Notes under the pieces: generated by a model | Database searches by the model: none | What the model was told of the DNA's origin: nothing | Seen by the model: the letters and a program-made list of their open reading frames with translations, nothing else | Shown: one piece after another, positions 1 through 64,000 of the stretch | Position numbering within the stretch: the first letter of the stretch is position 1 | Layout: each line of letters begins with the position of its first letter | From: a virus | Taxonomy: Duplodnaviria; Caudoviricetes | Length of the DNA stretch: 64,000 bases | IMG/VR virus record: IMGVR_UViG_3300021431_004524 | Location: 32,001-96,000 of that record | Strand: one strand, 5' to 3' | Translations under genes and position numbers: made by a program

Positions 1-975
1 ATTATAATCAACACAGAAGGTGCTAATACAGACCTTGCTGTAAACGTTGATGGTACTACAATTGTTAAAAATAGCGGTGCTTTGAAGGCTAACCTTACTC
101 TCGCAAAGTTAACTGCTGATGAAGTAACTGCACTTGCAGATGCTAATGTAAAAGAAGCATATAAGATTATCTATGCAACCGATAGCAACCGTACTGCCAT
201 TGGTGATACTGTAAAGATTTATAAAGATAGTGCATTGCATAGTGTTTATCTTGGTCACGTTGATGATGCTGTTAAAAGTACAACCGACCCAACTGTTGTT
301 CCTGGTACTGGTGATACTGCACTCTGCTTCATTTATCAGAAAGCTGATGGCACATATGAACTTATTGCTGTCAATGTTGAAAGTTTCTTACAGGAAAGTG
401 AATTTGCAGATGGCTTGCAGGTGAACAATCACGTTGTTTCTGTAAAATTAGATTCTAATTCTGAAAGATTCTTGACTGTTGGTACAAATGGCGTTAAGTT
501 AAGTGGCGTACAGGATGCTATTGCTGCTGCTGTTGCAGATTTAGATGCTACTCCTTCTCAGACTGCTGGTACTGATGGTCTTGCTTTGAGTCTGACTGAA
601 GTTAATGGTGTTGTAACTGCTATCAGTGGTTCTATTGCTGCTAACACATATGATGCATACGGTGCTGCTGCTGCTGCAAAGAGTGAGGTTATTGGTGAAA
701 GCACTGATGCTTCTTCTGCTGACACTATCAATGGTGCTAAGAAGTATGCTGCCGAGGCTGTTGCTGCTGCCGTTGAAGGCCTTGATGTAACTGACGCTGC
801 CGTTGCTAATCAGTTCGTTACTTCTGTTTCTGAAACTGATGGTAAAATTTTTGTAACACGTGCTCAGCCTGCTGCTGTCGGTGTAACTGTTGCTGATGAC
901 GATGGTTACTTCAGTGCAACAGATGTTGAAGGTGCTCTTGTTGAACTTGCAGCATTTGATTGCGGTACTTATTAA
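1..975 (+). CDS. Tail fibre / virion structural protein, 5'-truncated by the window edge
   Basis: Frame is open from base 1 (IIINTEGANTDLAVNVDGTTIVKNSGALKANL...). Ala/Thr/Asp/Val-rich, with a fibre-like C-terminal motif (GYFSATDVEGALVELA...DCGTY). Followed by a terminator. Confidence 0.55.
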   Translation: MIINTEGANTDLAVNVDGTTIVKNSGALKANLTLAKLTADEVTALADANVKEAYKIIYATDSNRTAIGDTVKIYKDSALHSVYLGHVDDAVKSTTDPTVVPGTGDTALCFIYQKADGTYELIAVNVESFLQESEFADGLQVNNHVVSVKLDSNSERFLTVGTNGVKLSGVQDAIAAAVADLDATPSQTAGTDGLALSLTEVNGVVTAISGSIAANTYDAYGAAAAAKSEVIGESTDASSADTINGAKKYAAEAVAAAVEGLDVTDAAVANQFVTSVSETDGKIFVTRAQPAAVGVTVADDDGYFSATDVEGALVELAAFDCGTY

Positions 976-1011
976 TAGATTATTTGAAAAACAATAACTT
1001 ACATAAAAATT

Positions 1012-1047
1012 AATTCCTGAGTATTAAAAGTTACTCAGGAATTTTTT
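1012..1047. terminator. Bidirectional intrinsic terminator
   Basis: AATTCCTGAGTA-8 nt-TACTCAGGAATT perfect 12-bp stem flanked by A and T runs, between convergent genes. Confidence 0.8.
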
Positions 1048-1049
1048 GT

Positions 1050-1532
1050 TTATAATAGTAATATTGTCATTGCCACTGCTATATATGAAATAACTTCAAA
1101 TATGAATGTGTATTTTTCTTTTTGGAAAAATGTCCATATACCACCAAGTAATGCAATTAGACTTAATGTAATCCATTGTCCCATTAATAATAACCAAGCA
1201 AGACCGGTAGCAAATGCAACCATTCCTGAAGTATAATGTATAGTACTCTCAAATTTTTCTTTAAATAATGGAGAACATCCTGCAAATATCATTCCACTAC
1301 ATGAAAGGAACACGACAAATTGGTAAAACTCCTGTGTAACGGTTATCCACAATGGAAATATGCACACTGCTGAAATAAAGCATATAGCCGTGAACGGCCA
1401 CATAACACCGAATTTATTTTTCGATATGTATGATGTTTCACTGATTGACTCCGGAACTCCTTTATTTAACCATATAAAGAAAGCGTTGTATAATACAAAA
1501 ATTATAAGTCCGACAATAAGTAATATCTTCAT
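1050..1532 (-). CDS. Integral membrane protein (about 5 TM segments), function unknown
   Basis: 160 aa with multiple long hydrophobic stretches. Confidence 0.7.
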   Translation of the reverse strand: MKILLIVGLIIFVLYNAFFIWLNKGVPESISETSYISKNKFGVMWPFTAICFISAVCIFPLWITVTQEFYQFVVFLSCSGMIFAGCSPLFKEKFESTIHYTSGMVAFATGLAWLLLMGQWITLSLIALLGGIWTFFQKEKYTFIFEVISYIAVAMTILLL

Positions 1533-1556
1533 TTTTAATATGTTATATAATAATAA

Positions 1557-3161
1557 TTAGTATGGAAAATCATTCTCAATTTCTTCAGCGTTAACTGTAA
1601 AATCATGGTCAATAATGTCAAATATATTGCCAATTACAACATTGTATTTCTTTGACACGAAATTATTGGAGTCTGTATCCTCATCAACAATTGCAAGTAT
1701 TCTATCCGGTATAACCCCATCCTCAATAAACTCATCAACCTCACTTTCAGTAAGTTGGTTAATTGCATTGTTGTACATTGTCAATTCAAGTTGAATTTCC
1801 TCTTTTTCCAATTGTTTCTGTCTTTCAAAGTAGTCAGCCTTTATCTTTTCCCAATCCATTCCTATTTCCTTGGCATATGGTGGAATCTTATCAACAGTTG
1901 TCCAGAATTTAATCTCCTTGTCTTCCATTGTCATAAGTTGTTCATATGTATCTTGGTCTGTCGGATTGTAAGGTTGGCCGGATACAAGTTGACATTCATC
2001 ATCAGTAAATTGTTTTCTGTCATCCGGATTACTTATCAAAATATTAGACACTTCCTTACCCTTTTCGTTTATCTTTGTACGGATATCACGTGAGAAACAT
2101 ACCAGCAACGGCTTGATTTTCTTATTGAACATTTCAACGTATTTATCTACGTTATATTCGAAATTATCATCACAGAAATGGTCATCCTCATCCTCAACAA
2201 TATCATTTGAAAGAAGAATACAATTGAATATAAGCCTATCTTCCTCTTTGAATGAATGTCCATATTGTATTTTACCGAAATCAGACTTCGTAATCCATTT
2301 CCCATTAGGCTGTTTCATTTCGTCTGGACGGTCTTTTTTTGCTTTGGTGTACAATCTTTCCAACTCCTTTGTAATATTGGCTTCTTGACCGTCTATTTCA
2401 GCGAAATAGTCAGTTACACGCTTCACATCAGAGTCACCTTTCTTTGAACCGGTGTTAATGTAGTAAATACTGTCACCCATGTTCACGTTTAGGTTATGTT
2501 TGATTGCGAGTTCATACCATGCTTGGCGTGCTTTTTTAGTACCGCCGGCTGTAAGTTGCTTGCAGTTCTCCTTGTAATTGGCAATTGATGTCTTGATTTT
2601 ACCAACTGTTGCAATATCTTTAAGCGGTATCTGAAGGTTGTATATCTTTTCTACATAATCATAGTATGCTTCAAGAAACTCCTTTCCTTTTCCTTCAAGT
2701 AACAGACGAATACCCTTATCAAAGAATTTCTCAATGTAAATTGGCATTTTCTTGGATTTAATTGAATTACCAACGAGTTTGATTTTACCATCCGGCATTA
2801 AGTCAGCATAGTTCTTACGTGAAAACTGTATGCACGCTTGGCAATACTCATCAACACCGAGTCCGTTCTTTAATATACCACCGTTATATGCTTCATACAT
2901 ATAAGTGTCTTCAAATTCCGCAACATCTGCTTCGACACGTGTATATTCTTTTCCTTCTTTCGTGTTACGACCCTTTCCTTTGCCTATATAGGGATGGTCT
3001 TTTGTATAACGGAAATTTTCTTCTTTTGGCATTTGGAAGTTGAAGCCATCGGTATTGGATATAACATTCATTCCAAGGGCGTTTACAACTGTACCGTCCA
3101 AAGAAATGTCATATACAACACCGACTTCCTCCTTTCCTTTAATTTTTTTACTGTTCAACAT
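1557..3161 (-). CDS. polB: Family B DNA polymerase, C-terminal half, fused to an N-terminal split-intein C fragment
   Basis: Begins with intein blocks F/G (VYDISLDG...GMNVISN), then TDGFNF (rest of motif C) and downstream PolB motifs (SRKNYA, KIKLVG). Confidence 0.9.
   Translation of the reverse strand: MLNSKKIKGKEEVGVVYDISLDGTVVNALGMNVISNTDGFNFQMPKEENFRYTKDHPYIGKGKGRNTKEGKEYTRVEADVAEFEDTYMYEAYNGGILKNGLGVDEYCQACIQFSRKNYADLMPDGKIKLVGNSIKSKKMPIYIEKFFDKGIRLLLEGKGKEFLEAYYDYVEKIYNLQIPLKDIATVGKIKTSIANYKENCKQLTAGGTKKARQAWYELAIKHNLNVNMGDSIYYINTGSKKGDSDVKRVTDYFAEIDGQEANITKELERLYTKAKKDRPDEMKQPNGKWITKSDFGKIQYGHSFKEEDRLIFNCILLSNDIVEDEDDHFCDDNFEYNVDKYVEMFNKKIKPLLVCFSRDIRTKINEKGKEVSNILISNPDDRKQFTDDECQLVSGQPYNPTDQDTYEQLMTMEDKEIKFWTTVDKIPPYAKEIGMDWEKIKADYFERQKQLEKEEIQLELTMYNNAINQLTESEVDEFIEDGVIPDRILAIVDEDTDSNNFVSKKYNVVIGNIFDIIDHDFTVNAEEIENDFPY
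3054..3161 (-). mobile_element. Split intein C-fragment (IntC, 36 aa)
   Basis: MLNSKKIKGKEEVGVVYDISLDGTVVNALGMNVISN|T: VYD block F, terminal Asn, +1 Thr. Confidence 0.85.
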
Positions 3162-3178
3162 ATTGTTTATATTTTATA

Positions 3179-3210
3179 CAAAGATACTATTTACTTTTTA
3201 AAAATACAAA
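3179..3210 (-). promoter_or_regulatory. Bacteroidetes sigma70-type promoter for the IntC-PolB C-half
   Basis: Minus strand TTTG-N20-TATCTTTG, matching the Bacteroides -33/-7 consensus, just upstream of ATG 3161. Confidence 0.7.
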
Positions 3211-3219
3211 TTTTGAGCG

Positions 3220-5103
3220 TTAATCTTTCTTAAACCACTTATAGACAGCAGTTCCACAATCATAAATTCTATACCATTTTTGTTGTTTACAAAATTCACT
3301 TTCGCTCATATCTTCAGGACACCCATATTTTTTTACAAGGACACTTTTTCTATAATTGAATCTGTTTTTTCTTACATCACCAATTACGTAATAATAGTTT
3401 GGTTTAGAAAAATGACTAAATGTAAATCCAAGATTCTCATATAAGTTTCCCTTTGACCATCTTCTGTCTGCGTATGATACCACATTACTAGGATGATATT
3501 TTTCTATAAAATACTTAAATAATTTTGATGCCCCACCTATGACTTGTGTATTGATTTTATTACAAAATCTTAATAATTCATATTGCATCTTACCGTCACC
3601 AATAAAATGCCTTGATTTACCGAATGTCATTAATGATACTAATTCATCGCTATAATATAAGCCCAATTTAATTTGGCTTGGACACCATCCTTGTATGTGA
3701 TTTTTATTAAGAAAATCTGTACATTCTTTTGTCCCTATTTCTTTAACAATACACTTTCTTGCATATATTTTATTATCAGTTTTATTTAAAAGATTAGAAA
3801 TCATAGATTTCCATATCTCTTTTTTATAAATCCATTCGTCTTCAAATATATGAATTAATCTAATACCATGTTTTTCACATTCTAATGTTTTCCACAAATG
3901 ATAATCATTTGGTCTGTTATTTTCATTATGCCAGAATACACCGTCGAATTCAAAAGCCATTTTCATAGATGGAATGTAAATGTCGAGTTCTTTTCCATCA
4001 AGAATAGTTCTATCATTATTGTAAATGTCTGTATATCCAAGTGTTTTAATAAATTCAGCGATTTCCTTTTCTTTTGAAGATGAGTTACAATTATGATATG
4101 GACAGCCATGACCTTGTAAGAATGAATTAGCCTCAATAGAAAATGTACGTCCGCATTCATTACATTTTACTTCAACTTTCTTATCTGATGCTATATATTT
4201 ACTCAATACTGTGTATTTATTATCTCCATGTATTAGTTCAGCATCTTTTATAAACTGTTCTGTCGTTTTTGTTTTATTTTTAGCAATAAGGATTTTATTA
4301 CATTCCGGACATGGGTCTCCTTTTAAGGAATTATTAAAAAATGTGTTTGCTTTTCTTGTAAATTCATGACCGCATGTTCGACATGTACACTTCATTGGTT
4401 TCATTGTGCCGTCATATGATGTATAATCCACCATTATTGACGGATATAGTTCATTCATTCGTTTTTTAACTTCTTCTAAAGGTAAACGTTGTTTTGCACC
4501 GCTTTTTCTACCGGCGCATTTTTTACAGGAATAAACACCAATCAAAATGTTAGAAATCTTTTTAAAATCTTCTTTACCACAGGTTTTACATTTAACTGAA
4601 ACACGGTCTTTTTTTATATTTTTTTCTCCTTCAAATTGTTCAATATCAAAACCTTCAATTTTTTCTATCAATTCATTATATGAAATGGTTTCTTTTGGCA
4701 ATTCTTTACACCAACACCCGCCTGTTTTAGAACTTACAAAATCACAAGCGATTTTTACAAAAGTTTTACCACATAAATTACATTTAACCGTTATTTTACT
4801 ATGACTGTTTTCATATTCTTTATCTATATTAGGAAAAGAATACCGGTCACCAAATCGTTCCTTAGCCGTTTGAACAAAATTTTTCCATTTATTTTTAGAA
4901 TATGTTGCGGCATATTTTTTACCACACTCAGGACAACCTTGACCTTGTAAATGATTATGCGGTGTCTGCTGAAATCGATAACCACATTTTTTATGTGTCA
5001 TCCACATTTTAATTTTAGTTTTAATATAACTGTCTGGTTCATAGATATATTCATCCCCATGAACTTCACGTGCTTTATTTTCAAACCATTCGTAATTGTG
5101 CAT
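3220..5103 (-). CDS. Free-standing putative homing endonuclease: 5 Zn-ribbon repeats + PD-(D/E)xK (Vsr/DUF559-like) domain + C-terminal GNAT/Mom-like domain
   Basis: Repeated ~60-aa units ending CxxC; ELDIYIP...AFEFDGVFWH...LIHIFEDEW nuclease motif; C-terminal YELLRFC...VVSYADRRWS.GNLY. Lies between the polymerase halves. Confidence 0.75.
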   Translation of the reverse strand: MHNYEWFENKAREVHGDEYIYEPDSYIKTKIKMWMTHKKCGYRFQQTPHNHLQGQGCPECGKKYAATYSKNKWKNFVQTAKERFGDRYSFPNIDKEYENSHSKITVKCNLCGKTFVKIACDFVSSKTGGCWCKELPKETISYNELIEKIEGFDIEQFEGEKNIKKDRVSVKCKTCGKEDFKKISNILIGVYSCKKCAGRKSGAKQRLPLEEVKKRMNELYPSIMVDYTSYDGTMKPMKCTCRTCGHEFTRKANTFFNNSLKGDPCPECNKILIAKNKTKTTEQFIKDAELIHGDNKYTVLSKYIASDKKVEVKCNECGRTFSIEANSFLQGHGCPYHNCNSSSKEKEIAEFIKTLGYTDIYNNDRTILDGKELDIYIPSMKMAFEFDGVFWHNENNRPNDYHLWKTLECEKHGIRLIHIFEDEWIYKKEIWKSMISNLLNKTDNKIYARKCIVKEIGTKECTDFLNKNHIQGWCPSQIKLGLYYSDELVSLMTFGKSRHFIGDGKMQYELLRFCNKINTQVIGGASKLFKYFIEKYHPSNVVSYADRRWSKGNLYENLGFTFSHFSKPNYYYVIGDVRKNRFNYRKSVLVKKYGCPEDMSESEFCKQQKWYRIYDCGTAVYKWFKKD

Positions 5104-5176
5104 ATATATTTGTGTTATATTAATAAATATATACCAATGTGTAATTATTCATCAATATTTAATTCTTTTTAATGAC

Positions 5177-7681
5177 TTATATACAACTCCTTAAATATAA
5201 TATACCGGCAATTAATGTTTTGCATTCCGAAACTTTGGATAAATCCATTTTTGAAAGAAATTCTTTTTTACATTCGACTGTAGCATTAAGCAAATCAATT
5301 GGTATTGCATTAAGTCTACCGTTTGATAAAAGTTTTGAATATTTATCTATTCGTATTTCATCTATTACAATCTGATTATTTGAAATATTGTTATTATAAT
5401 ATTCTAATTTTGTATCAGAATTAATTTCAGATGGTTTGATTTTTTCTTGTTTTTCATTAAACAAACTATGGTCTTCAGTAACATCAATACTCATTTTAAC
5501 TTCATCGTCGCTAATTCTGTATATGGGTTTTGTGGTTTTATGACGGTAGATATAAGATGGTTCTACCCACCCGCTTCTGCAAAGCACTTTGAAATCTTTT
5601 TTTGAATAATCATATTCTCTACCTAAACCATCAAATTCTATTTTATCTTCATTAACAAGTTCTGAGATTGGTTTAATGTCAATTAATCCACTATTATTGT
5701 ATTTTATAAATAATGGAGTGTCCTCTGTAAATGAATCTCCCACTATTGGGGTATAACCAATATTTGTAAAATGAGAAATCATAAGACGAAGCATTTGTCG
5801 ACCAGTACAAGTTGTTTCCTCTGCACATTCAAGGTCAGACCAAGGAAATATGCCACCCGAACCATAAGACCCAAAAAAGCCGTTCCCCACAACCTTCAAA
5901 GGTAATTGCATCTTATCATTACGCATCTTAAGCATTTTGGCTGTTTGCTGCTTATCTTTCAGGTCGTTAAGCATTGCTTCTGTAAGTCTATCTATCTCTT
6001 CTTTAATACGTTTTGCTATTTCATCAGCCTCATCACCATATTTACCTTTAAGTTCTTTATAGTATTCACGTTGAGTAAGAATATAGTTAAGAAGAGCAGA
6101 CATCACATCCATAAGGTCAATTTCAGACCTAATCCCAAACGTGAGAATAATTGACGGATAAAGTGAATTATAGTCAAGTTTTACAATTCTATCAACATAG
6201 CCGACTTTAAGTAATCGGGACAAACCGCCAGTAAATGCTTTCTGTTGAATTAATTCAGGTACAGCCAAGTTATTTTCATAACTCCATGCAAGCATAATAT
6301 ATTTCCAAATAGCGGCAGTACCCATTGTACACATCTTTTCATAAGATACCGGAAGCATCTTACCTACAAGATAGTTAGACTGATTGTATCGTAATTCAAT
6401 TTTATCAGTTTCCCACAAGTCATCAAGAAGATAACGTTGTACTACATATCTACCGGTGACAAATTCAAATTTTTCATCATTTTCATTGTCAATGAGCATT
6501 TGTTTACCGTCTTCCTCATACCTATTATATCTTAATTGACCATCAGAAGTTGTTTTGGCAAGTAATTTTTCATCGACTTTGAACCAATGTCCGTTTTCAT
6601 CATTAAATGCATAGTCCGGATTTAAATCTTCCCATGTCGTGTTAATTATTTTACCCGGAACATAAACACGATTCTTCTTGGCAATATTTGAATATTTGGT
6701 TACATATTTCAATGTTGCCGATTTCATATTTGAATCGAGTGCTTGAGCACGTCTTACAGCAAACAATGAATCAGTAAGGTTTGTTCCCCACATTACAGTT
6801 GGGAAGTAATATTCCATTTCACCGCCAAGTTTAAGGACTTGCTGTTTCTTTTTCTTATATACACCCTTTCTGAAATATTTAAGAGTGAAATCACCCATTT
6901 TAATATCAGCAAGACTAAGACGGACATCAACAAAATTCCAGTCAAAGTTTTCTGTGTTATGCCCGGTTATGATATCCGGTTGTAATTCCTTGATTATTTC
7001 AAAAAATTCACATATTGCCGCTAATTCGTTCTTACGTTTTTCCTTACCTGTACCGGTAACTGTGATGATTTTCTCAAATCCTTTGTTTGTCCTAATACCA
7101 ATTTGGCTGATTGCATGGATTTGTGGGTCAAGTCCTTCCGTCTCCAAGTCCCATTCCATTCGTAGAAGGTCATCATAATCATCATATCCTTTAAACATTC
7201 TACGTCCGGTTTGTATCATATACTGTTCAACAGGAGAAACAGCAATATATTCCTTTAATCCGTAATTTTTATCACGTTGTCTAGGATATACCGGTCTTCC
7301 CGCTTTTTTGAAAAAATCCATGAATTTAGAATAGGTCATAGGAACTTTTGCATAGAACATAAGTTTATAACCATTCTTCATGCGTTCCGGTTCTGAACCG
7401 TCATCACGTGTAGTTCTTAATGCTTTTACACCGATTCCATATTCAGACAAGTTAAGTCTTATCTGTTTTCTGTCACCATTGAATAAGTTTTGTGCGGTTG
7501 TTTCTTTACACCATATAAAAGGGAAGAAATTGTCTCTTTTAATACGTTTTTTCCCTTGTTCGTCACGATAGATAATACTTACCTTATCATCATTGTATTC
7601 ACATTCTATCTTAATAATCCTTTCCATTGGGTCAGAACCAGATAAAAATGCATCAATCTGTTCTTTTGTAACTTTTGACAT
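5177..7681 (-). CDS. polB: Family B DNA polymerase, N-terminal half (3'-5' exonuclease + motifs A/B), fused to a C-terminal split-intein N fragment
   Basis: ExoI WDLETEG, ExoII GHNTENFD, motif A LDYNSLYPSII, motif B KVVGNGFFG; motif C breaks after IVGD, followed by intein block A SFTEDTP. Confidence 0.92.
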   Translation of the reverse strand: MSKVTKEQIDAFLSGSDPMERIIKIECEYNDDKVSIIYRDEQGKKRIKRDNFFPFIWCKETTAQNLFNGDRKQIRLNLSEYGIGVKALRTTRDDGSEPERMKNGYKLMFYAKVPMTYSKFMDFFKKAGRPVYPRQRDKNYGLKEYIAVSPVEQYMIQTGRRMFKGYDDYDDLLRMEWDLETEGLDPQIHAISQIGIRTNKGFEKIITVTGTGKEKRKNELAAICEFFEIIKELQPDIITGHNTENFDWNFVDVRLSLADIKMGDFTLKYFRKGVYKKKKQQVLKLGGEMEYYFPTVMWGTNLTDSLFAVRRAQALDSNMKSATLKYVTKYSNIAKKNRVYVPGKIINTTWEDLNPDYAFNDENGHWFKVDEKLLAKTTSDGQLRYNRYEEDGKQMLIDNENDEKFEFVTGRYVVQRYLLDDLWETDKIELRYNQSNYLVGKMLPVSYEKMCTMGTAAIWKYIMLAWSYENNLAVPELIQQKAFTGGLSRLLKVGYVDRIVKLDYNSLYPSIILTFGIRSEIDLMDVMSALLNYILTQREYYKELKGKYGDEADEIAKRIKEEIDRLTEAMLNDLKDKQQTAKMLKMRNDKMQLPLKVVGNGFFGSYGSGGIFPWSDLECAEETTCTGRQMLRLMISHFTNIGYTPIVGDSFTEDTPLFIKYNNSGLIDIKPISELVNEDKIEFDGLGREYDYSKKDFKVLCRSGWVEPSYIYRHKTTKPIYRISDDEVKMSIDVTEDHSLFNEKQEKIKPSEINSDTKLEYYNNNISNNQIVIDEIRIDKYSKLLSNGRLNAIPIDLLNATVECKKEFLSKMDLSKVSECKTLIAGILYLRSCI
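5180..5734 (-). mobile_element. Split intein N-fragment (IntN, 185 aa, Ser1)
   Basis: SFTEDTPLFIK (block A) ... DVTEDHSLF (block B TxxH). No C-terminal Asn block before the stop. Confidence 0.85.
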
Positions 7682-7753
7682 GATTATTTTTAATTAATTC
7701 TTATTTAATCCAGTTAAGCCACACCTACATGGGCATCATGGATATTTCTACGG

Positions 7754-7785
7754 CAAATATACTGTAAATATTCTATATTTCCAAG
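7754..7785 (-). promoter_or_regulatory. Bacteroidetes-type promoter for the polB N-half
   Basis: Minus strand CTTG-N20-TATATTTG upstream of ATG 7681. Confidence 0.6.
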
Positions 7786-7883
7786 TAATTAAATGTTAAA
7801 TTTATATAATATTTATAATTGATATGAATATTATATTAATGGTAAAGTAGCACAAAAGAGAATTGTAATACAGAAGAAATAAA

Positions 7884-8285
7884 CTATTTTTTTATCCCAC
7901 TGTCACTTATAGTAATAATCAAATCTTCGGCAATTGGTGCAATTAATTCGCCTTTTGGAAAAGTCATTCCATCAATTGAAATATTATCATCGAATTTAAT
8001 CTTAAATTGTCCTATATAGTTACCGGGGGTATCTGTATCACGTTTGTTCCAACGATATTCAATTACATAGGCTTCTTCACAACCAGTATCTTCTTTTTCC
8101 ACTACATATGCTTTTGCATTGGCAATTTTCTTAACGCCTGTTTCCATATTGGTCATCGTAAATGTAACTGTTGCTGCTTGAAGCGCAAGATAAGCCTTGC
8201 GGAAGTCGTTTCTTCCGTCGTTTATTACCTCCATACGTAAATTTGGAAGAGTTGAGTTTTTTGCTAAAAAGAAATATTGTGCCAT
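7884..8285 (-). CDS. Virion structural protein, BppU N-terminal-like
   Basis: LPNLRMEV...ATVTFTM...IEYRW..RDTDTPGNYIGQFKI...TFP pattern resembles baseplate upper protein N-domains. Confidence 0.45.
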   Translation of the reverse strand: MAQYFFLAKNSTLPNLRMEVINDGRNDFRKAYLALQAATVTFTMTNMETGVKKIANAKAYVVEKEDTGCEEAYVIEYRWNKRDTDTPGNYIGQFKIKFDDNISIDGMTFPKGELIAPIAEDLIITISDSGIKK

Positions 8286-8306
8286 ATCAAGTTAATTCTA
8301 TTTTAG

Positions 8307-8318
8307 ATAAATATTTAT
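8307..8318. promoter_or_regulatory. Palindromic double copy of the candidate late-promoter motif (ATAAATATTTAT)
   Basis: Perfect palindrome giving ATATTTAT on both strands between two divergent structural genes. Confidence 0.45.
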
Positions 8319-8341
8319 TAAAATAAAGATAATATGAAAAT

Positions 8342-9505
8342 ATGGCGTTAAGCAAGGAAAAAGAAAAACTTTTCAGACAAGTAAGGACACGTTTGGGTGT
8401 TAAGGTACGTTCAGTTGAACTTACCGATGACATGTTGTGTGATTTACTTGAGCAGGCCGTTGGTGATTATACGGAAAAAGTACAGAATTTCATTATAGAG
8501 TCAAACTGGGCACAGTTATACGGAAAGAATTTCAACAACGAAATAACAAATCAAGATATAGCATACGCCTTAACAACACGTTCTCTTGATATGATGAAGG
8601 ATTTCGGTGATTGGTTTTCAAAACAAGTTGGACTTCAGCAACACGGTAAATGGGAACTTAAAAAGGATTTCTTCAAAATAGAAGAAGGAAGACAAGTGTA
8701 TTTAGTTCCTGCCGGTAGGGAAATAAATAAGGTACTTTGGATTACCCCGCCAACCACGCACACTGCTTTATGGGCTAACTATGGTGGTTTTAGTACCGCT
8801 TTTGGCGGCGGAGTTCAAGGTCAGATGGGTCTTGGTGCTGCAAGCATTTTCGGTGGCATAGGTAGTGGCTATGGTATGGGTGTCGGTATGTGGGCATTAC
8901 CAATGGCTGATGTGGCTACTATGGCAGCAGATTTATCATTCAAGAACCAGATGATACGTAGTGACCTTGTTTATAAAGTAACCGCAGGTCCTGATGGTTC
9001 ACATTTAATACATCTTTTATCAACACCAGGGAGTAAACTCACATTTGGTGCAGGTGGTATGCCAGGTATGTATTCATTAAAAGACTGTTATGTGTGGTAT
9101 ACATACTATGATACTAATCCAAGTAATGCGGATGAATGTAGAAAGGATAATCCGTTTGTGATTCTTTCACCGGACCAAGTACCAATGGATGAAATTGACT
9201 ATGAATTGTTAAACACACCATCAAAGAATATTGTTCGTCAATTATTAGTTGGCTTGGCTGCTGAGACATTAGCATTGATACGTGGAAAATTCAGTGGTTC
9301 TATAAATATGATTAGCAGTCCGTTACAAATGGATTATGGCCAATTGATGACTCTTGGTAATCGTGAGAGAGATAATGCTATGAATGACTTGAAAGAACGT
9401 CTGTTACGTATGTCCCCTTATGAAATAATGAAGAAAAATGCAGATATGGCAGATGATTTAAGACGTTTACAAAAGAGTGTTCCATTAGGAATTTATCGAC
9501 ATTAA
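8342..9505 (+). CDS. Neck / head-tail adaptor protein (T4 gp13-like)
   Basis: N-terminal RLGVKVRSVELTDDMLCDLLEQA and C-terminal RGKFSG...LQMDYGQL...ERD resemble gp13. Confidence 0.75.
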   Translation: MALSKEKEKLFRQVRTRLGVKVRSVELTDDMLCDLLEQAVGDYTEKVQNFIIESNWAQLYGKNFNNEITNQDIAYALTTRSLDMMKDFGDWFSKQVGLQQHGKWELKKDFFKIEEGRQVYLVPAGREINKVLWITPPTTHTALWANYGGFSTAFGGGVQGQMGLGAASIFGGIGSGYGMGVGMWALPMADVATMAADLSFKNQMIRSDLVYKVTAGPDGSHLIHLLSTPGSKLTFGAGGMPGMYSLKDCYVWYTYYDTNPSNADECRKDNPFVILSPDQVPMDEIDYELLNTPSKNIVRQLLVGLAAETLALIRGKFSGSINMISSPLQMDYGQLMTLGNRERDNAMNDLKERLLRMSPYEIMKKNADMADDLRRLQKSVPLGIYRH

Positions 9506-9523
9506 TAGGAAATACAATTACTT

Positions 9524-10228
9524 ATGAGAATTATTAAATTAACAGAAAGTCAATACGATGATATTTGGAATGACCCATTGTTGGATGATAAAAACGTGTT
9601 TTCATATGAAACACTTAAAACAATGGATTGGAAGAATGGCATAGAGCTTGATGCCTATTGTCAGAGGTGTGGATTATCTAAAATAGGTGAAGGTATTGGT
9701 CGTAATGTATATGCAATTGATGATAATCTTGTAATAAAGGTTTCAAAGAAAAGCCATGACCAAAACGAAGGTGAGGTATTTGCTTATCGTAATATGTCAG
9801 ATGAATTGAAAGAAATGGTTCCGACTATCTTTGCGTATGATAAAAAGAATATCAGACCAATGTGGATTATTACAGAACGTGTACTTCCGGCAAGTTATGC
9901 GGATTTTCAGAAACTATTAGGTATCGATTTCGGTAGTTATGAAAGTCAGCAAGATATGAAGGATATGAAAAATGATTTGGAGACATATAAAAAGTATCCG
10001 AGCAATAAAGGAAACGGACTTAATCTGATGATGTTCCTTGAAGATTACGGAGATGGCGACATATCATTATATATGAACGATTTGAAACACAACGGATGGT
10101 TAAATACATTATGTAAGATGTTGAACCAAGGTTTCGTGTCTTATTGGGAACTTGAAAATATCGCAAATTGGGGGTTGGTTCATAGAAATGGTAAAACGAA
10201 TATCATAATTCTCGATACAGGTATGTGA
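9524..10228 (+). CDS. Protein-kinase-like fold protein
   Basis: Gly loop IGEGIGRNVY, VIKV lysine, alphaC NEGE, WIITERV hinge, N-containing catalytic loop (ELENIANWG), IILDTG. Confidence 0.6.
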   Translation: MRIIKLTESQYDDIWNDPLLDDKNVFSYETLKTMDWKNGIELDAYCQRCGLSKIGEGIGRNVYAIDDNLVIKVSKKSHDQNEGEVFAYRNMSDELKEMVPTIFAYDKKNIRPMWIITERVLPASYADFQKLLGIDFGSYESQQDMKDMKNDLETYKKYPSNKGNGLNLMMFLEDYGDGDISLYMNDLKHNGWLNTLCKMLNQGFVSYWELENIANWGLVHRNGKTNIIILDTGM

Positions 10229-10233
10229 ACTAA

Positions 10234-10662
10234 TTATACGAACCTCATTCTGATATCACGTTTTGCAAACATTGATTCAACATCGTCAATCTTATCACCA
10301 AAGTGTATTACAATTCGGCATGGTTCCGGATATTCCTCGGCATCATCCAAGTTCTCATATGCCAATGCTATAATTTGGTCTCTACAGTCTTGCATACTGT
10401 AACAGCAATTATCTTGTGCAAGGTCAAGTTTGATATATGTTTTAACCTCTTTAATATAATCATACATGTTGTCGGCAATCATCAAAGTTTCAAGTTTCTC
10501 ATTACAACTTGGTTTTTCAGACCATCCGTCAGCAAATGTGTCTTCAGTGTTTTCCGACAAAAGAAAATGATATATATTAAATCCATCACTGTCACGACCT
10601 ATATATAATATGAATACCACTTTTAAGTTTGAGGTATCAATGAAATCTAAATCTGAAATCAT
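10234..10662 (-). CDS. Hypothetical protein
   Basis: 142-aa ORF tightly coupled with the exonuclease and helicase genes. Confidence 0.7.
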   Translation of the reverse strand: MISDLDFIDTSNLKVVFILYIGRDSDGFNIYHFLLSENTEDTFADGWSEKPSCNEKLETLMIADNMYDYIKEVKTYIKLDLAQDNCCYSMQDCRDQIIALAYENLDDAEEYPEPCRIVIHFGDKIDDVESMFAKRDIRMRFV

Positions 10663-10663
10663 A

Positions 10664-11170
10664 TTAATCAGTAAGTAAGTATTTTTCTCTTATTTTAGAA
10701 TATATTTCACCACATGCCCTTGCATCGTCTAATGCATTATGATGGTGTTTTAACCTTATTTTTAAATATCTGCACACAGTGTCCAATTTGTGATTGTATA
10801 ATTTTTTAAAATAATTTCTGCTTAATTTTAATGTGTCGATAAATTCATAGTCACACTTTGTGCCAAATTCTTCGTTACAGGCAATTAAGCAACTCTTCTC
10901 AAAGCCTGCATTATGCGCAACAATAGGGCTATCACCTATCATTTTATCTATTTTTTCCCACACTTCCGGAAATTTAGGTGCATCCTTTACGTCATTATAA
11001 TGTATTCCATGTATTTTAACACAATGATATTCCTCTAATTTCGTAGGCGGACATACAAGACTGTAAAATTCGTCTACAATCTTACCGTCCTCAAATATCA
11101 CACATGACGCAGAACAAACCGAACAACGCCAATGTTCAAGTGTTTCAAAATCTAATGCCGCATATCTCAT
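10664..11170 (-). CDS. DEDDh 3'-5' exonuclease (DNA Pol III epsilon-like)
   Basis: ALDFET, VAHNAGFE, DTLKLSR, HHNALDDARAC motifs. Confidence 0.9.
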   Translation of the reverse strand: MRYAALDFETLEHWRCSVCSASCVIFEDGKIVDEFYSLVCPPTKLEEYHCVKIHGIHYNDVKDAPKFPEVWEKIDKMIGDSPIVAHNAGFEKSCLIACNEEFGTKCDYEFIDTLKLSRNYFKKLYNHKLDTVCRYLKIRLKHHHNALDDARACGEIYSKIREKYLLTD

Positions 11171-11171
11171 A

Positions 11172-13181
11172 TTATTTATCTTTTTCAGCCTTTATTGTTT
11201 CATCCATTACAAGTCCCTTACGTAATACTTTTTCAAACATGTCTTGCGAAATTGAATCTGTAAACAATTGATATATACACAATGCATCCTCTTTCTGTGT
11301 TATACGGTATATACGGTCTTGCATCTGTCTGTTTGATGTTTCAAGCCAACTGTAACTGTTGAATATCATTATATGTGACGCAGTAAGGGTTAAGCCTACA
11401 CCGGCTGATTCAATTTGTCCGATAAACACCTTTATCTTAGGATTTTCCATAAATTCTTTTTCAGACTTATCCTTTTGTTTGGGTGTCATTTTACCGTCAT
11501 ATACGACTGCTTGCTTACCATAATATTCTTTAAAGGCATTGATTTCACTTGTAAAGTTACATGCAATGATGACTTTTTCACCATCCTCAATGTAATCATT
11601 TGCAAGTTCAATCGTATTAGGAACCATTTCCCTTGCAAGGAACTGTCTTACCAATGTTCCTTCGACCAATTGTCTGTATTCTTCATTTGTATTATCACCG
11701 TTTTCCTCTTGTGCTTCAACATATTCGTCCCACAATCTGTCATATTCTTCTTTCTGTCTATCATCAAGGTCATAATACCTTGTATCAAGACTTTTATTAA
11801 CCATTCCGGGAATATCAGATGAAAGTCTTCTTATATATACATGTTTGATTTTTTCCCTTAATTCATTAAGATTTGTAGAACCTTGTGGTATTATAAGACT
11901 ATCGGCATTTTCATCAATATATTTTACGGCATCTTTTCTTTTTTCGTTATTCATTGAAGCCCAACTTGTTCCATGTGTATATTCATATTTTGCAAGCCAT
12001 TTCTTCCATTCTCCGGGTTTATATAACTTTTTACCATCACAGTATGTGTTTATATAGTATTCATAGTCTTTTGTTACATCAGCATCAATAAGCCTAAGAA
12101 TGTAATATAAATTCATTGGTGTATTAGTCAAAGGTGTGCCGGTTAAAAGGAAAACATGTTTTATGTCTGATTTTCTTAAGAAATCATAAATAACTTTATA
12201 ACGGTTGGAAGTGTTGTTTGAAAGTTTCTGTGCTTCGTCAATAATTACACAGTCGAAGTTAGAGGTAAACAGCGGACTATTGAGTAAAGCCTTTTTTATA
12301 TCATTTTTCTTATTTGACTTTACTTGTTTATTTACCATCTTACCCGTCTTCTTATCTTTAATCATGACAGGCACTTTAAGTTTCTCAACTTCACCGTTCT
12401 TTCCTTGTATTTCCTCAATTTTATACTCATTTTCATACGGTATCTCATAGTAATTCTGAACAATATCATAGTTGATTATAGTGAATTTACCAGTTGAACC
12501 GTCCCATTTTGAACCTTTAATCACAACAATATCTTCAGGTTTTTCAAATAAAGAAACCTCACGTTTCCAAGTTGATTTCAAAGAGGCTGTCGTGATAACA
12601 AGGATTTTCTTGCAACCGCTTTCCAATGAACTTACGATTGCTTGAATCGTTTTTCCTAATCCCATTTGGTCTGCTAAGACACACTTTTTATTACCGACAA
12701 GGAATTTAATACCATCTTCCTGGTGTTGTTTTAGATTCATTCCATACTCAGAGAGTTTATTGTTATATGGAGTGAAATCTATGTCAATTGATTTATAATC
12801 AACAACGTGTATCGGTGTAAGTATTTGTTTCTTACTCAAAAACATTAATGCCGGTGGTATGGAATTTCTGTATTGTGCATAGCAATGATAAGAGTTTTTC
12901 ATTTCACCGATTATTGTAGTTATCCTTAATTTTTCCGGAGTAAAATCAATATCGTATTTCTCTTGAAGTTTTTCCCCAAGTTGTTTTGATATTTTAACTA
13001 TCTTATTGACGTTATCTGATATATAATCCTTGTTCTTGATTATGTATTCGGTTTCAAACCCATCTTCAGTCAAGATGAGTTTGTGCAGTTCATTCATTCT
13101 TTTGTAGTAAAGAATCTGATTGTTTGTTCCGCAGTATTCTTCAAGTATTCTATATGCTTTACTTATCGGGCTTTCTTTCAT
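11172..13181 (-). CDS. SNF2-family (SF2) helicase/annealing helicase
   Basis: LADQMGLGKT, IIDEAQ, LTGTPLTN, AGVGLTLT, QMQDRIYRI. Confidence 0.9.
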   Translation of the reverse strand: MKESPISKAYRILEEYCGTNNQILYYKRMNELHKLILTEDGFETEYIIKNKDYISDNVNKIVKISKQLGEKLQEKYDIDFTPEKLRITTIIGEMKNSYHCYAQYRNSIPPALMFLSKKQILTPIHVVDYKSIDIDFTPYNNKLSEYGMNLKQHQEDGIKFLVGNKKCVLADQMGLGKTIQAIVSSLESGCKKILVITTASLKSTWKREVSLFEKPEDIVVIKGSKWDGSTGKFTIINYDIVQNYYEIPYENEYKIEEIQGKNGEVEKLKVPVMIKDKKTGKMVNKQVKSNKKNDIKKALLNSPLFTSNFDCVIIDEAQKLSNNTSNRYKVIYDFLRKSDIKHVFLLTGTPLTNTPMNLYYILRLIDADVTKDYEYYINTYCDGKKLYKPGEWKKWLAKYEYTHGTSWASMNNEKRKDAVKYIDENADSLIIPQGSTNLNELREKIKHVYIRRLSSDIPGMVNKSLDTRYYDLDDRQKEEYDRLWDEYVEAQEENGDNTNEEYRQLVEGTLVRQFLAREMVPNTIELANDYIEDGEKVIIACNFTSEINAFKEYYGKQAVVYDGKMTPKQKDKSEKEFMENPKIKVFIGQIESAGVGLTLTASHIMIFNSYSWLETSNRQMQDRIYRITQKEDALCIYQLFTDSISQDMFEKVLRKGLVMDETIKAEKDK

Positions 13182-13204
13182 TATCAGTTTATACCTCTTA
13201 TATG

Positions 13205-13235
13205 CAAATATACTACATTTGTTTTAAACCACAAA
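13205..13235 (-). promoter_or_regulatory. Bacteroidetes-type promoter for the helicase-exonuclease operon
   Basis: Minus strand TTTG-N19-TATATTTG. Confidence 0.65.
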
Positions 13236-13262
13236 CTATTTATAGATATATTTTACTGGAAT

Positions 13263-13787
13263 ATGCCAAATAATTTACGTACACCGATTACAAGAAACGA
13301 TAAATTCTATTCAGAGGAAGACTTTGAATACGAAACAGACTTGCTCATGGAATATCTTGAGGAAGACTTAAATCAAACTGTGGTCGTGTATGAAGTTGAT
13401 AGACAGAAAACTAATATTAATGCCGTTTATAAAGAAGCAAAGGACGGACAAATAAGATTTAAAGCACCAAAGGAAATACCTTGTATGTATGAACTCAAAG
13501 ATGCTGATATTAAAACTTATGATTCAAAGACGAATACGGGTGTTTATGTGGTTAATGGTAATCTTATATTGCATGTAATGCCTAAAATCCTCGAAAAATA
13601 TAAATGTGATATAAGAAGAGGTGATTATATCGGCCTTCAAATTGATACCAACAGAATGGTCTATTTCTCCGTTGTAAATGACGGAAAGGTAAATACAGCC
13701 AACAGATATCATGTCGGGGCATATAAGATTGCATGGAGAGAAATTACATGTGCCCCCGTACCGGAAAATGAATTTAAAGGAGAGTAA
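13263..13787 (+). CDS. Neck / head-closure protein (T4 gp14-like); start reassigned to ATG 13263
   Basis: Located between gp13-like and gp15-like genes; has VYKE...F..P.EIP and RRGDYI motifs. The longer track start overlaps the helicase gene. Confidence 0.55.
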   Translation: MPNNLRTPITRNDKFYSEEDFEYETDLLMEYLEEDLNQTVVVYEVDRQKTNINAVYKEAKDGQIRFKAPKEIPCMYELKDADIKTYDSKTNTGVYVVNGNLILHVMPKILEKYKCDIRRGDYIGLQIDTNRMVYFSVVNDGKVNTANRYHVGAYKIAWREITCAPVPENEFKGE

Positions 13788-13789
13788 TA

Positions 13790-14926
13790 ATGCGTAAAGG
13801 ACAACCGAAAAAGAATATCGTACCCATAAGATTTAAAGATAAGTCATTTGGTAATGAAAGACGTAGGAATTTTCCAAGGGAGATTCTTTATAAGGAAACT
13901 GAATTGCCAAAACCTTTGAACTATGATGACATAGATTCTTCTTTTGAAGAATTTGTGAAGGAAGAAGTCGCAAAATTCAACAATACCATTTATCCGGTCT
14001 TTACCCTTTACAGCAATCAGAGATTCAGTGAGTATTCTCAGAATTGGGAACATACGGATGAGGATGGTAATCTATTACTCAATTTTGTTACAGTCAACAG
14101 AGATAGTAACCCAAAACCCGGTTCTAACCAAGGTGAACTGTGGAACATACCGGGAGACAGATACTATACAATGCTTATAAAGGATGTGCTTGATGACAAC
14201 GGAACGGAAAGTTATGAGATATATTCGATGAAACAGCCTTATGCAGTCGATTTGAGTTATCGTATAAATTTTATGACTTCAACCTATGAAAACATCAATG
14301 ATTTCAATAACCGTATTAATGAACTGTTTAAGGCAAGACAATGTTATATAAGACCTAATGGTCATTTTATACCTATGATTGTAGAGGAAATAAATGATGA
14401 AACGTCTTATAGTATAGACGAACGTAGATTCTTTCTTCAATCGATAGGAATTAAGGTGATGGCATACATCATCAATAAAGAGGATTTTAAAGTTGAGAAG
14501 AAACCAAAACATATAATGATGTTTATGGAAGGCGATGCAAAAAGACCTACTCCAACAGTCGATATTGATGAATATGAAGGAAATAACCCATTAGAATACC
14601 GTTCAGTTGACCTTACAGTTAATTTCAGTGAATATTATGAAAAGGTTGAATTTGATATTGATAGTGATTTAGTCGTTGAAACGACATCAAAGACAAATGT
14701 CAGAAGTATGAGACTCTTCGTTAATGATACTATGTACTACATTGACAAAGGATTTAAGTTGAAGAACGGTGATAATATTAAGATAAAAATAAATAAATAC
14801 GACATATCTGATAAGGCAACCATTGTTTTCAATGGATATAATCCGAATTATGTCTATAACACTGAAGTTACTCCAGAAAAGGTGAGTGATGAAGTCGTTA
14901 AGCATGAAGAGATAAATATTGATTAA
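13790..14926 (+). CDS. Tail terminator / sheath stabiliser (T4 gp15-like)
   Basis: QPYAVDLSYRINFMTSTYENINDFNNRINELF resembles the gp15 core; lies just upstream of the sheath gene. Confidence 0.55.
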   Translation: MRKGQPKKNIVPIRFKDKSFGNERRRNFPREILYKETELPKPLNYDDIDSSFEEFVKEEVAKFNNTIYPVFTLYSNQRFSEYSQNWEHTDEDGNLLLNFVTVNRDSNPKPGSNQGELWNIPGDRYYTMLIKDVLDDNGTESYEIYSMKQPYAVDLSYRINFMTSTYENINDFNNRINELFKARQCYIRPNGHFIPMIVEEINDETSYSIDERRFFLQSIGIKVMAYIINKEDFKVEKKPKHIMMFMEGDAKRPTPTVDIDEYEGNNPLEYRSVDLTVNFSEYYEKVEFDIDSDLVVETTSKTNVRSMRLFVNDTMYYIDKGFKLKNGDNIKIKINKYDISDKATIVFNGYNPNYVYNTEVTPEKVSDEVVKHEEINID

Positions 14927-14940
14927 TATTAATTCGTTGT

Positions 14941-15065
14941 TCTATCTTTATTTTGAGGTTATGACAGTCCCAGGACCTTGTCTACAATATGTCTACTACC
15001 AGAAATTTTTTATTTAATTAAAAATAAAAAATTAGTTTCTGGGACCTAGGTCCAAAAAGATAAGA
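14941..15065. repeat. Nested inverted repeats and a 12-bp palindrome in an intergenic region
   Basis: GTCCCAG (14967) / CTGGGAC (15039); CCAGAAA-TTTTTTATTT...AAATAAAAAA-TTTCTGG; palindrome GGACCTAGGTCC (15042-15053); TGTCTAC direct repeat twice. Confidence 0.6.
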
Positions 15066-15094
15066 AAATATATAAAAGAAAAGAAAAAGGTAAA

Positions 15095-15451
15095 ATGAAG
15101 AAGACTTCTCAGATTTACAAGTTCATTGAAGCGAACCGTTCATTGGATAAACTCATGTCTCAGAATTTGGAATATCCTATAAAGACTGCGTACAACATCG
15201 TTAAATCAAAGAAAGAGTTGGATGAAGCAATTGACTATGTTATGGAAAGGTTCGGTATCGTATGTGGCAATAATGTTGATTTTGAAAATATCTCAGATGA
15301 ACAGAACGTTATTTTAAACGGAATATTGTCACAAGAGATAGAGATAGATTTACCGGATATACCAATAAATGATATTGTTTCAAACGATAATGTAACTGTA
15401 TCAACCTCCGACATAGAAAATATAATGTTTCTCTTTGGAAAAAACGACTAA
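15095..15451 (+). CDS. Hypothetical phage protein (DUF1617-like pattern)
   Basis: 118 aa; YPIKTAYNI..SKKEL...EIEIDLPDI pattern. Confidence 0.55.
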   Translation: MKKTSQIYKFIEANRSLDKLMSQNLEYPIKTAYNIVKSKKELDEAIDYVMERFGIVCGNNVDFENISDEQNVILNGILSQEIEIDLPDIPINDIVSNDNVTVSTSDIENIMFLFGKND

Positions 15452-15528
15452 TAAATATCAGTTACAAGTACTTTTAGGTTTTGAAATGATATTTATTATA
15501 AAATAATTTGTTAAACAAAATAGAATAA

Positions 15529-18500
15529 ATGGCAAATACGAATAATAATAACGCAAGACAGACACACGTAAGTCCGGGTATATACACAAAGGAAACCGAC
15601 CTGACTTACGCATCAAAGTCTCTTGGTATTACTACTTTGGGTCTTGTTGGTGAAACCTTAAAAGGTCCCGCATTTCAGCCAATAACAATCGAAAATTGGA
15701 GACAGTACCAACAGTATTTCGGTGGAACAAGTACTGAGAAATACAGAGGAAGCCAATATCCTAAGTATGAATTACCTTATATTGCACAGTCGTATCTCAA
15801 ACAGTCAAATCAGCTTGAAGTATGCCGTGTTCTTGGTCTTTCTGGTGTTAATGCCGGACCTGCTTGGATTGTAACGGCTAAGAAAGAAAATGGAACATAT
15901 GATGATATGGTCGTGTTCGTACTTCGTTCAAGAGGTGAACACAAAAAGGCTGCTTTCTTACGCCATCCAACTGAGGAAGATAAGAAAAACGGAATTTGTA
16001 GTGATGTTTATGAGAATGACGGAATTGTGTATTATACCTCAGCAGTTTCACTTGATGTAAGCAAAACACTTGAATTCGGTAACGAATGTAGTCCAAGTCC
16101 AACGACCGAATCCGGCGACTTTAAAGTGAATGTTAATAACTACGGACGTTTTACGATTGTTGTAACCACTAATACAGGTGCTATAAAAAAATACTCCGTA
16201 TCACTTAATCCGGGTGAAAAGAACTATATAATTAATGTTCTTGGCACGAATCCTGAAATCGGTGAATCTGAGGTTTATGTTGAAGAACTTTATGATGTTG
16301 CATTGGAGCAATTAATTGAAAGAGGTGAAATTGATAGTATTAATCACATACCTACTGAATATAAACTCACATACATAGTACCTAAGTATGATGAAGTGGA
16401 TGATATTCTTACTTACGAGGAAGATTTGCTTACAAGAAAAGACGTTGGCAAACGTTTCCTTTACAGTTCATCACTTTCAAAAAATGGTAATGATGCTGCA
16501 ATTAATGTGCATGTATCTACTGATGATGGTAAGACTTGGACTGAAATGGCCGGTAGTGTAGGACATATCTATACTGTTATTCCATTCACAACTTCAGAGG
16601 GTACACGTAAATACTACTATGGTGAATACAATAGTACAGGTGATGGGTCGAATACGGAAATTCTTACTACTGATAGAACAGTTGACCCGACAAGTCATAT
16701 TTTTGATAATGCCGTTAAGGTTAGGTCTTATGAGTCGTTCTTTGTCCTTGAAGATGGTGATGTTAAACCGGTTACTCTTGATATGAACAACTATAAGGAA
16801 CAGTTCAGATATGCTTCGACACCTTGGATATTGTCAGAAATGAAGGGTGATGCTGAAAACATTGAGATTAACAGACTTTTCAGATTCCATACTATTTCTG
16901 ACGGTAATACTGCAAATACGGAAGTTAAGGTTTCTATTGAGAATATTGACCCTGAATATGGTACGTTCGATGTAATTGTACGTGATTTCTATGATACTGA
17001 TAACGCACCTGTTGTATATGAAAGATATAAGGGTGTTAATCTTATCCCTGGTGACAAGAACTATATCTCATTAAGAATCGGTTCATTCGATGAGGAATAT
17101 GAAAACATGTCTAATTACATTACTGTTGAGGTAAATGAAAATGACAAGACAAAGCAGTCAATTCCTGCCGGTTTCATGGGCTATCCGGTAAGAAATTATG
17201 AGAACGGTATTACAATACAGAATGTTTCAACAAAACCAAAAAAACCATTCTTCCAATATAATACTAATGTAGATGCCGACATAAGAATCAATAAACAGTA
17301 TTTTGGTATTTCTAATATTACCGGTATTGATGAGGATATCTTGAAGTATAAGGGCGTTGAGGCATATGATGAGGAACCAGATGGACTTACACCATGTTTC
17401 CACCTTGATTCACGTATTCTTGAAACTGCTTATAAGACGAAATACGACATTATACAAAATGTAACGATTGATGGCGTTGGCGGTTATGAATGGGTTACAG
17501 TAGGTGCTGAAAATCAGACTATGTTCGGTATCGAACCAAGAATCGGTGACTTAGAAACCATGATGGGCACAATCTATGAGGATAAGAGATACCGTAAGTT
17601 CACTCTTGCTTTCTGCGGTGGTTTCGACGGATGGGATTATTACCGTACCTCAAGAAGTAATTCAGATGACTTCAAATATACAAAATACAAGGGAAAGATT
17701 AATAGACAGAGTGGAATTGGTACAATGCTTTCTGTAATTAAAGACCCTGAGAATTATGGCTTCGGTGGAGGCGATAAGGTTTTGAACTCAGACTTCTATG
17801 CCTATCTTTCCGCTTACAGGCAGTTTGCTAATCCTAAGACAATTGACATTAACGTGTTTGCAACACCCGGTATCGATTATGTTAATCAGAATGCACTTGT
17901 CGGTGAAGTCATAACAATGATTGAAGAGGAACGTGCAGACTCAGTATATGTCGTTACGACACCTGATAAGCCTTATGGTGCAAGTGATGCTGAAGGTGAC
18001 ATGTTTACACCGTCTGATGCTGTTGATAATCTTGATGATTCTGAAATCGATAGTAATTACACTTGTTCATATTATCCTTGGTGTAAATACTTTGATGAAG
18101 AAAATAACAAATATATTTATCTGCCACCAACACGTGACGTAGTACGTAACTTTGCTTATACTGACAATACTAAGTATCCTTGGTTTGCAGCAGCAGGTTG
18201 GTATCGTGGTGAGATTGAGGACAAGGGTGTTAAGCCTAAGAAGTCTTTGAAACTCGGTGAACAGGACGTGCTCTATGCCGGACGTTTGAACTTCATTAAT
18301 ACTTTTGCAAAAGAAGGTATGAAGATTTGGGGTGATAAGAACATGCAGGTTCGTGAGAGTCAGATGAATAGGATTTCTAAGAGAAGATTGCTTATCCGTA
18401 TTAGAAAACTTTGCTCTATTGCTTGTATCGGTCTTATTTTCGACCCGAACGACAACACAACGAAGCAGTCATTTGAAAGTGCAATCACGCCAATCCTTGA

Positions 18501-18678
18501 CAATATCATGGCAAATCGTGGTATTACCGATTGGAGACTTGAAATCGATGACAGTCAAGAGGCACGTGACAGACTTGAGTTACCTGCTAAGATTTATATC
18601 AAACCACAGCCTAACCTTGAATATATAGATATTAATTTCGTTATTACACCACAAGGTACAAACTGGGACGATATTTAA
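15529..18678 (+). CDS. Contractile tail sheath protein
   Basis: SPGIYTKETD start, GETLKGPAF, YYPW, PWFAAAGWYRG, IWGDKN, FDPND and KPQPNLEYIDINFVIT sheath motifs. Confidence 0.95.
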   Translation: MANTNNNNARQTHVSPGIYTKETDLTYASKSLGITTLGLVGETLKGPAFQPITIENWRQYQQYFGGTSTEKYRGSQYPKYELPYIAQSYLKQSNQLEVCRVLGLSGVNAGPAWIVTAKKENGTYDDMVVFVLRSRGEHKKAAFLRHPTEEDKKNGICSDVYENDGIVYYTSAVSLDVSKTLEFGNECSPSPTTESGDFKVNVNNYGRFTIVVTTNTGAIKKYSVSLNPGEKNYIINVLGTNPEIGESEVYVEELYDVALEQLIERGEIDSINHIPTEYKLTYIVPKYDEVDDILTYEEDLLTRKDVGKRFLYSSSLSKNGNDAAINVHVSTDDGKTWTEMAGSVGHIYTVIPFTTSEGTRKYYYGEYNSTGDGSNTEILTTDRTVDPTSHIFDNAVKVRSYESFFVLEDGDVKPVTLDMNNYKEQFRYASTPWILSEMKGDAENIEINRLFRFHTISDGNTANTEVKVSIENIDPEYGTFDVIVRDFYDTDNAPVVYERYKGVNLIPGDKNYISLRIGSFDEEYENMSNYITVEVNENDKTKQSIPAGFMGYPVRNYENGITIQNVSTKPKKPFFQYNTNVDADIRINKQYFGISNITGIDEDILKYKGVEAYDEEPDGLTPCFHLDSRILETAYKTKYDIIQNVTIDGVGGYEWVTVGAENQTMFGIEPRIGDLETMMGTIYEDKRYRKFTLAFCGGFDGWDYYRTSRSNSDDFKYTKYKGKINRQSGIGTMLSVIKDPENYGFGGGDKVLNSDFYAYLSAYRQFANPKTIDINVFATPGIDYVNQNALVGEVITMIEEERADSVYVVTTPDKPYGASDAEGDMFTPSDAVDNLDDSEIDSNYTCSYYPWCKYFDEENNKYIYLPPTRDVVRNFAYTDNTKYPWFAAAGWYRGEIEDKGVKPKKSLKLGEQDVLYAGRLNFINTFAKEGMKIWGDKNMQVRESQMNRISKRRLLIRIRKLCSIACIGLIFDPNDNTTKQSFESAITPILDNIMANRGITDWRLEIDDSQEARDRLELPAKIYIKPQPNLEYIDINFVITPQGTNWDDI

Positions 18679-18700
18679 TATTAGTCATAGAAATAAAATT

Positions 18701-18734
18701 AAAGAGGGATTTCTTAAAGAAGTTCCTCTTTTTT
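18701..18734 (+). terminator. Intrinsic terminator after the sheath gene
   Basis: AAAGAGGGATTTCT-TAA-AGAAGTTCCTCTTT stem followed by a T tract. Confidence 0.75.
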
Positions 18735-18754
18735 AGTTATTTTAACAGAAAAAA

Positions 18755-18786
18755 TTTGGTTATTTGGAAATAAAGTAGTAAATTTG
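18755..18786 (+). promoter_or_regulatory. Bacteroidetes-type promoter for the second endonuclease
   Basis: TTTG-N20-TAAATTTG. Confidence 0.65.
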
Positions 18787-18846
18787 AATGTAATTTTTAA
18801 AAATCACGATTCGATTGCTATTATATCGCTGAATATTATTGCAAAT

Positions 18847-20520
18847 ATGAAAAAAATAAGGTCATTTGAGGAAACTGTTAAATTGTTCAGAGAAGTTCAC
18901 GGTTACAAATTTGAATATTATCCAGAGACATATCACGGTAGTGCATATAAGATGAAAATGCATTGTAATATTTGTGGATGTGATTTTGAACAAACCCCTA
19001 ATAAACATTTATTAGGAAGAGGATGTCCTGAATGTGGCGGGACTAAAGTTTGGGACAAAGATAAATTCGTTAAAGAAACTGAGAAAATATTTCCAAAACA
19101 ATTTTCTTTTGATGAAACAAATTATGTTAACCAAAGGACACCTCTTATTGTGACTTGTAAAAAACATGGAAATATTGAAGTTATTCCTAAAACATTTCTG
19201 AAAGGTTGTGGGTGTCCATATTGTAAAGAAGAAAAAAATAAAAAATTTGCTGATAGTTTTGAAGAGCGTGCAAGAAAAATACATCCTGTGGAGGAATGTT
19301 TGGATTACGGTGAAAGTTGTTATGTAAATATACATACACCATTGAAGATAATATGTCATAAGAAAGATGAATATGGTGTGGAACATGGTGAGTTTTGGCA
19401 AACGCCAGCACATCACCTAAGTGGTCAAGGATGTCCTAAATGTAATGGCAATTTCAAAATGACTGGTAAGGAATTTGAAATAAAATCTAAGAAAATTCAT
19501 CAAGATAAATTTACATATTTTACTGAAAAATATAATGGTTATAATGAAAATGTGGAGATTAAATGCAATACATGTGGTAAAATATTTTTTCAAACTCCAC
19601 ACAATCATTTAAAAGGTGAAGGTTGTCCATATTGTGTTGGTAATATATCTAAACCGGAAACCGATATTGCTGAATTTATTTCACAATATACATATATAGA
19701 TACAAATAATAGAAAAATATTAGACAATTCAAAGGAAATAGATATTTTAATTCCTGACAAGAAAATTGCATTTGAATATGATGGGTTGGTGTGGCATTCA
19801 GAAAAATTCGGAAAAGACCGAAATTACCATCTTAATAAAACCGAAGAATGTAAAAATAAAGGAATAAAATTATATCATATATTTGAAGATGAATGGGTAT
19901 TTAACAGAGAAATTGTAGAGTCAAGAATAAAGAATATACTTGGTGTAACAGAAAATAAAATATATGCAAGAAAATGCAGTATAAAAGAAATAAGTGATAA
20001 TGATGCAGAAATATTTTTGAATAATAATCATATACAAGGGTATTGTAAGTCAAAATATAGATACGGTTTGTTTTATAATAATGAATTAGTGTCTGTTATG
20101 ACATTTGGGCATCTTCGTAAGAATTTAGGCAGTATAGGAAATAACGACGAATATGAACTACTTAGATTCTGCAATAAGCTTGATACTACTGTAACAGGCG
20201 GTGCTTCTAGACTACTTAAGTGTTTTATAAACAAAGTACATCCAAACAGAATTATAAGTTATGCTGATAAAAGATGGAGTAATGGTAATCTTTATGAAAA
20301 GTTAGGATTTAAACATGTAAAGGATAGTCAACCTGGATATTTCTATATTATAGGACAACGCAGAGAAAATAGATTTAAATATAGAAAGGATAAACTTGTT
20401 AAAGAAGGATATGACAAAAATAAAACCGAACATGAGATAATGATTGAACGTGGAATATATAGAATATATGATTGTGGAATGATGGTTTTTGAGATGATAA
20501 TAAATAATCCCGATGAATAA
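18847..20520 (+). CDS. Putative homing endonuclease, paralog of 3220-5103 (4 Zn-ribbon repeats + PD-(D/E)xK + GNAT/Mom-like); start at ATG 18847
   Basis: GCPxC repeats; EIDILIP..KIAFEYDGLVWH; HIFEDEW; YELLRFCNK...ISYADKRWS.GNLY; RIYDCG. Confidence 0.75.
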   Translation: MKKIRSFEETVKLFREVHGYKFEYYPETYHGSAYKMKMHCNICGCDFEQTPNKHLLGRGCPECGGTKVWDKDKFVKETEKIFPKQFSFDETNYVNQRTPLIVTCKKHGNIEVIPKTFLKGCGCPYCKEEKNKKFADSFEERARKIHPVEECLDYGESCYVNIHTPLKIICHKKDEYGVEHGEFWQTPAHHLSGQGCPKCNGNFKMTGKEFEIKSKKIHQDKFTYFTEKYNGYNENVEIKCNTCGKIFFQTPHNHLKGEGCPYCVGNISKPETDIAEFISQYTYIDTNNRKILDNSKEIDILIPDKKIAFEYDGLVWHSEKFGKDRNYHLNKTEECKNKGIKLYHIFEDEWVFNREIVESRIKNILGVTENKIYARKCSIKEISDNDAEIFLNNNHIQGYCKSKYRYGLFYNNELVSVMTFGHLRKNLGSIGNNDEYELLRFCNKLDTTVTGGASRLLKCFINKVHPNRIISYADKRWSNGNLYEKLGFKHVKDSQPGYFYIIGQRRENRFKYRKDKLVKEGYDKNKTEHEIMIERGIYRIYDCGMMVFEMIINNPDE

Positions 20521-20541
20521 CACATCGGGATTATTTATTAT
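20496..20541. terminator. Strong bidirectional hairpin between the convergent endonuclease and tail tube genes
   Basis: About 19-bp perfect inverted repeat TAATAAATAATCCCGATG-7 nt-CATCGGGATTATTTATTA, overlapping the endonuclease stop codon. Confidence 0.8.
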
Positions 20542-20564
20542 AATTAATATTTAACTTACTCTTA

Positions 20565-21053
20565 TTAGAAACTCAAAATACAATACTGAGGACGTAATGT
20601 AAGTGTCCATGTGGCCAAAGAGTCATCATCATAGCTCAATTCACCGCCACTTGCAGATACAATCATTGCTGATTTAATAATCCATTGCGATACGGCAGTT
20701 CCGGTAGGATCCAGCATCTCTAATATCAAATCTCTTTTATATGCAGCAGCATAACCTTGACGTCCAGTAACTGATTCTGAATGAAGACGTACCCATTCCA
20801 TGATGGCTTGTGATGCTGATGGACCGATTGGGTCACGTAACTCGCATGTAATTTGTTCCCACAAGTAACGTCCAACTACCCAGCTTGAAGTATTAAGGAA
20901 TTGGATTTCTGTTTCATTTTGTGTAATTGTAGGACGTGAGCATGATGCTACCCACCATTCCTGTATTCCTAAATCAGATGGGAATCTGAGCAAAAATCGA
21001 TTTTTCCGGAGTGGCTCGTATTCAACCGGCATCTTCAAAAGTAAATCGGACAT
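20565..21053 (-). CDS. Tail tube protein (T4 gp19-like)
   Basis: EPLRKNRF, SCSRP, GRYLWEQIT, MEWVRL, YKRDLILEMLDP, ELSY...LTLRPQYC tube motifs; 162 aa. Confidence 0.9.
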   Translation of the reverse strand: MSDLLLKMPVEYEPLRKNRFLLRFPSDLGIQEWWVASCSRPTITQNETEIQFLNTSSWVVGRYLWEQITCELRDPIGPSASQAIMEWVRLHSESVTGRQGYAAAYKRDLILEMLDPTGTAVSQWIIKSAMIVSASGGELSYDDDSLATWTLTLRPQYCILSF

Positions 21054-21224
21054 CTTGTATGTAAGTCAATTATAATTTTTATTTTTATATTCTCTTTTAA
21101 TCTTTTTCAACTATAAATATGCTAAAAAATGTTTTTTATTTGTTTTTTTTTCAAAAAAATTGTAGTATTTTTGCAAATGGAAGTAATATATAATGGGATT
21201 GTGGTTTATTAAAATATGTATGGA

Positions 21225-21254
21225 AAAAGGAGACTGTTTGATTAGCCTCCTTTT
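21225..21254. terminator. Bidirectional terminator
   Basis: AAAAGGAG...CTCCTTTT stem directly after the stop of the 21259-21711 gene. Confidence 0.65.
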
Positions 21255-21258
21255 AATG

Positions 21259-21711
21259 TTAGTCTTCACCATAAAAAGTTGATAATTGTTCTCCTTTGTA
21301 AGCCCTTTTATAATCATGACTTGTTTCAACATTTTTTTGCTTTAACCTATTGATTTCAAATTTTGCAAAATCAATTAAACGTTTATCGCCTGGCTGTAAT
21401 GTGTCCGGGTTAACATTATACCTTTCTATAAAATCTTGCCGGCATTGATTAATAATTTGATGGCGTGTTACTGATTGATATCCAAATAGACCGAATTGTG
21501 CAGTGAGTAAACTACACATTAGTGTCATAAGTGTACCATAAGTAATATCTTCACTATGTTGTTTTATTTTATGCCAAAAGTCACTTATTTTACCTTCATA
21601 AATCTGTTGTTTTTTTCTATTTTGAATGGACATTTCATTCAAAGTTTTTATTACCGACTCCTTTACTATATTGCGGAGTTGTGATTCTGTAAGACTGATT
21701 TGTTTCTTCAT
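21259..21711 (-). CDS. Hypothetical protein with N-terminal LTESQL..IVKESV...LNE motif and one TM segment (candidate internal virion protein)
   Basis: 150 aa; hydrophobic ITYGTLMTLMCSLLTAQFGLFGY. Confidence 0.65.
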   Translation of the reverse strand: MKKQISLTESQLRNIVKESVIKTLNEMSIQNRKKQQIYEGKISDFWHKIKQHSEDITYGTLMTLMCSLLTAQFGLFGYQSVTRHQIINQCRQDFIERYNVNPDTLQPGDKRLIDFAKFEINRLKQKNVETSHDYKRAYKGEQLSTFYGED

Positions 21712-22121
21712 ACTGTTTGTGTATTATTTTGTGGCTTATTAGCACTTTCTGCTGCTTTATCTACTGTTTGCCAAATTTTCTTAAGCAGTTGATAACTTTC
21801 AGAAGTTGGGTTATTTGCAAGTTTTGCAACACCTTTAAGTGCCAATACTCTTATTTGGTCAATTAAAGGTTTAATTTCAGCATCGATTGGCGATACATTC
21901 TGTGCTACCTTTTCATCTTCTGCCGACTGGAATGGTGTCGTATCAGCTGTTGGTGATGGTTGATTATTACCGAGGTTAGCCTTTGGGGGCAGTTGGTCAA
22001 CATCTGCCATAGGGTCGTTATTTTCTCCGAAGACGAGGCTTTCAACTGTCAGAGAAGGTGTTTTATCTCTGAGAATAAGTTTCATTTCCTCAATCAGATT
22101 TTTATTATCTTTTGTATTCAT
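21708..22121 (-). CDS. Hypothetical protein (possible head-associated)
   Basis: 137 aa, overlapping stop/start (ATGA) with the next gene, preceded by the TATTTAT motif. Confidence 0.7.
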   Translation of the reverse strand: MNTKDNKNLIEEMKLILRDKTPSLTVESLVFGENNDPMADVDQLPPKANLGNNQPSPTADTTPFQSAEDEKVAQNVSPIDAEIKPLIDQIRVLALKGVAKLANNPTSESYQLLKKIWQTVDKAAESANKPQNNTQTV

Positions 22122-22210
22122 ATCTTTAAAAACGTTCTTAAATTATATATAATAAATATGTGTGAAAATTAAAATTTCTGTAATTATAATATATAAAATG
22201 GATAAAGATT

Positions 22211-23197
22211 ATGGGTGATTTAGAAATATATGAAATGAGTGATGCTTGTCTGGAAGATTATTGTTATAGTTTAGATAAACTTGATGAAACTATTTGTCAT
22301 GGTATTAATAATTTAATTTATGAAGAAAAGGGTGTTAATGAAACTGTAAGATATAACTGTTTTATTTTATTTAATCAAATATTAGAGCATGCAAAAAATA
22401 CTGAACGTGTAAAAATCGAAAATTTTTACGGTGTTTTTAAAAGAAAAGGCAGTTTTAGATTTAAAATGGATATTTCTCCCAATGAAATTATAGATATAAA
22501 AGTACCAAAAGAAAAAATATTAATTTCATATACTTTTTATAATTTCAAAGATAAACAATGTAAGGATATATTTGATAAGAATGACCATAATCACACATAT
22601 GGATGTGAATGTAATTGCAATGGCATGGGTTATCTTAATATAATTGTTCTTAATTTTTATATGATAAGTGGCCATGCAGACATTTCGAAATGGGCTGATT
22701 CTATTCAGCATGGATTAAGTCATGATTTTGAAATAACGAATCGGGGAAAACCATATATTAATGATTTAAATAAAATAGGTTTGAATCTAATGAGTTCAAA
22801 CGATATATGTGTGAAGAGTATAGGATATATACTTTATGCATCTGATAAAACTGAGATAAGAGCATATGCAAATGGCTTATATGCTTATTTATCAAGTAAA
22901 AATATTATTATGCCGAAATATACTAATTTGCGACATTCTGATTTTTTTAAAATATTAAAGGAACTTAATAATTCGCTTGCTTTTATAAAGGGTAATAAGA
23001 ATAATAAAGAATTGTTAGAAAAAATAAATTTATATTTAGAAAAGTATCATATTAAATATGATAAATTAATAGAAATTGGTGAAAATACGATTAAAAAATG
23101 GAATAAGGAGGCAATGAGAACAATCAACAAATATACTAAGGATGCACAAATTAAATTTGATTATTGGACAGATGCCCCATTACCAAGATTTATTTAA
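22211..23197 (+). CDS. Zincin-like protein with a degenerate HExxH motif (HGLSH)
   Basis: SIQHGLSH followed downstream by TEIRAY (third-ligand-like Glu). Very AT-rich gene. Confidence 0.5.
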   Translation: MGDLEIYEMSDACLEDYCYSLDKLDETICHGINNLIYEEKGVNETVRYNCFILFNQILEHAKNTERVKIENFYGVFKRKGSFRFKMDISPNEIIDIKVPKEKILISYTFYNFKDKQCKDIFDKNDHNHTYGCECNCNGMGYLNIIVLNFYMISGHADISKWADSIQHGLSHDFEITNRGKPYINDLNKIGLNLMSSNDICVKSIGYILYASDKTEIRAYANGLYAYLSSKNIIMPKYTNLRHSDFFKILKELNNSLAFIKGNKNNKELLEKINLYLEKYHIKYDKLIEIGENTIKKWNKEAMRTINKYTKDAQIKFDYWTDAPLPRFI

Positions 23198-23206
23198 AGA
23201 AAAAAT

Positions 23207-23787
23207 ATGAAGCAACCAGTAAAAGGTGGAAAGAAAATAAAAAGAAAAGTAAATACTGTTAAAAACGGTAGTCACAATCCATTTCGTAAGAGGAATCATA
23301 CGCAGGAATACGGAACTTCAAAATTGGAGTATGACTTTGCACGTGATTTCTTGGATAAATTGGGATTAAAATACGTGTATCAATATGAGGCAAAAGATAT
23401 TAAGAGGTTTTTTGATTTTGCAGTTACTGCTGAAGAGAATTATCCTTACAAATATGTTTTAAAAGAGGGTATTAACAGCATTGACCAAGATGCACAATTA
23501 TTTATTCCTAATTTCATCATTGAGGTGGATGGTGACTACTGGTGACAAAATGTCATTCAAATCCATTGTTGGTTAAGGAAAACGAACTTAATCCTATGCA
23601 GAAACATAACAAGTTTGTCGATAAATTAAAGGATGAGTGGTGTGGTATGCATTGTATTCCTTTATTGAGAATATGGGAGAATGATATAAGGAAAAAACCA
23701 AAGAAAGTCATTGACATGATTTGTGAGTATTCATTGGCTGCTAGGAAAAGACAAATGATAAAGGAGAATAGGAAAAGGCCACATTAA
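23207..23787 (+). pseudogene. Vsr/DUF559-like PD-(D/E)xK endonuclease interrupted by an 11-nt insertion (ORFs 23207-23545 and 23542-23787)
   Basis: SKLE...FFDF...IIEVDGDYW stop, then HSNP...LLRIWENDI in another frame. Removing 23543-23553 restores EVDGDYWHSNP. Confidence 0.7.
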
Positions 23788-23849
23788 ATGTTGATATTCA
23801 TTTAATTGTATATTAGGTTTATATTAAGATAAATTTTAATTGATACGAA

Positions 23850-24443
23850 ATGAGAGCAGTATTATATGTGCCATACAGTAATGGTGATGCAAGGAATGGT
23901 TTCAAGTATGACAAAGAGATAAGTCAGAAAGAATACGCCAATGCTATGGTTGAATATTATAATCAGCATAAGGATGGTATTGACAGTGTATTCATGAGTA
24001 AGGGTTTAGGCCGTAATATTGCTGTTAATCCATTTAGGAAAGAAAAGGTAAAATACAACCAACAGACATTCTATTATCAGCCGGTTGAAGCAAAAGTATT
24101 TGATATTGATGGAAAAGATGAGAAAATAGACGAATTAATACAATTTTACAAGACTGGTGAACAGTTCATTGTGATTATTGCATTACTTAATCTTTCTTCT
24201 GCTGATGAAAGTGGTGAACTTGAAAGCGATATAAAGGCTTGGACAAGGGAAAGTGTTAAGATAAACAGAACCAATAAGATGACGGAAGATGAAAAGATAA
24301 AGAGTCTTTCAAAGAAAAGCCTTAAACTTAAGTTCAAGGATTCTAAGTCAAGTGCAATCTTAAAGAATTGCAAGATGATTGAGGTTTATTCAAGAAACAA
24401 GTTTGCGTTACTTGTTGAGAGTATAGATTTTGTTCAAGAATAA
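23850..24443 (+). CDS. Hypothetical protein
   Basis: 197-aa ORF with typical codon usage, in the tail operon. Confidence 0.75.
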   Translation: MRAVLYVPYSNGDARNGFKYDKEISQKEYANAMVEYYNQHKDGIDSVFMSKGLGRNIAVNPFRKEKVKYNQQTFYYQPVEAKVFDIDGKDEKIDELIQFYKTGEQFIVIIALLNLSSADESGELESDIKAWTRESVKINRTNKMTEDEKIKSLSKKSLKLKFKDSKSSAILKNCKMIEVYSRNKFALLVESIDFVQE

Positions 24444-24482
24444 CGTTATAAAATAAGATATATCTTAAAAAATTAAAAGAAC

Positions 24483-26021
24483 ATGGATGTAATTAACAGT
24501 AATGGCAAGATGACACCGGAGGAATTTGCCGAAAGAAGAAAGAGGGAATTGGCTATACTTAAGGCTTCAAATCAGATGTTGGAAGATGCCAAGAATAATC
24601 TTATTTCAATGAATGAGGAAGACATTGACATTATGAAATATGCCGGCACACAGGAATTGTCAAAGAGTGATAAGATAAAGGCTATTGAAGAGGCTCAGAA
24701 AGAGAATATAGCAGCCGGTGAAGCATATTACGGTGCTTCTGAAAAGGAAATTAATGACGCAACTTATTTTGAGCCGGATAAGGCTGCTGTAAAGGCTTAT
24801 GAAAGAAGACTAAAAATGAAAGGTATTACTGATGAACAGTTACATAATAAAAAGTTGAATACTGCTTCTTATTCAAATGAAGACACGCCCGATGATGGCC
24901 TTATTGAAGATTATACCGGAAGTGGTAAGAAGAAAACAACAAGACGTAAGAGAGTAACTAAGAGGACAAAAGAAGAAGAAACAAGTCAATATGAAGAGAA
25001 AGCACCGGAGATTACGGTATCTCAGAAAGAAACAATCGAGGTGGCGAAACCGGAACCGGTTGATGTGAAGAAGGAGACCGAAATTGTTACAAATGAGAAT
25101 ATTGAAGATGACTCTTATGATTTTGATGTTAATAGCATTCCAGATTATGTACAATATGATGTTATTCCTTTACCTTCAAACGGACAATGTTATAAGCACA
25201 AGAAAGGCAGAGTACCGGTTGCTTATCTGACCGGTTCTGACGAGAATATTATCGCCTCTCCAAACATGTATCGTGATGGTAAACTGATTGACATTATTTT
25301 GAAGAGAAAAATACTTGATAAGACCATTAACGTTGATGAATTAGTAGCCGGTGATAGAGATGCAATTACCCTTTGGTTAAGGGCAACGGCATACGGTCCG
25401 GAGTTCCCAATTACTGTGACAAATCCAAATAACGGTAAACAATATGATACTTCTGTCGATTTGTCGAAGTTCAAATTCAATGATTTTAATTTGAAAGGTG
25501 ATGAAAATGGTTTGTTTGAATATAATGTCGGTAAAAATGTAATTAAATTTAAGTTTTTGACTAAGAATGATGAAAACGAACTTAGGGAGAAACTGATGAA
25601 TCAGATTTCAGACAGTGAGAAAATAAGTATACTCCGTGATGTAATGTCGATTAAGGAGTCTCTTGCAAGGGTTGATATTGATGATGAGGAACGTAAGAAC
25701 CTTAATGAAGATATTGAAGAAATTAGGGAAGTAATCGGTGAATCGGTCAATGAGAATGAAGATGCTGATGTCTATCCTAAGACTGTTACCGAACAGATGA
25801 TTATGCATACTGTTTCAATTAATGGTAATACTGATGAGGAATACATTAGGAACTTCATTGAGAATATGAGAGCCGGTGATGCAAGAAAATATCGTGACTA
25901 TATTGTTAATAATCGTCCGGGTGTTGATTTCAATATAAAGATTGACGTACCTAAGAGCGATGGAGGTGGCTCTTTCAATACGTTTCTTAGAATCGACGAT
26001 TCTATTTTCATCACCTACTAA
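24483..26021 (+). CDS. Baseplate hub assembly / tail assembly chaperone (T4 gp26-like C-terminal domain) with a long charged N-extension
   Basis: DVIPLPSNG.CY...VAYLTGSDENII...LVAGDRDAITLWLRATAYG motif; upstream of the tape measure gene. Confidence 0.7.
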   Translation: MDVINSNGKMTPEEFAERRKRELAILKASNQMLEDAKNNLISMNEEDIDIMKYAGTQELSKSDKIKAIEEAQKENIAAGEAYYGASEKEINDATYFEPDKAAVKAYERRLKMKGITDEQLHNKKLNTASYSNEDTPDDGLIEDYTGSGKKKTTRRKRVTKRTKEEETSQYEEKAPEITVSQKETIEVAKPEPVDVKKETEIVTNENIEDDSYDFDVNSIPDYVQYDVIPLPSNGQCYKHKKGRVPVAYLTGSDENIIASPNMYRDGKLIDIILKRKILDKTINVDELVAGDRDAITLWLRATAYGPEFPITVTNPNNGKQYDTSVDLSKFKFNDFNLKGDENGLFEYNVGKNVIKFKFLTKNDENELREKLMNQISDSEKISILRDVMSIKESLARVDIDDEERKNLNEDIEEIREVIGESVNENEDADVYPKTVTEQMIMHTVSINGNTDEEYIRNFIENMRAGDARKYRDYIVNNRPGVDFNIKIDVPKSDGGGSFNTFLRIDDSIFITY

Positions 26022-26196
26022 TTTTGAAAGGAATCTCAAAACCGAAATGTGGCTTTGCCATGAGCATATGAATTTGTCGATGACTGACATATATAATATG
26101 CCGGTAGCAGACAGGAAATCATACATTGCCATACATAATAGGGAGATTGAGAAACAAAAGGAAAAACTTAAAATAAAGAAACCGAAAGGTAAATAA
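26003..26196 (+). CDS. Small tail-chaperone partner (gp51/GT-like), in the +1 frame overlapping the end of the upstream gene; alternative independent start at ATG 26047
   Basis: EMWLCHEHMNLSMTDIYNMPVADRKSYI resembles the short post-chaperone ORF found before tape measure genes. Confidence 0.6.
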
Positions 26197-26271
26197 TAAA
26201 GAATATAGTCCAATTATCAGATAAATAATGGTATTTGGACTATTTATGTTTATATGAATTAAAAGCATTTA

Positions 26272-29200
26272 ATGGCCATTAAAAACGACAATAATAATTT
26301 AGATAAGAAAATAGATAAACTTATTAATGCTATGGAACTTCTTGTCGATGCTGTAGAGCGTGGCAAGGGGGATAGTGGCTATATGTCTGGCTCAAGATTT
26401 GCAAGAAGAATTAAAGACGGTGGTAATGATTATTTGTATAGAGAGTTTGATGAACTTGGTAAAGATGAAGTGAGTAATATAAGAAATCATCTTACTGGTG
26501 GATTTAGAAAAAGAATAAAAGAATTAGAAGATGATTTAAAGAAAATTGATAAAGAATTAAGCAGTTCATCAATATCTAAAACAAAAAGAAAAAAACTTAA
26601 CAAACAGAGGGAAGAGAAAAGTAAGAAATTAGATAGAAACCGTGCTTTAAGGGATGAACGTTCTGATGAAAACTATATCCGTGATTATTATGATAGAAAT
26701 CGTGAAGATAGTGACCGTTCATTAAAAAGAAGATGGAGGATGCTATCCAATGATGACCGTATGAATTATCGTGATAGAGAAGATTTTATTAAAAGTGAAC
26801 GCCGTAAATTTTCTTATCACCGAAATTCAAATAGCCGTGATGACTTAAGAAGAAGACTGGCTAATAGTGGTATTGGTGATACTGCTTTTGGCCGTTATGG
26901 ACAAAGAATGTTTGACCGTCAACAACGTGCAGCAGACCTTGGTAATTTTGCCAATTATCTTGGTCATGGTGGTGCGAAGAAACTTGGTTTCGGAATGTTT
27001 GGTAACGGTTCAGTTGGTAAGAATGTCGTTGCTGGTCTTGGTAAATTTTCTAAAGGTCTCGGTTTTGCTTCTAAGTTGTTGGGCGGCCCTTGGGTACAAG
27101 CCATTTTAATTGCCATTGATGCTCTTAAAATGATTGGTGATGCTGTCGGTGATTGGAAAAAATATACGGCAGAAATGACCAGATTCCAGATGCAAGAAGA
27201 ACAGTTACAATATGAAAATTCTAAACGAATTGCCACTATTGCAACTGAAAGTGCTGTTGAAGATGTAAAATACAATGGTGACATCCAACTTAAAATGATG
27301 GATGTTCAATCACAGAATTTAATGGATGCTGTTGCATTAAGTAATGACCAATATGTAACGGCTGTACAGACAGCACTCGGTCCGATGATGCAAGGTATAA
27401 ATGCAAGCGCATATCAAGCGGCAGAAAGTAGAATTTCAGCAGCAGCACAATATCAGAAGAATCTTAATGTAAAAGAATTACGTGAAGAATCTTTTGGACG
27501 TTATGAAAAAATGCGTGGTTCTGAATATAGAGCTTCAAAAGCATCTTTGGCAGCGGAAGAAAACATTGCTAATGTTGAGTATACAACAAAATCTGCTGAG
27601 AATGCACTTAAACAAGAACAATATAGAGGGCAGCATGCTTTGCAGAGTGCAGTAAGAAGTGATGATGCACGTCAAGCCGGTGCGACTGTAACTCAAGGTG
27701 GAAACACGCTTCAAGCAGATATGAATGGTAATGCCGGGAGTACAAATAATCTGTGGACCGGTGAAGCATATAAGGGCGTTGGCCGTTATAACAATAATAG
27801 TCTTGGTACTGATGTTACTAATGTATTGCGTAATGCGTTGAGTGATAATTTGAGAGAAGGCGTACAAGCGGAAGCAATGGCGAATCTTGAATATGCTAAT
27901 CAGACTTTACGTAATCAGGCTGATATGCAAAAAACCGACATTGAGAACCGTTTTAAATTAACTAACACCGAATTACAGTATGCAACTGATATTGCTGATA
28001 AACAACAGGAAGTGTCAGTAGAGGTTAGAAATAAGTTTATCGAGGCTGCTGAAGCCGTAGAAAAAACTTGGTTGAAATTAGCCCAACAAAATGAACAATT
28101 CCTTGATAAGTTAGACGCGGTTACAAACAATACCGGTTTAAGTATGGGCCTTACAAATCAAGGGCAATTGCATTATTTCCAAAAAATGCTTATGACACAA
28201 ACAATAGATGTCGCAAGCAAATATGGAAAAAATGCAGAAGATGTATCTAGGGCGCAGCAATCATATATTGAAGCAACTGGACGTAATAAGACATTAGGTA
28301 AACATGATTATGGACAGTTATTCGGCTTAGGTACTTATCTTGGTGATGATACCCTTGCAGCAGGCTTTGGTTCTGAAATGGAAATTTTCAATCACGGCAT
28401 TGCTGAAAGTGTCGATATGTTGGATGATGTACTGAAGGATGTAAATAAAATTGGGCTTAATGGAAGAAAGTATACAAAAGACTTAGTGAATAACTTAAAA
28501 TTAGCACAAAAGTATAATTTTAGGGGTGGTACTAAGGAACTTATGCAAATGGCTAAATGGGCGCAACAAACACGTTTTAACCTCGGTAGCCTTAGTGGAA
28601 TAATTGATAAAGTACAAGAAGGTGGACTTGAAGGTGTTATTACACAAGCGGCTGGTTTCCAAGTTCTTGGCGGTCATGCGGCACTTAACAGTGACCCACT
28701 CGGAATGATGTTTGATGCATGGGCAGACCCACAGGCGTATGCAAAGAGAATGCAGGATATGACAAAGGGTTTCGGAAGATTTAACAGTAAAACCGGTGAA
28801 ACTGAATTTAATATTAATGAAAGTATGCAGATTGCACAGATGGCAAAGCTTCAAGGTCGTAGTCCGGAGGAACTTCGTCAAGAAATTATGCAAAGAAATA
28901 AGGCAACACAAGTTGAAAGACAACTTGGTGCTTATAACTCATTTGACCAAGACCAAAAGGCTATGATAACTAACAAAGCCGAATTTAAAGATGGCAGATG
29001 GGTTGTTAAGATGAAAGGCGGTGAAACAAAGGATATATCTCAATTGTCAAAAGAAGATTTAAATGAACTTATGCCTATTGACCATAATGAGAGAATGGAA
29101 GATTATATGGAAGATGTTGTAACGGCTTTGAATAAACTTACCGGTGAAGAGACACGTGAAAAAACTGTTCTTGCCAAAGAATCATTTGATGAGTATTATA

Positions 29201-29850
29201 AGGCTTACGAAGAACGACAGAAACAGGCATTTGATTCTTTTGAACAAAATCGTGATAACTACATACAAGAGACTAAAAGCGGTATGGATGCTGCAACAGC
29301 CGCTTTTCAAGATTATATCAAAATTTTCGAAGATGGAAATCAAAATGTTGATGCTGCAAGAGCAAAAATAGACGCACAAGCCAATAGTATAGCAGATGCA
29401 TTATCTAATACTGCCTTGATAATAAATGAAGCAAATCAAAGATTAGGATTATCTTCTGGTGGTCGTCGAGTTGCATCACCAATAATGCCTACTGTATCAG
29501 CCGTTAGCACTTTAGATAAATCATCTACGCCTCACACTCATGTTAAAAATAATGTTAATACTGATAATGTGAGATTTGATTGGACGCTACCTGAATATAG
29601 ACCTAACACCCCGTTTGGTGATAATACAAATGGTGGTAGTGGAGGTAATTCGTCATCAAATCTCAGTCTTAACATTAATGGAAAAATAGAATTAACAGGT
29701 GAAAATGGTCAAGCCATTAATATTATAGAAGAAATGAAACGTAATCCGATGTTTGTACGTCAGATTACTGAAATGGTCGTGTTGCAGATGAATAATAATA
29801 CACATGGTGGAAGAAATGAATTATTCCATAACAGATATAGTCATGGTTAA
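26272..29850 (+). CDS. Tape measure protein
   Basis: 1192 aa, Ala/Gln/Glu-rich helical, Gly-rich hydrophobic segment; follows the chaperone genes. Confidence 0.75.
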   Translation: MAIKNDNNNLDKKIDKLINAMELLVDAVERGKGDSGYMSGSRFARRIKDGGNDYLYREFDELGKDEVSNIRNHLTGGFRKRIKELEDDLKKIDKELSSSSISKTKRKKLNKQREEKSKKLDRNRALRDERSDENYIRDYYDRNREDSDRSLKRRWRMLSNDDRMNYRDREDFIKSERRKFSYHRNSNSRDDLRRRLANSGIGDTAFGRYGQRMFDRQQRAADLGNFANYLGHGGAKKLGFGMFGNGSVGKNVVAGLGKFSKGLGFASKLLGGPWVQAILIAIDALKMIGDAVGDWKKYTAEMTRFQMQEEQLQYENSKRIATIATESAVEDVKYNGDIQLKMMDVQSQNLMDAVALSNDQYVTAVQTALGPMMQGINASAYQAAESRISAAAQYQKNLNVKELREESFGRYEKMRGSEYRASKASLAAEENIANVEYTTKSAENALKQEQYRGQHALQSAVRSDDARQAGATVTQGGNTLQADMNGNAGSTNNLWTGEAYKGVGRYNNNSLGTDVTNVLRNALSDNLREGVQAEAMANLEYANQTLRNQADMQKTDIENRFKLTNTELQYATDIADKQQEVSVEVRNKFIEAAEAVEKTWLKLAQQNEQFLDKLDAVTNNTGLSMGLTNQGQLHYFQKMLMTQTIDVASKYGKNAEDVSRAQQSYIEATGRNKTLGKHDYGQLFGLGTYLGDDTLAAGFGSEMEIFNHGIAESVDMLDDVLKDVNKIGLNGRKYTKDLVNNLKLAQKYNFRGGTKELMQMAKWAQQTRFNLGSLSGIIDKVQEGGLEGVITQAAGFQVLGGHAALNSDPLGMMFDAWADPQAYAKRMQDMTKGFGRFNSKTGETEFNINESMQIAQMAKLQGRSPEELRQEIMQRNKATQVERQLGAYNSFDQDQKAMITNKAEFKDGRWVVKMKGGETKDISQLSKEDLNELMPIDHNERMEDYMEDVVTALNKLTGEETREKTVLAKESFDEYYKAYEERQKQAFDSFEQNRDNYIQETKSGMDAATAAFQDYIKIFEDGNQNVDAARAKIDAQANSIADALSNTALIINEANQRLGLSSGGRRVASPIMPTVSAVSTLDKSSTPHTHVKNNVNTDNVRFDWTLPEYRPNTPFGDNTNGGSGGNSSSNLSLNINGKIELTGENGQAINIIEEMKRNPMFVRQITEMVVLQMNNNTHGGRNELFHNRYSHG

Positions 29851-29932
29851 TTTTTCATATAATAAGATGAATGAATTAGTTTAAAAAAGCAAATTTAAAC
29901 TATATATTTATAAAGATTGGTAATAATATATA

Positions 29933-32900
29933 ATGGCGTTAAAAATAGGTAGAGGCGATATAACCGCCGGTTTTAACTATGGTATTGATGTAATTAACAA
30001 TGCTGTTAGGGATATCAGAGGCGTGACCGATGAGTTCATCAATAATGCTCTTGGCATGAAAATTGATGAAAGGGTTGATTTTAATGACTTGAACTACAGA
30101 TTTATGCAAAAGTTCATGGCCGTTAATATCAACGAACGTGATATTACCATGTCTATTCTTGGTCAGGACGCACATTTGTTTGGAAATCCTAATGCCATTA
30201 GTGGTCAAGCACAAAGACCTTCATATGCCGACGGAATGAACTATATTGATGAGTTTGTAACTACGGCAGGTGGTAATGAAAAAGGTGGCATAAATACAAC
30301 AAGGTCTTCTGATTTAATCGGTCCGAATAACCCTTATAAGAAGATTACCAATCTTTATCCTGATGAACTTGATTCCGGATACGGTAAGGATTTCCATAAA
30401 TGGGATTTGGATGGAAATGTAAATTCGATATTATATAAGACAAAGAAACTGTTTGCCGATAAGAAGATAAACAGTATCATATCTAAGTTTGGAACTGTTG
30501 CTGATGGTGGTGGCTCAAACGTAGGAAGCCCTGGTGATGTAGTAACCGGTGAATATGGTATGTCACACGGTAGAAACCTTTTAAAGAGGGGTGCTGAAGA
30601 GAATGGAGAAAGATATGAAATAAATGGATATAACAACCCTTATTGTCGTGTTTGGACACACCATTATCAATATGATAGACTCAATAAATTAATAAGACCT
30701 TTTGTTAGCGAGGAGGGAAGTGAAGGATTTTCTGCTTTTGAGGCTTTGGAAGGCCTTCATCTGTGGAACGGTTTTGAACAGCAAGCCGAATACATAGAAA
30801 GAAAGATTAAGAATGATAAAGGTGAAGAAACGACTGAATATATTCAGAAACAAGCCGCAGGATGGAAAAGTAAGGTTGAAAATGATGGTGGATGGAAAAA
30901 ATCAGTTTTAAATAATAACGGTTTTGTTAATATTACACCTAAATTTCTTGGTGGCGGCAAGAAGAATATACATACAAAAGACTGTATGTTTTCAATAGAA
31001 AACCTTGCGTGGAGGGGTTATGACCCTTATTCTTTCGAGAATGCATTATCATGGGAACAGAGAGGACCACTTGGGGGAAGAATAATGTGGTTTCCACCTT
31101 ACGGTTTGTCATTTAATGAAACAACACAAGCCAATTGGTCATCCAATTCATTTATTGGACGAGGTGAGGATGTATATACCTATGTTAATACTGTAAGAAG
31201 TGGTACATTAAGTTTTATTATGCTTACAGACCATCCGTCAATCATTGACTATGCAAACTGGTATGATAAGAAATCAGACAACGATTTAAAAGACACTGAC
31301 TTACTTAGATTTTTTGCCGGTTGTGATAAGAGTGCTGTTTTAGATGCTGTTAAACCAACACCATTAACTGATGAATATACTCAGAAGATAACAGAAGAGG
31401 AAGAAATTAAGAAATTAAATCCTACTCCTGAGCCTACGCCAGAACCTGAAATACCTGATGTTGAGAAAACTATACAGTTCTATGTGTTCTATCCGAATAA
31501 CTATTCCGGTTGTTATGACATGCCATCTTCAACTTCACCGGTTCATGCCATTGCTTATCTTTTATTCGGAAAGGGTTGTAACAAGAAATTTGATGGGACT
31601 GATGAAAACTTTGGGAATGATTTAAGTTTAGATTTTAATTTGGATAATGGTGACTATGAAAGCAACATGGGTAATGGTTATGAAATGGTTGGTAATGGCG
31701 TAAGTGTTAATGAAGATAGTTCTAAAAATTATATCGAAGGTTCTGAATTAAGATGGGCTGCTTATAAAGGTAAGAAATATAAAGCAACCGATAAACGTAA
31801 GTGGTTCTATCGTATAGATGGTGAATATAAGATACCCCAAAAAGCAGATAGAAATAAGAATACATACGACCAAATAATACAAACACCGAATTATGTGGAC
31901 CGTAAGTCGTTTGGTTTGAATTTACAATCAAGTGTGGTTAAAAGCAGTGGGTTGGTTGGTGAGGATGTTGAATTGTATTCATTGGCTGAAGTTGCTGCTG
32001 CATTAGCAAAGGGTGAATTTACAAAAGAAGGTGAGACACCAACATTTAAGGCTAAAAAAACATATGATAAATTAATTTCACCGGATGTGGGTGTGTCAAC
32101 TGAAACAGTAGAGGATTTGACAGAACTCTTTTTTAGTGGTAAAATGAAACTTTCTGAGGTTAGACTTAGTGGATATTCCAATTCACATGGTTTAAATAGT
32201 TCTAATGAAGTTAATAATGCACGAAATAATATATTAGCAAGAGAAAGGGCTAATACGGTTAAGGGGTGGTTAAAAGAATGGTTTTCTGACAAAATAAAAT
32301 TTGTACCTGGAAATGATGAATCTGGTGTACAAGTTGACAAAGAAGATAAATCCAATGCAAGTGGTTTGTCTGCCAAAAAGTATCGTTCAACAAAAGTTGA
32401 AATGGTGTTTAAGTCTGTGAAAACAGAGAAATTAACAGAAACTAATACAGAAGAAGCAGATAAAACAGTTTATCAGAAATATACCGGTTTTACACCTGAT
32501 GGAGAAAAAAATGGAAAACAACTTTATAAAAATAAAGAAACAGGGGAACAATGGTATGAAACTGCCGATGGTGAACTGAGGAAATTAAACAGAACCGAGG
32601 AAATTTCAGAACAACGTGGTAATACTAACATTCAATTCCATGAGGAACAGAATTATCGTGATTATCGCGGTAGAATGATGTTCATGTATACAACGGATAA
32701 TGGTAATAATGAAACTAATAAGTTAAGATATGACCAAGAATATTATTTCTACAAACAGTTAGAAGAAACCAATCCGATTGTTTTTGAAAAACTCACAGAT
32801 AAACTGAAATTCTTTGACCCCGCTTTCCATTCAATGACACCGGAAGGATTTACTGAACGTCTTACATTCCTTAACCAATGTACAAGACAAGGAAATACCG

Positions 32901-33316
32901 TTACTTCTTCCGATATAAACGGAAAGACTGCAAGCAACCTTGCATTTGGTAGACCACCTTTCTGCGTTTTAAGAATTGGTGATTTCTATTATCAGACAAT
33001 TGTAATTGATTCAATTAATATTGATTATAATGTGTCTGGTGGCTTGCAGTGGGATTTAAATCCTGAGGGTGCTGGCGTACAACCTATGTTGGCACAGATT
33101 AACATAAGTTTCAAATTCATTGGCGGTGGTGACTTAGGTGGACCGATTAGAAGATTGCAAAATGCTATGACGTTCAACTATTATGCAAATTCGAGGTTAT
33201 TCGATAATAGGGCTGATAGAATTGAATATAATGGTGATGACAAGACTATGGGCGCATTAGACCACAGTGTTAATTCAAAGGAAAGTTTCGCTTATACTGC
33301 ACAAATGGCAAAATAA
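29933..33316 (+). CDS. Baseplate / tail-tube initiator-like protein with an internal OmpA-like segment
   Basis: GRGEDVYTY.NT.RSG.LSF and PPFCVLRIGDFY...WDLNPEG.GVQPM tube-initiator-like motifs; LSGYSNS...NNILARERANTVK OmpA-like motif. Confidence 0.6.
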   Translation: MALKIGRGDITAGFNYGIDVINNAVRDIRGVTDEFINNALGMKIDERVDFNDLNYRFMQKFMAVNINERDITMSILGQDAHLFGNPNAISGQAQRPSYADGMNYIDEFVTTAGGNEKGGINTTRSSDLIGPNNPYKKITNLYPDELDSGYGKDFHKWDLDGNVNSILYKTKKLFADKKINSIISKFGTVADGGGSNVGSPGDVVTGEYGMSHGRNLLKRGAEENGERYEINGYNNPYCRVWTHHYQYDRLNKLIRPFVSEEGSEGFSAFEALEGLHLWNGFEQQAEYIERKIKNDKGEETTEYIQKQAAGWKSKVENDGGWKKSVLNNNGFVNITPKFLGGGKKNIHTKDCMFSIENLAWRGYDPYSFENALSWEQRGPLGGRIMWFPPYGLSFNETTQANWSSNSFIGRGEDVYTYVNTVRSGTLSFIMLTDHPSIIDYANWYDKKSDNDLKDTDLLRFFAGCDKSAVLDAVKPTPLTDEYTQKITEEEEIKKLNPTPEPTPEPEIPDVEKTIQFYVFYPNNYSGCYDMPSSTSPVHAIAYLLFGKGCNKKFDGTDENFGNDLSLDFNLDNGDYESNMGNGYEMVGNGVSVNEDSSKNYIEGSELRWAAYKGKKYKATDKRKWFYRIDGEYKIPQKADRNKNTYDQIIQTPNYVDRKSFGLNLQSSVVKSSGLVGEDVELYSLAEVAAALAKGEFTKEGETPTFKAKKTYDKLISPDVGVSTETVEDLTELFFSGKMKLSEVRLSGYSNSHGLNSSNEVNNARNNILARERANTVKGWLKEWFSDKIKFVPGNDESGVQVDKEDKSNASGLSAKKYRSTKVEMVFKSVKTEKLTETNTEEADKTVYQKYTGFTPDGEKNGKQLYKNKETGEQWYETADGELRKLNRTEEISEQRGNTNIQFHEEQNYRDYRGRMMFMYTTDNGNNETNKLRYDQEYYFYKQLEETNPIVFEKLTDKLKFFDPAFHSMTPEGFTERLTFLNQCTRQGNTVTSSDINGKTASNLAFGRPPFCVLRIGDFYYQTIVIDSINIDYNVSGGLQWDLNPEGAGVQPMLAQINISFKFIGGGDLGGPIRRLQNAMTFNYYANSRLFDNRADRIEYNGDDKTMGALDHSVNSKESFAYTAQMAK

Positions 33317-33334
33317 AATAATATATGATGAAAT

Positions 33335-33649
33335 ATGGCTTATTACGATAGATATTCAAAGTTTAGAGTTGACGGTGAAATTAAAGTAGTACCTTGTATT
33401 AGGATTGCAAATGAGAATACTGATTTGCATATTGTCTATAATAAGGATAGAATGAGAATGGATATGCTTTCGTACAAATATTATGGAGACCCTGATTATG
33501 GATGGTTGATTTTACAAGCGAATCCATCCATTCCAAGCATGGAATACCTTATACAAGATGGCACAGTAATAAGAATACCTTATCCACTTTCTACCGCAAT
33601 TTCTCGATATGAACAGTCAATTAATGAATATAACAATGAAAACGAGTGA
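33335..33649 (+). CDS. Baseplate wedge LysM-like protein (T4 gp53 / P2 gpX-like)
   Basis: RMDMLSYKYYGDPDYGWLILQANP...GTVIRIP. Confidence 0.8.
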   Translation: MAYYDRYSKFRVDGEIKVVPCIRIANENTDLHIVYNKDRMRMDMLSYKYYGDPDYGWLILQANPSIPSMEYLIQDGTVIRIPYPLSTAISRYEQSINEYNNENE

Positions 33650-33673
33650 TTTAACTTTAATTAACTATAAAAA

Positions 33674-33705
33674 TTTGGTAAAATGAAAAATAAGTAGTAA
33701 TTTTG
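33674..33705 (+). promoter_or_regulatory. Bacteroidetes-type promoter of an inserted (moron-like) gene
   Basis: TTTG-N20-TAATTTTG. Confidence 0.7.
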
Positions 33706-33733
33706 TCTTAATAAACAAAGTTACTATTTTTTT

Positions 33734-34582
33734 ATGAAAAAGATTATTTTACTTTTAGTTTGTCTTACAAGCCTTACAGTTTCAGCACAACGTAGGAATT
33801 CCAACGGTGAGAAGATGGTTTCAAAGTTGGAAATCGATAATTATAACATCGATGATGAATTGTATGAGAAATCTGTTATTTCCTATATATATAATAATGA
33901 TAAATTGGTAAAGTTAGATAATTTTATTACGACATCATTAGGTGATATAAGAACAAGTAAAAATACAGATTCATATCATGTAACATTTACATACAATAAC
34001 GGGAAAATCGGCAAACCGGTACCCAAGTATGGTGCGGATTGTGTTTATGGTTATGAGTATGTTTTGAACAGTAATTCAAAGGTTAAAACTGTTAGGGAAA
34101 AATTTGTAAAAGATAATTCTTATAGCTATATACAATATGATTATAGGTATGATGACTATGGAAAACTGTCTTTAATGTATTATCAGTGGTATAATAAACA
34201 TGGGCGTATATACGAATCTGAAGATGATATAGAAAGAACATCAATAAAATGGCTCAATGGTAATATGTATGTGGATGGGTTTCAATTAACGTATTCAGAA
34301 AATATAAACGATTTGAATATTAATCCATCTGTATTCTTGCTTTTAGGTAGTCACTGTATGTTGTTTGGTGATAAAGCGTTTGAGCATTCTGCTGAATGGT
34401 TTGGAATGAAATCGCATAATTTATTGAATGAAACACTTTATATAGACGGTGTGTTGAAGTATCATTACCGTGTCGAGAATAATTTTGATGAACATGGCAA
34501 TTTGAATGAAATTGTTGTATACAAAGAAGAAAAAAATAATTGGCAGTTAAGAAAAGTAATAAAGATTAGTTATCTTTATTGA
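33734..34582 (+). CDS. Secreted Bacteroidetes-type beta-rich protein (DUF4595-like)
   Basis: Signal peptide MKKIILLLVCLTSLTVSA|Q; Tyr-rich beta-hairpin repeats (YxYDDYGKL); NINP...WFGMKSHNLL motif. Confidence 0.6.
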   Translation: MKKIILLLVCLTSLTVSAQRRNSNGEKMVSKLEIDNYNIDDELYEKSVISYIYNNDKLVKLDNFITTSLGDIRTSKNTDSYHVTFTYNNGKIGKPVPKYGADCVYGYEYVLNSNSKVKTVREKFVKDNSYSYIQYDYRYDDYGKLSLMYYQWYNKHGRIYESEDDIERTSIKWLNGNMYVDGFQLTYSENINDLNINPSVFLLLGSHCMLFGDKAFEHSAEWFGMKSHNLLNETLYIDGVLKYHYRVENNFDEHGNLNEIVVYKEEKNNWQLRKVIKISYLY

Positions 34583-34636
34583 AAAAGTGTATTCTAACTA
34601 GTTATATTTAAATAGAGAATTTATAGCTAGTTAGTA

Positions 34637-37600
34637 ATGGCAAACAGTGAAAAAAACATCGTACATCAGAAAGATAGAATTTTCTATGTAGAACCAAATG
34701 ACATATATGGTAGTGTAGACGGTGTACCTTTAACACCTGATTATTCTGATTATTGTATTTCGGTCAATTTGATTGCCGAAATTGTTACACGCTACAGACA
34801 GAGTGGCGAAGATAAAACAATGGCACTTACAGTATCTTACTCTGGTGCTCCTGGTGAAGAATCATCAAATAAGTGGGTTTCATTTCTTAAAGGCGAAGAT
34901 GCTAAGATATTTGGTGGAGAAGGTAATTTTCTTACAACTTATTATACTGATATAGACTATGATGACATTGTTAAGAAGAACATTGTCGAAGGCCTTGGTA
35001 TTGAGAGTATACAGATTTCATTTGAAAGTTACTATACACCTACCGTTGTAATAAAATTTATTGATGTGAGGGGTTCATCACTTTTCGGACGTGAGGAAGC
35101 GGTTCATGAAAGTGGTGAGGAATTATCATCGTCAAGTGTATTCGGTGCTTTTTTCACTATTCCTTATCCTAAGTTCAAATTACAGGTTAAAGGTTTTTAT
35201 GGGCATGGTGTTACCTATCAATTGACATGCTCAAATTTCAAGGCTTCGTTTAATTCTCAGACTGGTAATTTTGAAGCAGTTGCTACGTTTATTGGTTATT
35301 CATATTCTCTTTTGACGGATATCCCATTGAGATACCTGGTAGCAGCACCTTATTGTAAGTATGTCGGTGAGAAATATTGGGAAGAACATTTGAATACACC
35401 TGCATGGGCATTAAGTGGCGGTGAGAGACCAATGAAACTTTTTAAATTGATTGATAAAATAAAATCGTTCCTTGATGACAATAAAATCAATGAAAAACTC
35501 ATGACAGATGAACAAACTGAAATAAAAAATAATATTTCGAATGAAAAAGCACAACTTACGACATTAGCCACGACATATAAAGAATACGTAGAGGCATTAA
35601 AGGGCTTAAATAAGACAAGTAGTTCTCTGCGTATTATAAGAGGTGAAGGAGAAAATGATGAACAATTATTAATATTCTCCCCTTCACAAGAAAATGAAGT
35701 AACAGATAAATTGATACTTGCAAGTCAGGCGTTTATTAATGCTTTTGATACATATAATTCATCTAATAATGGTAAAGCCTTTAGTAATTCATTGTTGCCT
35801 AATTCGAAACATGATATATTTGAAGCCAACAGAAGAATTATTTTTGGAAAACTATGCAAGGTAACAAGAACGGATAACAAAATAACAGGCGTTACATTTA
35901 ATTGCACAGAACAGAGTTCTGAGGGTATTAAGACAATAGAACTTAACAATAATAATAAACCGAGCGATGAAGTGGCACGATGTCTATTCGAAGATTCTCA
36001 TCCTGAAGACGGTGATATTAAAAGTTATTTTTCTGATTATTGTTATCTTGTTAATCTTAATAAATTTCTTGATAAAATAAATGAAAGAATTGAAAATCTT
36101 AATAAAGAAGACAAGGAAATAAATAAACAAATTGCTGAAAATGTACAGACAAAGGCCGCTTATAAATTAGGATTTACCCCGTATATCGGCGACATTTTCA
36201 AAATAATAATGTGTCACCTTGAAACATTTATAAAAATAATGTGGGAATGTTATAATAACATTACCAAATCAGACCGTTCGCCCGGTTATCTTAATGTTCC
36301 ATTGGAAAGTACTGATTTTGTCAATCTTGATAAAAACAAGGGGCAGATTGGTGCATGGCCCGGTCTTTTTAACAATGGTAAGAAAACAGACCAAGGTGGC
36401 GATGAAGACAAATCAATAGAATATTTGGCATGGGTTGGTGATTTCAGTCATAATTTCGAGGAAGAAAAGGTAATTATTGAGTTGTATAAGGCCGTAAAGA
36501 AGATAGCACCGGGAGAACCTTTAGAGCCAAAACCGGTTACTATGGTTGCCGGATTACCTGTTATGCCAAATGATGTGAATAATATAGATACTGTTTTCGG
36601 TGAGTCAATTGAAAATAACATATCATCATTAGCCGGATATCTTTCTTTCAGAGCGGCGCAGATTTTCGGAATATTGTTAAAGGAAAAGGCTTCTACTGAA
36701 TTAGCAAGTTCATTAGGTAAGATGGACGCATATAATTTCTTTACATGCTTACAATCAAGAAGTGAATTAAAGAACACTTACATTAATGCTGAATCCGGTA
36801 ATTCGTTGGAAAATATACTTAATGGTGTGTCGAAGTGTTCTAATGACTTTGATTCGTTTTGTAATAAAACATATCAGGAAACTGATAAAACAAGACATTC
36901 GTTTGAAACTGTTTACAAAATTGCTCAAAACTATAATAATAGGGATAGACATCCTTTATTTAAAGATGAAGGCTCAAATTTGAAATATGTTCATTATTAT
37001 ACACTTAATAATGTTGGGCTTGTGCCTGATAAATTGACATCTTATAAAGAGTATCGTAATATATTTGAATATAAGTATGATAAAGAAAAACCGTATTTTT
37101 TATTCAATCGTAAAACAGATACATCTTCAACCAGTGAATTCTTGCACAAGTCAAGTTGTAAGGCTTTATTTACCAATATTGGTAAAGTAGATGAAGATAA
37201 AGAGGATTTGTATAAAGTCGAAAAATATATCAATGATGATATGTTTAATGTCATTGTGAATCCGGAAATTTCAAATTCTATTAAGAAAAAATATGATGAG
37301 ATAAAAAGTGGTACGTTTACTATATATGGTGACGAATTTACTGATGATTTTTCTAATGTTCTTGAAAAATTATGGCATGTTGAGGATTCTGATTATGGCG
37401 TATTCTTTAACGGAAATACTAGTATGTTATCAAAACCGTTCGCTGATTTTGATATAAAAGAAGAAGAATTGTATCCTCTTATGAAGGATAAAATAAATGA
37501 TGACAAAGCACCATCATCCGTAGATAATGAAAAATTATTTAATATTGACGGTAAGACAATAACATATTCTGTAAATGACGGAAACGGAAGATGGGTTGAT

Positions 37601-40600
37601 GAAAATAACAATGAATACTCTTTATCAAATCTTACAGTAAGAAATATTAGGGTCGTTTTCCCAAAATCAAATGGATACGGCGAACAAGACCTTTTCGGAG
37701 ACCCATTCTATTATTTACAAAATAATAAATTAGCCGATTATAAGTTTGAAACAAACGATAATGATAGGAAACTTCGTCAGAAACGTGCAAAGGCTATTTT
37801 GTTTTTGCATGCTCTTAATTATGATTTGAGCAAGATACCACAATTTTTGAAAAGTACCAAGAAAAGTGGTGGTATATATTCTTTACCTTATGGCTATGTA
37901 TTATTATTAGGTGGATTACTTTGGAGAGACAATTTTATAAAAGAAAAAAAGATTGACCCAATACAAAGTGGTTCAGATGGTTATATAAAAGTAGGTGATA
38001 ATAATACACTGTTCGTTAAACTGAATGATGGACAGTATAGAATGTGTGCGCTTATGAATGACGACAAAAGGAAATATAATATTACTGTTTCTTCTTTATT
38101 TGGTGGTGGAAAGAATTGGAAACCGGACTATCATATAACAAATAAACTTATTAGTCTTTTCTTGAGATTTGTCGATAATGAATGGAGTCTCATTATGTCA
38201 AAACTTGAATTAAAAACAGTTGGTGTGGACAAAAAAACTGATGGTGTGGGTGATTATATATGTTCTACATTTAAAAAAGACGTTGCCAGTTTCAAGTATA
38301 ACATAGATGAAATATTAAACAATAAAAGAGATGTATACCTAAGAGACTTTAAGAAACTGATTAAAAAAAGTGCATGGACACTTTATCGCTTAAGGGTTGA
38401 ATATTTCAATAATTTCTTCGATAATTACCGATATATATGGGTTAAAAAAGAACATAGAAATGGTGATGGAAGAGGTTTAATGCTTCTTTTAAATGAAAGT
38501 AATAATGATGTACAAAGTATTTTAAAGAATTTATATACTAAAAGAGTAATTGTATGTGATTCAAGTGGATACTATTACACTTATGATGAAGACAGTAAGA
38601 ATAATGAAATTACTATAGGTAATGATGTATTTAATGCATATTTGTCAGGATTCCGTTCAAAAATTGAAGATATTGCAAATAATGAAAAAAACGACACAAA
38701 CGATGAATATGGCGAAAGTGATGTAACACTTAAGAGGGATATTGAGCTTTCGATGTATATGTATCTTAAAATATTATGGGATAGGTGGCTTGTATCTACT
38801 ACAAATAAAAAATTACCAGATGGTAGAATTATAAGTTATCAAGACTATTATAATGTAGAAAATTTCTATAATAGTTTTATATTCATTGATGCATTTTATT
38901 TGAATATATACAAGAAATTACTCATAAACTGCGAGTCACTTAAAAGGTCATATGATGGCCGTGATGAGGATGGCACATTATTCCAATTTATTGGTGATAT
39001 AACAAAAGACCATCATTGTCTGTTCCTTGCTTTGCCGGATTATGTGGATATGGGTAATGCTAAGGCTGAAAAAGCAATCAATTCAATGCAGAATATGTTC
39101 AGACCAATTCCATATTCAGAAATGAATGATGTTGAAACTGAAAATAGGTTCGTAATTATTTATTCGCCTAGAATGTCAGAAAACCCGACATCTGACAATG
39201 GCTATAGAGAGGATTATTTCAGGGTATGGAATCCGGTGACAAATGATTTCGACGAGAAAATGCCAACCGCTTTTACTAATACGCCGGTAACTGAAAATTC
39301 TGATTTAGTTTCAAGATATGGCTATTATGTTCCGTCATTCGGTGTCGCATTTAGTCGGCAGAACAACCATATATTCAAGAATATAAATTTGGATATGTCA
39401 ACGCCGCTTGTAACGTCTGCATCAATTAATGCGTTGTCACGTATAAGTCAAATTGGAAGTGCAAGCCCACATAAGGTCGCATTTATGGGTCAGGATTTAT
39501 ATCCGGTTTACAGTAACTATTCATACATTTGTGAAATAGAAATGATGGGTGATGCCCAAATTCAACCGTTGATGTATTTCCAATTGATGAATATACCTAT
39601 GTGGAGTGGTGTATATATGATTTTCAATGTCACACACACAATTTCAGCCGGAACTATGACAACAAGATTCAAGGGTATGAAATTGTCAAGAAATCCGGTT
39701 CCGTATAGTTCTTCATGGTTTGTGTTTAATCCTGATGCCTCTACATATGACCCATATGAAAGAGATGAGGAAGAAAATAATTATGACTGGGGTGATGGAA
39801 ATTTTGGTACAGGTGGAAATGTTTCTATTGATAGTTCTTATAATAGGGTTACTAACCCTAAAGACCATTTTTCTGAAAAGGTTAATAGGAGAGATTTTGG
39901 TGAGGAAGGTATTAAAAAAACGAAAGAAACTGTAAGTAAAAAATTACAGAATATATATAATTGCTTATATGAGGAAATAGCCTCATTACCAGAAAACAAG
40001 CCAACAATGAAGTGGAATGTACATATAATTTCATCAAAACGAGACAAAAACAGCAAAGCTGGCGTTGGAAGTAAGAGTTGTCATACAACAGGTAATGCGT
40101 TGGATTTATGTGTAACACATTTTGATGAGACCGGAAAAGTTAAAGAATATGTAAAAGACGGAAGTTCACAACCTGAATTATATAAAGTCATTGATATTCT
40201 TTGTTCTTTGCATAGAGATGAAATATATCAGATTTTGGGTGAGTTTTGGTCAACTGATGCTTTCATGCAGAATAGAGACAACTTTGCAATGATTCATTTT
40301 TCAGATAGACACAATATTGAAGGACACGGAAATCATACTAAGTTTATATGTCAACTTCATAGAAATGGAAAACTTAGTAGAGGGGAACGTAAAACGTTTA
40401 CAAGAATAAATAGAGACCATGACAAGGCGTGGTTTAATGCAAATGTACCTAAAGCATTTTTTGAAATTGCAAAGAAATTTTATCATGCTCTTGGTACATC
40501 CACATTTAGAAAAGAATTTGGTAATTATGGGGATTATACAGATAATGAACTTAACGCATTGTTTGGTTCACCGGTTACAAATGGAAATAGAAGTACACCA

Positions 40601-41152
40601 GTTAATTCTTCATTTAAGCAATGGTTCGAATGGAGTATGAGTTGGGAAGGCGGCTCAGGCGGAGTTACTAGTGTGGCTAAAAAACAATACAAAATAGATG
40701 GCGGCACATCAGACACACCCTCAATAGAAGATATTGCTTTTGTTAGTTTTTGGAAGGTTAATCATCTAGATGATATTAAAGATGCCAGTGTTGCTATTGC
40801 GTGTATGTATACAATATTTTGGACGGGTAATTGTGCCTTAATTATTGATGCAATAAATGGTACGCCCTATTTAAACTCAAAAAGTTGGCCGTGGAGACTT
40901 AAAATAAGCGATATTCAGACAATTAATAATTTTCAGCCACTAAAACTATTTAATAAAATTAAAAAACAAGCAGGAAACTTTATTTTAGACCCGCCATCAT
41001 GGGCAAGTTTACCTGGTGGTGGCGACCCTAAACCTGGTTGGAGAAGAAGATGGTTTTCTATTGATTATGGTCCATCTTTAATATCGAATGCCGGTATGGG
41101 AAATAAAAGATATAGCGAAGAAGATTTAAGAAATGCAATGTCAAAACTTTGA
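34637..41152 (+). CDS. Large baseplate hub / tail-associated lysin with C-terminal peptidase M15-like and GH108-like domains
   Basis: 2171 aa; hub-like YICEIEMMGDAQIQPLMYFQL...GVYMIFNVTHTI; SKR...SCHTTGNALD...IHFS (M15); WEGG...FWK...GWRRR (GH108-like). Confidence 0.65.
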   Translation: MANSEKNIVHQKDRIFYVEPNDIYGSVDGVPLTPDYSDYCISVNLIAEIVTRYRQSGEDKTMALTVSYSGAPGEESSNKWVSFLKGEDAKIFGGEGNFLTTYYTDIDYDDIVKKNIVEGLGIESIQISFESYYTPTVVIKFIDVRGSSLFGREEAVHESGEELSSSSVFGAFFTIPYPKFKLQVKGFYGHGVTYQLTCSNFKASFNSQTGNFEAVATFIGYSYSLLTDIPLRYLVAAPYCKYVGEKYWEEHLNTPAWALSGGERPMKLFKLIDKIKSFLDDNKINEKLMTDEQTEIKNNISNEKAQLTTLATTYKEYVEALKGLNKTSSSLRIIRGEGENDEQLLIFSPSQENEVTDKLILASQAFINAFDTYNSSNNGKAFSNSLLPNSKHDIFEANRRIIFGKLCKVTRTDNKITGVTFNCTEQSSEGIKTIELNNNNKPSDEVARCLFEDSHPEDGDIKSYFSDYCYLVNLNKFLDKINERIENLNKEDKEINKQIAENVQTKAAYKLGFTPYIGDIFKIIMCHLETFIKIMWECYNNITKSDRSPGYLNVPLESTDFVNLDKNKGQIGAWPGLFNNGKKTDQGGDEDKSIEYLAWVGDFSHNFEEEKVIIELYKAVKKIAPGEPLEPKPVTMVAGLPVMPNDVNNIDTVFGESIENNISSLAGYLSFRAAQIFGILLKEKASTELASSLGKMDAYNFFTCLQSRSELKNTYINAESGNSLENILNGVSKCSNDFDSFCNKTYQETDKTRHSFETVYKIAQNYNNRDRHPLFKDEGSNLKYVHYYTLNNVGLVPDKLTSYKEYRNIFEYKYDKEKPYFLFNRKTDTSSTSEFLHKSSCKALFTNIGKVDEDKEDLYKVEKYINDDMFNVIVNPEISNSIKKKYDEIKSGTFTIYGDEFTDDFSNVLEKLWHVEDSDYGVFFNGNTSMLSKPFADFDIKEEELYPLMKDKINDDKAPSSVDNEKLFNIDGKTITYSVNDGNGRWVDENNNEYSLSNLTVRNIRVVFPKSNGYGEQDLFGDPFYYLQNNKLADYKFETNDNDRKLRQKRAKAILFLHALNYDLSKIPQFLKSTKKSGGIYSLPYGYVLLLGGLLWRDNFIKEKKIDPIQSGSDGYIKVGDNNTLFVKLNDGQYRMCALMNDDKRKYNITVSSLFGGGKNWKPDYHITNKLISLFLRFVDNEWSLIMSKLELKTVGVDKKTDGVGDYICSTFKKDVASFKYNIDEILNNKRDVYLRDFKKLIKKSAWTLYRLRVEYFNNFFDNYRYIWVKKEHRNGDGRGLMLLLNESNNDVQSILKNLYTKRVIVCDSSGYYYTYDEDSKNNEITIGNDVFNAYLSGFRSKIEDIANNEKNDTNDEYGESDVTLKRDIELSMYMYLKILWDRWLVSTTNKKLPDGRIISYQDYYNVENFYNSFIFIDAFYLNIYKKLLINCESLKRSYDGRDEDGTLFQFIGDITKDHHCLFLALPDYVDMGNAKAEKAINSMQNMFRPIPYSEMNDVETENRFVIIYSPRMSENPTSDNGYREDYFRVWNPVTNDFDEKMPTAFTNTPVTENSDLVSRYGYYVPSFGVAFSRQNNHIFKNINLDMSTPLVTSASINALSRISQIGSASPHKVAFMGQDLYPVYSNYSYICEIEMMGDAQIQPLMYFQLMNIPMWSGVYMIFNVTHTISAGTMTTRFKGMKLSRNPVPYSSSWFVFNPDASTYDPYERDEEENNYDWGDGNFGTGGNVSIDSSYNRVTNPKDHFSEKVNRRDFGEEGIKKTKETVSKKLQNIYNCLYEEIASLPENKPTMKWNVHIISSKRDKNSKAGVGSKSCHTTGNALDLCVTHFDETGKVKEYVKDGSSQPELYKVIDILCSLHRDEIYQILGEFWSTDAFMQNRDNFAMIHFSDRHNIEGHGNHTKFICQLHRNGKLSRGERKTFTRINRDHDKAWFNANVPKAFFEIAKKFYHALGTSTFRKEFGNYGDYTDNELNALFGSPVTNGNRSTPVNSSFKQWFEWSMSWEGGSGGVTSVAKKQYKIDGGTSDTPSIEDIAFVSFWKVNHLDDIKDASVAIACMYTIFWTGNCALIIDAINGTPYLNSKSWPWRLKISDIQTINNFQPLKLFNKIKKQAGNFILDPPSWASLPGGGDPKPGWRRRWFSIDYGPSLISNAGMGNKRYSEEDLRNAMSKL

Positions 41153-41178
41153 AATTTCATAAAAAAGTAGTATATTTG
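41148..41178 (+). promoter_or_regulatory. Bacteroidetes-type promoter
   Basis: TTTG-N19-TATATTTG. Confidence 0.65.
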
Positions 41179-41201
41179 CTTCGTAAGTGAAATACTATAT
41201 C

Positions 41202-41819
41202 ATGCAAAAGTTAGCAAATATTGTAACAAAAGGTAGAAAAAGTGATTTTAGTGAAATATATAATGTGGTAAGTTCGTGTGAAGGAATTGACATGAATTTA
41301 CCCACTTTGTATATAGGGTTATCAACTGCCAAGAAGTGTATTGAAAATTTCTCGATACTTCAAAAGCATTATAAGGAACAGAACTGTTGGTGGACGTTTT
41401 CCAAGACGGAAAGAAGAAACGACTATCTCAATGATATAGAGAAATTCCAAGAGGATGTAATACTTGATGCTTTGAAATCAATTAAATATGAATATGTAAA
41501 TTTTATTAGATACAAAAGAAGTAGGATTGCCAATTTCATAAGGTATATGTATTCATCAACGGAGAAAATATGTTTTCTTACGAGGGAAAGTAATTTTCTG
41601 TTTATATATGATACAAAATTAAGGACAATATTTGGTTTGTCTTTGACATTATGTGAATATTGCGGTGTTAATAAATCTAAAATAATCACTAAAATTAAGT
41701 CAAACACTAACAATGTATTCATAAACGGTATATCATTTTTAAATTCAGATATTAAGCGTATAATTGGTAGCAACACACACTATATATTACCCTTATATTG
41801 TTATTTTAGGGAAAAGTAA
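41202..41819 (+). CDS. Hypothetical protein (start ATG 41202 or GTG 41187)
   Basis: About 205-aa ORF directly after a host-type promoter. Confidence 0.7.
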   Translation: MQKLANIVTKGRKSDFSEIYNVVSSCEGIDMNLPTLYIGLSTAKKCIENFSILQKHYKEQNCWWTFSKTERRNDYLNDIEKFQEDVILDALKSIKYEYVNFIRYKRSRIANFIRYMYSSTEKICFLTRESNFLFIYDTKLRTIFGLSLTLCEYCGVNKSKIITKIKSNTNNVFINGISFLNSDIKRIIGSNTHYILPLYCYFREK

Positions 41820-41850
41820 CTATTTATTATTATAAATAAGGTATAATACG

Positions 41851-42138
41851 ATGCCACAGAGATTTATATTAAAAAACCAACATAGAAAAGTAGTACGTCC
41901 TGCAAGCAGATATTTGTCTGCTAATAATACAGTCGTATCTAACAATAGTGAAAATAAAAAAGTTAATGAAGAGACTAAAATGAATAATGTAGAAAAGTTA
42001 AAATCAATCATAGGCGATGATGCCAAACTTCCAAAGAGAAGGGTAAAGTTTGAGAAAAAGGACAAGGGTCTTATTGAACGTACAGAGGATAGTACAATTC
42101 TCATTACGGAAGATAATAAAATGATGCTTAATGATTAA
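41851..42138 (+). CDS. Small hypothetical protein (late, possibly head-associated)
   Basis: Preceded by TATTTATT; ends KGLIERTEDSTILITEDNKMMLND. Confidence 0.65.
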   Translation: MPQRFILKNQHRKVVRPASRYLSANNTVVSNNSENKKVNEETKMNNVEKLKSIIGDDAKLPKRRVKFEKKDKGLIERTEDSTILITEDNKMMLND

Positions 42139-42140
42139 TC

Positions 42141-42965
42141 ATGTCTGTTGATAAAGAGTTACTTAAAAAATATCATCTTGAGGAAGCGCAAAAACGTTTC
42201 CAACAGATTAGTGAATATACTTTCATAACCAAGCCGATGCTTGATGAGGATGGAGATGACGATGACCAACAGCAGAATCCTATGGGTGGTCAGGATGGAA
42301 ATCAGCCTCCAATGCAGCAAGGTGGCGGCAATGATATGCCACAAGGTGATATGAATGGTGGTTCTGACGGTCAGCAGCCGCCTATGAGTGATGGTAAGGA
42401 GCCTCCACAAGACGGTGGCGGAATGCCGCAAGACAATGCGCCCGAAGGTGGTGAAGAAATGAATGTTGATTTTGAGCCTGGTGATGAAGGTCAAGATGCT
42501 GAAGGTGGTGATGATAATGTTGACTCAATGCAAGACGGTGATGAAGTGATTGATGTTGATGAACTTACCAATGCACAGGAAACAACAGAGGTTAAGATTG
42601 ACGGTGTTAATGATAAATTGCAAGATTTATTGGCTGTAACCACTAAATTTATTGCGGCAGTTGACCAAAACAACAAGAAGATTGACGATTTGAGAGCTGA
42701 ATTTGAAAAACGTAATCCATCAGAGGAAGAAAAAATTAACATTCGTTCACAAGCATCAGCACCATATTCTGAAACACCGAAAGACTTCTGGGATAAAAAG
42801 TCACAAAATTCAAATTATAATGTAATTTACAATAATGATGTTGACCCAGATAAGGAAGAAACGGAATATGTAATTAAGAAAGGTGATGTTACCGGCGGCG
42901 ATGACCGTTCTCTTGCAAAATCCCTTGAATATCCTTCAAAATTGAAAGATTTTTTGGATTTTTAA
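42141..42965 (+). CDS. Acidic low-complexity protein (prohead core/scaffold-like)
   Basis: Q/G/D/P-rich disordered region followed by a coiled coil. Confidence 0.55.
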   Translation: MSVDKELLKKYHLEEAQKRFQQISEYTFITKPMLDEDGDDDDQQQNPMGGQDGNQPPMQQGGGNDMPQGDMNGGSDGQQPPMSDGKEPPQDGGGMPQDNAPEGGEEMNVDFEPGDEGQDAEGGDDNVDSMQDGDEVIDVDELTNAQETTEVKIDGVNDKLQDLLAVTTKFIAAVDQNNKKIDDLRAEFEKRNPSEEEKINIRSQASAPYSETPKDFWDKKSQNSNYNVIYNNDVDPDKEETEYVIKKGDVTGGDDRSLAKSLEYPSKLKDFLDF

Positions 42966-42996
42966 CGTAAAAAAATAACTAATATAAGATATTTAT

Positions 42997-43035
42997 ATAC
43001 AGTAACTGGGAAAAATAACCGGTTACTGTATTTTT
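42997..43035 (+). terminator. Intrinsic terminator
   Basis: ATACAGTAACTGG-9 nt-CCGGTTACTGTAT plus T run. Confidence 0.75.
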
Positions 43036-43048
43036 ATATATGTAAAAT

Positions 43049-43079
43049 TTTGTAAATTGAAAAAAATGCAGTACATTTG
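43049..43079 (+). promoter_or_regulatory. Bacteroidetes-type promoter for the SSB/recombination operon
   Basis: TTTG-N19-TACATTTG. Confidence 0.7.
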
Positions 43080-43124
43080 CAATGTAATGATAATATAATA
43101 TAAACTATAAATAATTTTAACAAA

Positions 43125-44264
43125 ATGTCAGAACAAATTAAGTTAAATGTAAACACAAGCGCAGAGGAAATTTTGAGACAGCGCAGAGCAATTCAAGAAA
43201 GCAAAGAAAAACCGCAAGTTAAGAAAAAGTTCGAGTTTGATGAAAAGAATTATCTTAACTTACGTCTTAAAGAGGGTGAAACACAGAAGAAAGTTACAGT
43301 TAGAATTCTACCTGTAAGTGCTGATGACCCAAACACATTCCTAATTCTTCACACACATTCAATGAAAGTATCCAATGAAATATCCAAGAGTGGATACAAG
43401 TCGTTTATTTGCCTTAACGAAGAGAAATTACCTAATCATGACGGACGTGGTTGCCCATTGTGCCAGAAGTCTGCTGAACTTCTCAAACAGAGTAATGAAA
43501 TTCCTAATGACGCAGCACATAAGGATGAGAGAAAAGCATTATTTAAGCAGGGAATGCAATATCATTCAAAGGAAACATTTATTGTTCGTGTAATTGAAAG
43601 AGGTCATGAGGATGAGGGTGTTAAATTCTGGCGTTTTAACGCTCATAATGACGGAACCGGTATTTATGACCAATTGATGTCTATTTTTGACAACAGAGCA
43701 CAGGAATCAATTGATAACGGTGATGCTTACTATAGGTTAGAAAGTTATACTGATGAAAAAGGTGCCGGTATTGGGTATATTAAAATAGACAAAGAAGAAT
43801 ATGATTTACTTTCTGATGATGAACGTACTATTATTCCTTATAATGTATTTGATTTGAATAATGGTAAGGATTTCATTATTACGCTTCAGTATGTTAAGAG
43901 TACGGATAAGACAACACTTACAATTAGTGATGCCGGAAAGGAAACCCCACTTTCAAAGGATATAAATAAGGCATTGTCTTGGGTAAATGACGAGAAAACT
44001 TGGGCAGATTTATATTCAATGAAACCTTTTGAATATATTGACCTTATAGCCAATGGAAAAGTACCGTTCTTCGATAAGAACAAAGAAAAGTGGGTTGATA
44101 AGGCAACAGTAAGTGAGGAAGATATTGCGGCTGCTGAAGCACGTAAGATACTTGAAAACGGTGGTAAAAACACACAGACGGCTAAGACTGAAGAGAAAAC
44201 AAAAGATATAAATACTTCTCCACAGTTGGAAGATGAAGCGGAAGGTGATGATTTACCATTCTAA
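43125..44264 (+). CDS. Single-stranded DNA-binding protein (T4 gp32-like)
   Basis: VRILP, H...C...CPLC Zn site, FDLNNGKDFII, acidic tail ending DDLPF. Confidence 0.85.
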   Translation: MSEQIKLNVNTSAEEILRQRRAIQESKEKPQVKKKFEFDEKNYLNLRLKEGETQKKVTVRILPVSADDPNTFLILHTHSMKVSNEISKSGYKSFICLNEEKLPNHDGRGCPLCQKSAELLKQSNEIPNDAAHKDERKALFKQGMQYHSKETFIVRVIERGHEDEGVKFWRFNAHNDGTGIYDQLMSIFDNRAQESIDNGDAYYRLESYTDEKGAGIGYIKIDKEEYDLLSDDERTIIPYNVFDLNNGKDFIITLQYVKSTDKTTLTISDAGKETPLSKDINKALSWVNDEKTWADLYSMKPFEYIDLIANGKVPFFDKNKEKWVDKATVSEEDIAAAEARKILENGGKNTQTAKTEEKTKDINTSPQLEDEAEGDDLPF

Positions 44265-44270
44265 ATAAAG

Positions 44271-44307
44271 TAATAACCGGTCTAATAATTGGTTAGACTG
44301 GTTATTA
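44271..44307 (+). terminator. Hairpin after the SSB gene (terminator or processing site)
   Basis: TAATAACCGGTCTAA-7 nt-TTAGACTGGTTATTA. Confidence 0.6.
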
Positions 44308-44342
44308 TATAAAAATAAAAGAATTATGGTTTTTACTTATTA

Positions 44343-44957
44343 ATGAGTAAATTTTATTACTATTTTGGGTCAATGTCAAGTGGTAAAACTGCTTTGCTAT
44401 TGATGAAAGCACATTCATTTGAAGAACGTGGTATTTCATTTTTGTGTATAAAGCCGTCAATTGATGACAGAGACGGCGAAGATATAATCAAATCGAGAAT
44501 CGGTTTATCGAGAGAGTGTATTTCATTTGATGCAACACATAATTTATATAAGTTTATTGACAACTATATTGTAAATGTACAACTTCAAGGCTATGACAAA
44601 CCAAGGTGGATACTTGTGGATGAGTGTCAGTTCTTAACGAAAGAACAAGTCGACCAACTTGCAGAGGTCGTTGATAATTTGGATGTAAATGTCATGTGTT
44701 ATGGTCTGAGGACTGATTTCAAGACTGATTTCTTTGAAGGCTCTAAGAGATTAATGGAAATTGCAGACGATATAGAAGAGTTAAAATCATCTTGCGGTTG
44801 TGGTAGGAAAGCCATAGTTAATGCAAGGATTGATGCCTTTGGAAATATAGTCAGTGACGGTGAACAAATTGAAATTGGTGGAAATGACAAATATATTTCA
44901 CTTTGCAGAAAATGTTATCATACATTGTTAGAGAAACAGAAAAAAGAAAAAATGTAA
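44343..44957 (+). CDS. tdk: Thymidine kinase
   Basis: GSMSSGKT, KPSIDDR, LVDECQFL, YGLRTDF..FFEGS, IEIGGNDKYISLCRKCY. Confidence 0.95.
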   Translation: MSKFYYYFGSMSSGKTALLLMKAHSFEERGISFLCIKPSIDDRDGEDIIKSRIGLSRECISFDATHNLYKFIDNYIVNVQLQGYDKPRWILVDECQFLTKEQVDQLAEVVDNLDVNVMCYGLRTDFKTDFFEGSKRLMEIADDIEELKSSCGCGRKAIVNARIDAFGNIVSDGEQIEIGGNDKYISLCRKCYHTLLEKQKKEKM

Positions 44958-44985
44958 ATATAAACTAATTTAAAGTTAAAAAATT

Positions 44986-46113
44986 ATGGCACAACCAATT
45001 AAAAAAGGAGCAGGTATTAAAACCTTGTCAAAAGAAGAAAAGTTAGCAGCATTAAAAGCGTTTAAAAATGAAAATAATCTTAGTGGTGCTAAGGAGAAAG
45101 AATTATCGTGGTTCATATTGCCGGAGGCTTTCCAAGATGCTACAAGACTTCCTGGTATTCCGCAAGGCTATGTTAGCGCAATAAGGGGTCATTCAAATAC
45201 CGGTAAGAGTACAATTAAACTTGAATTGATTAAGGCTGCACAAAGACAGGGCGTTATTCCTGTTGTTTTTGAACTTGAAAACAATTTTGCATGGCAGCAT
45301 GCCAAGGACATTGGTGTAAATATTGAGGAATATGTAGATGAGGAAACCGGAGAAGTTACATATGGTCCTGGTGATGATATGCTGTATTACGATACTACCA
45401 AATTATATGAAATATACGGCAAATTCGACCATGAGCATGGAAAGTGGTTACAGAAAGCAAACCGTGAAACATATGTCATTGAGGACGTTGCAATGTGTAT
45501 TAAGGATTTGATACGTAAACAGAGGGAAGGTAAACTTCCTTTCGATATGGTCTTCATTGTTGATAGTATTGGTGTTGGCGATTGTTATAGGGCTGCTGCT
45601 AACAATTCAAGTAATAATATGTGGTATGCAAATGCAGTATCAACAGCATTTAACACAATTGTTAATGACCTTATTCCTTCTTCAAGAAATATTAATTCTG
45701 AATATACTAACAGTATGTTTGTGATTAATAAGATTTGGGTTGAGAATACTGCTATTGGACTTCCTTCGGCAAAAAGTAAGGGTGGTATTGCCTTAACTTA
45801 TGCTTATAGACTTCTTCTGTATGTCGGTGGTATTGCAAGTGCAAGTGTTAAAGCATTGACCGCTACATCTGGTGGAAAGGAATATCAGTATGGTGTCAAG
45901 ACAAAGATTAAGGTTGAGAAGAATCATATTAATAATCTGACTTATACCGGTGAAATTTGTTCATTACAACAAGGTTTGTGGAATCCGGACAAGTTGGATG
46001 AATACAAGAAAGAATATGCACAGTTTATCAAGGAAAAACTCGCAGAAACTAACAAGATTAGTCTTGATGAGGTTGGTGATATTACGTTTGAAGAGGTTGA
46101 TAAAGAGGAATAA
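44986..46113 (+). CDS. RecA/UvsX-like recombinase
   Basis: GIPQG...Walker A GHSNTGKST, Walker B FIVDSIG, KGG.AL, KIKVEKNH. Confidence 0.85.
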   Translation: MAQPIKKGAGIKTLSKEEKLAALKAFKNENNLSGAKEKELSWFILPEAFQDATRLPGIPQGYVSAIRGHSNTGKSTIKLELIKAAQRQGVIPVVFELENNFAWQHAKDIGVNIEEYVDEETGEVTYGPGDDMLYYDTTKLYEIYGKFDHEHGKWLQKANRETYVIEDVAMCIKDLIRKQREGKLPFDMVFIVDSIGVGDCYRAAANNSSNNMWYANAVSTAFNTIVNDLIPSSRNINSEYTNSMFVINKIWVENTAIGLPSAKSKGGIALTYAYRLLLYVGGIASASVKALTATSGGKEYQYGVKTKIKVEKNHINNLTYTGEICSLQQGLWNPDKLDEYKKEYAQFIKEKLAETNKISLDEVGDITFEEVDKEE

Positions 46114-46135
46114 TTAACTTAAATTTGATGAAAAG

Positions 46136-46435
46136 ATGAAATTGACTTTAAAAAAAGAGGCTGAGTTTGAATTTAATGAAAGTAAGTACACTGCAATTCC
46201 GAGCGAAGTGTTTACTACGTTGGTAGGTGAACCTGATGATAGTTGCCTTAGTGACACAAAACTACCGGAGATGGTAATGTTTGAAAACAAGGCTGATTAT
46301 ATCAAAACCGCAAAATTGCATGACATAGACTATAATAGAAGCATCTATGTTTCGAGTAAAGGACAGATTTTATGTTATTTGAATACTTTTTCAAGTGATG
46401 AGTCAACCAATTCCGAAGAAAGTAAAGGAGAATAA
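46136..46435 (+). CDS. Hypothetical protein
   Basis: 99-aa ORF inside the operon. Confidence 0.6.
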   Translation: MKLTLKKEAEFEFNESKYTAIPSEVFTTLVGEPDDSCLSDTKLPEMVMFENKADYIKTAKLHDIDYNRSIYVSSKGQILCYLNTFSSDESTNSEESKGE

Positions 46436-47558
46436 TCCTAATTTGGGTGTTAAGACGTTTAATACACTACTTGTGGACGGTTCCAATATTCTGGAACTGT
46501 CCTCACTTGGTGATAAGACGATTTCAAGTAATGGAAAACAAGTCGGTGGGATACAGCAGTTTCTTTTGCAGATAAAGATTCTGATGATGAAAGCCAATTT
46601 TAGATATGTATATGTGTTCTGGGATGGAGATAACTCAGGATATTATAGATATCTTGTTAATGAGCAATATAAGAGTAACCGTGACAAGAATTTTATTGTT
46701 GATGATGGGCTTTCTGACTATATGAAAGAGTTCAATGCGAACATTAAACGTATGCAGAACTACATTTTCAATAAGAAAAATAAGGAAAAAACCGACCAAC
46801 AGAAGAAAGACAAGGAAATATTCTATGAACAGCGTGAAATTATAATGTCTTGTCTTGAAGAATTGTTTGTAAGGCAAGTAGTTTGTGACAAAGTTGAGGC
46901 TGATGACCTTATTGGATATTATGTTAAGAATAAAAAACCCAACGAACGTATTGTGATAATGTCAAACGATAGGGATTTGACGCAATTGATTGCCGATGAC
47001 GTAATTATATATATTCAAAGTACCAAGAAGTTCATTAATAAGAAGAATCATACAGAGGAAATGGGTTATTATTATGAGAATGTGTTACTTAAAAAGATGA
47101 TATGTGGTGATGCATCTGATAGTATTAAGGGTATAAAGGGTGTCGGTGAAATAACCTTATTCAAAAATTTCCCACAATTAAAAGAAAGGAAAGTAGAACT
47201 TGAAGAAATTATCGATGGTGCAAGGAAAATCAATGAGGAACGTGCAAAATTAAAACAAAAGCCTCTTCAATGGGCAAAAAACATCGTAGAAGGTATTACA
47301 GATGGTGCTCAAGGTGACAGAATTTATGAGATTAACAAAAAAATCATTGATTTGAAGAATCCGTTGATGACCGATGAAGCAAAAGAAATAATGGATAGTA
47401 TGATGTATGCCCCCATTGACCCTGAAGGACGAAGTTATGACAATTTATACAAAATTTTGTGTGATGCGGGCGTGGATGATTTGAAAGACCCTACCAGATT
47501 TAGTAATTTTTTTATAGAATATGCATATTTGATTGACAAAGAGAAGAAAAATTCGTAA
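46398..47558 (+). CDS. 5'-3' exonuclease / flap endonuclease (T4 RNase H-like)
   Basis: LLVDGSN, VFWDG, YKSNR, EADDLIG, SNDRDLTQL, GDASDSIKGIKGVGE. Confidence 0.9.
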   Translation: MSQPIPKKVKENNPNLGVKTFNTLLVDGSNILELSSLGDKTISSNGKQVGGIQQFLLQIKILMMKANFRYVYVFWDGDNSGYYRYLVNEQYKSNRDKNFIVDDGLSDYMKEFNANIKRMQNYIFNKKNKEKTDQQKKDKEIFYEQREIIMSCLEELFVRQVVCDKVEADDLIGYYVKNKKPNERIVIMSNDRDLTQLIADDVIIYIQSTKKFINKKNHTEEMGYYYENVLLKKMICGDASDSIKGIKGVGEITLFKNFPQLKERKVELEEIIDGARKINEERAKLKQKPLQWAKNIVEGITDGAQGDRIYEINKKIIDLKNPLMTDEAKEIMDSMMYAPIDPEGRSYDNLYKILCDAGVDDLKDPTRFSNFFIEYAYLIDKEKKNS

Positions 47559-47564
47559 ATTTAT

Positions 47565-47595
47565 TTTGTAAGGTAAAATAAAAGCAGTATATTTG
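47565..47595 (+). promoter_or_regulatory. Bacteroidetes-type promoter
   Basis: TTTG-N19-TATATTTG. Confidence 0.7.
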
Positions 47596-47646
47596 CAAGT
47601 GATAGTTTAATATAGATTTGTTTAACAACGTAAATTTAAAAAAGAA

Positions 47647-48540
47647 ATGTTAGAAGACAACATTAAAAAAGAAGCAAAAGTCGTGGATAACGAAGCCTAT
47701 AAGGAAAGGTTTCAATTTCTACTTTGGGTAAATGATAATATTATTTGCCAACGTTATTTTAAGATTAATGGTTATAACAACGATTCTCTGAGGTCTTTAC
47801 AGTTTAAGGAGACAATGGATAATGTTGTTACAATGATTAAAGAGGATTTGATTTCAAAGAGTCGTATCTTTATGTGGTATACGAGGGATGAGCCTGTAAA
47901 GATGAAAGGTTTTGTAAACAATTATGATGGACTTGATTATTCTGATATTATATATTTGACTTCACCGGATTATAAGGATAGTGTGAAATTATCTAACGGT
48001 GAAATTATTGAGAAAGACTACTTTAATTATGCTGAAGGTACTGAGGATTCCTATGCCGATACAGAGGACTTGAAGCCTTGGGATGTTACGTTTAAATTCC
48101 AAATGCTGATTGATGAACAACCTGTGTATGAGCGTATATGGGATGGTACTGTATATCCTAAATATGTGCGCAACGGTGTTGATTTGACTAATTCTGATGT
48201 CTTGTATAAAGACAAGGAACCATCTTCTCTTCATTTCAGTTGTGCTATTATTCGTCATATGACGATTGGTAAAATTGACCTTGTTTACCATATTATCAAG
48301 CAGATTTGTGAGGTTATGAGTTACAAGTTTGAAGATAGTAACAAATATACCAAGCGTATGAAGTATGATGGCAAAAACTATCTTCTCTCAACCTATAATA
48401 AGGATTGGGTCGATGCCGCAAGACAGCATTATGCTGAAAAGACGAAGGCTTATCAGATTGACCTTATGAGAGATGAAAGATATAAGGATACGTTCGGTCT
48501 GACACCTGGTCAGTTTGAATATATCGAGAACCGTTTGTAA
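47647..48540 (+). CDS. Hypothetical protein upstream of the replicative helicase
   Basis: 297-aa ORF with its own promoter and a downstream hairpin. Confidence 0.75.
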   Translation: MLEDNIKKEAKVVDNEAYKERFQFLLWVNDNIICQRYFKINGYNNDSLRSLQFKETMDNVVTMIKEDLISKSRIFMWYTRDEPVKMKGFVNNYDGLDYSDIIYLTSPDYKDSVKLSNGEIIEKDYFNYAEGTEDSYADTEDLKPWDVTFKFQMLIDEQPVYERIWDGTVYPKYVRNGVDLTNSDVLYKDKEPSSLHFSCAIIRHMTIGKIDLVYHIIKQICEVMSYKFEDSNKYTKRMKYDGKNYLLSTYNKDWVDAARQHYAEKTKAYQIDLMRDERYKDTFGLTPGQFEYIENRL

Positions 48541-48564
48541 ACGGTAATCAAATCTCCTTCCTCC

Positions 48565-48591
48565 GGCCGTTCAAATTAGGACGGCCTTTTT
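48565..48591 (+). terminator. Intrinsic terminator
   Basis: GGCCGTT-8 nt-GACGGCC followed by TTTTT. Confidence 0.7.
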
Positions 48592-48636
48592 ATACATTTT
48601 TTTTTTGTTTAACAGAATAATTTTTTTAATTTATAA

Positions 48637-51174
48637 ATGAGTTCTAATCGTAATGATAGAAGTACATTAGGATATCTTGGTGCTGATTTCCAGTTAAAAC
48701 TTGTAAAATGTTTTTTTGAAGACCAAAAGTATTTTGCAAATATACAGGAAATCGTAGACCAAAATATGTTTAGCAATGAACATCTTAGAAGAATTGTAGG
48801 TTTCATGAAAGACCGTTATAACTTTAATGAGACCGTTACAACTTATTTTGAGATGGAAACTATAATCAGAAGTAAAGTTTCGGACGCAATTTCAGTTGAG
48901 CAACTTCTTGCCCATCTTGAGAAAATCAAGGAGATGGACTTAACCGGTATGGATTTGGTCGAGGAAGAATCGGAAAATTTCTTCAAGCAACAGAATCTTA
49001 CCAAGGCAATAAACAAGGCACAGGATATTATTAAGAAAGGTGAATTTGACAATTATTATGTAATTGAAGATGTAATAAAAAAAGCCCTTGAAACAAACAC
49101 CAAAGAAGAAGGCGGAAAAAGGTTGTTCGAAAATATTGATAAAACGCTTTCTGAGGATGCCAAGATAAGAATACCTACGGGAGCAGATAAACTTGATGCG
49201 ACACTGCATGGTGGTCTTGCAAAAGGCGAATTGGGGGTAATAATCGCACCAAGCGGTATCGGAAAAGCTCAACCACTTACTTCAAAGGTGCTTACACCAA
49301 CTGGTTTCAAGACTATGGGTGAAATGAAAGTCGGTGAAATGGTGATTGGCGGTGACGGTAAGCCGCATCAGGTGATTGGCGTATTCCCACAAGGAAAAAG
49401 ACCTGTATATAAGGTTAGTTTTAGCAATGGTACAAGCTGTGAGTGTGATATTGACCATTTGTGGAATGTAAATACTTATTATCAGAGAACTCGTAAAACA
49501 TATGTTAAAGGGAGTGGTGTGAAAAACATGAAACGGGAATATAATAGTGATAAAACGTTTAAAACGTGGAGTCTTAGAGAAATTATAGACCGTGGAATAA
49601 TTAAGTATTTTCCAAATTCCGGAAGGAAAACTTATGTTTTTAAAGTGCCTGTTGTAAAACCGATTGAATTTGATAAACAAGAAGTTCCTATTAATCCGTA
49701 TTTAGCAGGTTATTATATTGGTGATGGATGTTTCCAAAAACAGAATATTAGTGTTGGTATACAAGATAAAGAGTCTGCATTTAATGAACTGAGTGTTATA
49801 TTAAAAGATGAACTACATCCATTTTTTAATGAGAAACGAAATATATGGTCTTTTAACTTAACAGGAAGTATTAGAAAAAAATGTATTGATACATTTGGTG
49901 TTTGTAACAGTAAAGATAAAGAGATACCTGAATGTTATTTGTTGAATACAAAAGAAGTAAGAATTAGTATACTTCAAGGTTTAATGGATTCAGACGGTAC
50001 AGTATACAAAAACGGTCATTCTGAATTTAACACCAAAAGTAAAAAACTTGCAGAACAGGTAACTTTTTTGGTTAAATCTCTTGGGGGTTATGTTAGTGTA
50101 AAAGAAAAAAAGAGTAGTTATTTTAATAAAAAATATAATAAACGTATTGATTGTGGTATTAGTTATCGTGTAAGCATTATGCTAAATGATGAAAATATAT
50201 CTTTATATCGTTTTAAAAGAAAACAAGACAGAGTTAAATATCGCACTAAGTATAAAGAAAGTATTTACATTACCGATGTTGAATATTTGAGGGAAGATGA
50301 AACTCAATGTATATTGGTTGATTCTGACGAGCATCTTTATGTGACCGATGACTTCATTGTGACACATAATACCTCTGCTACAACCGGTTTTGCTGCCAAT
50401 GCTGCAATAACCAAATGTAAGAGTAATAATGATAAAGGTTTCAAAGTACTGCATTATTTCTTTGAGGATGAGGAAAACGATATAGAAAGAAAATATTATG
50501 GTTTTTTAACAGGCTACGATGCCGGTGATTTGCATTTGCCTCATATTAGACCGTATGTAATAGAAATATTAAATGAGAATGCTGAAACAAAACGCATGCT
50601 TCGTGAGAATATTAAATTTGAACGGTTAATAAGTGGCGAGGTAACGGCTTCACAGATTAAAAACAAAATAAGACATGAAATTGCACTCGGTTTTAAACCT
50701 GATTTAGTTATTATTGACTATTTTGAATGCTTGAAGGCTGAAAAGGGTGACAAAAGTGATAGTGAATGGACAAAAGAGGCTATTACAATGAGAAAGTTGG
50801 AAGCCATTGCACATGAATTCGATATTGCTATATGGGTTCCGATACAAGGCACAAAAGATTCACTAGGACAGGAACTTGTCGGTCTTATGCATGCAGGCGG
50901 TTCAGTAAAGAAAATACAGATTGCTCATGTCATTATCACTTTTGCGGCCAGTGATGCCATGAAGTTGGATGGTAAACTTAACATTGCCATTGGTAAGTTC
51001 AGAGGTGGAAAACTTGATAGGAATAAATTCATGAATGTCTATTTTAACAACGGAACTTGTAGGTTTGACATGAGTGAAGTCGATGAAAATAACGATGATA
51101 TGTCTTTTGACGAAAAGCAATCAAGTAGATTGAATGAAATTGCAAGGCAAACCAAACAAACTTATCAAAAATAA
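48637..51174 (+). CDS. dnaB: DnaB/gp41-like replicative helicase containing an intein
   Basis: IPTG...LDATLHGGLAKGELGVIIAPSGIGK|intein|TS (Walker A), PDLVIIDYFE, IWVPIQG. Confidence 0.9.
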   Translation: MSSNRNDRSTLGYLGADFQLKLVKCFFEDQKYFANIQEIVDQNMFSNEHLRRIVGFMKDRYNFNETVTTYFEMETIIRSKVSDAISVEQLLAHLEKIKEMDLTGMDLVEEESENFFKQQNLTKAINKAQDIIKKGEFDNYYVIEDVIKKALETNTKEEGGKRLFENIDKTLSEDAKIRIPTGADKLDATLHGGLAKGELGVIIAPSGIGKAQPLTSKVLTPTGFKTMGEMKVGEMVIGGDGKPHQVIGVFPQGKRPVYKVSFSNGTSCECDIDHLWNVNTYYQRTRKTYVKGSGVKNMKREYNSDKTFKTWSLREIIDRGIIKYFPNSGRKTYVFKVPVVKPIEFDKQEVPINPYLAGYYIGDGCFQKQNISVGIQDKESAFNELSVILKDELHPFFNEKRNIWSFNLTGSIRKKCIDTFGVCNSKDKEIPECYLLNTKEVRISILQGLMDSDGTVYKNGHSEFNTKSKKLAEQVTFLVKSLGGYVSVKEKKSSYFNKKYNKRIDCGISYRVSIMLNDENISLYRFKRKQDRVKYRTKYKESIYITDVEYLREDETQCILVDSDEHLYVTDDFIVTHNTSATTGFAANAAITKCKSNNDKGFKVLHYFFEDEENDIERKYYGFLTGYDAGDLHLPHIRPYVIEILNENAETKRMLRENIKFERLISGEVTASQIKNKIRHEIALGFKPDLVIIDYFECLKAEKGDKSDSEWTKEAITMRKLEAIAHEFDIAIWVPIQGTKDSLGQELVGLMHAGGSVKKIQIAHVIITFAASDAMKLDGKLNIAIGKFRGGKLDRNKFMNVYFNNGTCRFDMSEVDENNDDMSFDEKQSSRLNEIARQTKQTYQK
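49267..50370 (+). mobile_element. Class 3 intein (368 aa, Ala1) with LAGLIDADG homing endonuclease
   Basis: Starts AQPLTSKVLTPTG; block B DHLW; PYLAGYYIGDG and LQGLMDSDG LAGLIDADG motifs; block F TQCILVD; ends IVTHN|T. Confidence 0.9.
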
Positions 51175-51362
51175 ATGTGATTAAATAGACAGAAATTAAT
51201 ATTTTTAATAAAATTTTTTTATATTTTTTTATTCTGTGTATATCAGACAGTTAAGTGAGTTGCCTATATTTTTTAACAAAAATCGGTGACTTTTTTGAAA
51301 GACGATATGATATATATTATATACCAAAGTTACAGAATAAAGATTAAAAAATAATATAAATT

Positions 51363-53558
51363 ATGCGTGTAAGAAAAAGTGATGGCTCTTTTGAAGAGTA
51401 TAATTCAAACAAGGTTAAACGCGGTATCTGTGAGGCGTATACCGCAGTTAATGAGACATGCCCAGATGGGTTAATTGATTCGTTGGCAAATAACCTTTTT
51501 ATTTACGACAATATTTCTTCTAGTGAAATAAGAAGACAAGTTGAAGAGGCGTTAATGTCAGTGAACAAGAAAGTGGCTAGGGAGTATATTAAGAAATATG
51601 AAGAAAAACAAGATAAGGATAAAACTCTTAAAAAAGATAGTGATTTTATAAGAGACTATATCAGTGCATCAAATGCTTCATCCGGTTCAAAATATGATTC
51701 TAATGCTAATGTTGAAAATAAAAATATTGTAACACTTGGACAAGAACTTCATAAAGGCAAGAATATTCAGCAAAATAGGTATATAATGCATAATAAGATA
51801 AAGGCGTTATATTCTAAAAAACTCGCTGACCAATATATAAAGGATATTGAAACACATGTATTATATAAACATGATGAAAGTGGTACACCCGGTTATCCTT
51901 ATTGCGTGGCAATCACAATGTATCCATTCCTTATTGATGGTTTAAGAAATATTGGCGGTCAATCAAAAGCACCAACAGACCTTAAATCATACTGCGGAGA
52001 GTTTATAAATTTGGTTTATTCAGTATCATCACAATTTATGGGGGCTGTTGCAACACCAGAATTCCTTATGTATATGGACTATTTCATTAGAAAGGATTAT
52101 GGTGACGATTATCTTGATATACTTGATAAACAAGTTGAACTTAACAGGAAGGGTAGAACCCTTGAACAAGTTATTGAGAATTGCTTTCAACAGGTTGTTC
52201 ATTCTATGAATATGCCGGCGGGTAATCGTGGCTATCAAACGGTTTTTTGGAATGTAGGTTATTTTGATAAAAATTATTTTGATGGCGTATTCGGAGAATT
52301 TAGATTTCCTGATGGAACTGCGCCAAAATGGGAAACATTATCTTGGTTGCAGAAGAAATTCATGAAATGGTTCAATGAGGAAAGAACAAAGTATATATTG
52401 ACTTTCCCAGTCGAGACAATGGCGATGCTTACCGATGGTCATGATATAATAGACAAGGAATATGCCGATTTTACAGCTGAAATGTGGGCTGAAGGACACT
52501 CGTTCTTCTGTTATTTGAGTGATTCACCAGACTCTTTGAGTTCTTGTTGCAGACTTAGAAACTCATTGAAAGATGGAGAGGAAGATGACGAACATAACCA
52601 CACGACACACCAATTCTCTATGGGTACTGCATCAGTAGCGACAGGTTCAAAGTCTGTAATGACCATTAACCTTAATCGCGTTATTCAGAATGCCACAAGA
52701 GAGTATTTTGAGAAAGTTGAAGGTAAAAAGTTGGAGAATGGTGTACAAGTAGATATTCATAAGGTAAAGGATAAGAAAGCACTTTATGAATATATTGCTA
52801 ATGGCGTTACTGAAATGACTGAGAGAGTACACAAGTACCAAAGAGCATTTAATGAGATTATTAAGGATTTCCTTAACGCAAATATGCTTGACATATATAG
52901 AGCCGGATTCATTAACATGAAGAAACAGTATCTTACCATTGGTGTGAATGGCCTTACAGATGCAGCTGAGTTCTTATCAATTAATGCAAACCTTAATGAT
53001 GACTACGAGGAATTTGTAAATATGATTCTTGAAACTATCAATATCTCTAATAAGAAAGATAGAACAAGAGATTGTATGTATAACACAGAGTTTGTTCCAG
53101 GTGAAAACCTTTCTAATAAAAACTATAATTGGGATAAGAAAGATGGTTACTATGTATCGCCAAAGCATATAATGTATAGTAGTTATTTTTTCAATCCTGA
53201 AGATACTGAATTATCAATCCTTGATAAGATGAAATTACATGGCAAGAATTATGTAAAGTATCTTGACGGCGGACAGGCGGCACATTTGAATATTAATGAA
53301 CATCTTTCATTTGAACAATATAGGCATTTATTGAAAGTCGCATCTGAATATGGCTGTAGTTATTTCACCTATAATTGTAAGAATTCAGTTTGCAACGATT
53401 GTGGGTATATAAGCAAAGACACATTAGATGTTTGTCCTAAGTGTGGAAGCCACAATATAGATTATCTTACAAGAATAATCGGTTATCTTAAACGTGTTAG
53501 TTCTTTCAACGAAGCAAGACAAATAGAAGAACATATGAGAAATTATAATAAAGAATAA
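51363..53558 (+). CDS. nrdD: Anaerobic (class III) ribonucleotide reductase with N-terminal ATP cone
   Basis: ATP cone VRKSDGS.E.YN..K; LTFPVET; SSCCRL finger loop; CxxC...CPKC; TRIIGYL glycyl-radical motif. Confidence 0.95.
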   Translation: MRVRKSDGSFEEYNSNKVKRGICEAYTAVNETCPDGLIDSLANNLFIYDNISSSEIRRQVEEALMSVNKKVAREYIKKYEEKQDKDKTLKKDSDFIRDYISASNASSGSKYDSNANVENKNIVTLGQELHKGKNIQQNRYIMHNKIKALYSKKLADQYIKDIETHVLYKHDESGTPGYPYCVAITMYPFLIDGLRNIGGQSKAPTDLKSYCGEFINLVYSVSSQFMGAVATPEFLMYMDYFIRKDYGDDYLDILDKQVELNRKGRTLEQVIENCFQQVVHSMNMPAGNRGYQTVFWNVGYFDKNYFDGVFGEFRFPDGTAPKWETLSWLQKKFMKWFNEERTKYILTFPVETMAMLTDGHDIIDKEYADFTAEMWAEGHSFFCYLSDSPDSLSSCCRLRNSLKDGEEDDEHNHTTHQFSMGTASVATGSKSVMTINLNRVIQNATREYFEKVEGKKLENGVQVDIHKVKDKKALYEYIANGVTEMTERVHKYQRAFNEIIKDFLNANMLDIYRAGFINMKKQYLTIGVNGLTDAAEFLSINANLNDDYEEFVNMILETINISNKKDRTRDCMYNTEFVPGENLSNKNYNWDKKDGYYVSPKHIMYSSYFFNPEDTELSILDKMKLHGKNYVKYLDGGQAAHLNINEHLSFEQYRHLLKVASEYGCSYFTYNCKNSVCNDCGYISKDTLDVCPKCGSHNIDYLTRIIGYLKRVSSFNEARQIEEHMRNYNKE

Positions 53559-53570
53559 TTTTATTTTAAA

Positions 53571-53804
53571 ATGATACAAATATTACGTAAAGACGGATGG
53601 AAACTAAATCCAAATGATAAAATCGTTAATGCCATATTAAAAAGATGTGAAAAGTGTGATGGATTATGCCCTTGTACACACGATTCTGAGGATTATGAAG
53701 GTAAGGATTTACATTGTCCATGTACTGATTACAAAATAAAAGATGTATGCGAATGTGGATTATATGTAAAAGATTCAAATTGGGATTACATAACAAAAAG
53801 GTAA
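53571..53804 (+). CDS. Ferredoxin-thioredoxin reductase catalytic subunit-like protein
   Basis: GWKLNPND...GLCPC...LHCPC...VCECGLYV, i.e. the CPC/CPC/CxC signature. Confidence 0.75.
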   Translation: MIQILRKDGWKLNPNDKIVNAILKRCEKCDGLCPCTHDSEDYEGKDLHCPCTDYKIKDVCECGLYVKDSNWDYITKR

Positions 53805-53808
53805 ATTT

Positions 53809-54288
53809 ATGATAAAATATTATAATGCGATGGTAGTATTTGAAGAAATTCCGGATGAAGTGACACTAGCAATTAATATAACAAATTGTCCGTGTCATTG
53901 TCCGGGTTGCCATTCAAAGTTTTTGTGGGATAATGTTGGTACTGAACTAACAGAAGAAGAGTTACACAAGTTAATTTTAAAAAATGATGGAATAACATGT
54001 GTTTGTTTTATGGGCGGAGATTCAGACCCAGAAGATGTTGTTAGATTATCTGAATATGTAAATTGTATAGAACATTTAAACGTTGGATGGTACAGTGGTA
54101 GGGATGAATTTGTGAACAGTCTCAACTACGATTTTTTTGAATATGTCAAAATTGGCCATTATGATATGAATTTAGGTGGTTTGGATAGTAAAACAACTAA
54201 TCAACGCTTATACAAGAAAAAAATAAGCACATCCAATGGCTTGAATTTACCTACATGGCATGATATAACAAATAAGTTTTGGAAATAA
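53809..54288 (+). CDS. nrdG: Anaerobic RNR activase (radical SAM)
   Basis: CPCHCPGCHS, CFMGG, WYSG, KIGHY...GGL...TTNQRLY. Confidence 0.9.
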   Translation: MIKYYNAMVVFEEIPDEVTLAINITNCPCHCPGCHSKFLWDNVGTELTEEELHKLILKNDGITCVCFMGGDSDPEDVVRLSEYVNCIEHLNVGWYSGRDEFVNSLNYDFFEYVKIGHYDMNLGGLDSKTTNQRLYKKKISTSNGLNLPTWHDITNKFWK

Positions 54289-54308
54289 TAATTTATAAAT
54301 AATCTCAG

Positions 54309-54338
54309 AACACCTATATTTAATATTATAGGTGTTTT
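54309..54338 (+). terminator. Terminator hairpin after nrdG, with a candidate late motif in its loop
   Basis: AACACCTATA-TTTAATAT-TATAGGTGTT plus T run. Confidence 0.7.
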
Positions 54339-54350
54339 ATTTTATACAAT

Positions 54351-54737
54351 ATGGCAAGAACTCAACACTATGGAATTAAATTTCCTTTTAATATTAAAAG
54401 TGATGAAAAAACGTTTGTTGATTTAGATACTACGGCAGGAGAAGGTATCAAATCACAAATTATGCATCTTATCTTTACCCCAATCGGGCAAAGGATAAGA
54501 AGACCTCTTTTTGGCTCTAAACTCATACAGTTTATTTTCAATCCAAACGATAATCAGACGTATGGTGATGTTGTATCGGAAATAAAGGATATGGTAAAGA
54601 GGAATATACCTAATTGCAGTCTTGATGATATAAATGTCTATGAAATCAATGATGGTTTAGGACTTGTTGCAAGTATAAAATACAGCGTTAGCGAAAATGG
54701 TGGAACAACCCAATATCAAATAATGACTAATTTGTAA
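54351..54737 (+). CDS. Baseplate wedge / sheath initiator (T4 gp25-like)
   Basis: GIKFPF...IKSQIMHLIFTPIGQRIRRPLFGS.L...FNPND. Confidence 0.9.
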   Translation: MARTQHYGIKFPFNIKSDEKTFVDLDTTAGEGIKSQIMHLIFTPIGQRIRRPLFGSKLIQFIFNPNDNQTYGDVVSEIKDMVKRNIPNCSLDDINVYEINDGLGLVASIKYSVSENGGTTQYQIMTNL

Positions 54738-54765
54738 TTCAAATAAAGAATTTTAATTAAATAAT

Positions 54766-56784
54766 ATGGCAGAGAGTAGAATACAATATTCAGCAAGGAA
54801 TTTTGATGATTTTAGAAAAGCGTTATTGGATATTTCAATGAAGTATTATCCTGACATAGCAGACAGTTATAATGACGCGTCTGTCGGTTCATGGTTTATA
54901 GACTTGTTTGCTGATGTGGCTGATGCTTTAAATTATCATATTGATAGGACGTATCAGGAAACTTCGGTCAATGCAGCCGGACAGAGAAGTTCTTTGTTGA
55001 GTATTGCAAGAAATAATGGTTTGAAGGTTCCTGGTAAAAAGGCCGCTGTCGTGGAGATTGAACTTTCTTGCGAGTTACCTTTAAATGCACAAGGTAGTGC
55101 AGCAACGGGTAATTTAAGGGAGGCTGATGAGAATTATGCCCCATATGTTAAGCGTGGCACATTATTTTCTACCGGACTTGTAACCTTTGAATTAGTTAAT
55201 GATGTTGATTTTAAAGAACAGTTTGATGAGAATGGTATATCGAACAGACAGATAATACCAAATCACGATTCAAATGGTAACATTATAAGCTATACATATA
55301 AAAAATTAGGTATTGCCGTTGCCGGACAAAGTAAGGTTTACAAAAGGGTTATCTCAAACAGTGATATTAAGCCTTTTATGAGTGTATTGTTGCAGGATAA
55401 GGATATTCTTGGTGTTGAAAGTATTCTTGTTAAACAAGGAACTGACTTGTCTACAAATCCTATGATAAAGGAATATAGTGTAGATAAGGAGACTTTTGAA
55501 GATAAGGATGGAAAACCAATTAATAGGTATTTTGAAGTTGATAACCTTGCAGAACAATATAGGTTTGGGGTTGATGAAAACGCCCCCACATGGGAAACTG
55601 AAACAACAAGTTACGCAACAACAGCCGATGGCGAACCAGTTCAGTTTGAAAAGGCGATTCAGATAACTCATGTCGCAAAAGGACAATGGAAACGTCTTAA
55701 AAATAAGTTTACAACTGAGTTTACAGACAATAATTCACTTAAAATAACATTTGGCGCAGGACTTAAAAATCAATATGGTACAATCCCGACTGATGCAAGA
55801 TTATTTACACAATATATAATGTCCAGAATGGAGGCTAATGATTATATGGGTGTATTACCTGAGCCGAATACGACAATGTATATACTTTACAGAGTTGGTG
55901 GTGGAGAACAGAGTAATATTGCAAAAGATACACTTACAAATATAATCAATTTAAGTATGACGATTGACGGTAACTGTGATGACGGCGAAGATTCAAGAAA
56001 GAAACGTAACGTTAAAAATTCATTAAAGGTTACTAATACGACACCTTCTTATGGCGGTAAGGATGAACCATCAGATGAGGAACTTAGACAGTTAATCAAA
56101 TACAATTCTGCTGCCAAGAACCGTTGTGTTACGTTACATGATTATGTTGCGAGGATAAATGAATTACCGGCAAAATACGGTACGCCATTCCGTTGCGGGG
56201 TAATTGAGGAAAACAATAAGGTCGTAATATATACGCTTGGTCTTGATTCCGAAGGACACTTAGAACCTAAATTATCTGAATATGTTGCAAATAATATAAA
56301 GGAATATCTGTCAATGTATAGGATGATTAATGACTTTGTTGAAATACGTTCCGGTAAAGTTATAAACGTTTCATTTGAAGTCGATATTTTCGTTGACAAA
56401 TCATATGAAAAATCTGAAGTGGTTAAGAGGGTTATCGAAAAAATAACTGAATATATGGACATACGTAACCATTTAATGGGTGATGAGTATTTCATTGGTG
56501 ATTTGGAGAAAGAGATTTCAAAACTTGATGGTGTTAAGAACCTTATTGAGTTAAGGGTTTACAATAAAGTTGGTACGGAAAACGGATATTCGGCTGATGA
56601 AACAACACAACAATTGATTGACCCGAATGATTGCTGCTATGATGAGTATGGCGAAGGAAATAGTAATTTTGATAGAAGAATAGACCTTAAAGCAAGTGAC
56701 AAGATTTTATTCACTGAGGCAAATAGTCTATTGGAAATCAAATATCCTAACCGTGATATAAGGGTTAATGTTCGTGAAAGATAA
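54766..56784 (+). CDS. Baseplate wedge protein (T4 gp6 / baseplate J-like)
   Basis: RNFDDFR..L, ARNNGLK.PG, ITFG.G, YRVGGG..SN, GGKDEPS.EE, RCVTLHDY. Confidence 0.88.
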   Translation: MAESRIQYSARNFDDFRKALLDISMKYYPDIADSYNDASVGSWFIDLFADVADALNYHIDRTYQETSVNAAGQRSSLLSIARNNGLKVPGKKAAVVEIELSCELPLNAQGSAATGNLREADENYAPYVKRGTLFSTGLVTFELVNDVDFKEQFDENGISNRQIIPNHDSNGNIISYTYKKLGIAVAGQSKVYKRVISNSDIKPFMSVLLQDKDILGVESILVKQGTDLSTNPMIKEYSVDKETFEDKDGKPINRYFEVDNLAEQYRFGVDENAPTWETETTSYATTADGEPVQFEKAIQITHVAKGQWKRLKNKFTTEFTDNNSLKITFGAGLKNQYGTIPTDARLFTQYIMSRMEANDYMGVLPEPNTTMYILYRVGGGEQSNIAKDTLTNIINLSMTIDGNCDDGEDSRKKRNVKNSLKVTNTTPSYGGKDEPSDEELRQLIKYNSAAKNRCVTLHDYVARINELPAKYGTPFRCGVIEENNKVVIYTLGLDSEGHLEPKLSEYVANNIKEYLSMYRMINDFVEIRSGKVINVSFEVDIFVDKSYEKSEVVKRVIEKITEYMDIRNHLMGDEYFIGDLEKEISKLDGVKNLIELRVYNKVGTENGYSADETTQQLIDPNDCCYDEYGEGNSNFDRRIDLKASDKILFTEANSLLEIKYPNRDIRVNVRER

Positions 56785-56809
56785 TGAATACTATTTTTTA
56801 ACGTTTACG

Positions 56810-56842
56810 ACACTCTATTAATAGGAATAGGGTGTTTTTTTA
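56810..56842 (+). terminator. Intrinsic terminator
   Basis: ACACTCTATT-6 nt-AATAGGGTGT plus T run. Confidence 0.7.
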
Positions 56843-56890
56843 TTGAATAAAAGGTACATTTTACCTATTTTTATATTAAAATTATATATA

Positions 56891-57145
56891 ATGCCTTGTA
56901 ATTGTAAAAATAAAGTAAAGAAAATGGAGAAATATTCTGAAGACATTGTGAATGACGATGCCAAAAAGATTAAGAATCCATTTTTGAAAATATTAGAGAT
57001 TTTATTGCAAATTTGTTTTGGAATTTTCTGCGGTATCGTAATTATTATTATGATAGTGCCAATGTTGTTATACATTATCGGCTGTCTTATCACCGGTAAA
57101 GAGGCACATTTCAAGATTAGAAACATTTTTAAAAAGAAAAAATAA
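56891..57145 (+). CDS. Small membrane protein (MPCNCK start)
   Basis: 84 aa with one long hydrophobic segment and a basic C-terminus. Confidence 0.6.
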   Translation: MPCNCKNKVKKMEKYSEDIVNDDAKKIKNPFLKILEILLQICFGIFCGIVIIIMIVPMLLYIIGCLITGKEAHFKIRNIFKKKK

Positions 57146-57165
57146 ACCGTTTTTAAGCACGTTTA

Positions 57166-60100
57166 ATGGCAGAGGGTTATAAATCTTACAGGATAAGGAC
57201 AAAAGTCGGTCAGGACGCACCAAATGTGGTAAATGTACACCTTGACCAAACATATGACGAGTTTCAGATTCTATCATTGAAGATAGACCAAAAAAATAGT
57301 TACAATTTATATCAATCTGATAAAGGTATCATCGTTGGTCGTGTATTAGCCAATGGTGGTGTCGGTGTGTCAAACGCCAAGGTTTCAATCTTTATTGAAA
57401 CTGATGATACAATGAGTTTGGATAAACATATCATATATCCTTATTCATCTGTTAATGATACAAATGATGATAGAGTAAGATACAATCTCCTGCCGGATTA
57501 TGTAGATGAGACTTGCCATCAGAATGTAGGTACATTCCCAAATAAGAGATACGTGCTTGATAATGATGATGTTATTGAGGTTTTTGATAAGTTTTGGAAG
57601 TATACAACAGTAACGAATACCGCCGGTGACTATATGCTTTATGGAATACCAACAGGTAATCACACCTTACACATGGATGTTGACTTATCTGATATTGGCT
57701 TATTAAGCCAGAAGCCACGTGACCTTGCTTATAAAGGGTTTAACATTAACTTATTTGAAAGCCCTACAAAATTCAAACAAGACACTAATCTTAATAGTCT
57801 TGCTCAAATTAAATCACAAGATATCGGTGTATTTGTCTATCCTTTCTGGGGCGACAGCACCGATAATTCAGATAATATTGCCGTAACACGTTGTGATATA
57901 CAGATTGACTATAAATTTGAACCTACTTGTGTGTTTATTGGCTGTATCATAACTGATACCGGCAGTAATGCAATCGGAAAGAATTGTGCAGGTACTGATA
58001 ATGTAGGTAAAATGTCTGATTTGGTTGCCGGTGAAGGGTCTATTGAAATGATTCGTAAGACCATTGATAACAAGGTTGAGGAATTTCAGATTAAAGGAAA
58101 TCGTGTAATTGACGGTGATGGTGTATGGTGCTATCAGATACCAATGAATCTTGACTATGTAATGACGGATGAATTTGGTAATCTTGTACCGACGGATAAT
58201 CCTGATAAGGGTATTCCTACAAGGACACGTGTAAGATTTAGAGTTTCATTGGATGACCCACCCAGTGATAATACCGCACGTAAGAGATGTAAATATCTTG
58301 TACCTAACAACCCAAGATTGGATGAAGATAGATTCCCTGTATTTACTGCTGATGAAATGCATGAACCTGACTATGAATTTGGCAGTAATACAAGGGAAGA
58401 GAGTTTCTGTGACTTGTTTTGGAATAAAGTCTATACAGTTAAGAACTATATTCCTAGAATACAGAAAAATACCAAAATTACAAATAGAAAACATACTGGT
58501 ATAAAATTAATAAACCATTATGGCGATAATAATCCAATGCCATATAATAATCTGAGTATCAAATTGTCATTCACATACAGATTTATATGTGTACTTACAA
58601 AGATATTCATTTTGTTGGTTGGCTTCTTGAACAATATAATTACAATACTTGGTGCAATACCTTGTAAGATTGCGGATTTCTTCAGAAGTATTGCTGATTT
58701 CTTTAATTTTAAGATACTTGGATGGAGACCTCTTGGGGTTGTTGCAAGTATGTTTGAGGCTGTTGCAAAAGTTTTCGACTTATTAACACCTCCTTGTATT
58801 GCGATTTCTTCTGAGTTTTGTACCGAAGATGTTACACACGCATATACATTCTATCCTGGATGCGGTAGAAAAGGCTTGGCAAATGTAATAGGTCCGTTGG
58901 CGGATTGTGTATGGGATAAAACACAAGAGAGACATTATGATGATATGCGTGATGTAAAACAAGAGGATAAGACAGAACCTATAAATAATGACTCAGAGTT
59001 GTATAATTGTGTTGAATCGCAATTGGCAGAAGATAATGATGCAACATCTTTCAACTTCCAAAATGACTGGATAAATGGTACACTTTATTCTCCATTATGG
59101 TATAGGAAGATAACACCAAAGCGAAGTTTCTTGTTTGGGCTGTTTAAACGTAGTGCGAAAGATGAGTGGTGTTCTGCTGACCATGCATACAATGGATTGG
59201 TAAGAATTTTCCACCCTTGTGCGGTTAAGCGTGACGGAACTGCAAAATATACAACACATGATGGTAAATCTGGGCAAGAAGCAAAATATATGAGTGGAAG
59301 TCCTGGATGTAGTGATGACTGTCATGAAAATAAGACAATCATTGGACTTAACAATGGTGTTATAAGAACTAAACAGACCATGTTAGGGCAGACCGTATAT
59401 TATTATAAACCTGTTGAATATGAGACTATTAAACAAGAAGGCGATGGCATAAGAAAAGAAGGAAATTATAACGGTGCTTTAAAACTTCTTTTTGCTACAG
59501 ATATTGTATTGCTTGGAAGTCTTAATGATTGTGACTTGAATGGTGTTCCACAATTCTTCAAATCTCTTGAATCAAGTACATATAAATTACCGCCTAACAT
59601 GTTGTTTACAGATAACAACATGGTTCAGAGTTTCAATGAAGACGGAACTATATCAACTCGTTTTGACCAAGTTAGCACAAGTGAAATGACTGGAAATGAC
59701 TGGGGCAATAGAAATGACGATATGTGTGGTGAACCTGATGGCGGTTTATTCTATGACATTGGCTGCTCTTCAATTGAAATGATACCTAAGTCATGTATTA
59801 ATCTTTTAAGGATATGTGAATTTGGTGTTTCATTGGATGAAACCAAACAAGTACCTAATTTGAAAAATGTTGAGGATTCTGGCGATAATGCATTTGAAAC
59901 ATTGGTACCTGATGGCTTTATTTCAAAGGACGAACTGTATAATGATAATGAACGTAGTATGTTTGCTACGATGAACGGTAATGAGTTATTAACAAAATTG
60001 AATACAGAAAATGGCTTGAAAGAATATGATTTCAGACATTTGTATGTTGATAATTTTGATAATTCATTGTTTTCCGCAATGTCTTTAAGACAGAAGAAAT

Positions 60101-63100
60101 GTTCAGAATATACCTATACAAATAACTGGAAACTTGAAAGCTTCAGTGCCGGATACTATGATTTTAGAATGGGTAAAAGACCTTATTTCTATGATAAAGA
60201 AAATAGGTTCCCAAGATATGAAAATTCATTCTATTTCTATTTCGGCCTAAAAGTTGGAAAAACGGCTATTGATAAGTTTAATAGTCAATTCTTTGCTGAA
60301 TGCTATAATTCAGAAGATGCAGTAAGTCCTATACGTATCGAAGTTAAAGGTAATTCATGGTGTTCTGAGATTAACGATGGTAAAATTAATGAGGGCGAAA
60401 ATAAAAAAAATGATGGTTTTGTTAAAATAGACCTTTCTGAAGTATCGTTACCTTGTGACATATTGATACAAGATGTTGAAAACGGTGACTTTGAATTTGT
60501 GGCTAAGGGTATTAATGATGAAAAAATCATAATTGCAAATAAAGATGTGGCTCGACAATATGAAAATACACACAAACAAGTGTGTATGACAAGGAAAATA
60601 AGGAAAAAAGATTACGGAAGAATATGCTCATTGGATAATAGCAAATATACAATGACGGTTACTGATTCAGAAGGTGAAATAATAACAGTAGATTTTGAAT
60701 TATATGCACCTTATCTTAAGTATGATGTTGAACCAACCAATTTCAAGAAACCTGAGAATGTGCTTTTGAACATGTTTAAAAATAGATATGACATTGCTAC
60801 ATACAAAACTGATTCTGGACGTGGAATTGGTGGAACAATTGCCATCTATAATATTGTGGATGGACTTAGTGGCGATGATTTATTTTTCTATGATATTGAT
60901 ATAGTTCCAATTAATAAGATAGATGGTTTAAAAAATGAGAACGACGAAGATATAAAATATGAAGTAAAAGTAAAAGTACGTAATGGTAAAATTGTTGAAT
61001 CTTCTGTTTATTTAGTCCATAGTGATTTAAGTGAGAAACGGTTCATTTTTGGTGTTCCTAAAGGTGATGAACGTTATAAGATTACCGTTACACAATATTG
61101 TGAATGGACCGGCACCGACGGTATTACTTATTATTATGATACTAATAACAAATATACCCACACTGTTTATATTGGTGATATGACACCTTATAAATTATAT
61201 ATAGGAAATGTTGTAGACTATGATGTAATTAGCCACTGGGGAACAGGTTATGAGTTAATAGAAGACATTGACAAAAAGGATTTTGATACGCATAAAGTTG
61301 AACTTAATGGAAGCGGTACATATTTTGATAATAGTAAATTCAGTGATAACTGGCTTCATATTTCTGATGCTGACGGCAGCAGTAATGGTAAACCACGTTA
61401 TTATTGGGATAAACTTATATCATATCAGAAATGTCTTAAAAAGATAAATAGTGACTTGAAAAACGGTAATTCAAATGAAAAATATTTTCCATTTAGAACG
61501 GCTAAATCTATTATTACTATTAGTGAATATATAAGGCCTGAAAATGTTAAAACAAATGATAACATACCTTATTTGGACGGTATTTTACTTAATGAATTCT
61601 TGAAGGAATTTATAAAGCGGTTAAATGATGATATTGATGATTTAAAAAACAAGTCGAATGGAAGTATAGATATAGAACAAGAAGATGCTATAAATATAAT
61701 GGAAGATATTATTCAGATGTGTGAGAAAATTATGGAAATAAAAGAAGAATTTATCATACAGATGAAATCGAATTTCTGGTTAACATGCCAAGAAGAGAGT
61801 AAAACAATCACATTTAGAGCGACAACAGACGATATGCCGGTAGGATTCTATATTGCACATCGTTCTGAGCGTTCATCCGATGATGGAAATTATAATGTAT
61901 TGGAATATAGACCAAGTGGGGAATTATATTTTTCATTTAATGAGGAAAGAAGAATTAGTGATATTACAATTCCATCATTAACCATAAGAAGTAGTGAAAA
62001 TTATGGTATTGATTTAATTCCAATTGCTGCTGATGAAAAACAAAAATATATTGTTCAAGATGAAGTATCGTTAGCTTTGGATAATAAATCTAATTTTAAA
62101 TTAAGTAATAGACAGAAATATGCGTTTTTTGTCGGTGTTATTAATTCTGCTGAACAGGTTAAGAAAAATCCACTTGACCGTAATGATGATGAAATGATTC
62201 CAAACGGAGATTCAATCCCGACTGGTATAAAGGATAAAGAATGGTATGAACCGAATACAAGTAAATTATTTGGCTTCCATGTACTTGATAAAATTATGAA
62301 TGTTGATTATATATCATGGGCTTATATTAATGGAATACCATATTTTGAGCCTAATGATGCCGAAAAAAACGGACACACTGTTATCTCAAGCGGTTTGTTT
62401 GCTGCTAATATGCACAATGGTGTCGCAAAAAAAATTAATAGTGATACTTCAACAGAATTTACTTTAACAGAATTTGAAATCCAAAAAGTTGGAGGATATA
62501 ATATGGAAATCGTTACAATTAATGATGAGGATTCAATGCCAACACAACGTTATATAAGCGGTTCTACAGAAGGTTCTACAGGTGCCCCAAGTTTTTATTT
62601 TAATTGGAGAAACTACACTGTTGATAGTTTATTTGAACCAACAAAATCACAAGGTGGTAAGACGGCCCAATATGTACCACTTTTGCCTGTTACATCAATT
62701 ATGGAAATTGAAGATTCTTCGTATTGTGATATATCAGAAGAAATATATGGTGGTATGACAATTAATTTGTTGGATGATTCTGTTAATAATTGTGAAGACC
62801 GAAGTCAGAATATTATACATGTAACGGCAAATAATAGTTCTGATGATGTGGTTTATTTCGTTTATAACGTTGAAACACATCCTTATCCGTTAAATCATTT
62901 TAATTTACCGGGAGAAAATGATTGGCTTAATACTATGACTAAAGAAATCAAAAAAGGTGATGTAATTAGTAGTGAAGAAGAAGAAAAATATAAAACATAT
63001 AAAATTTTTGGCATTTCAAACACTAAAGAGGTTCTTGTTGCGGAGTCGGCAAAAAAAGAAATAGGATTTGGTAATTATATTCCCATTTTTGGGACAGAAC

Positions 63101-64000
63101 TTCAAGACGACAATGGTGAAAATGTAAGTGTATGTGATTATTTTGGTATTGAATGTGGGGATAATGAAGACTTACGGAATTTTTATAATGGTTCTACAAT
63201 TGGGTCAACAGGTTTGTTTAAGAATGGTGAGAGCACGGTAAGAATAAAAACACCGTTTGGTTATATAACAACCACAGTTACGACAACTTTCAACGGTAAC
63301 ATATATATTGTTGCTGTAACAAAAAATAATTGTCGTGCAATATCACCGGTTTACTCTTTTGCTGATATATATGGCGGTATGGAGTTAGCTATTATTACGT
63401 CAAAAGTGGAGGATGGCACAGAGGAAATCGAGACTGATGAACAAGAAGTAGATGAATACGGTAATCCAATGCGTGACGATGATGGGAATTATATAATGAA
63501 AAAAGAAACTGTAATGAAGTATAAAACCGTTGATGAATATAAACTTGGTTTTCGTATAACGAATGTTAAAGATTTATACTATTTTAATAATTTTCCATAT
63601 GATTTTGAAGTCGTGGAGTGTAAAATAGATGAGCAACATAACATAACCGGTAGTGGTACATTAGCTGGAGAAGAATACTTATACATTAATATTGATGAAA
63701 TCACATATGGCTTGGTTAAAAATTATATAGGAAATATTTTGCAACGTATGGCATTGGCAAAAAGGGTTGAAATGGTTGCGACAGATTATACCGGTTTGAG
63801 GCATAGATTCCGTCCAAATATATCAAGTGAAGAAATTAAACGTTTCATGGTAATATTTGATTTAAATGGCGGATATTGGTCAGAAGATGAAACAGATAAT
63901 GCTAACCGTTCATATTATTGCATAAATGAATACAGTATTACATTAGGAACGCCATATTATCCTAATAGAAAATTCCTTGGGTGGTCTGAAAATAAGTCTG
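57166..64000 (+). CDS. Very large virion structural protein (>2270 aa, runs off the window); absent from the ORF track
   Basis: ATG 57166 MAEGYKSYRIRTKVG...; carboxypeptidase-regulatory-like GRVLANGG.GV.NAKVSIF and TTVTN..GDYMLYGIPTG; InlB-B-like repeat at the window end (VIFDLNGG...TP..PNRKFLGWS). No in-frame stop is implied, since no closed ORF is listed in the track. Confidence 0.8.
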   Translation, partial: MAEGYKSYRIRTKVGQDAPNVVNVHLDQTYDEFQILSLKIDQKNSYNLYQSDKGIIVGRVLANGGVGVSNAKVSIFIETDDTMSLDKHIIYPYSSVNDTNDDRVRYNLLPDYVDETCHQNVGTFPNKRYVLDNDDVIEVFDKFWKYTTVTNTAGDYMLYGIPTGNHTLHMDVDLSDIGLLSQKPRDLAYKGFNINLFESPTKFKQDTNLNSLAQIKSQDIGVFVYPFWGDSTDNSDNIAVTRCDIQIDYKFEPTCVFIGCIITDTGSNAIGKNCAGTDNVGKMSDLVAGEGSIEMIRKTIDNKVEEFQIKGNRVIDGDGVWCYQIPMNLDYVMTDEFGNLVPTDNPDKGIPTRTRVRFRVSLDDPPSDNTARKRCKYLVPNNPRLDEDRFPVFTADEMHEPDYEFGSNTREESFCDLFWNKVYTVKNYIPRIQKNTKITNRKHTGIKLINHYGDNNPMPYNNLSIKLSFTYRFICVLTKIFILLVGFLNNIITILGAIPCKIADFFRSIADFFNFKILGWRPLGVVASMFEAVAKVFDLLTPPCIAISSEFCTEDVTHAYTFYPGCGRKGLANVIGPLADCVWDKTQERHYDDMRDVKQEDKTEPINNDSELYNCVESQLAEDNDATSFNFQNDWINGTLYSPLWYRKITPKRSFLFGLFKRSAKDEWCSADHAYNGLVRIFHPCAVKRDGTAKYTTHDGKSGQEAKYMSGSPGCSDDCHENKTIIGLNNGVIRTKQTMLGQTVYYYKPVEYETIKQEGDGIRKEGNYNGALKLLFATDIVLLGSLNDCDLNGVPQFFKSLESSTYKLPPNMLFTDNNMVQSFNEDGTISTRFDQVSTSEMTGNDWGNRNDDMCGEPDGGLFYDIGCSSIEMIPKSCINLLRICEFGVSLDETKQVPNLKNVEDSGDNAFETLVPDGFISKDELYNDNERSMFATMNGNELLTKLNTENGLKEYDFRHLYVDNFDNSLFSAMSLRQKKCSEYTYTNNWKLESFSAGYYDFRMGKRPYFYDKENRFPRYENSFYFYFGLKVGKTAIDKFNSQFFAECYNSEDAVSPIRIEVKGNSWCSEINDGKINEGENKKNDGFVKIDLSEVSLPCDILIQDVENGDFEFVAKGINDEKIIIANKDVARQYENTHKQVCMTRKIRKKDYGRICSLDNSKYTMTVTDSEGEIITVDFELYAPYLKYDVEPTNFKKPENVLLNMFKNRYDIATYKTDSGRGIGGTIAIYNIVDGLSGDDLFFYDIDIVPINKIDGLKNENDEDIKYEVKVKVRNGKIVESSVYLVHSDLSEKRFIFGVPKGDERYKITVTQYCEWTGTDGITYYYDTNNKYTHTVYIGDMTPYKLYIGNVVDYDVISHWGTGYELIEDIDKKDFDTHKVELNGSGTYFDNSKFSDNWLHISDADGSSNGKPRYYWDKLISYQKCLKKINSDLKNGNSNEKYFPFRTAKSIITISEYIRPENVKTNDNIPYLDGILLNEFLKEFIKRLNDDIDDLKNKSNGSIDIEQEDAINIMEDIIQMCEKIMEIKEEFIIQMKSNFWLTCQEESKTITFRATTDDMPVGFYIAHRSERSSDDGNYNVLEYRPSGELYFSFNEERRISDITIPSLTIRSSENYGIDLIPIAADEKQKYIVQDEVSLALDNKSNFKLSNRQKYAFFVGVINSAEQVKKNPLDRNDDEMIPNGDSIPTGIKDKEWYEPNTSKLFGFHVLDKIMNVDYISWAYINGIPYFEPNDAEKNGHTVISSGLFAANMHNGVAKKINSDTSTEFTLTEFEIQKVGGYNMEIVTINDEDSMPTQRYISGSTEGSTGAPSFYFNWRNYTVDSLFEPTKSQGGKTAQYVPLLPVTSIMEIEDSSYCDISEEIYGGMTINLLDDSVNNCEDRSQNIIHVTANNSSDDVVYFVYNVETHPYPLNHFNLPGENDWLNTMTKEIKKGDVISSEEEEKYKTYKIFGISNTKEVLVAESAKKEIGFGNYIPIFGTELQDDNGENVSVCDYFGIECGDNEDLRNFYNGSTIGSTGLFKNGESTVRIKTPFGYITTTVTTTFNGNIYIVAVTKNNCRAISPVYSFADIYGGMELAIITSKVEDGTEEIETDEQEVDEYGNPMRDDDGNYIMKKETVMKYKTVDEYKLGFRITNVKDLYYFNNFPYDFEVVECKIDEQHNITGSGTLAGEEYLYINIDEITYGLVKNYIGNILQRMALAKRVEMVATDYTGLRHRFRPNISSEEIKRFMVIFDLNGGYWSEDETDNANRSYYCINEYSITLGTPYYPNRKFLGWSENKS

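Follow-up and report, generated by a model that had tools for sequence, protein, structure and literature searches.

A giant phage of the gut or rumen carries a family-B polymerase gene fractured in motif C by a split intein and a Hef-type endonuclease gene

Fractured genes, in which two same-strand ORFs of a host gene end and begin with the halves of a split intein and flank a free-standing endonuclease gene, were described in GOS metagenomes for gp41, NrdA, NrdJ, IMPDH, DnaE, ligase and terminase (Dassa, London, Stoddard, Schueler-Furman & Pietrokovski 2009, PMC2677866). The literature also describes naturally split inteins in phage PolB, namely Aes123 PolB1, CP21 PolB1, LCGC14 PolB2, GOM-OPS-1 PolB2 and PolB16 OarG, the last from a sheep-gut metagenome (PMC10189870, PMC11923092, PMC12707363); the statement of an initial annotation of this DNA that such inteins occur in T4-like phages is correct for Aes123 and CP21 (PMC11923092, PMC12707363). 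"Cysteine-less-type" split inteins are rare and are sought for protein ligation (PMC10189870, PMC12707363). The family-B polymerase of Nanoarchaeum equitans (Neq Pol, 5oxz/5oxx) is likewise split and its intein starts with Ser1, but separate loci encode its halves and no endonuclease gene accompanies them, its IntN has ~98 aa and it is thermophilic. In phage T4, a homing-endonuclease cassette (gene 39/mobA/gene 60) splits an essential replication gene and is accompanied by a 50-nt translational bypass (bioRxiv 10.1101/2022.08.31.505936; PMC5009743).

The window analysed here, a stretch of 64,000 nucleotides, belongs to a jumbo myovirus, a giant phage of the gut or rumen whose host lies probably within the Bacteroidota. 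ORF calls and translations revealed three minus-strand ORFs coding for PolB-N with IntN, an endonuclease and IntC with PolB-C. This locus belongs to the fractured genes as Dassa 2009 defined them, with which it shares the same-strand order of host-N/IntN, short spacer, free-standing Vsr-like endonuclease gene and IntC/host-C, as well as the phage origin. However, PolB is not among the host genes named in that study, the IntN has 185 aa with a LAGLIDADG relic instead of 88-105 aa, and the nuclease, long and of the Hef type, combines Zn-ribbon repeats with a GNAT-like domain, whereas the nucleases of Dassa 2009 carry NUMOD repeats. The locus thereby adds a family-B polymerase of a gut or rumen jumbo phage to the hosts of fractured genes. 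With the known split phage PolB inteins it has in common the family-B host, the Ser1 and Ser/Thr+1 residues of oxy-ester chemistry, the R/K-His "NX" motif (here R64-H65) and the mesophilic phage origin. PolB16 differs by its position after GDTD, its Ser+1 and its atypical split (15 + 168 aa), and aligned weakly with the IntN model of the window (Z 6.6); the others have an IntN of 115-120 aa, and none was described with an endonuclease relic. The features of the locus are as follows.

1381..1404, minus strand: terminator-like hairpin downstream of the C-half; the count of such hairpins in the region does not exceed the shuffled expectation
1557-3161, minus strand: ORF of 534 aa, 36-aa IntC followed by PolB-C
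1557..3053, minus strand: PolB C-extein, 498 aa and stop, first residue Thr+1 (3051-3053) of TDG, colinear with intein-free homologues
3048..3125, minus strand: 10-bp RNA helix that closes IntC; 5' arm 3116-3125 GTCGGTGTTG, 3' arm 3048-3057 CAATACCGAT
3054..3161, minus strand: IntC, 36 aa; block F VYDIS with D18 at 3108-3110, end of block G ...NVISN with Asn36 at 3054-3056
3162-3219, minus strand: 58-nt spacer from the endonuclease gene to the IntC start, holding a promoter-like site
3179..3210, minus strand: Bacteroidota-type promoter-like site TTTG-N20-TAtcTTTG, a consensus match only, directly upstream of the IntC start codon
3220-5103, minus strand: ORF of 627 aa, free-standing putative Hef-type homing endonuclease (phrog_559, E 1e-153; phrog_3339 "homing endonuclease")
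5104..5176, minus strand: 73-nt spacer from the stop codon of the N-half to the endonuclease ATG, containing an AT-rich hairpin
5177-7681, minus strand: ORF of 834 aa, PolB-N followed by 185-aa IntN
5180..5407, minus strand: IntN tail, intein aa 110-185, putative helical relic of the second LAGLIDADG half-domain
5408..5734, minus strand: IntN splicing core, intein aa 1-109; Ser1 5732-5734, R64-H65 "NX" motif 5540-5545, block B T86-E-D-H89 5468-5479
5735..7681, minus strand: PolB N-extein, aa 1-649 (Pfam DNA_pol_B and DNA_pol_B_exo1; phrog_262, E 1e-59), colinear with intein-free homologues

The initial annotation had placed the break within motif C, with a 627-aa endonuclease gene between the halves and spacers of 58 and 73 nt, and the translations agreed with this layout to the base. 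The exonuclease domain and motifs A (LDYNSLYPSI) and B (GNGFFGSYG) all lie in the N-extein, together with the first Asp of motif C; this extein ends with ...YTPIVGD and is followed by 185 aa beginning with SFTEDTPLF. The C-half starts with 36 aa ending in ...NVISN and continues with TDGFNFQ. In intein-free homologues with up to 87% identity, the sequence ...IVGD-TDGFNF... runs across the break without interruption, which bears out the claim that the joined exteins restore motif C (GD-TDG). In the alignment with intein-free homologues that had been proposed as a check, contiguous proteins of 1126-1154 aa (P0009, 87% identical; P0014; P0023) were colinear with both halves and had the junction YTPIVGD-TDGFNFQ with nothing inserted; since they define the junction, the extein boundaries are firm. 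An identical N-half protein was found on two contigs (the longest of 301 kb), the split-form length (814-875 aa) is the commonest among the best N-extein relatives (107 of 120), and IntN, one or more nuclease genes and IntC occur at the same codon on ~60 distinct, independent IMG/VR and metagenome contigs from rumen and human-gut assemblies. For these reasons the arrangement is no product of chance or assembly. The layout of the DNA polymerase as two intein-bearing genes with a nuclease gene between them is real, and it probably works as a functional gene of a known class.

Pfam intein models gave no match to either intein half at E < 0.1; recognition needed profiles and structure. The AF2 model of IntN (pLDDT 86.7) showed beta strands across residues 7-93. 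Its top Foldseek match was the N. equitans split PolB intein NeqN/NeqC (5oxz; prob 1.00, 22-24% identity), mini-inteins aligned to its residues 1-114 (Z 7-8.5), and the best VIA match was PI-PkoII (179 of 185 residues, Z 11.1); PI-PkoII and the TliVMA intein aligned at Z 11.1 over 175-179 of the 185 residues. According to this model, IntN is predicted to have the intein (Hint) fold. The residues of a class 1 intein are all present, namely S1 and T86-H89 in IntN, D18 and N36 in IntC, and T+1. Ser1, R64-H65 and T86/H89 are invariant in 14 diverged alleles (49-62% identical), and R64-H65 represents the Arg/Lys-His pair upstream of block B that characterises Ser1 oxy-ester inteins (PMC10189870). 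The codons for the terminal Asn and Thr+1 are retained in all but one of ~57 split alleles. The IntC motif VYDISLDGTVVNALGMNV-x-SN is conserved in split alleles, whereas the contiguous relatives terminate in HN. The penultimate His of block G, which is common but not universal in class 1 inteins, is replaced by Ser in the window (Ser-Asn) and in most split alleles; across the relatives this position is occupied by Ser, His, Lys or Asn. Such a Ser is atypical, may affect the cyclisation of Asn36 and is a point against the functional reading. Compared with the related locus L002, dN/dS was 0.04 for the N-extein, 0.05 for the C-extein, 0.14 for the IntN core and 0.15 for IntC, which indicates purifying selection on all four parts. 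The upstream ORF thus ends in an IntN and the downstream ORF begins with an IntC, with splicing motifs in place (Ser1, TEDH, VYDIS, ...SN/T), and protein trans-splicing of the two halves appears likely from these residues. Among 50,697 phage records, IntN had no detectable sequence match to any isolate phage. The earlier proposal of a candidate new orthogonal split intein is reasonable, its novelty being that of a family member and not of a kind, and the locus offers a mesophilic split intein of the Ser1/Thr+1 kind.

The 75-aa tail of IntN was compared with contiguous inteins at the same site. Intact LAGLIDADG inteins of 355/358 aa, which match PI-PkoII at E 9e-7, occupy the identical GD/TDG codon in L003, L016, L047 and other relatives, and share 42-46% identity with the IntN core. 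The tail aligned with their second LAGLIDADG motif (positions 224-288; hhalign probability 92.6%, E 4.4e-7), and a MAFFT alignment revealed the loss of the catalytic GDG (FLSKMDLS versus FLDGFCCGDG in the contiguous relatives). PI-PkoII (2cw7) and the contiguous inteins of the relatives are single polypeptides with both LAGLIDADG motifs intact and a His-Asn end, whereas in the intein of the window the first motif and the catalytic GDG are missing, the break between the halves follows the relic, and the last two residues are Ser-Asn. Instead of two helices with catalytic acidic residues, as in a LAGLIDADG endonuclease, the region of the second motif alone is left. The tail is therefore best regarded as a LAGLIDADG endonuclease relic, neither a splicing domain nor an active domain. 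The initial annotation, in describing IntN, did not mention that 75 of the 185 residues are such a relic. An IntN of 185 aa with this relic suggests descent from a maxi-intein, a route to a split intein other than the invasion of a mini-intein proposed in Dassa 2009.

The 627-aa protein encoded between the halves comprises four Zn-ribbon/treble-clef repeats (aa ~1-340), an EDxHD/Vsr-like nuclease domain (aa ~343-432) and a GNAT/Mom-like C-terminal domain (aa ~450-620). Its Pfam matches (DUF4379, MTES_1575, Vsr, Mom) are all weak, while its profile (A5) matched I-Bth0305I (3r3p) at E 3.9e-5 and a GNAT protein (2bsw) at E 2.6e-3. The catalytic positions are D374, E385 and W391-H392; of these, D374, E385 and H392 match D196, Glu and H213 in the alignment and are invariant in 12 homologues. 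Hef-like endonucleases of phages AR9 and PBS1 and of Campylobacter phages are 34-36% identical. Hef-type enzymes were placed in the EDxHD family by Taylor 2011 (PMC3239194), and these residues place the protein among the homing endonucleases of the EDxHD/Vsr-like "Hef" family. The nuclease match, together with the junction, the Hint fold and the conserved residues, supports the view of the initial annotation that a split intein and a free-standing homing endonuclease fracture PolB in motif C.

We propose, with a probability of about 0.8, that the fractured locus is a functional family-B DNA polymerase gene whose products are trans-spliced, with a Hef-type nuclease and a LAGLIDADG maxi-intein ancestry. 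The N-terminal gene would make N-extein-IntN and the C-terminal gene IntC-C-extein, the latter probably transcribed from a separate promoter within the 58-nt spacer. Matches to the Bacteroidota-type promoter consensus number 14 in the window against 5.7 expected, and 8 of the 14 share an extended AGTAnnTTTG box; separate transcription of the C-half is suggested by such a consensus match. No terminator-like sites were found between the three genes. The hairpin of the 73-nt spacer resembles those upstream of the endonuclease genes in Dassa 2009, but is weak (MFE -13.9 kcal/mol, z -2.0; equalled by 8 of 200 shuffles). IntN and IntC would associate into a class-1 Hint domain and splice via oxy-esters (N-O shift at Ser1, attack by Thr+1, cyclisation of Asn36), and ligation of ...IVGD with TDGFNF... 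would complete the catalytic motif C. The EDxHD nuclease presumably cuts polB alleles that lack it, so that its gene could spread by recombinational repair and carry flanking intein sequence along. At this site a contiguous LAGLIDADG maxi-intein may have been the ancestor of the split intein: its endonuclease domain would have decayed to the helical relic on IntN, and an unrelated free-standing nuclease gene now occupies the place of that domain; decay followed by invasion would be one of several possible orders of events.

Alternatively, the halves might form a non-covalent two-subunit polymerase in which splicing is lost and the intein pieces serve as dimerisation handles. Such associations have phage precedents (split NrdA of Aeh1, T4 gp39/gp60 and the intein-less split gp43 of Aeromonas phage 25; PMC2677866; PMC3045599), and the IntC without penultimate His would fit them. 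But the residues needed solely for splicing (Ser1, R-H, TxxH, the Asp of block F, the terminal Asn and Thr+1) are kept while exteins have diverged by ~50%, and without splicing the two catalytic Asp of motif C would stay separated by ~220 intein residues, which makes this reading improbable. It is quite improbable, too, that the polymerase gene is non-functional and decaying while replication is carried out by another polymerase, supplied by the host or by the ~40% of the genome that is unsequenced. The record is estimated to be 60% complete and dispensable genes often accumulate selfish elements, but the low dN/dS of both exteins, three intact ORFs and the majority of the split form among close relatives argue against decay. 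In the 235-kb record, PF00136 matched this gene only and PF00476 and PF07733 had no match; the lack of any other polymerase family in a record of this completeness likewise speaks against decay, and replication may depend on splicing. That the intervening region is removed as an RNA intron, or that the layout is an assembly chimera, is barely credible: nothing was found in support of either, no intron-like RNA family matched positions 1-9000 at E <= 1, the insert keeps the reading frame and its translation shows recognisable intein halves, and the recurrence on independent contigs and the second identical N-half speak against a chimera.

Turnover at the site was followed among related phages, in which four kinds of allele occupy the same codon: empty, with an intact LAGLIDADG maxi-intein, split with a relic, and gap-bearing. 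Split inteins with a relic hold one to four unrelated nuclease genes, and in one locus a TnpB gene lies in the gap. The exteins of L003 are 97-98% identical to those of the window, yet its intein is contiguous; L002 has equally similar exteins (97-98%), with 55% identity in IntN and 39% in the nuclease, and L007 shows 71% in the N-extein and 89% in the nuclease. Near-identical sister pairs differ in state (L021 split and L173 empty; L156 split and L174 empty). On a C-extein tree of 124 rows the four states needed 47 changes compared with 55 for shuffled labels, an approximate count of independent gains and losses since co-conversion near the nuclease gene may blur this tree. The almost random scatter of empty, contiguous-intein and split alleles points to active turnover, and the four coexisting kinds at one codon offer a natural series for testing the origin of split inteins.

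A 10-bp RNA helix closes IntC and terminates two bases short of the Gly codon of TDG; the copy in the window has two G-U pairs. Paired cells made up 97.5%, with compensatory changes at two pairs, compared with 20-70% in slid controls. Behind this co-varying helix, 19 related split loci carry a gap just after TDG: the element ends with ...Asn-ACC GAY GGY-stop, and 2-6 nt further on a matching GGN, followed by FNF, marks where the recipient gene continues, which implies shifts of 5, 7, 8 or 9 nt. The full helix was present in 14 of 16 gap-bearing loci versus 4 of 39 gap-free split loci. The window has no coding gap and reads ACC GAT GGC TTC AAC, and has kept the helix. Like the T4 cassette, the window cassette splits an essential replication gene, and those of the 19 relatives end with matched codons flanking a stop, as at the T4 take-off and landing sites; unlike in T4, the gaps measure 2-6 nt and not 50, and the halves would be joined by an intein and not by association. 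The gap in the relatives is a candidate ribosomal stop-hop. On balance, we lean slightly towards the reading that the lineage of this IntC cassette uses a natural short stop-hop and that the gap may break the nuclease target in the unchangeable motif C, for which T4 gene 60 and MobA offer an analogy; since the helix is present and the gap absent, the window would be a healed or pre-gap allele. If so, the locus and its LAGLIDADG relic would record successive rounds of selfish-nuclease competition at one codon of an essential gene. The candidate stop-hops of the relatives bear on the long-standing expectation of short natural bypass sites (PMC5009743).

The initial annotation had described three ORFs at 1557-7681, and these were recovered exactly, all on the minus strand and with spacers of 73 and 58 nt:

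5177-7681, minus strand, polB N-half (N-extein and N-terminal intein part, IntN), 834-aa ORF
3220-5103, minus strand, nuclease gene, 627-aa ORF
1557-3161, minus strand, polB C-half (C-terminal intein part, IntC, and C-extein), 534-aa ORF

Since a tail-sheath gene is located at 15529-18675 in the window, the phage is a large myovirus. No other DNA polymerase family was detectable in the 235.6-kb record, which has a completeness estimate of 60% and of which the window comprises bases 32001-96000. When residues 1-649 of the N-half were used as the query, thousands of relatives were retrieved. Among the 120 best N-extein relatives, 107 had the length of the split form (814-875 aa) and 11 were 1113-1179 aa long. 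The long relatives P0009 (87% identity), P0014 and P0023 aligned colinearly with both window proteins, and their junction reads YTPIVGD-TDGFNFQ without intervening residues. Because these intein-free homologues are colinear across the junction, the extein boundaries were set by comparison and not by a motif guess. The alignment places the break inside PolB motif C, separating its two aspartates, in line with the initial annotation. Pfam and PHROG scans assigned no family to the C-half, and when the C-half was compared with phage records by tblastn, Salinibacter phages at 28% identity were the only matches. Relative to the split locus L002, dN/dS of both exteins was 0.04-0.05 at a dS of about 0.3; both are under strong purifying selection.

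Pfam intein models matched neither polB half, so that profiles and structure were needed for the identification of the intein. Relatives of the C-half were fetched from 80 IMG/VR and 80 metagenome loci and sorted by tblastn and junction reading. Alleles at the same codon fell into three classes: an uninterrupted (empty) gene, a contiguous in-frame intein, and a split form like that of the window. The contiguous inteins (L003, L016, L047 and others) are 355 or 358 aa long, with two LAGLIDADG motifs and a His-Asn end. In split alleles, IntN measures 175-192 aa and IntC about 34-40 aa. Among PDB entries, the profile built from the contiguous inteins matched archaeal VMA inteins as well as PI-PkoII (E 9e-7). 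The AlphaFold2 model of the window IntN, built from 14 alleles, had a pLDDT of 86.7; Foldseek ranked the split PolB intein of N. equitans first, and the first 19 ranks were all inteins. VIA-align superposed PI-PkoII and the TliVMA intein with Z 11.1 over 175-179 of the 185 residues, and mini-inteins covered residues 1-114 of the model only. Moreover, Ser1, R64-H65 and T86-E-D-H89 were invariant across IntN alleles of 49-62% identity, R64-H65 being the 'NX' motif known for Ser1 inteins (PMC10189870). The terminal Asn and Thr+1 were retained in all split alleles except one, and the window and most split alleles have Ser as the penultimate IntC residue, some others His, Lys or Asn. For the IntN core and IntC, dN/dS relative to L002 was 0.14-0.15. 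On the novelty raised in the initial annotation, tblastn of IntN against 50,697 phage records gave no match among isolate phages.

Ordinary split inteins contain nothing equivalent to IntN residues 110-185. The IntN of Dassa 2009 is 88-105 aa long (PMC2677866) and that of published phage PolB split inteins 115-120 aa, whereas the window IntN carries this additional tail. In the multiple alignment the tail matched the contiguous inteins in the region of their second LAGLIDADG motif, with the pattern VP..ILNA...KK.F. followed by SK...AG... and without the catalytic GDG. Profile-profile comparison of the tails with contiguous inteins gave a probability of 92.6% (E 4.4e-7, positions 224-288), and the structural alignment of the IntN model with PI-PkoII runs on through the tail. 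These three lines of evidence identify the tail as a LAGLIDADG endonuclease-domain relic. Amino-acid identity to the window was 31-40% in the tail against 60-80% in the splicing core; despite this divergence, tail length and several tail residues were conserved among alleles.

The 627-aa protein encoded between the halves matched homing endonuclease families in PHROG (E 1e-153) and has more than a thousand relatives in isolate phages, among them the endonucleases called 'Hef-like' in Bacillus phages AR9 and PBS1 and in Campylobacter phages. A single-sequence search of the PDB gave no match for the nuclease. A profile of 12 homologues matched the I-Bth0305I catalytic domain (3r3p, E 3.9e-5), with D374, E385 and H392, invariant in this profile, at the catalytic positions. 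Hef-type enzymes were placed in the EDxHD/Vsr-like family by Taylor 2011 (PMC3239194), a family present in half of the Dassa 2009 fractured genes (PMC2677866). [quoted passage not shown] Three more Hef-type paralogues, differing in Zn-ribbon repeat number, are encoded elsewhere in the genome:

window 18784-20520, plus strand, directly after the tail-sheath gene
full record (G000) 1051-3027
full record (G000) 209581-210273

The fractured-gene layout and split phage PolB inteins are already known, as the initial annotation had stated. The window arrangement agrees feature by feature with the Dassa 2009 fractured genes (PMC2677866), and the natural split inteins Aes123 PolB1, CP21 PolB1 and LCGC14 PolB2 of phage PolB, and likewise PolB16 OarG from a sheep-gut metagenome, have been published and are used as tools. 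The locus is therefore a new example of a known arrangement. It is distinguished by the LAGLIDADG relic that IntN carries, by its Ser-Asn terminus and by the lack of an IntN sequence match in isolate phages; moreover, the window belongs to a population in which every stage of occupancy of a single codon is represented.

In the 58-nt spacer, a consensus match revealed a Bacteroidota-type promoter-like site at 3179-3210 (minus strand), TTTG-N20-TAtcTTTG, whose extended AGTAnnTTTG box is common to seven other window sites of the pattern TTTG-N17-23-(A/C)AGTAnnTTTG (Bacteroidota-type consensus):

13205-13235, minus strand, promoter-like site
18755-18786, plus strand, promoter-like site
21139-21173, plus strand, promoter-like site
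33674-33705, plus strand, promoter-like site
41148-41178, plus strand, promoter-like site
43049-43079, plus strand, promoter-like site
47565-47595, plus strand, promoter-like site

Bacteroidota-type matches numbered 14 in the window against 5.7 expected, and a sigma-70 promoter and terminator scan found hardly more than chance, 38 sites against 36 expected. The Bacteroidota-type sites suggest that the host belongs to the Bacteroidota and that a group of phage genes depends on host sigma factor. No terminator-like site was found between the three genes of the polB locus, and one lies after the C-half. RNA folding of the 58-nt spacer gave no significant structure (z -0.17), and an Rfam scan found no intron-like RNA. 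Most likely, two precursors would be made separately, associate and undergo protein trans-splicing through oxy-esters; the splicing itself we infer.

Comparison with relatives clearly indicates that the split-intein element is mobile. Identity to the window varied sharply by segment:

L003, contiguous intein: N-extein 98%, IntN 42% (first 117 aa only), no nuclease, C-extein 97%
L002, split: N-extein 98%, IntN 55%, nuclease 39%, C-extein 97%
L007, split with a short insertion (gap) after the TDG codons: N-extein 71%, IntN 81%, nuclease 89%, C-extein 91%

Between L002 and the window, the tail and the first half of the nuclease gene are precisely the stretch in which DNA similarity disappears; the nuclease repeat array was swapped and the nuclease half was still similar. 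A tree was computed for 124 different C-exteins, of which 58 come from empty, 41 from split, 16 from gap-bearing split and 9 from contiguous alleles; the four states required 47 changes on it, against an average of 55 when labels were shuffled, and nearly identical sister C-exteins can have different states. The IntN-IntC interval of relatives holds varied cargo: between one and four genes of the Hef type, shorter nucleases of Zn-ribbon plus DUF559 type, opposite-strand genes with function unassigned (L029), or nothing (L094). In L012 this interval is 6.3 kb long and contains two Hef-type genes and an IS605-type TnpB/OrfB gene (L012:5031-6338, minus strand of the locus; PF01385, E 5e-17, and PF07282). 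A second C-extein insertion of about 330 nt near residue 73-76 was observed in L042:8336-8665, L044:6947-7279 and L045:8288-8617 and may represent an intron or a further mini-intein.

The gap directly after the TDG codons was found in 19 distinct split loci, the window excluded (L007:8100-8125, L013:655-680, L019:8075-8100, L024, L040, L044, L094, L099, L101, L103, L113, L117, L118, L132, L134, L142 and L176-L178), and was absent in all 58 empty and 9 contiguous alleles. In every case GGY is followed by a stop codon, by no more than three further bases and by GGN, after which FNF resumes. The gap of this GGY-stop-GGN form spans 2 to 6 nt (TA; TGAA; TGAAT/TGAAA/TAAAT/TGACA; TAGCTA/TAGTTA), the shifts are 5, 7, 8 or 9 nt, and the C-extein is open for about 480 codons past it. 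Because L134 (gap) and L147 (no gap) are the same for about 1 kb downstream but different upstream, and L176-178 have IntC and gap in common at the nucleotide level while their C-exteins differ, the gap forms the 3' end of the mobile cassette.

Several explanations of the gap were rejected. An assembly error is contradicted by its recurrence in independent samples, and a single frameshift class by shifts that differ mod 3. Stop-codon reassignment is contradicted by the presence of TGA, TAA and TAG and by the change of frame in most gaps. Re-initiation is contradicted by the lack of an in-frame ATG in all loci but L019, whose clade has this Met natively. Matched codons around a stop are the signature of translational bypass, and the gap is a candidate for a natural ribosomal stop-hop. 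According to a review (PMC5009743), short natural equivalents of T4 gene 60 have long been anticipated and no natural in-frame stop-hop is known. In T4, the bypass gives protection from MobA, the nuclease of the cassette itself (bioRxiv 10.1101/2022.08.31.505936).

Alignment A6 revealed a 10-bp RNA helix at the splice junction:

3116-3125, minus strand, helix arm in the IntC codons (I/V-G-V-V)
3048-3057, minus strand, helix arm at the junction (..AAC ACC GAT)

In this alignment 97.5% of cells were paired, with two compensatory pairs. Helix and gap go closely together in relatives: the full helix was present in 14 of 16 gap loci, whereas among 39 gap-free split loci 4 had it. The window is a gap-free allele in which the helix is kept. 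In L100:7100-7125 (87% identical, low-coverage contig), which has 9 of 10 helix pairs, one extra base follows the GG of TDG (GGA T TTC AAC); this base is a sequencing error or else marks a +1 shift site.

Follow-up and report, generated by a model that had tools for sequence, protein, structure and literature searches.

Two probable Hef-type homing endonuclease genes with zinc-finger arrays and Mom-like domains in an uncultured jumbo phage

Introduction

Among the closest described systems is Hef (“homing endonuclease-like function”) of the T-even-like phage U5 (Sandegren et al., 2005, cited in PMC2988022, PMC3322345, PMC3296691), which belongs to the same PHROG as the genes analyzed here and is free-standing beside conserved genes. 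According to secondary sources, U5 Hef makes its cut close to where it is itself encoded (PMC3322345, PMC2988022). Hef was placed in the EDxHD family (Taylor, 2011, PMC3239194), whose member I-Bth0305I (PDB 3r3p) features an N-terminal DNA-binding region followed by the nuclease. Homing endonucleases of the T5orf172 (GIY-YIG-like) type carry CapR/DUF723/DUF4379 zinc fingers in tandem, as “beads on a string” (Barth, Dunham, and Seed, 2023, PMC10448857; for CapR, Netter, 2021, PMC8096241). CapR-type arrays undergo repeat-mediated deletion, duplication, and domain swapping, and modular arrays have been proposed to speed retargeting (PMC10448857).

Two further systems concern the setting and the C-terminus of these proteins. 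Dassa et al. (2009, PMC2677866) described “fractured genes,” in which the halves of a split intein enclose a free-standing gene for a Vsr-like homing endonuclease. Jumbo phages also encode Mom-REase fusions that join a Mom-type GNAT domain to a restriction-fold nuclease (Iyer et al., 2021, PMC7824862); that paper interprets them as restriction-modification systems rather than homing endonucleases and, in its treatment of the fusions, leaves finger arrays undiscussed. Mom of phage Mu (PMC13219725, PDB 8bv8) is a stand-alone protein, unlike the fused domain described below. Each of the parts considered here has already been described on its own (Sandegren, 2005; Dassa, 2009; Taylor, 2011; Iyer, 2021; Barth, 2023). 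The initial annotation of this locus suggested a modular zinc-finger nuclease of natural origin, an idea that is sound but was published before.

Two paralogous genes of the Hef family

The window is a 64,000-nt stretch of a Caudoviricetes record (IMGVR_UViG_3300021431_004524, positions 32,001 to 96,000). It contains two related open reading frames, ORF1 and ORF2, with the following parts:

3220..5103, minus strand: ORF1, probable Hef-type homing endonuclease gene, 627 aa, between two polB split-intein halves (phrog_559, E 1.1e-153; phrog_3339, E 1.4e-117)
4081..5103, minus strand: ORF1 zinc-finger array, five CapR/DUF4379-type repeats, aa 1-341 (repeat HMM; Pfam DUF4379, 38.6 bits)
3784..4080, minus strand: ORF1 Vsr-like (EDxHD) nuclease domain, aa 342-440 (profile and fold match to I-Bth0305I, 3r3p)
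3223..3783, minus strand: ORF1 Mom-like GNAT domain, aa 441-627 (Foldseek and hhalign to Mu Mom)
18847..20520, plus strand: ORF2, probable free-standing Hef-type homing endonuclease gene, 557 aa, between sheath and tube (phrog_559, E 3.5e-141)
18847..19647, plus strand: ORF2 zinc-finger array, four repeats, aa 1-267 (repeat HMM; Pfam DUF4379, 48.5 bits; CapR, 27.0 bits)
19648..20517, plus strand: ORF2 nuclease and Mom-like module, aa 268-557, 290 aa (418 records, among them Acinetobacter phage 133, RaK2 “hef,” and Dickeya F-LimIII; at a coverage of at least 80%, 401 phage records, some with genes annotated hef, Hef-like, or F-LimIII)

The PHROG 559/3339 matches span the full length of both ORFs, and the module order in each is zinc-finger array, Vsr-like nuclease, and Mom-like GNAT domain (the AF2 model of ORF1 has a pLDDT of 93.8). 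The two proteins share 54.6% identity in the nuclease and 53.2% in the C-terminal domain, while individual repeats share 15-47%. Thus, the initial annotation was right that two paralogs carry five and four tandem units joined to closely similar nuclease and C-terminal domains, and its modular nuclease architecture stands; it overlooked that the C-terminal domain resembles Mom and that the family and its repeated fingers were already published. The PHROG label of HNH endonuclease does not apply: the searches revealed no HNH domain, and the nuclease resembles Vsr. Neither ORF has a Pfam match to T5orf172, MUG113, or GIY-YIG. The finger array alone is shared with the T5orf172 enzymes, from which ORF1 and ORF2 differ in their Vsr-like nuclease and added Mom-like domain.

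The family is large, with 46,179 cluster representatives. A tblastn search matched 1046 phage records, the best of which are annotated Hef or Hef-like, and whole-protein identity to any isolated phage is only 30-36%. The nuclease and C-terminal module of about 290 aa is 33-47% identical to that of Hef-like genes in Campylobacter, Acinetobacter, Dickeya (F-LimIII, F-LimVIII), RaK2, and AR9/PBS1 phages, and its identity peaks at 58% in an uncultured phage record. Named Hef and Hef-like genes have finger arrays that differ from those found here, and ORF1 is set apart from them by its position inside a split intein. In total, the genome contains three gene copies with a Mom-like domain. A fourth gene (C1:209155-210282), which features internal 169-nt repeats of 60-78% identity, encodes a finger-array nuclease that lacks this domain.

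Placement in polB and between sheath and tube

The initial annotation placed the genes at polB and at the sheath and tube genes, and both placements hold. ORF1 is flanked by two pieces of polB:

5177..7681, minus strand: polB N-part, consisting of extein aa 1-649 ending IVGD (5735-7681) and a 185-aa N-intein (5180-5734); Pfam DNA_pol_B and exo domains
1557..3161, minus strand: polB C-part, consisting of a 36-aa C-intein (3054-3161) ending VISN, followed by an extein starting TDGFNF

As read from the sequence, the N-intein starts SFTEDTP at the junction IVGD|SFTEDTP and carries TEDH, and the C-intein runs VYDISLDG...VISN|TDGFNF. Intein blocks A/B end the first gene and blocks F/G open the second, with the intein site at polB motif C, and conceptual splicing restores the extein motif. 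Over residues 4-1133, the spliced product can be aligned end to end with the 1170-aa polB of a related locus, L036, which has no interruption. Relatives present several states of this site: intein-less (L036, L070), with a contiguous LAGLIDADG intein (L065, L058), and with a split intein holding one Hef gene or two in tandem (two in L014, L015, L024, and L026). The setting of ORF1, at a catalytic motif of a replication gene, is a fractured gene in the sense of Dassa et al. (2009), a split intein with a homing endonuclease gene, and it differs from the published cases in host gene and lineage and in the tandem Hef genes of some relatives. ORF1 would have inserted itself into the endonuclease portion of a LAGLIDADG intein at motif C and thereby split the intein, so that trans-splicing would be required to restore the polymerase. 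Unlike ORF1 and ORF2, I-Bth0305I is intron-encoded; positions 1-24000 returned no Rfam match to a group I intron around either ORF.

ORF2 lies between two tail genes:

15529..18678, plus strand: tail sheath gene, upstream of ORF2 (phrog_23, E 1.5e-45)
20565..21053, minus strand: tail tube gene, convergent with ORF2 (phrog_4542, E 2.6e-27; Pfam T4 gp19)

A terminator-like hairpin (18701-18731) follows the sheath gene, and a second hairpin (20497-20541) lies at the ORF2 3′ end, ahead of the convergent tube gene. The tube/sheath location accounts for 66 of 105 related modules, and most related IMG/VR loci have such a gene at this site. In LIMEstone1, too, a Hef-like gene adjoins a tail tube gene.

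Both genes are low in GC (0.29-0.30 vs. 0.34-0.41 in the flanks), at 0.296 for ORF1 against 0.335-0.36 and at 0.290 for ORF2 against 0.378 and 0.413. Together with the variety of polB alleles and the recurrent tube/sheath site, this is a signature of mobile elements. ORF1 and ORF2 are very probably Hef-type homing endonuclease genes, selfish elements of phages whose products would cut a related genome that does not carry the gene. The zinc-finger array would anchor the enzyme, the nuclease would make the DNA break, and upon co-infection, repair of the break would transfer the gene, along with markers on either side of it, to the genome that was cut.

The zinc-finger array

A repeat HMM was built from the nine local units (about 57 aa each). 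It places the ORF1 repeats at aa 5-62, 74-134, 141-198, 210-270, and 282-341 (E 1e-22 to 5e-7) and those of ORF2 at aa 8-65, 72-128, 136-201, and 208-265 (E 2e-17 to 6e-20). The DUF4379 scores of both ORFs exceed the curated cut-off of 24.5 bits; CapR exceeds its cut-off of 24.2 in ORF2 and reaches only 13.8 in ORF1. All nine repeats have four zinc ligands in the pattern C/H-x2-C/H, 15-22 residues, C-x2-C, with variants in ORF1 repeat 2 (C-x-C) and repeat 5 (C-x2-H), in agreement with the two knuckles expected of the finger type (CxxC/H and CxxC or CxC, about 15-26 residues apart). Across 1262 repeats, the ligand columns 33, 36, 52, and 55 are C in 97%, H/C in 97%, C in 99%, and C in 100%, respectively. 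In the AF2 model, an ORF1 unit consists of a helix, three strands, a short helix, and a knuckle helix; a model of a single ORF2 repeat has a pLDDT of 85. The structural search returned no DNA-binding analogue of one repeat and no DNA-bound one. Its sole consistent match to a single repeat, the Trypanosoma mitoribosome assembly factor 6sga_Fd, is too weak to be accepted (Z 4.5; Foldseek E 0.08).

The segment before GCPxC had been described as hypervariable. The columns with the lowest conservation in the unit (40, 42, 44, 45, 48, and 50, at 0.7-1.0 bit) do fall there, but the term is an overstatement, as conserved Q, P, H, L, and G stand in alternation with them. The consensus over 1262 repeats is F-x-Q-x-P-x-x-H-L-x-G-x-G-C-P-x-C, and QTPxxHLxGxGCPxC is the segment of four local repeats, namely three of the four in ORF2 and ORF1 repeat 1.

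From the kinship of these independently folded treble-clef units with CapR/DUF4379/DUF723 fingers, we infer that the fingers contact DNA and that the array thus keeps the enzyme bound to a target that is long and asymmetric. Arrays are subject to remodelling in nature. Repeats per protein range from 1 to 14 across the family, and protein length follows repeat number (r = 0.87). Two relatives at the same site, L028 with seven repeats and L063 with four, differ by a four-for-one cassette swap within the array, while their flanks are 86-88% identical. This pair establishes that repeat shuffling is real, and it repeats in this family the swapping reported for CapR-type arrays (PMC10448857). Recent intragenic duplication in ORF1 and ORF2 was considered and rejected, since their DNA-level repeats are merely 15-24 nt long and located at the knuckles.

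The initial annotation proposed that repeat number and the variable helix set specificity and allow retargeting, and that a recognition code may exist, a conjecture that goes beyond these observations; array length does vary and swaps occur naturally, but the tube-sheath site is occupied by proteins with 1-7 repeats and by repeat-less proteins with a DUF7487 N-terminus, and L028 and L063 keep their site despite the swap. An alternative, which we regard as possible but doubtful, is that the array is a low-specificity anchor or spacer, that target choice lies mainly with the nuclease, perhaps with the Mom-like core, and that repeat gain and loss are nearly neutral. This would suit the shared site just described and the behavior of I-Bth0305I, the one characterized relative, whose specificity resides mostly in the nuclease dimer (central 14 bp) rather than in the N-terminal DNA-binding region, its flanking contacts being largely non-specific (PMC3239194). 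It would also suit the absence of positional orthology among repeats: beyond close orthologues, the repeats of relatives find no positional counterparts in ORF1 or ORF2, and most resemble the consensus-like ORF2 repeat 3. The ORF1 orthologues speak against this alternative. In 28 of them (49-76% identity), residues between the knuckles (columns 41-50), an indirect hint that each repeat may read a sub-site of its own, are conserved repeat by repeat (in repeat 1, Q41 at 4.3, N45 at 3.9, and H46 at 4.1 bits), yet the same columns compared between repeats reach only 1.0-1.7 bits, and 28 of 31 aligned orthologues have five repeat matches and so retain all five repeats. In addition, a single CapR finger domain, the one member of this finger family for which this is shown, binds DNA specifically, and Cys-to-Ser changes abolish this binding (PMC8096241).

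The Vsr-like nuclease

A PDB sequence search with the single protein gave nothing useful. The match to I-Bth0305I came with a profile (hmmsearch against 3r3p, E 2.6e-4), and the fold agrees (Foldseek, 3r3p_B, TM 0.78 over 104 columns). The catalytic positions D196, N208, and H213 of I-Bth0305I correspond to D374, D387, and H392 of ORF1; the equivalent of D222 is H402 in the alignment rather than Asp. I-Bth0305I binds DNA through NUMOD/helix-turn-helix elements and has neither zinc-finger repeats nor a Mom-like domain. Both ORFs contain E345, D374, E385, H392, H402, and K405, which are present in 347-369 of 374 relatives (D374, E385, H392, and K405 in 366-369).

This conservation bears on whether the proteins are regulators that bind DNA but no longer cut it, domesticated from homing endonucleases in the way of CapR in the PLE satellite (PMC8096241). 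Such decay has a parallel within this genome, where the third Mom-like copy, ORF_A (G000:C1:1036-3054), has a decayed Hef nuclease motif. ORF1 and ORF2, however, retain all six residues, making domestication very improbable for them.

The Mom-like C-terminal domain

The Mom family consists of GNAT-fold enzymes that modify adenine in DNA in a tRNA-dependent reaction. The best structural match of the C-terminal domain is Mu Mom (Foldseek rank 1, 8bv8_A, E 1.4e-6, TM 0.58, 191 columns), ahead of ordinary GNATs. An hhalign comparison with Mu Mom gives E 1.9e-4 with a probability of only 48%, and ORF2 matches the Mom-like phrog_1384 (E 1.5e-10). Pfam Mom (PF25680) scores 19.8 and 23.4 bits, below the curated cut-off of 27.1, and the domain is therefore called Mom-like rather than a member of the Pfam family. 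The five proposed active-site residues of Mu Mom, R111, S124, D149, R151, and Y159, align by hhalign with R512, S526, D546, R548, and Y555 of ORF1 and occur in both ORFs. In Mu Mom, the first four matter by mutagenesis and Y159A drastically lowers activity (PMC13219725). Among 374 relatives they are kept in 361, 273, 356, 354, and 356, respectively, the S124 equivalent being replaced in 27%. The Mom-like active site thus appears to be intact, and the most plausible role of the domain would be to engage an adenine at the target site or to modify it. In the literature searched, a small basis for judging absence, no published account reads the Hef C-terminus as Mom-like.

A plain homing model leaves this domain unexplained. 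One alternative is a single-chain conflict enzyme resembling a restriction-modification system, in which the Mom-like domain marks the phage’s own adenines and the nuclease attacks unmodified DNA of the host or of a superinfecting phage, with homing as a secondary and compatible activity. The aligned active-site residues and the rank of Mom among the structural matches would fit such an enzyme, as would a genome with three Mom-like copies and a fourth nuclease gene without Mom; Iyer et al. (2021, PMC7824862) already predicted it. Split-intein placement, recurrent inter-gene sites in many phages, and presence/absence alleles are the signature of homing, however, and an array of many fingers points to a target that occurs rarely rather than to genome-wide restriction. 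We consider this alternative unlikely and retain homing as the preferred reading.

Implications

A more speculative version of the homing model, which we put forward as quite improbable, is that Hef-type enzymes perform a finger-guided “cut or mark” reaction. The Mom-type site would N6-modify an adenine near the site chosen by the array, immunising the carrier, while unmarked alleles would be cut; columns 40, 42, 44, 45, 48, and 50 would read sub-sites and be partly decodable. If true, this would be a single-chain, site-specific, restriction-modification-like homing element. The resemblance to engineered zinc-finger nucleases and TALENs is one of working principle only (tandem small DNA-binding modules joined to a nuclease): the repeat, a treble clef of about 57 aa, is unrelated in fold to C2H2 fingers and TALE repeats, the nuclease differs from FokI, and there is no known per-repeat code.

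At its simplest, this analysis annotates two probable selfish genes of a jumbo phage that is uncultured. Beyond that, it brings together three literatures, on Hef homing endonucleases, CapR-type repeated zinc fingers, and Mom-REase fusions, as describing one very abundant protein family. This family offers a test ground for how a treble-clef repeat reads DNA and why a homing endonuclease keeps an apparently intact Mom-type site. If the arrays are decodable, or if the Mom-like domain is a targeted adenine modifier, the family would be of interest to genome engineers and to students of phage conflict, and natural pairs such as L028 and L063 would then be ready-made specificity experiments.

Two Finger-Array Members of the Hef Family

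The source IMG/VR record is 235.6 kb long with a genome GC of 0.346 (the window being its bases 32001–96000), and no close DNA-level match of the record was found among isolated phages. The two genes considered here have a GC of 0.29–0.30, as opposed to 0.34–0.41 in their neighbours:

3220–5103, minus strand: ORF1, 627 aa, open
18847–20520, plus strand: ORF2, 557 aa counted from ATG, open

Both are matched over their full length by PHROG 559 and 3339 (best E 1e-153 for ORF1 and 1e-141 for ORF2). Relatives are found by tblastn in 1046 phage records, and the best matches, such as Campylobacter NCTC12673 Hef73 and AR9/PBS1, are labelled Hef (homing endonuclease-like function), Hef-like or homing endonuclease. 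The 290-aa module of nuclease and C-terminal domain by itself occurs in 418 records, including Acinetobacter phage 133, RaK2 ("hef"), Dickeya F-LimIII and Lak megaphages, while a full HMMER scan returned 46,179 cluster representatives at E ≤0.001 and 14,353 at ≤1e-30. With ORF1 and ORF2, this known and extremely abundant family gains two new members.

The family is mislabelled "HNH" in PHROG, as both the family profile (E 2.6e-4) and the superposed model (TM 0.78) match the catalytic domain of I-Bth0305I (3r3p). Residues D196, N208 and H213 of I-Bth0305I correspond to D374, D387 and H392 of ORF1, and D374, E385, H392 and K405 are retained in 366–369 of 374 relatives. Hef-type proteins had already been assigned to the "EDxHD" Vsr-like family (Taylor et al., 2011; PMC3239194), and later papers report that the phage U5 Hef cuts close to its own locus (PMC3322345, PMC2988022). 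The initial annotation, made from sequence, had correctly sensed modular zinc-finger nucleases, in that finger arrays are joined to a Vsr-like nuclease. The close similarity it described between the paralogues is also borne out, with identities of 54.6% (nuclease) and 53.2% (C-terminal domain); the repeats are 15–47% identical to one another.

The Zinc-Finger Repeat

A repeat profile, seeded with the nine units originally proposed and iterated over 269 relatives, agrees with the earlier count of repeats, five for ORF1 and four for ORF2 (per-domain E 5e-7 to 1e-22). The Pfam model DUF4379 ("probable treble clef zinc finger") scores 38.6 bits in ORF1 and 48.5 bits in ORF2 (cut-off 24.5), the "CapR homology domain" is also called in ORF2 (27.0 bits, cut-off 24.2), and DUF723 matches more weakly. 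Across the family, the 57-aa unit has the consensus EEFIEKAKEIHGDKYDYSKVEYKNSKTKVTIICPKHGEFEQTPNSHLNGKGCPKCSK; its four metal ligands are almost invariant across 1262 repeats, and the segment preceding the second knuckle reads F-x-Q-x-P-x-x-H-L-x-G-x-G-C-P-x-C. The proposal that the segment before GCPxC is hypervariable holds in part. Conservation within the unit is indeed lowest in columns of this segment (0.7–1.0 bit), but these columns alternate with conserved scaffold residues, and four of the variants quoted in support of the proposal (QTPHNHLQ, QTPNKHLL, QTPAHHLS and QTPHNHLK) follow the family consensus QTPxxHLxGxGCPxC, with differences confined to three positions.

In AlphaFold models of ORF1 (pLDDT 93.8; 120 sequences) and of one repeat (pLDDT 85; 143 sequences), each unit consists of a helix and three strands, then a short helix made by the pre-knuckle segment and another that starts at the second knuckle. 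The low pTM of 0.58 is consistent with a beads-on-a-string arrangement. A structural search with one repeat found no DNA-bound structure for this finger. Its sole consistent structural neighbour was 6sga_Fd (Z 4.5), a mitoribosome assembly factor of trypanosomes, a hint that the same finger is present in kinetoplastid RNA-binding proteins. The query was the model of ORF2 repeat 4 (window 19456–19662), and the consistent neighbours were Trypanosoma/Leishmania mitoribosome assembly factors (6sga_Fd, 21–32% identity), with 6yxx_E2 also matched by the whole array.

The C-Terminal Mom-Like Domain

The C-terminal domain, previously left unnamed, is Mom-like. The Pfam Mom model scores just below its cut-off, ORF2 is matched by PHROG 1384 ("Mom-like DNA modification protein", E 1.5e-10), and a structural search with the whole model ranks Mu Mom first (8bv8, E 1.4e-6), with ordinary GNATs lower. 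Profile alignment with Mu Mom (E 1.9e-4, probability 48%) pairs Mom R111, S124, D149, R151 and Y159 with R512, S526, D546, R548 and Y555 of ORF1. These Mom residues are proposed to line the active site, and activity is abolished or greatly reduced by alanine at R111, S124, D149 or R151 and drastically reduced by Y159A (PMC13219725). In the predicted structure, helices 581–607 sit between two strands at the position of Mom's DNA-binding insertion. All five active-site equivalents occur in both ORF1 and ORF2 and are retained among 374 relatives (R512 in 361, S526 in 273, D546 in 356, R548 in 354 and Y555 in 356); thus, the Mom-type site appears intact and subject to selection. Iyer et al. (2021; PMC7824862) described jumbo-phage fusions of Mom domains to restriction-fold nucleases and interpreted them as restriction-modification, and no literature tie between Mom-nuclease fusions and Hef homing endonucleases was found among the matches listed.

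Genomic Settings

ORF1 lies between two parts of polB:

5177–7681, upstream of ORF1: polB N-part, polB to ...IVGD, then a 185-aa N-intein (SFTEDTP..., TEDH)
1557–3161, downstream of ORF1: polB C-part, a 36-aa C-intein (VVYDISLDG...VISN), then TDGFNF

Because the polymerase sequence breaks off at IVGD and resumes with TDGFNF, splicing would rebuild motif C, and the conceptual product aligns over residues 4–1133 with the uninterrupted 1170-aa polB of the related IMG/VR locus L036. This arrangement is the "fractured gene" of Dassa et al. (2009; PMC2677866). Three states are seen at motif C among relatives: intein-less (L036, L070), a contiguous LAGLIDADG intein (L065, L058), and a split intein with either one Hef gene (L013, L020) or two in tandem (L014, L015, L016, L024, L026). 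At its tail, the window's N-intein has what looks like a degraded LAGLIDADG remnant. All three ORF1 orthologues with known context (L013, L014, L015) adjoin the polB C-half.

ORF2 is a free-standing gene, with a terminator-like hairpin after sheath and a second at its own 3' end, ahead of the tube gene that converges on it; no intron was found around it. Across 80 related IMG/VR loci, 66 of 105 nuclease+Mom modules lie ≤2.5 kb from tube or sheath and 17 of 105 at polB. A DUF7487 N-terminal domain replaces the finger repeats on the same core at L028:1661–3382, L017:1632–3185, L061:429–2051 and L053:3626–5401. Such genes often occupy the opposite flank of the tube gene, which is thus often bracketed by two Hef genes of the nuclease+Mom type, as in L028. 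Sheath and tube converge at 15529–21053 of the window, as they do in L031 and L039, and run co-directionally in most relatives (e.g., L051, L041), a pattern suggesting an inversion there. In the co-directional relatives, the endonuclease gene is on the opposite strand.

Two further finger-array genes lie outside the window. The third paralogue (G000:C1:1036–3054; locus L008) is composite, with two nuclease modules: its four fingers are followed first by a different nuclease module (VDFYL...IIIECQGEQH; phrog_9084-like), then by a degraded version of the Hef nuclease motif, and finally by a Mom-like domain in which Gly takes the place of Mom S124. The fourth gene (G000:C1:209155–210282; locus L004) has four very regular repeats and a phrog_9084/7140-type nuclease, without a Mom-like domain, so the same array type is paired with another nuclease inside one genome.

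Array Shuffling and Target Choice

The modular-array concept is already published for a sister family, the T5orf172 homing endonucleases, whose tandem CapR/DUF723/DUF4379 fingers were described as "beads on a string" subject to repeat-mediated deletion and domain swapping, argued to speed retargeting (Barth et al., 2023; PMC10448857). Specific DNA binding has been reported for a CapR finger, with its cysteines required (Netter et al., 2021; PMC8096241).

For the present family, the initial annotation proposed that repeat number and the variable helix set the target, with repeat shuffling allowing retargeting. Shuffling itself is borne out. Among 269 relatives, proteins carry 1–14 repeats, and protein length follows repeat number (r = 0.87). 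The source phages of L028 and L063 are 86–88% identical in the flanks, and by inspection of the alignment the first three repeats and the nuclease+Mom modules are ~90–95% identical, while 895 nt (repeats 4–7) in one gene are exchanged for 331 nt (one unrelated repeat) in the other (L028:3983–6199, L063:3983–5635). Also counted in favour of the proposal are the 169-nt repeats of the fourth gene, still 60–78% identical in DNA, the polB-adjacent ORF1 orthologues, and columns 41–50, which in 28 five-repeat ORF1 orthologues (identity down to 49%) are strongly conserved per repeat and differ between repeats.

Other observations count against a target-setting role or are neutral. Proteins with 1–7 repeats occupy the same tube-sheath site without positional orthology between repeats, as do proteins with a DUF7487 N-terminus rather than fingers, and the L028/L063 swap left the gene at this site. 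Context is clustered on the nuclease+Mom module tree (24 changes vs. 35.2 in shuffles), with many switches nonetheless, and the specificity of I-Bth0305I resides mainly in its nuclease dimer (PMC3239194). Taken together, array modularity and shuffling are real, but a recognition code is only a possibility; the natural L028/L063 cassette swap is a ready-made specificity experiment.
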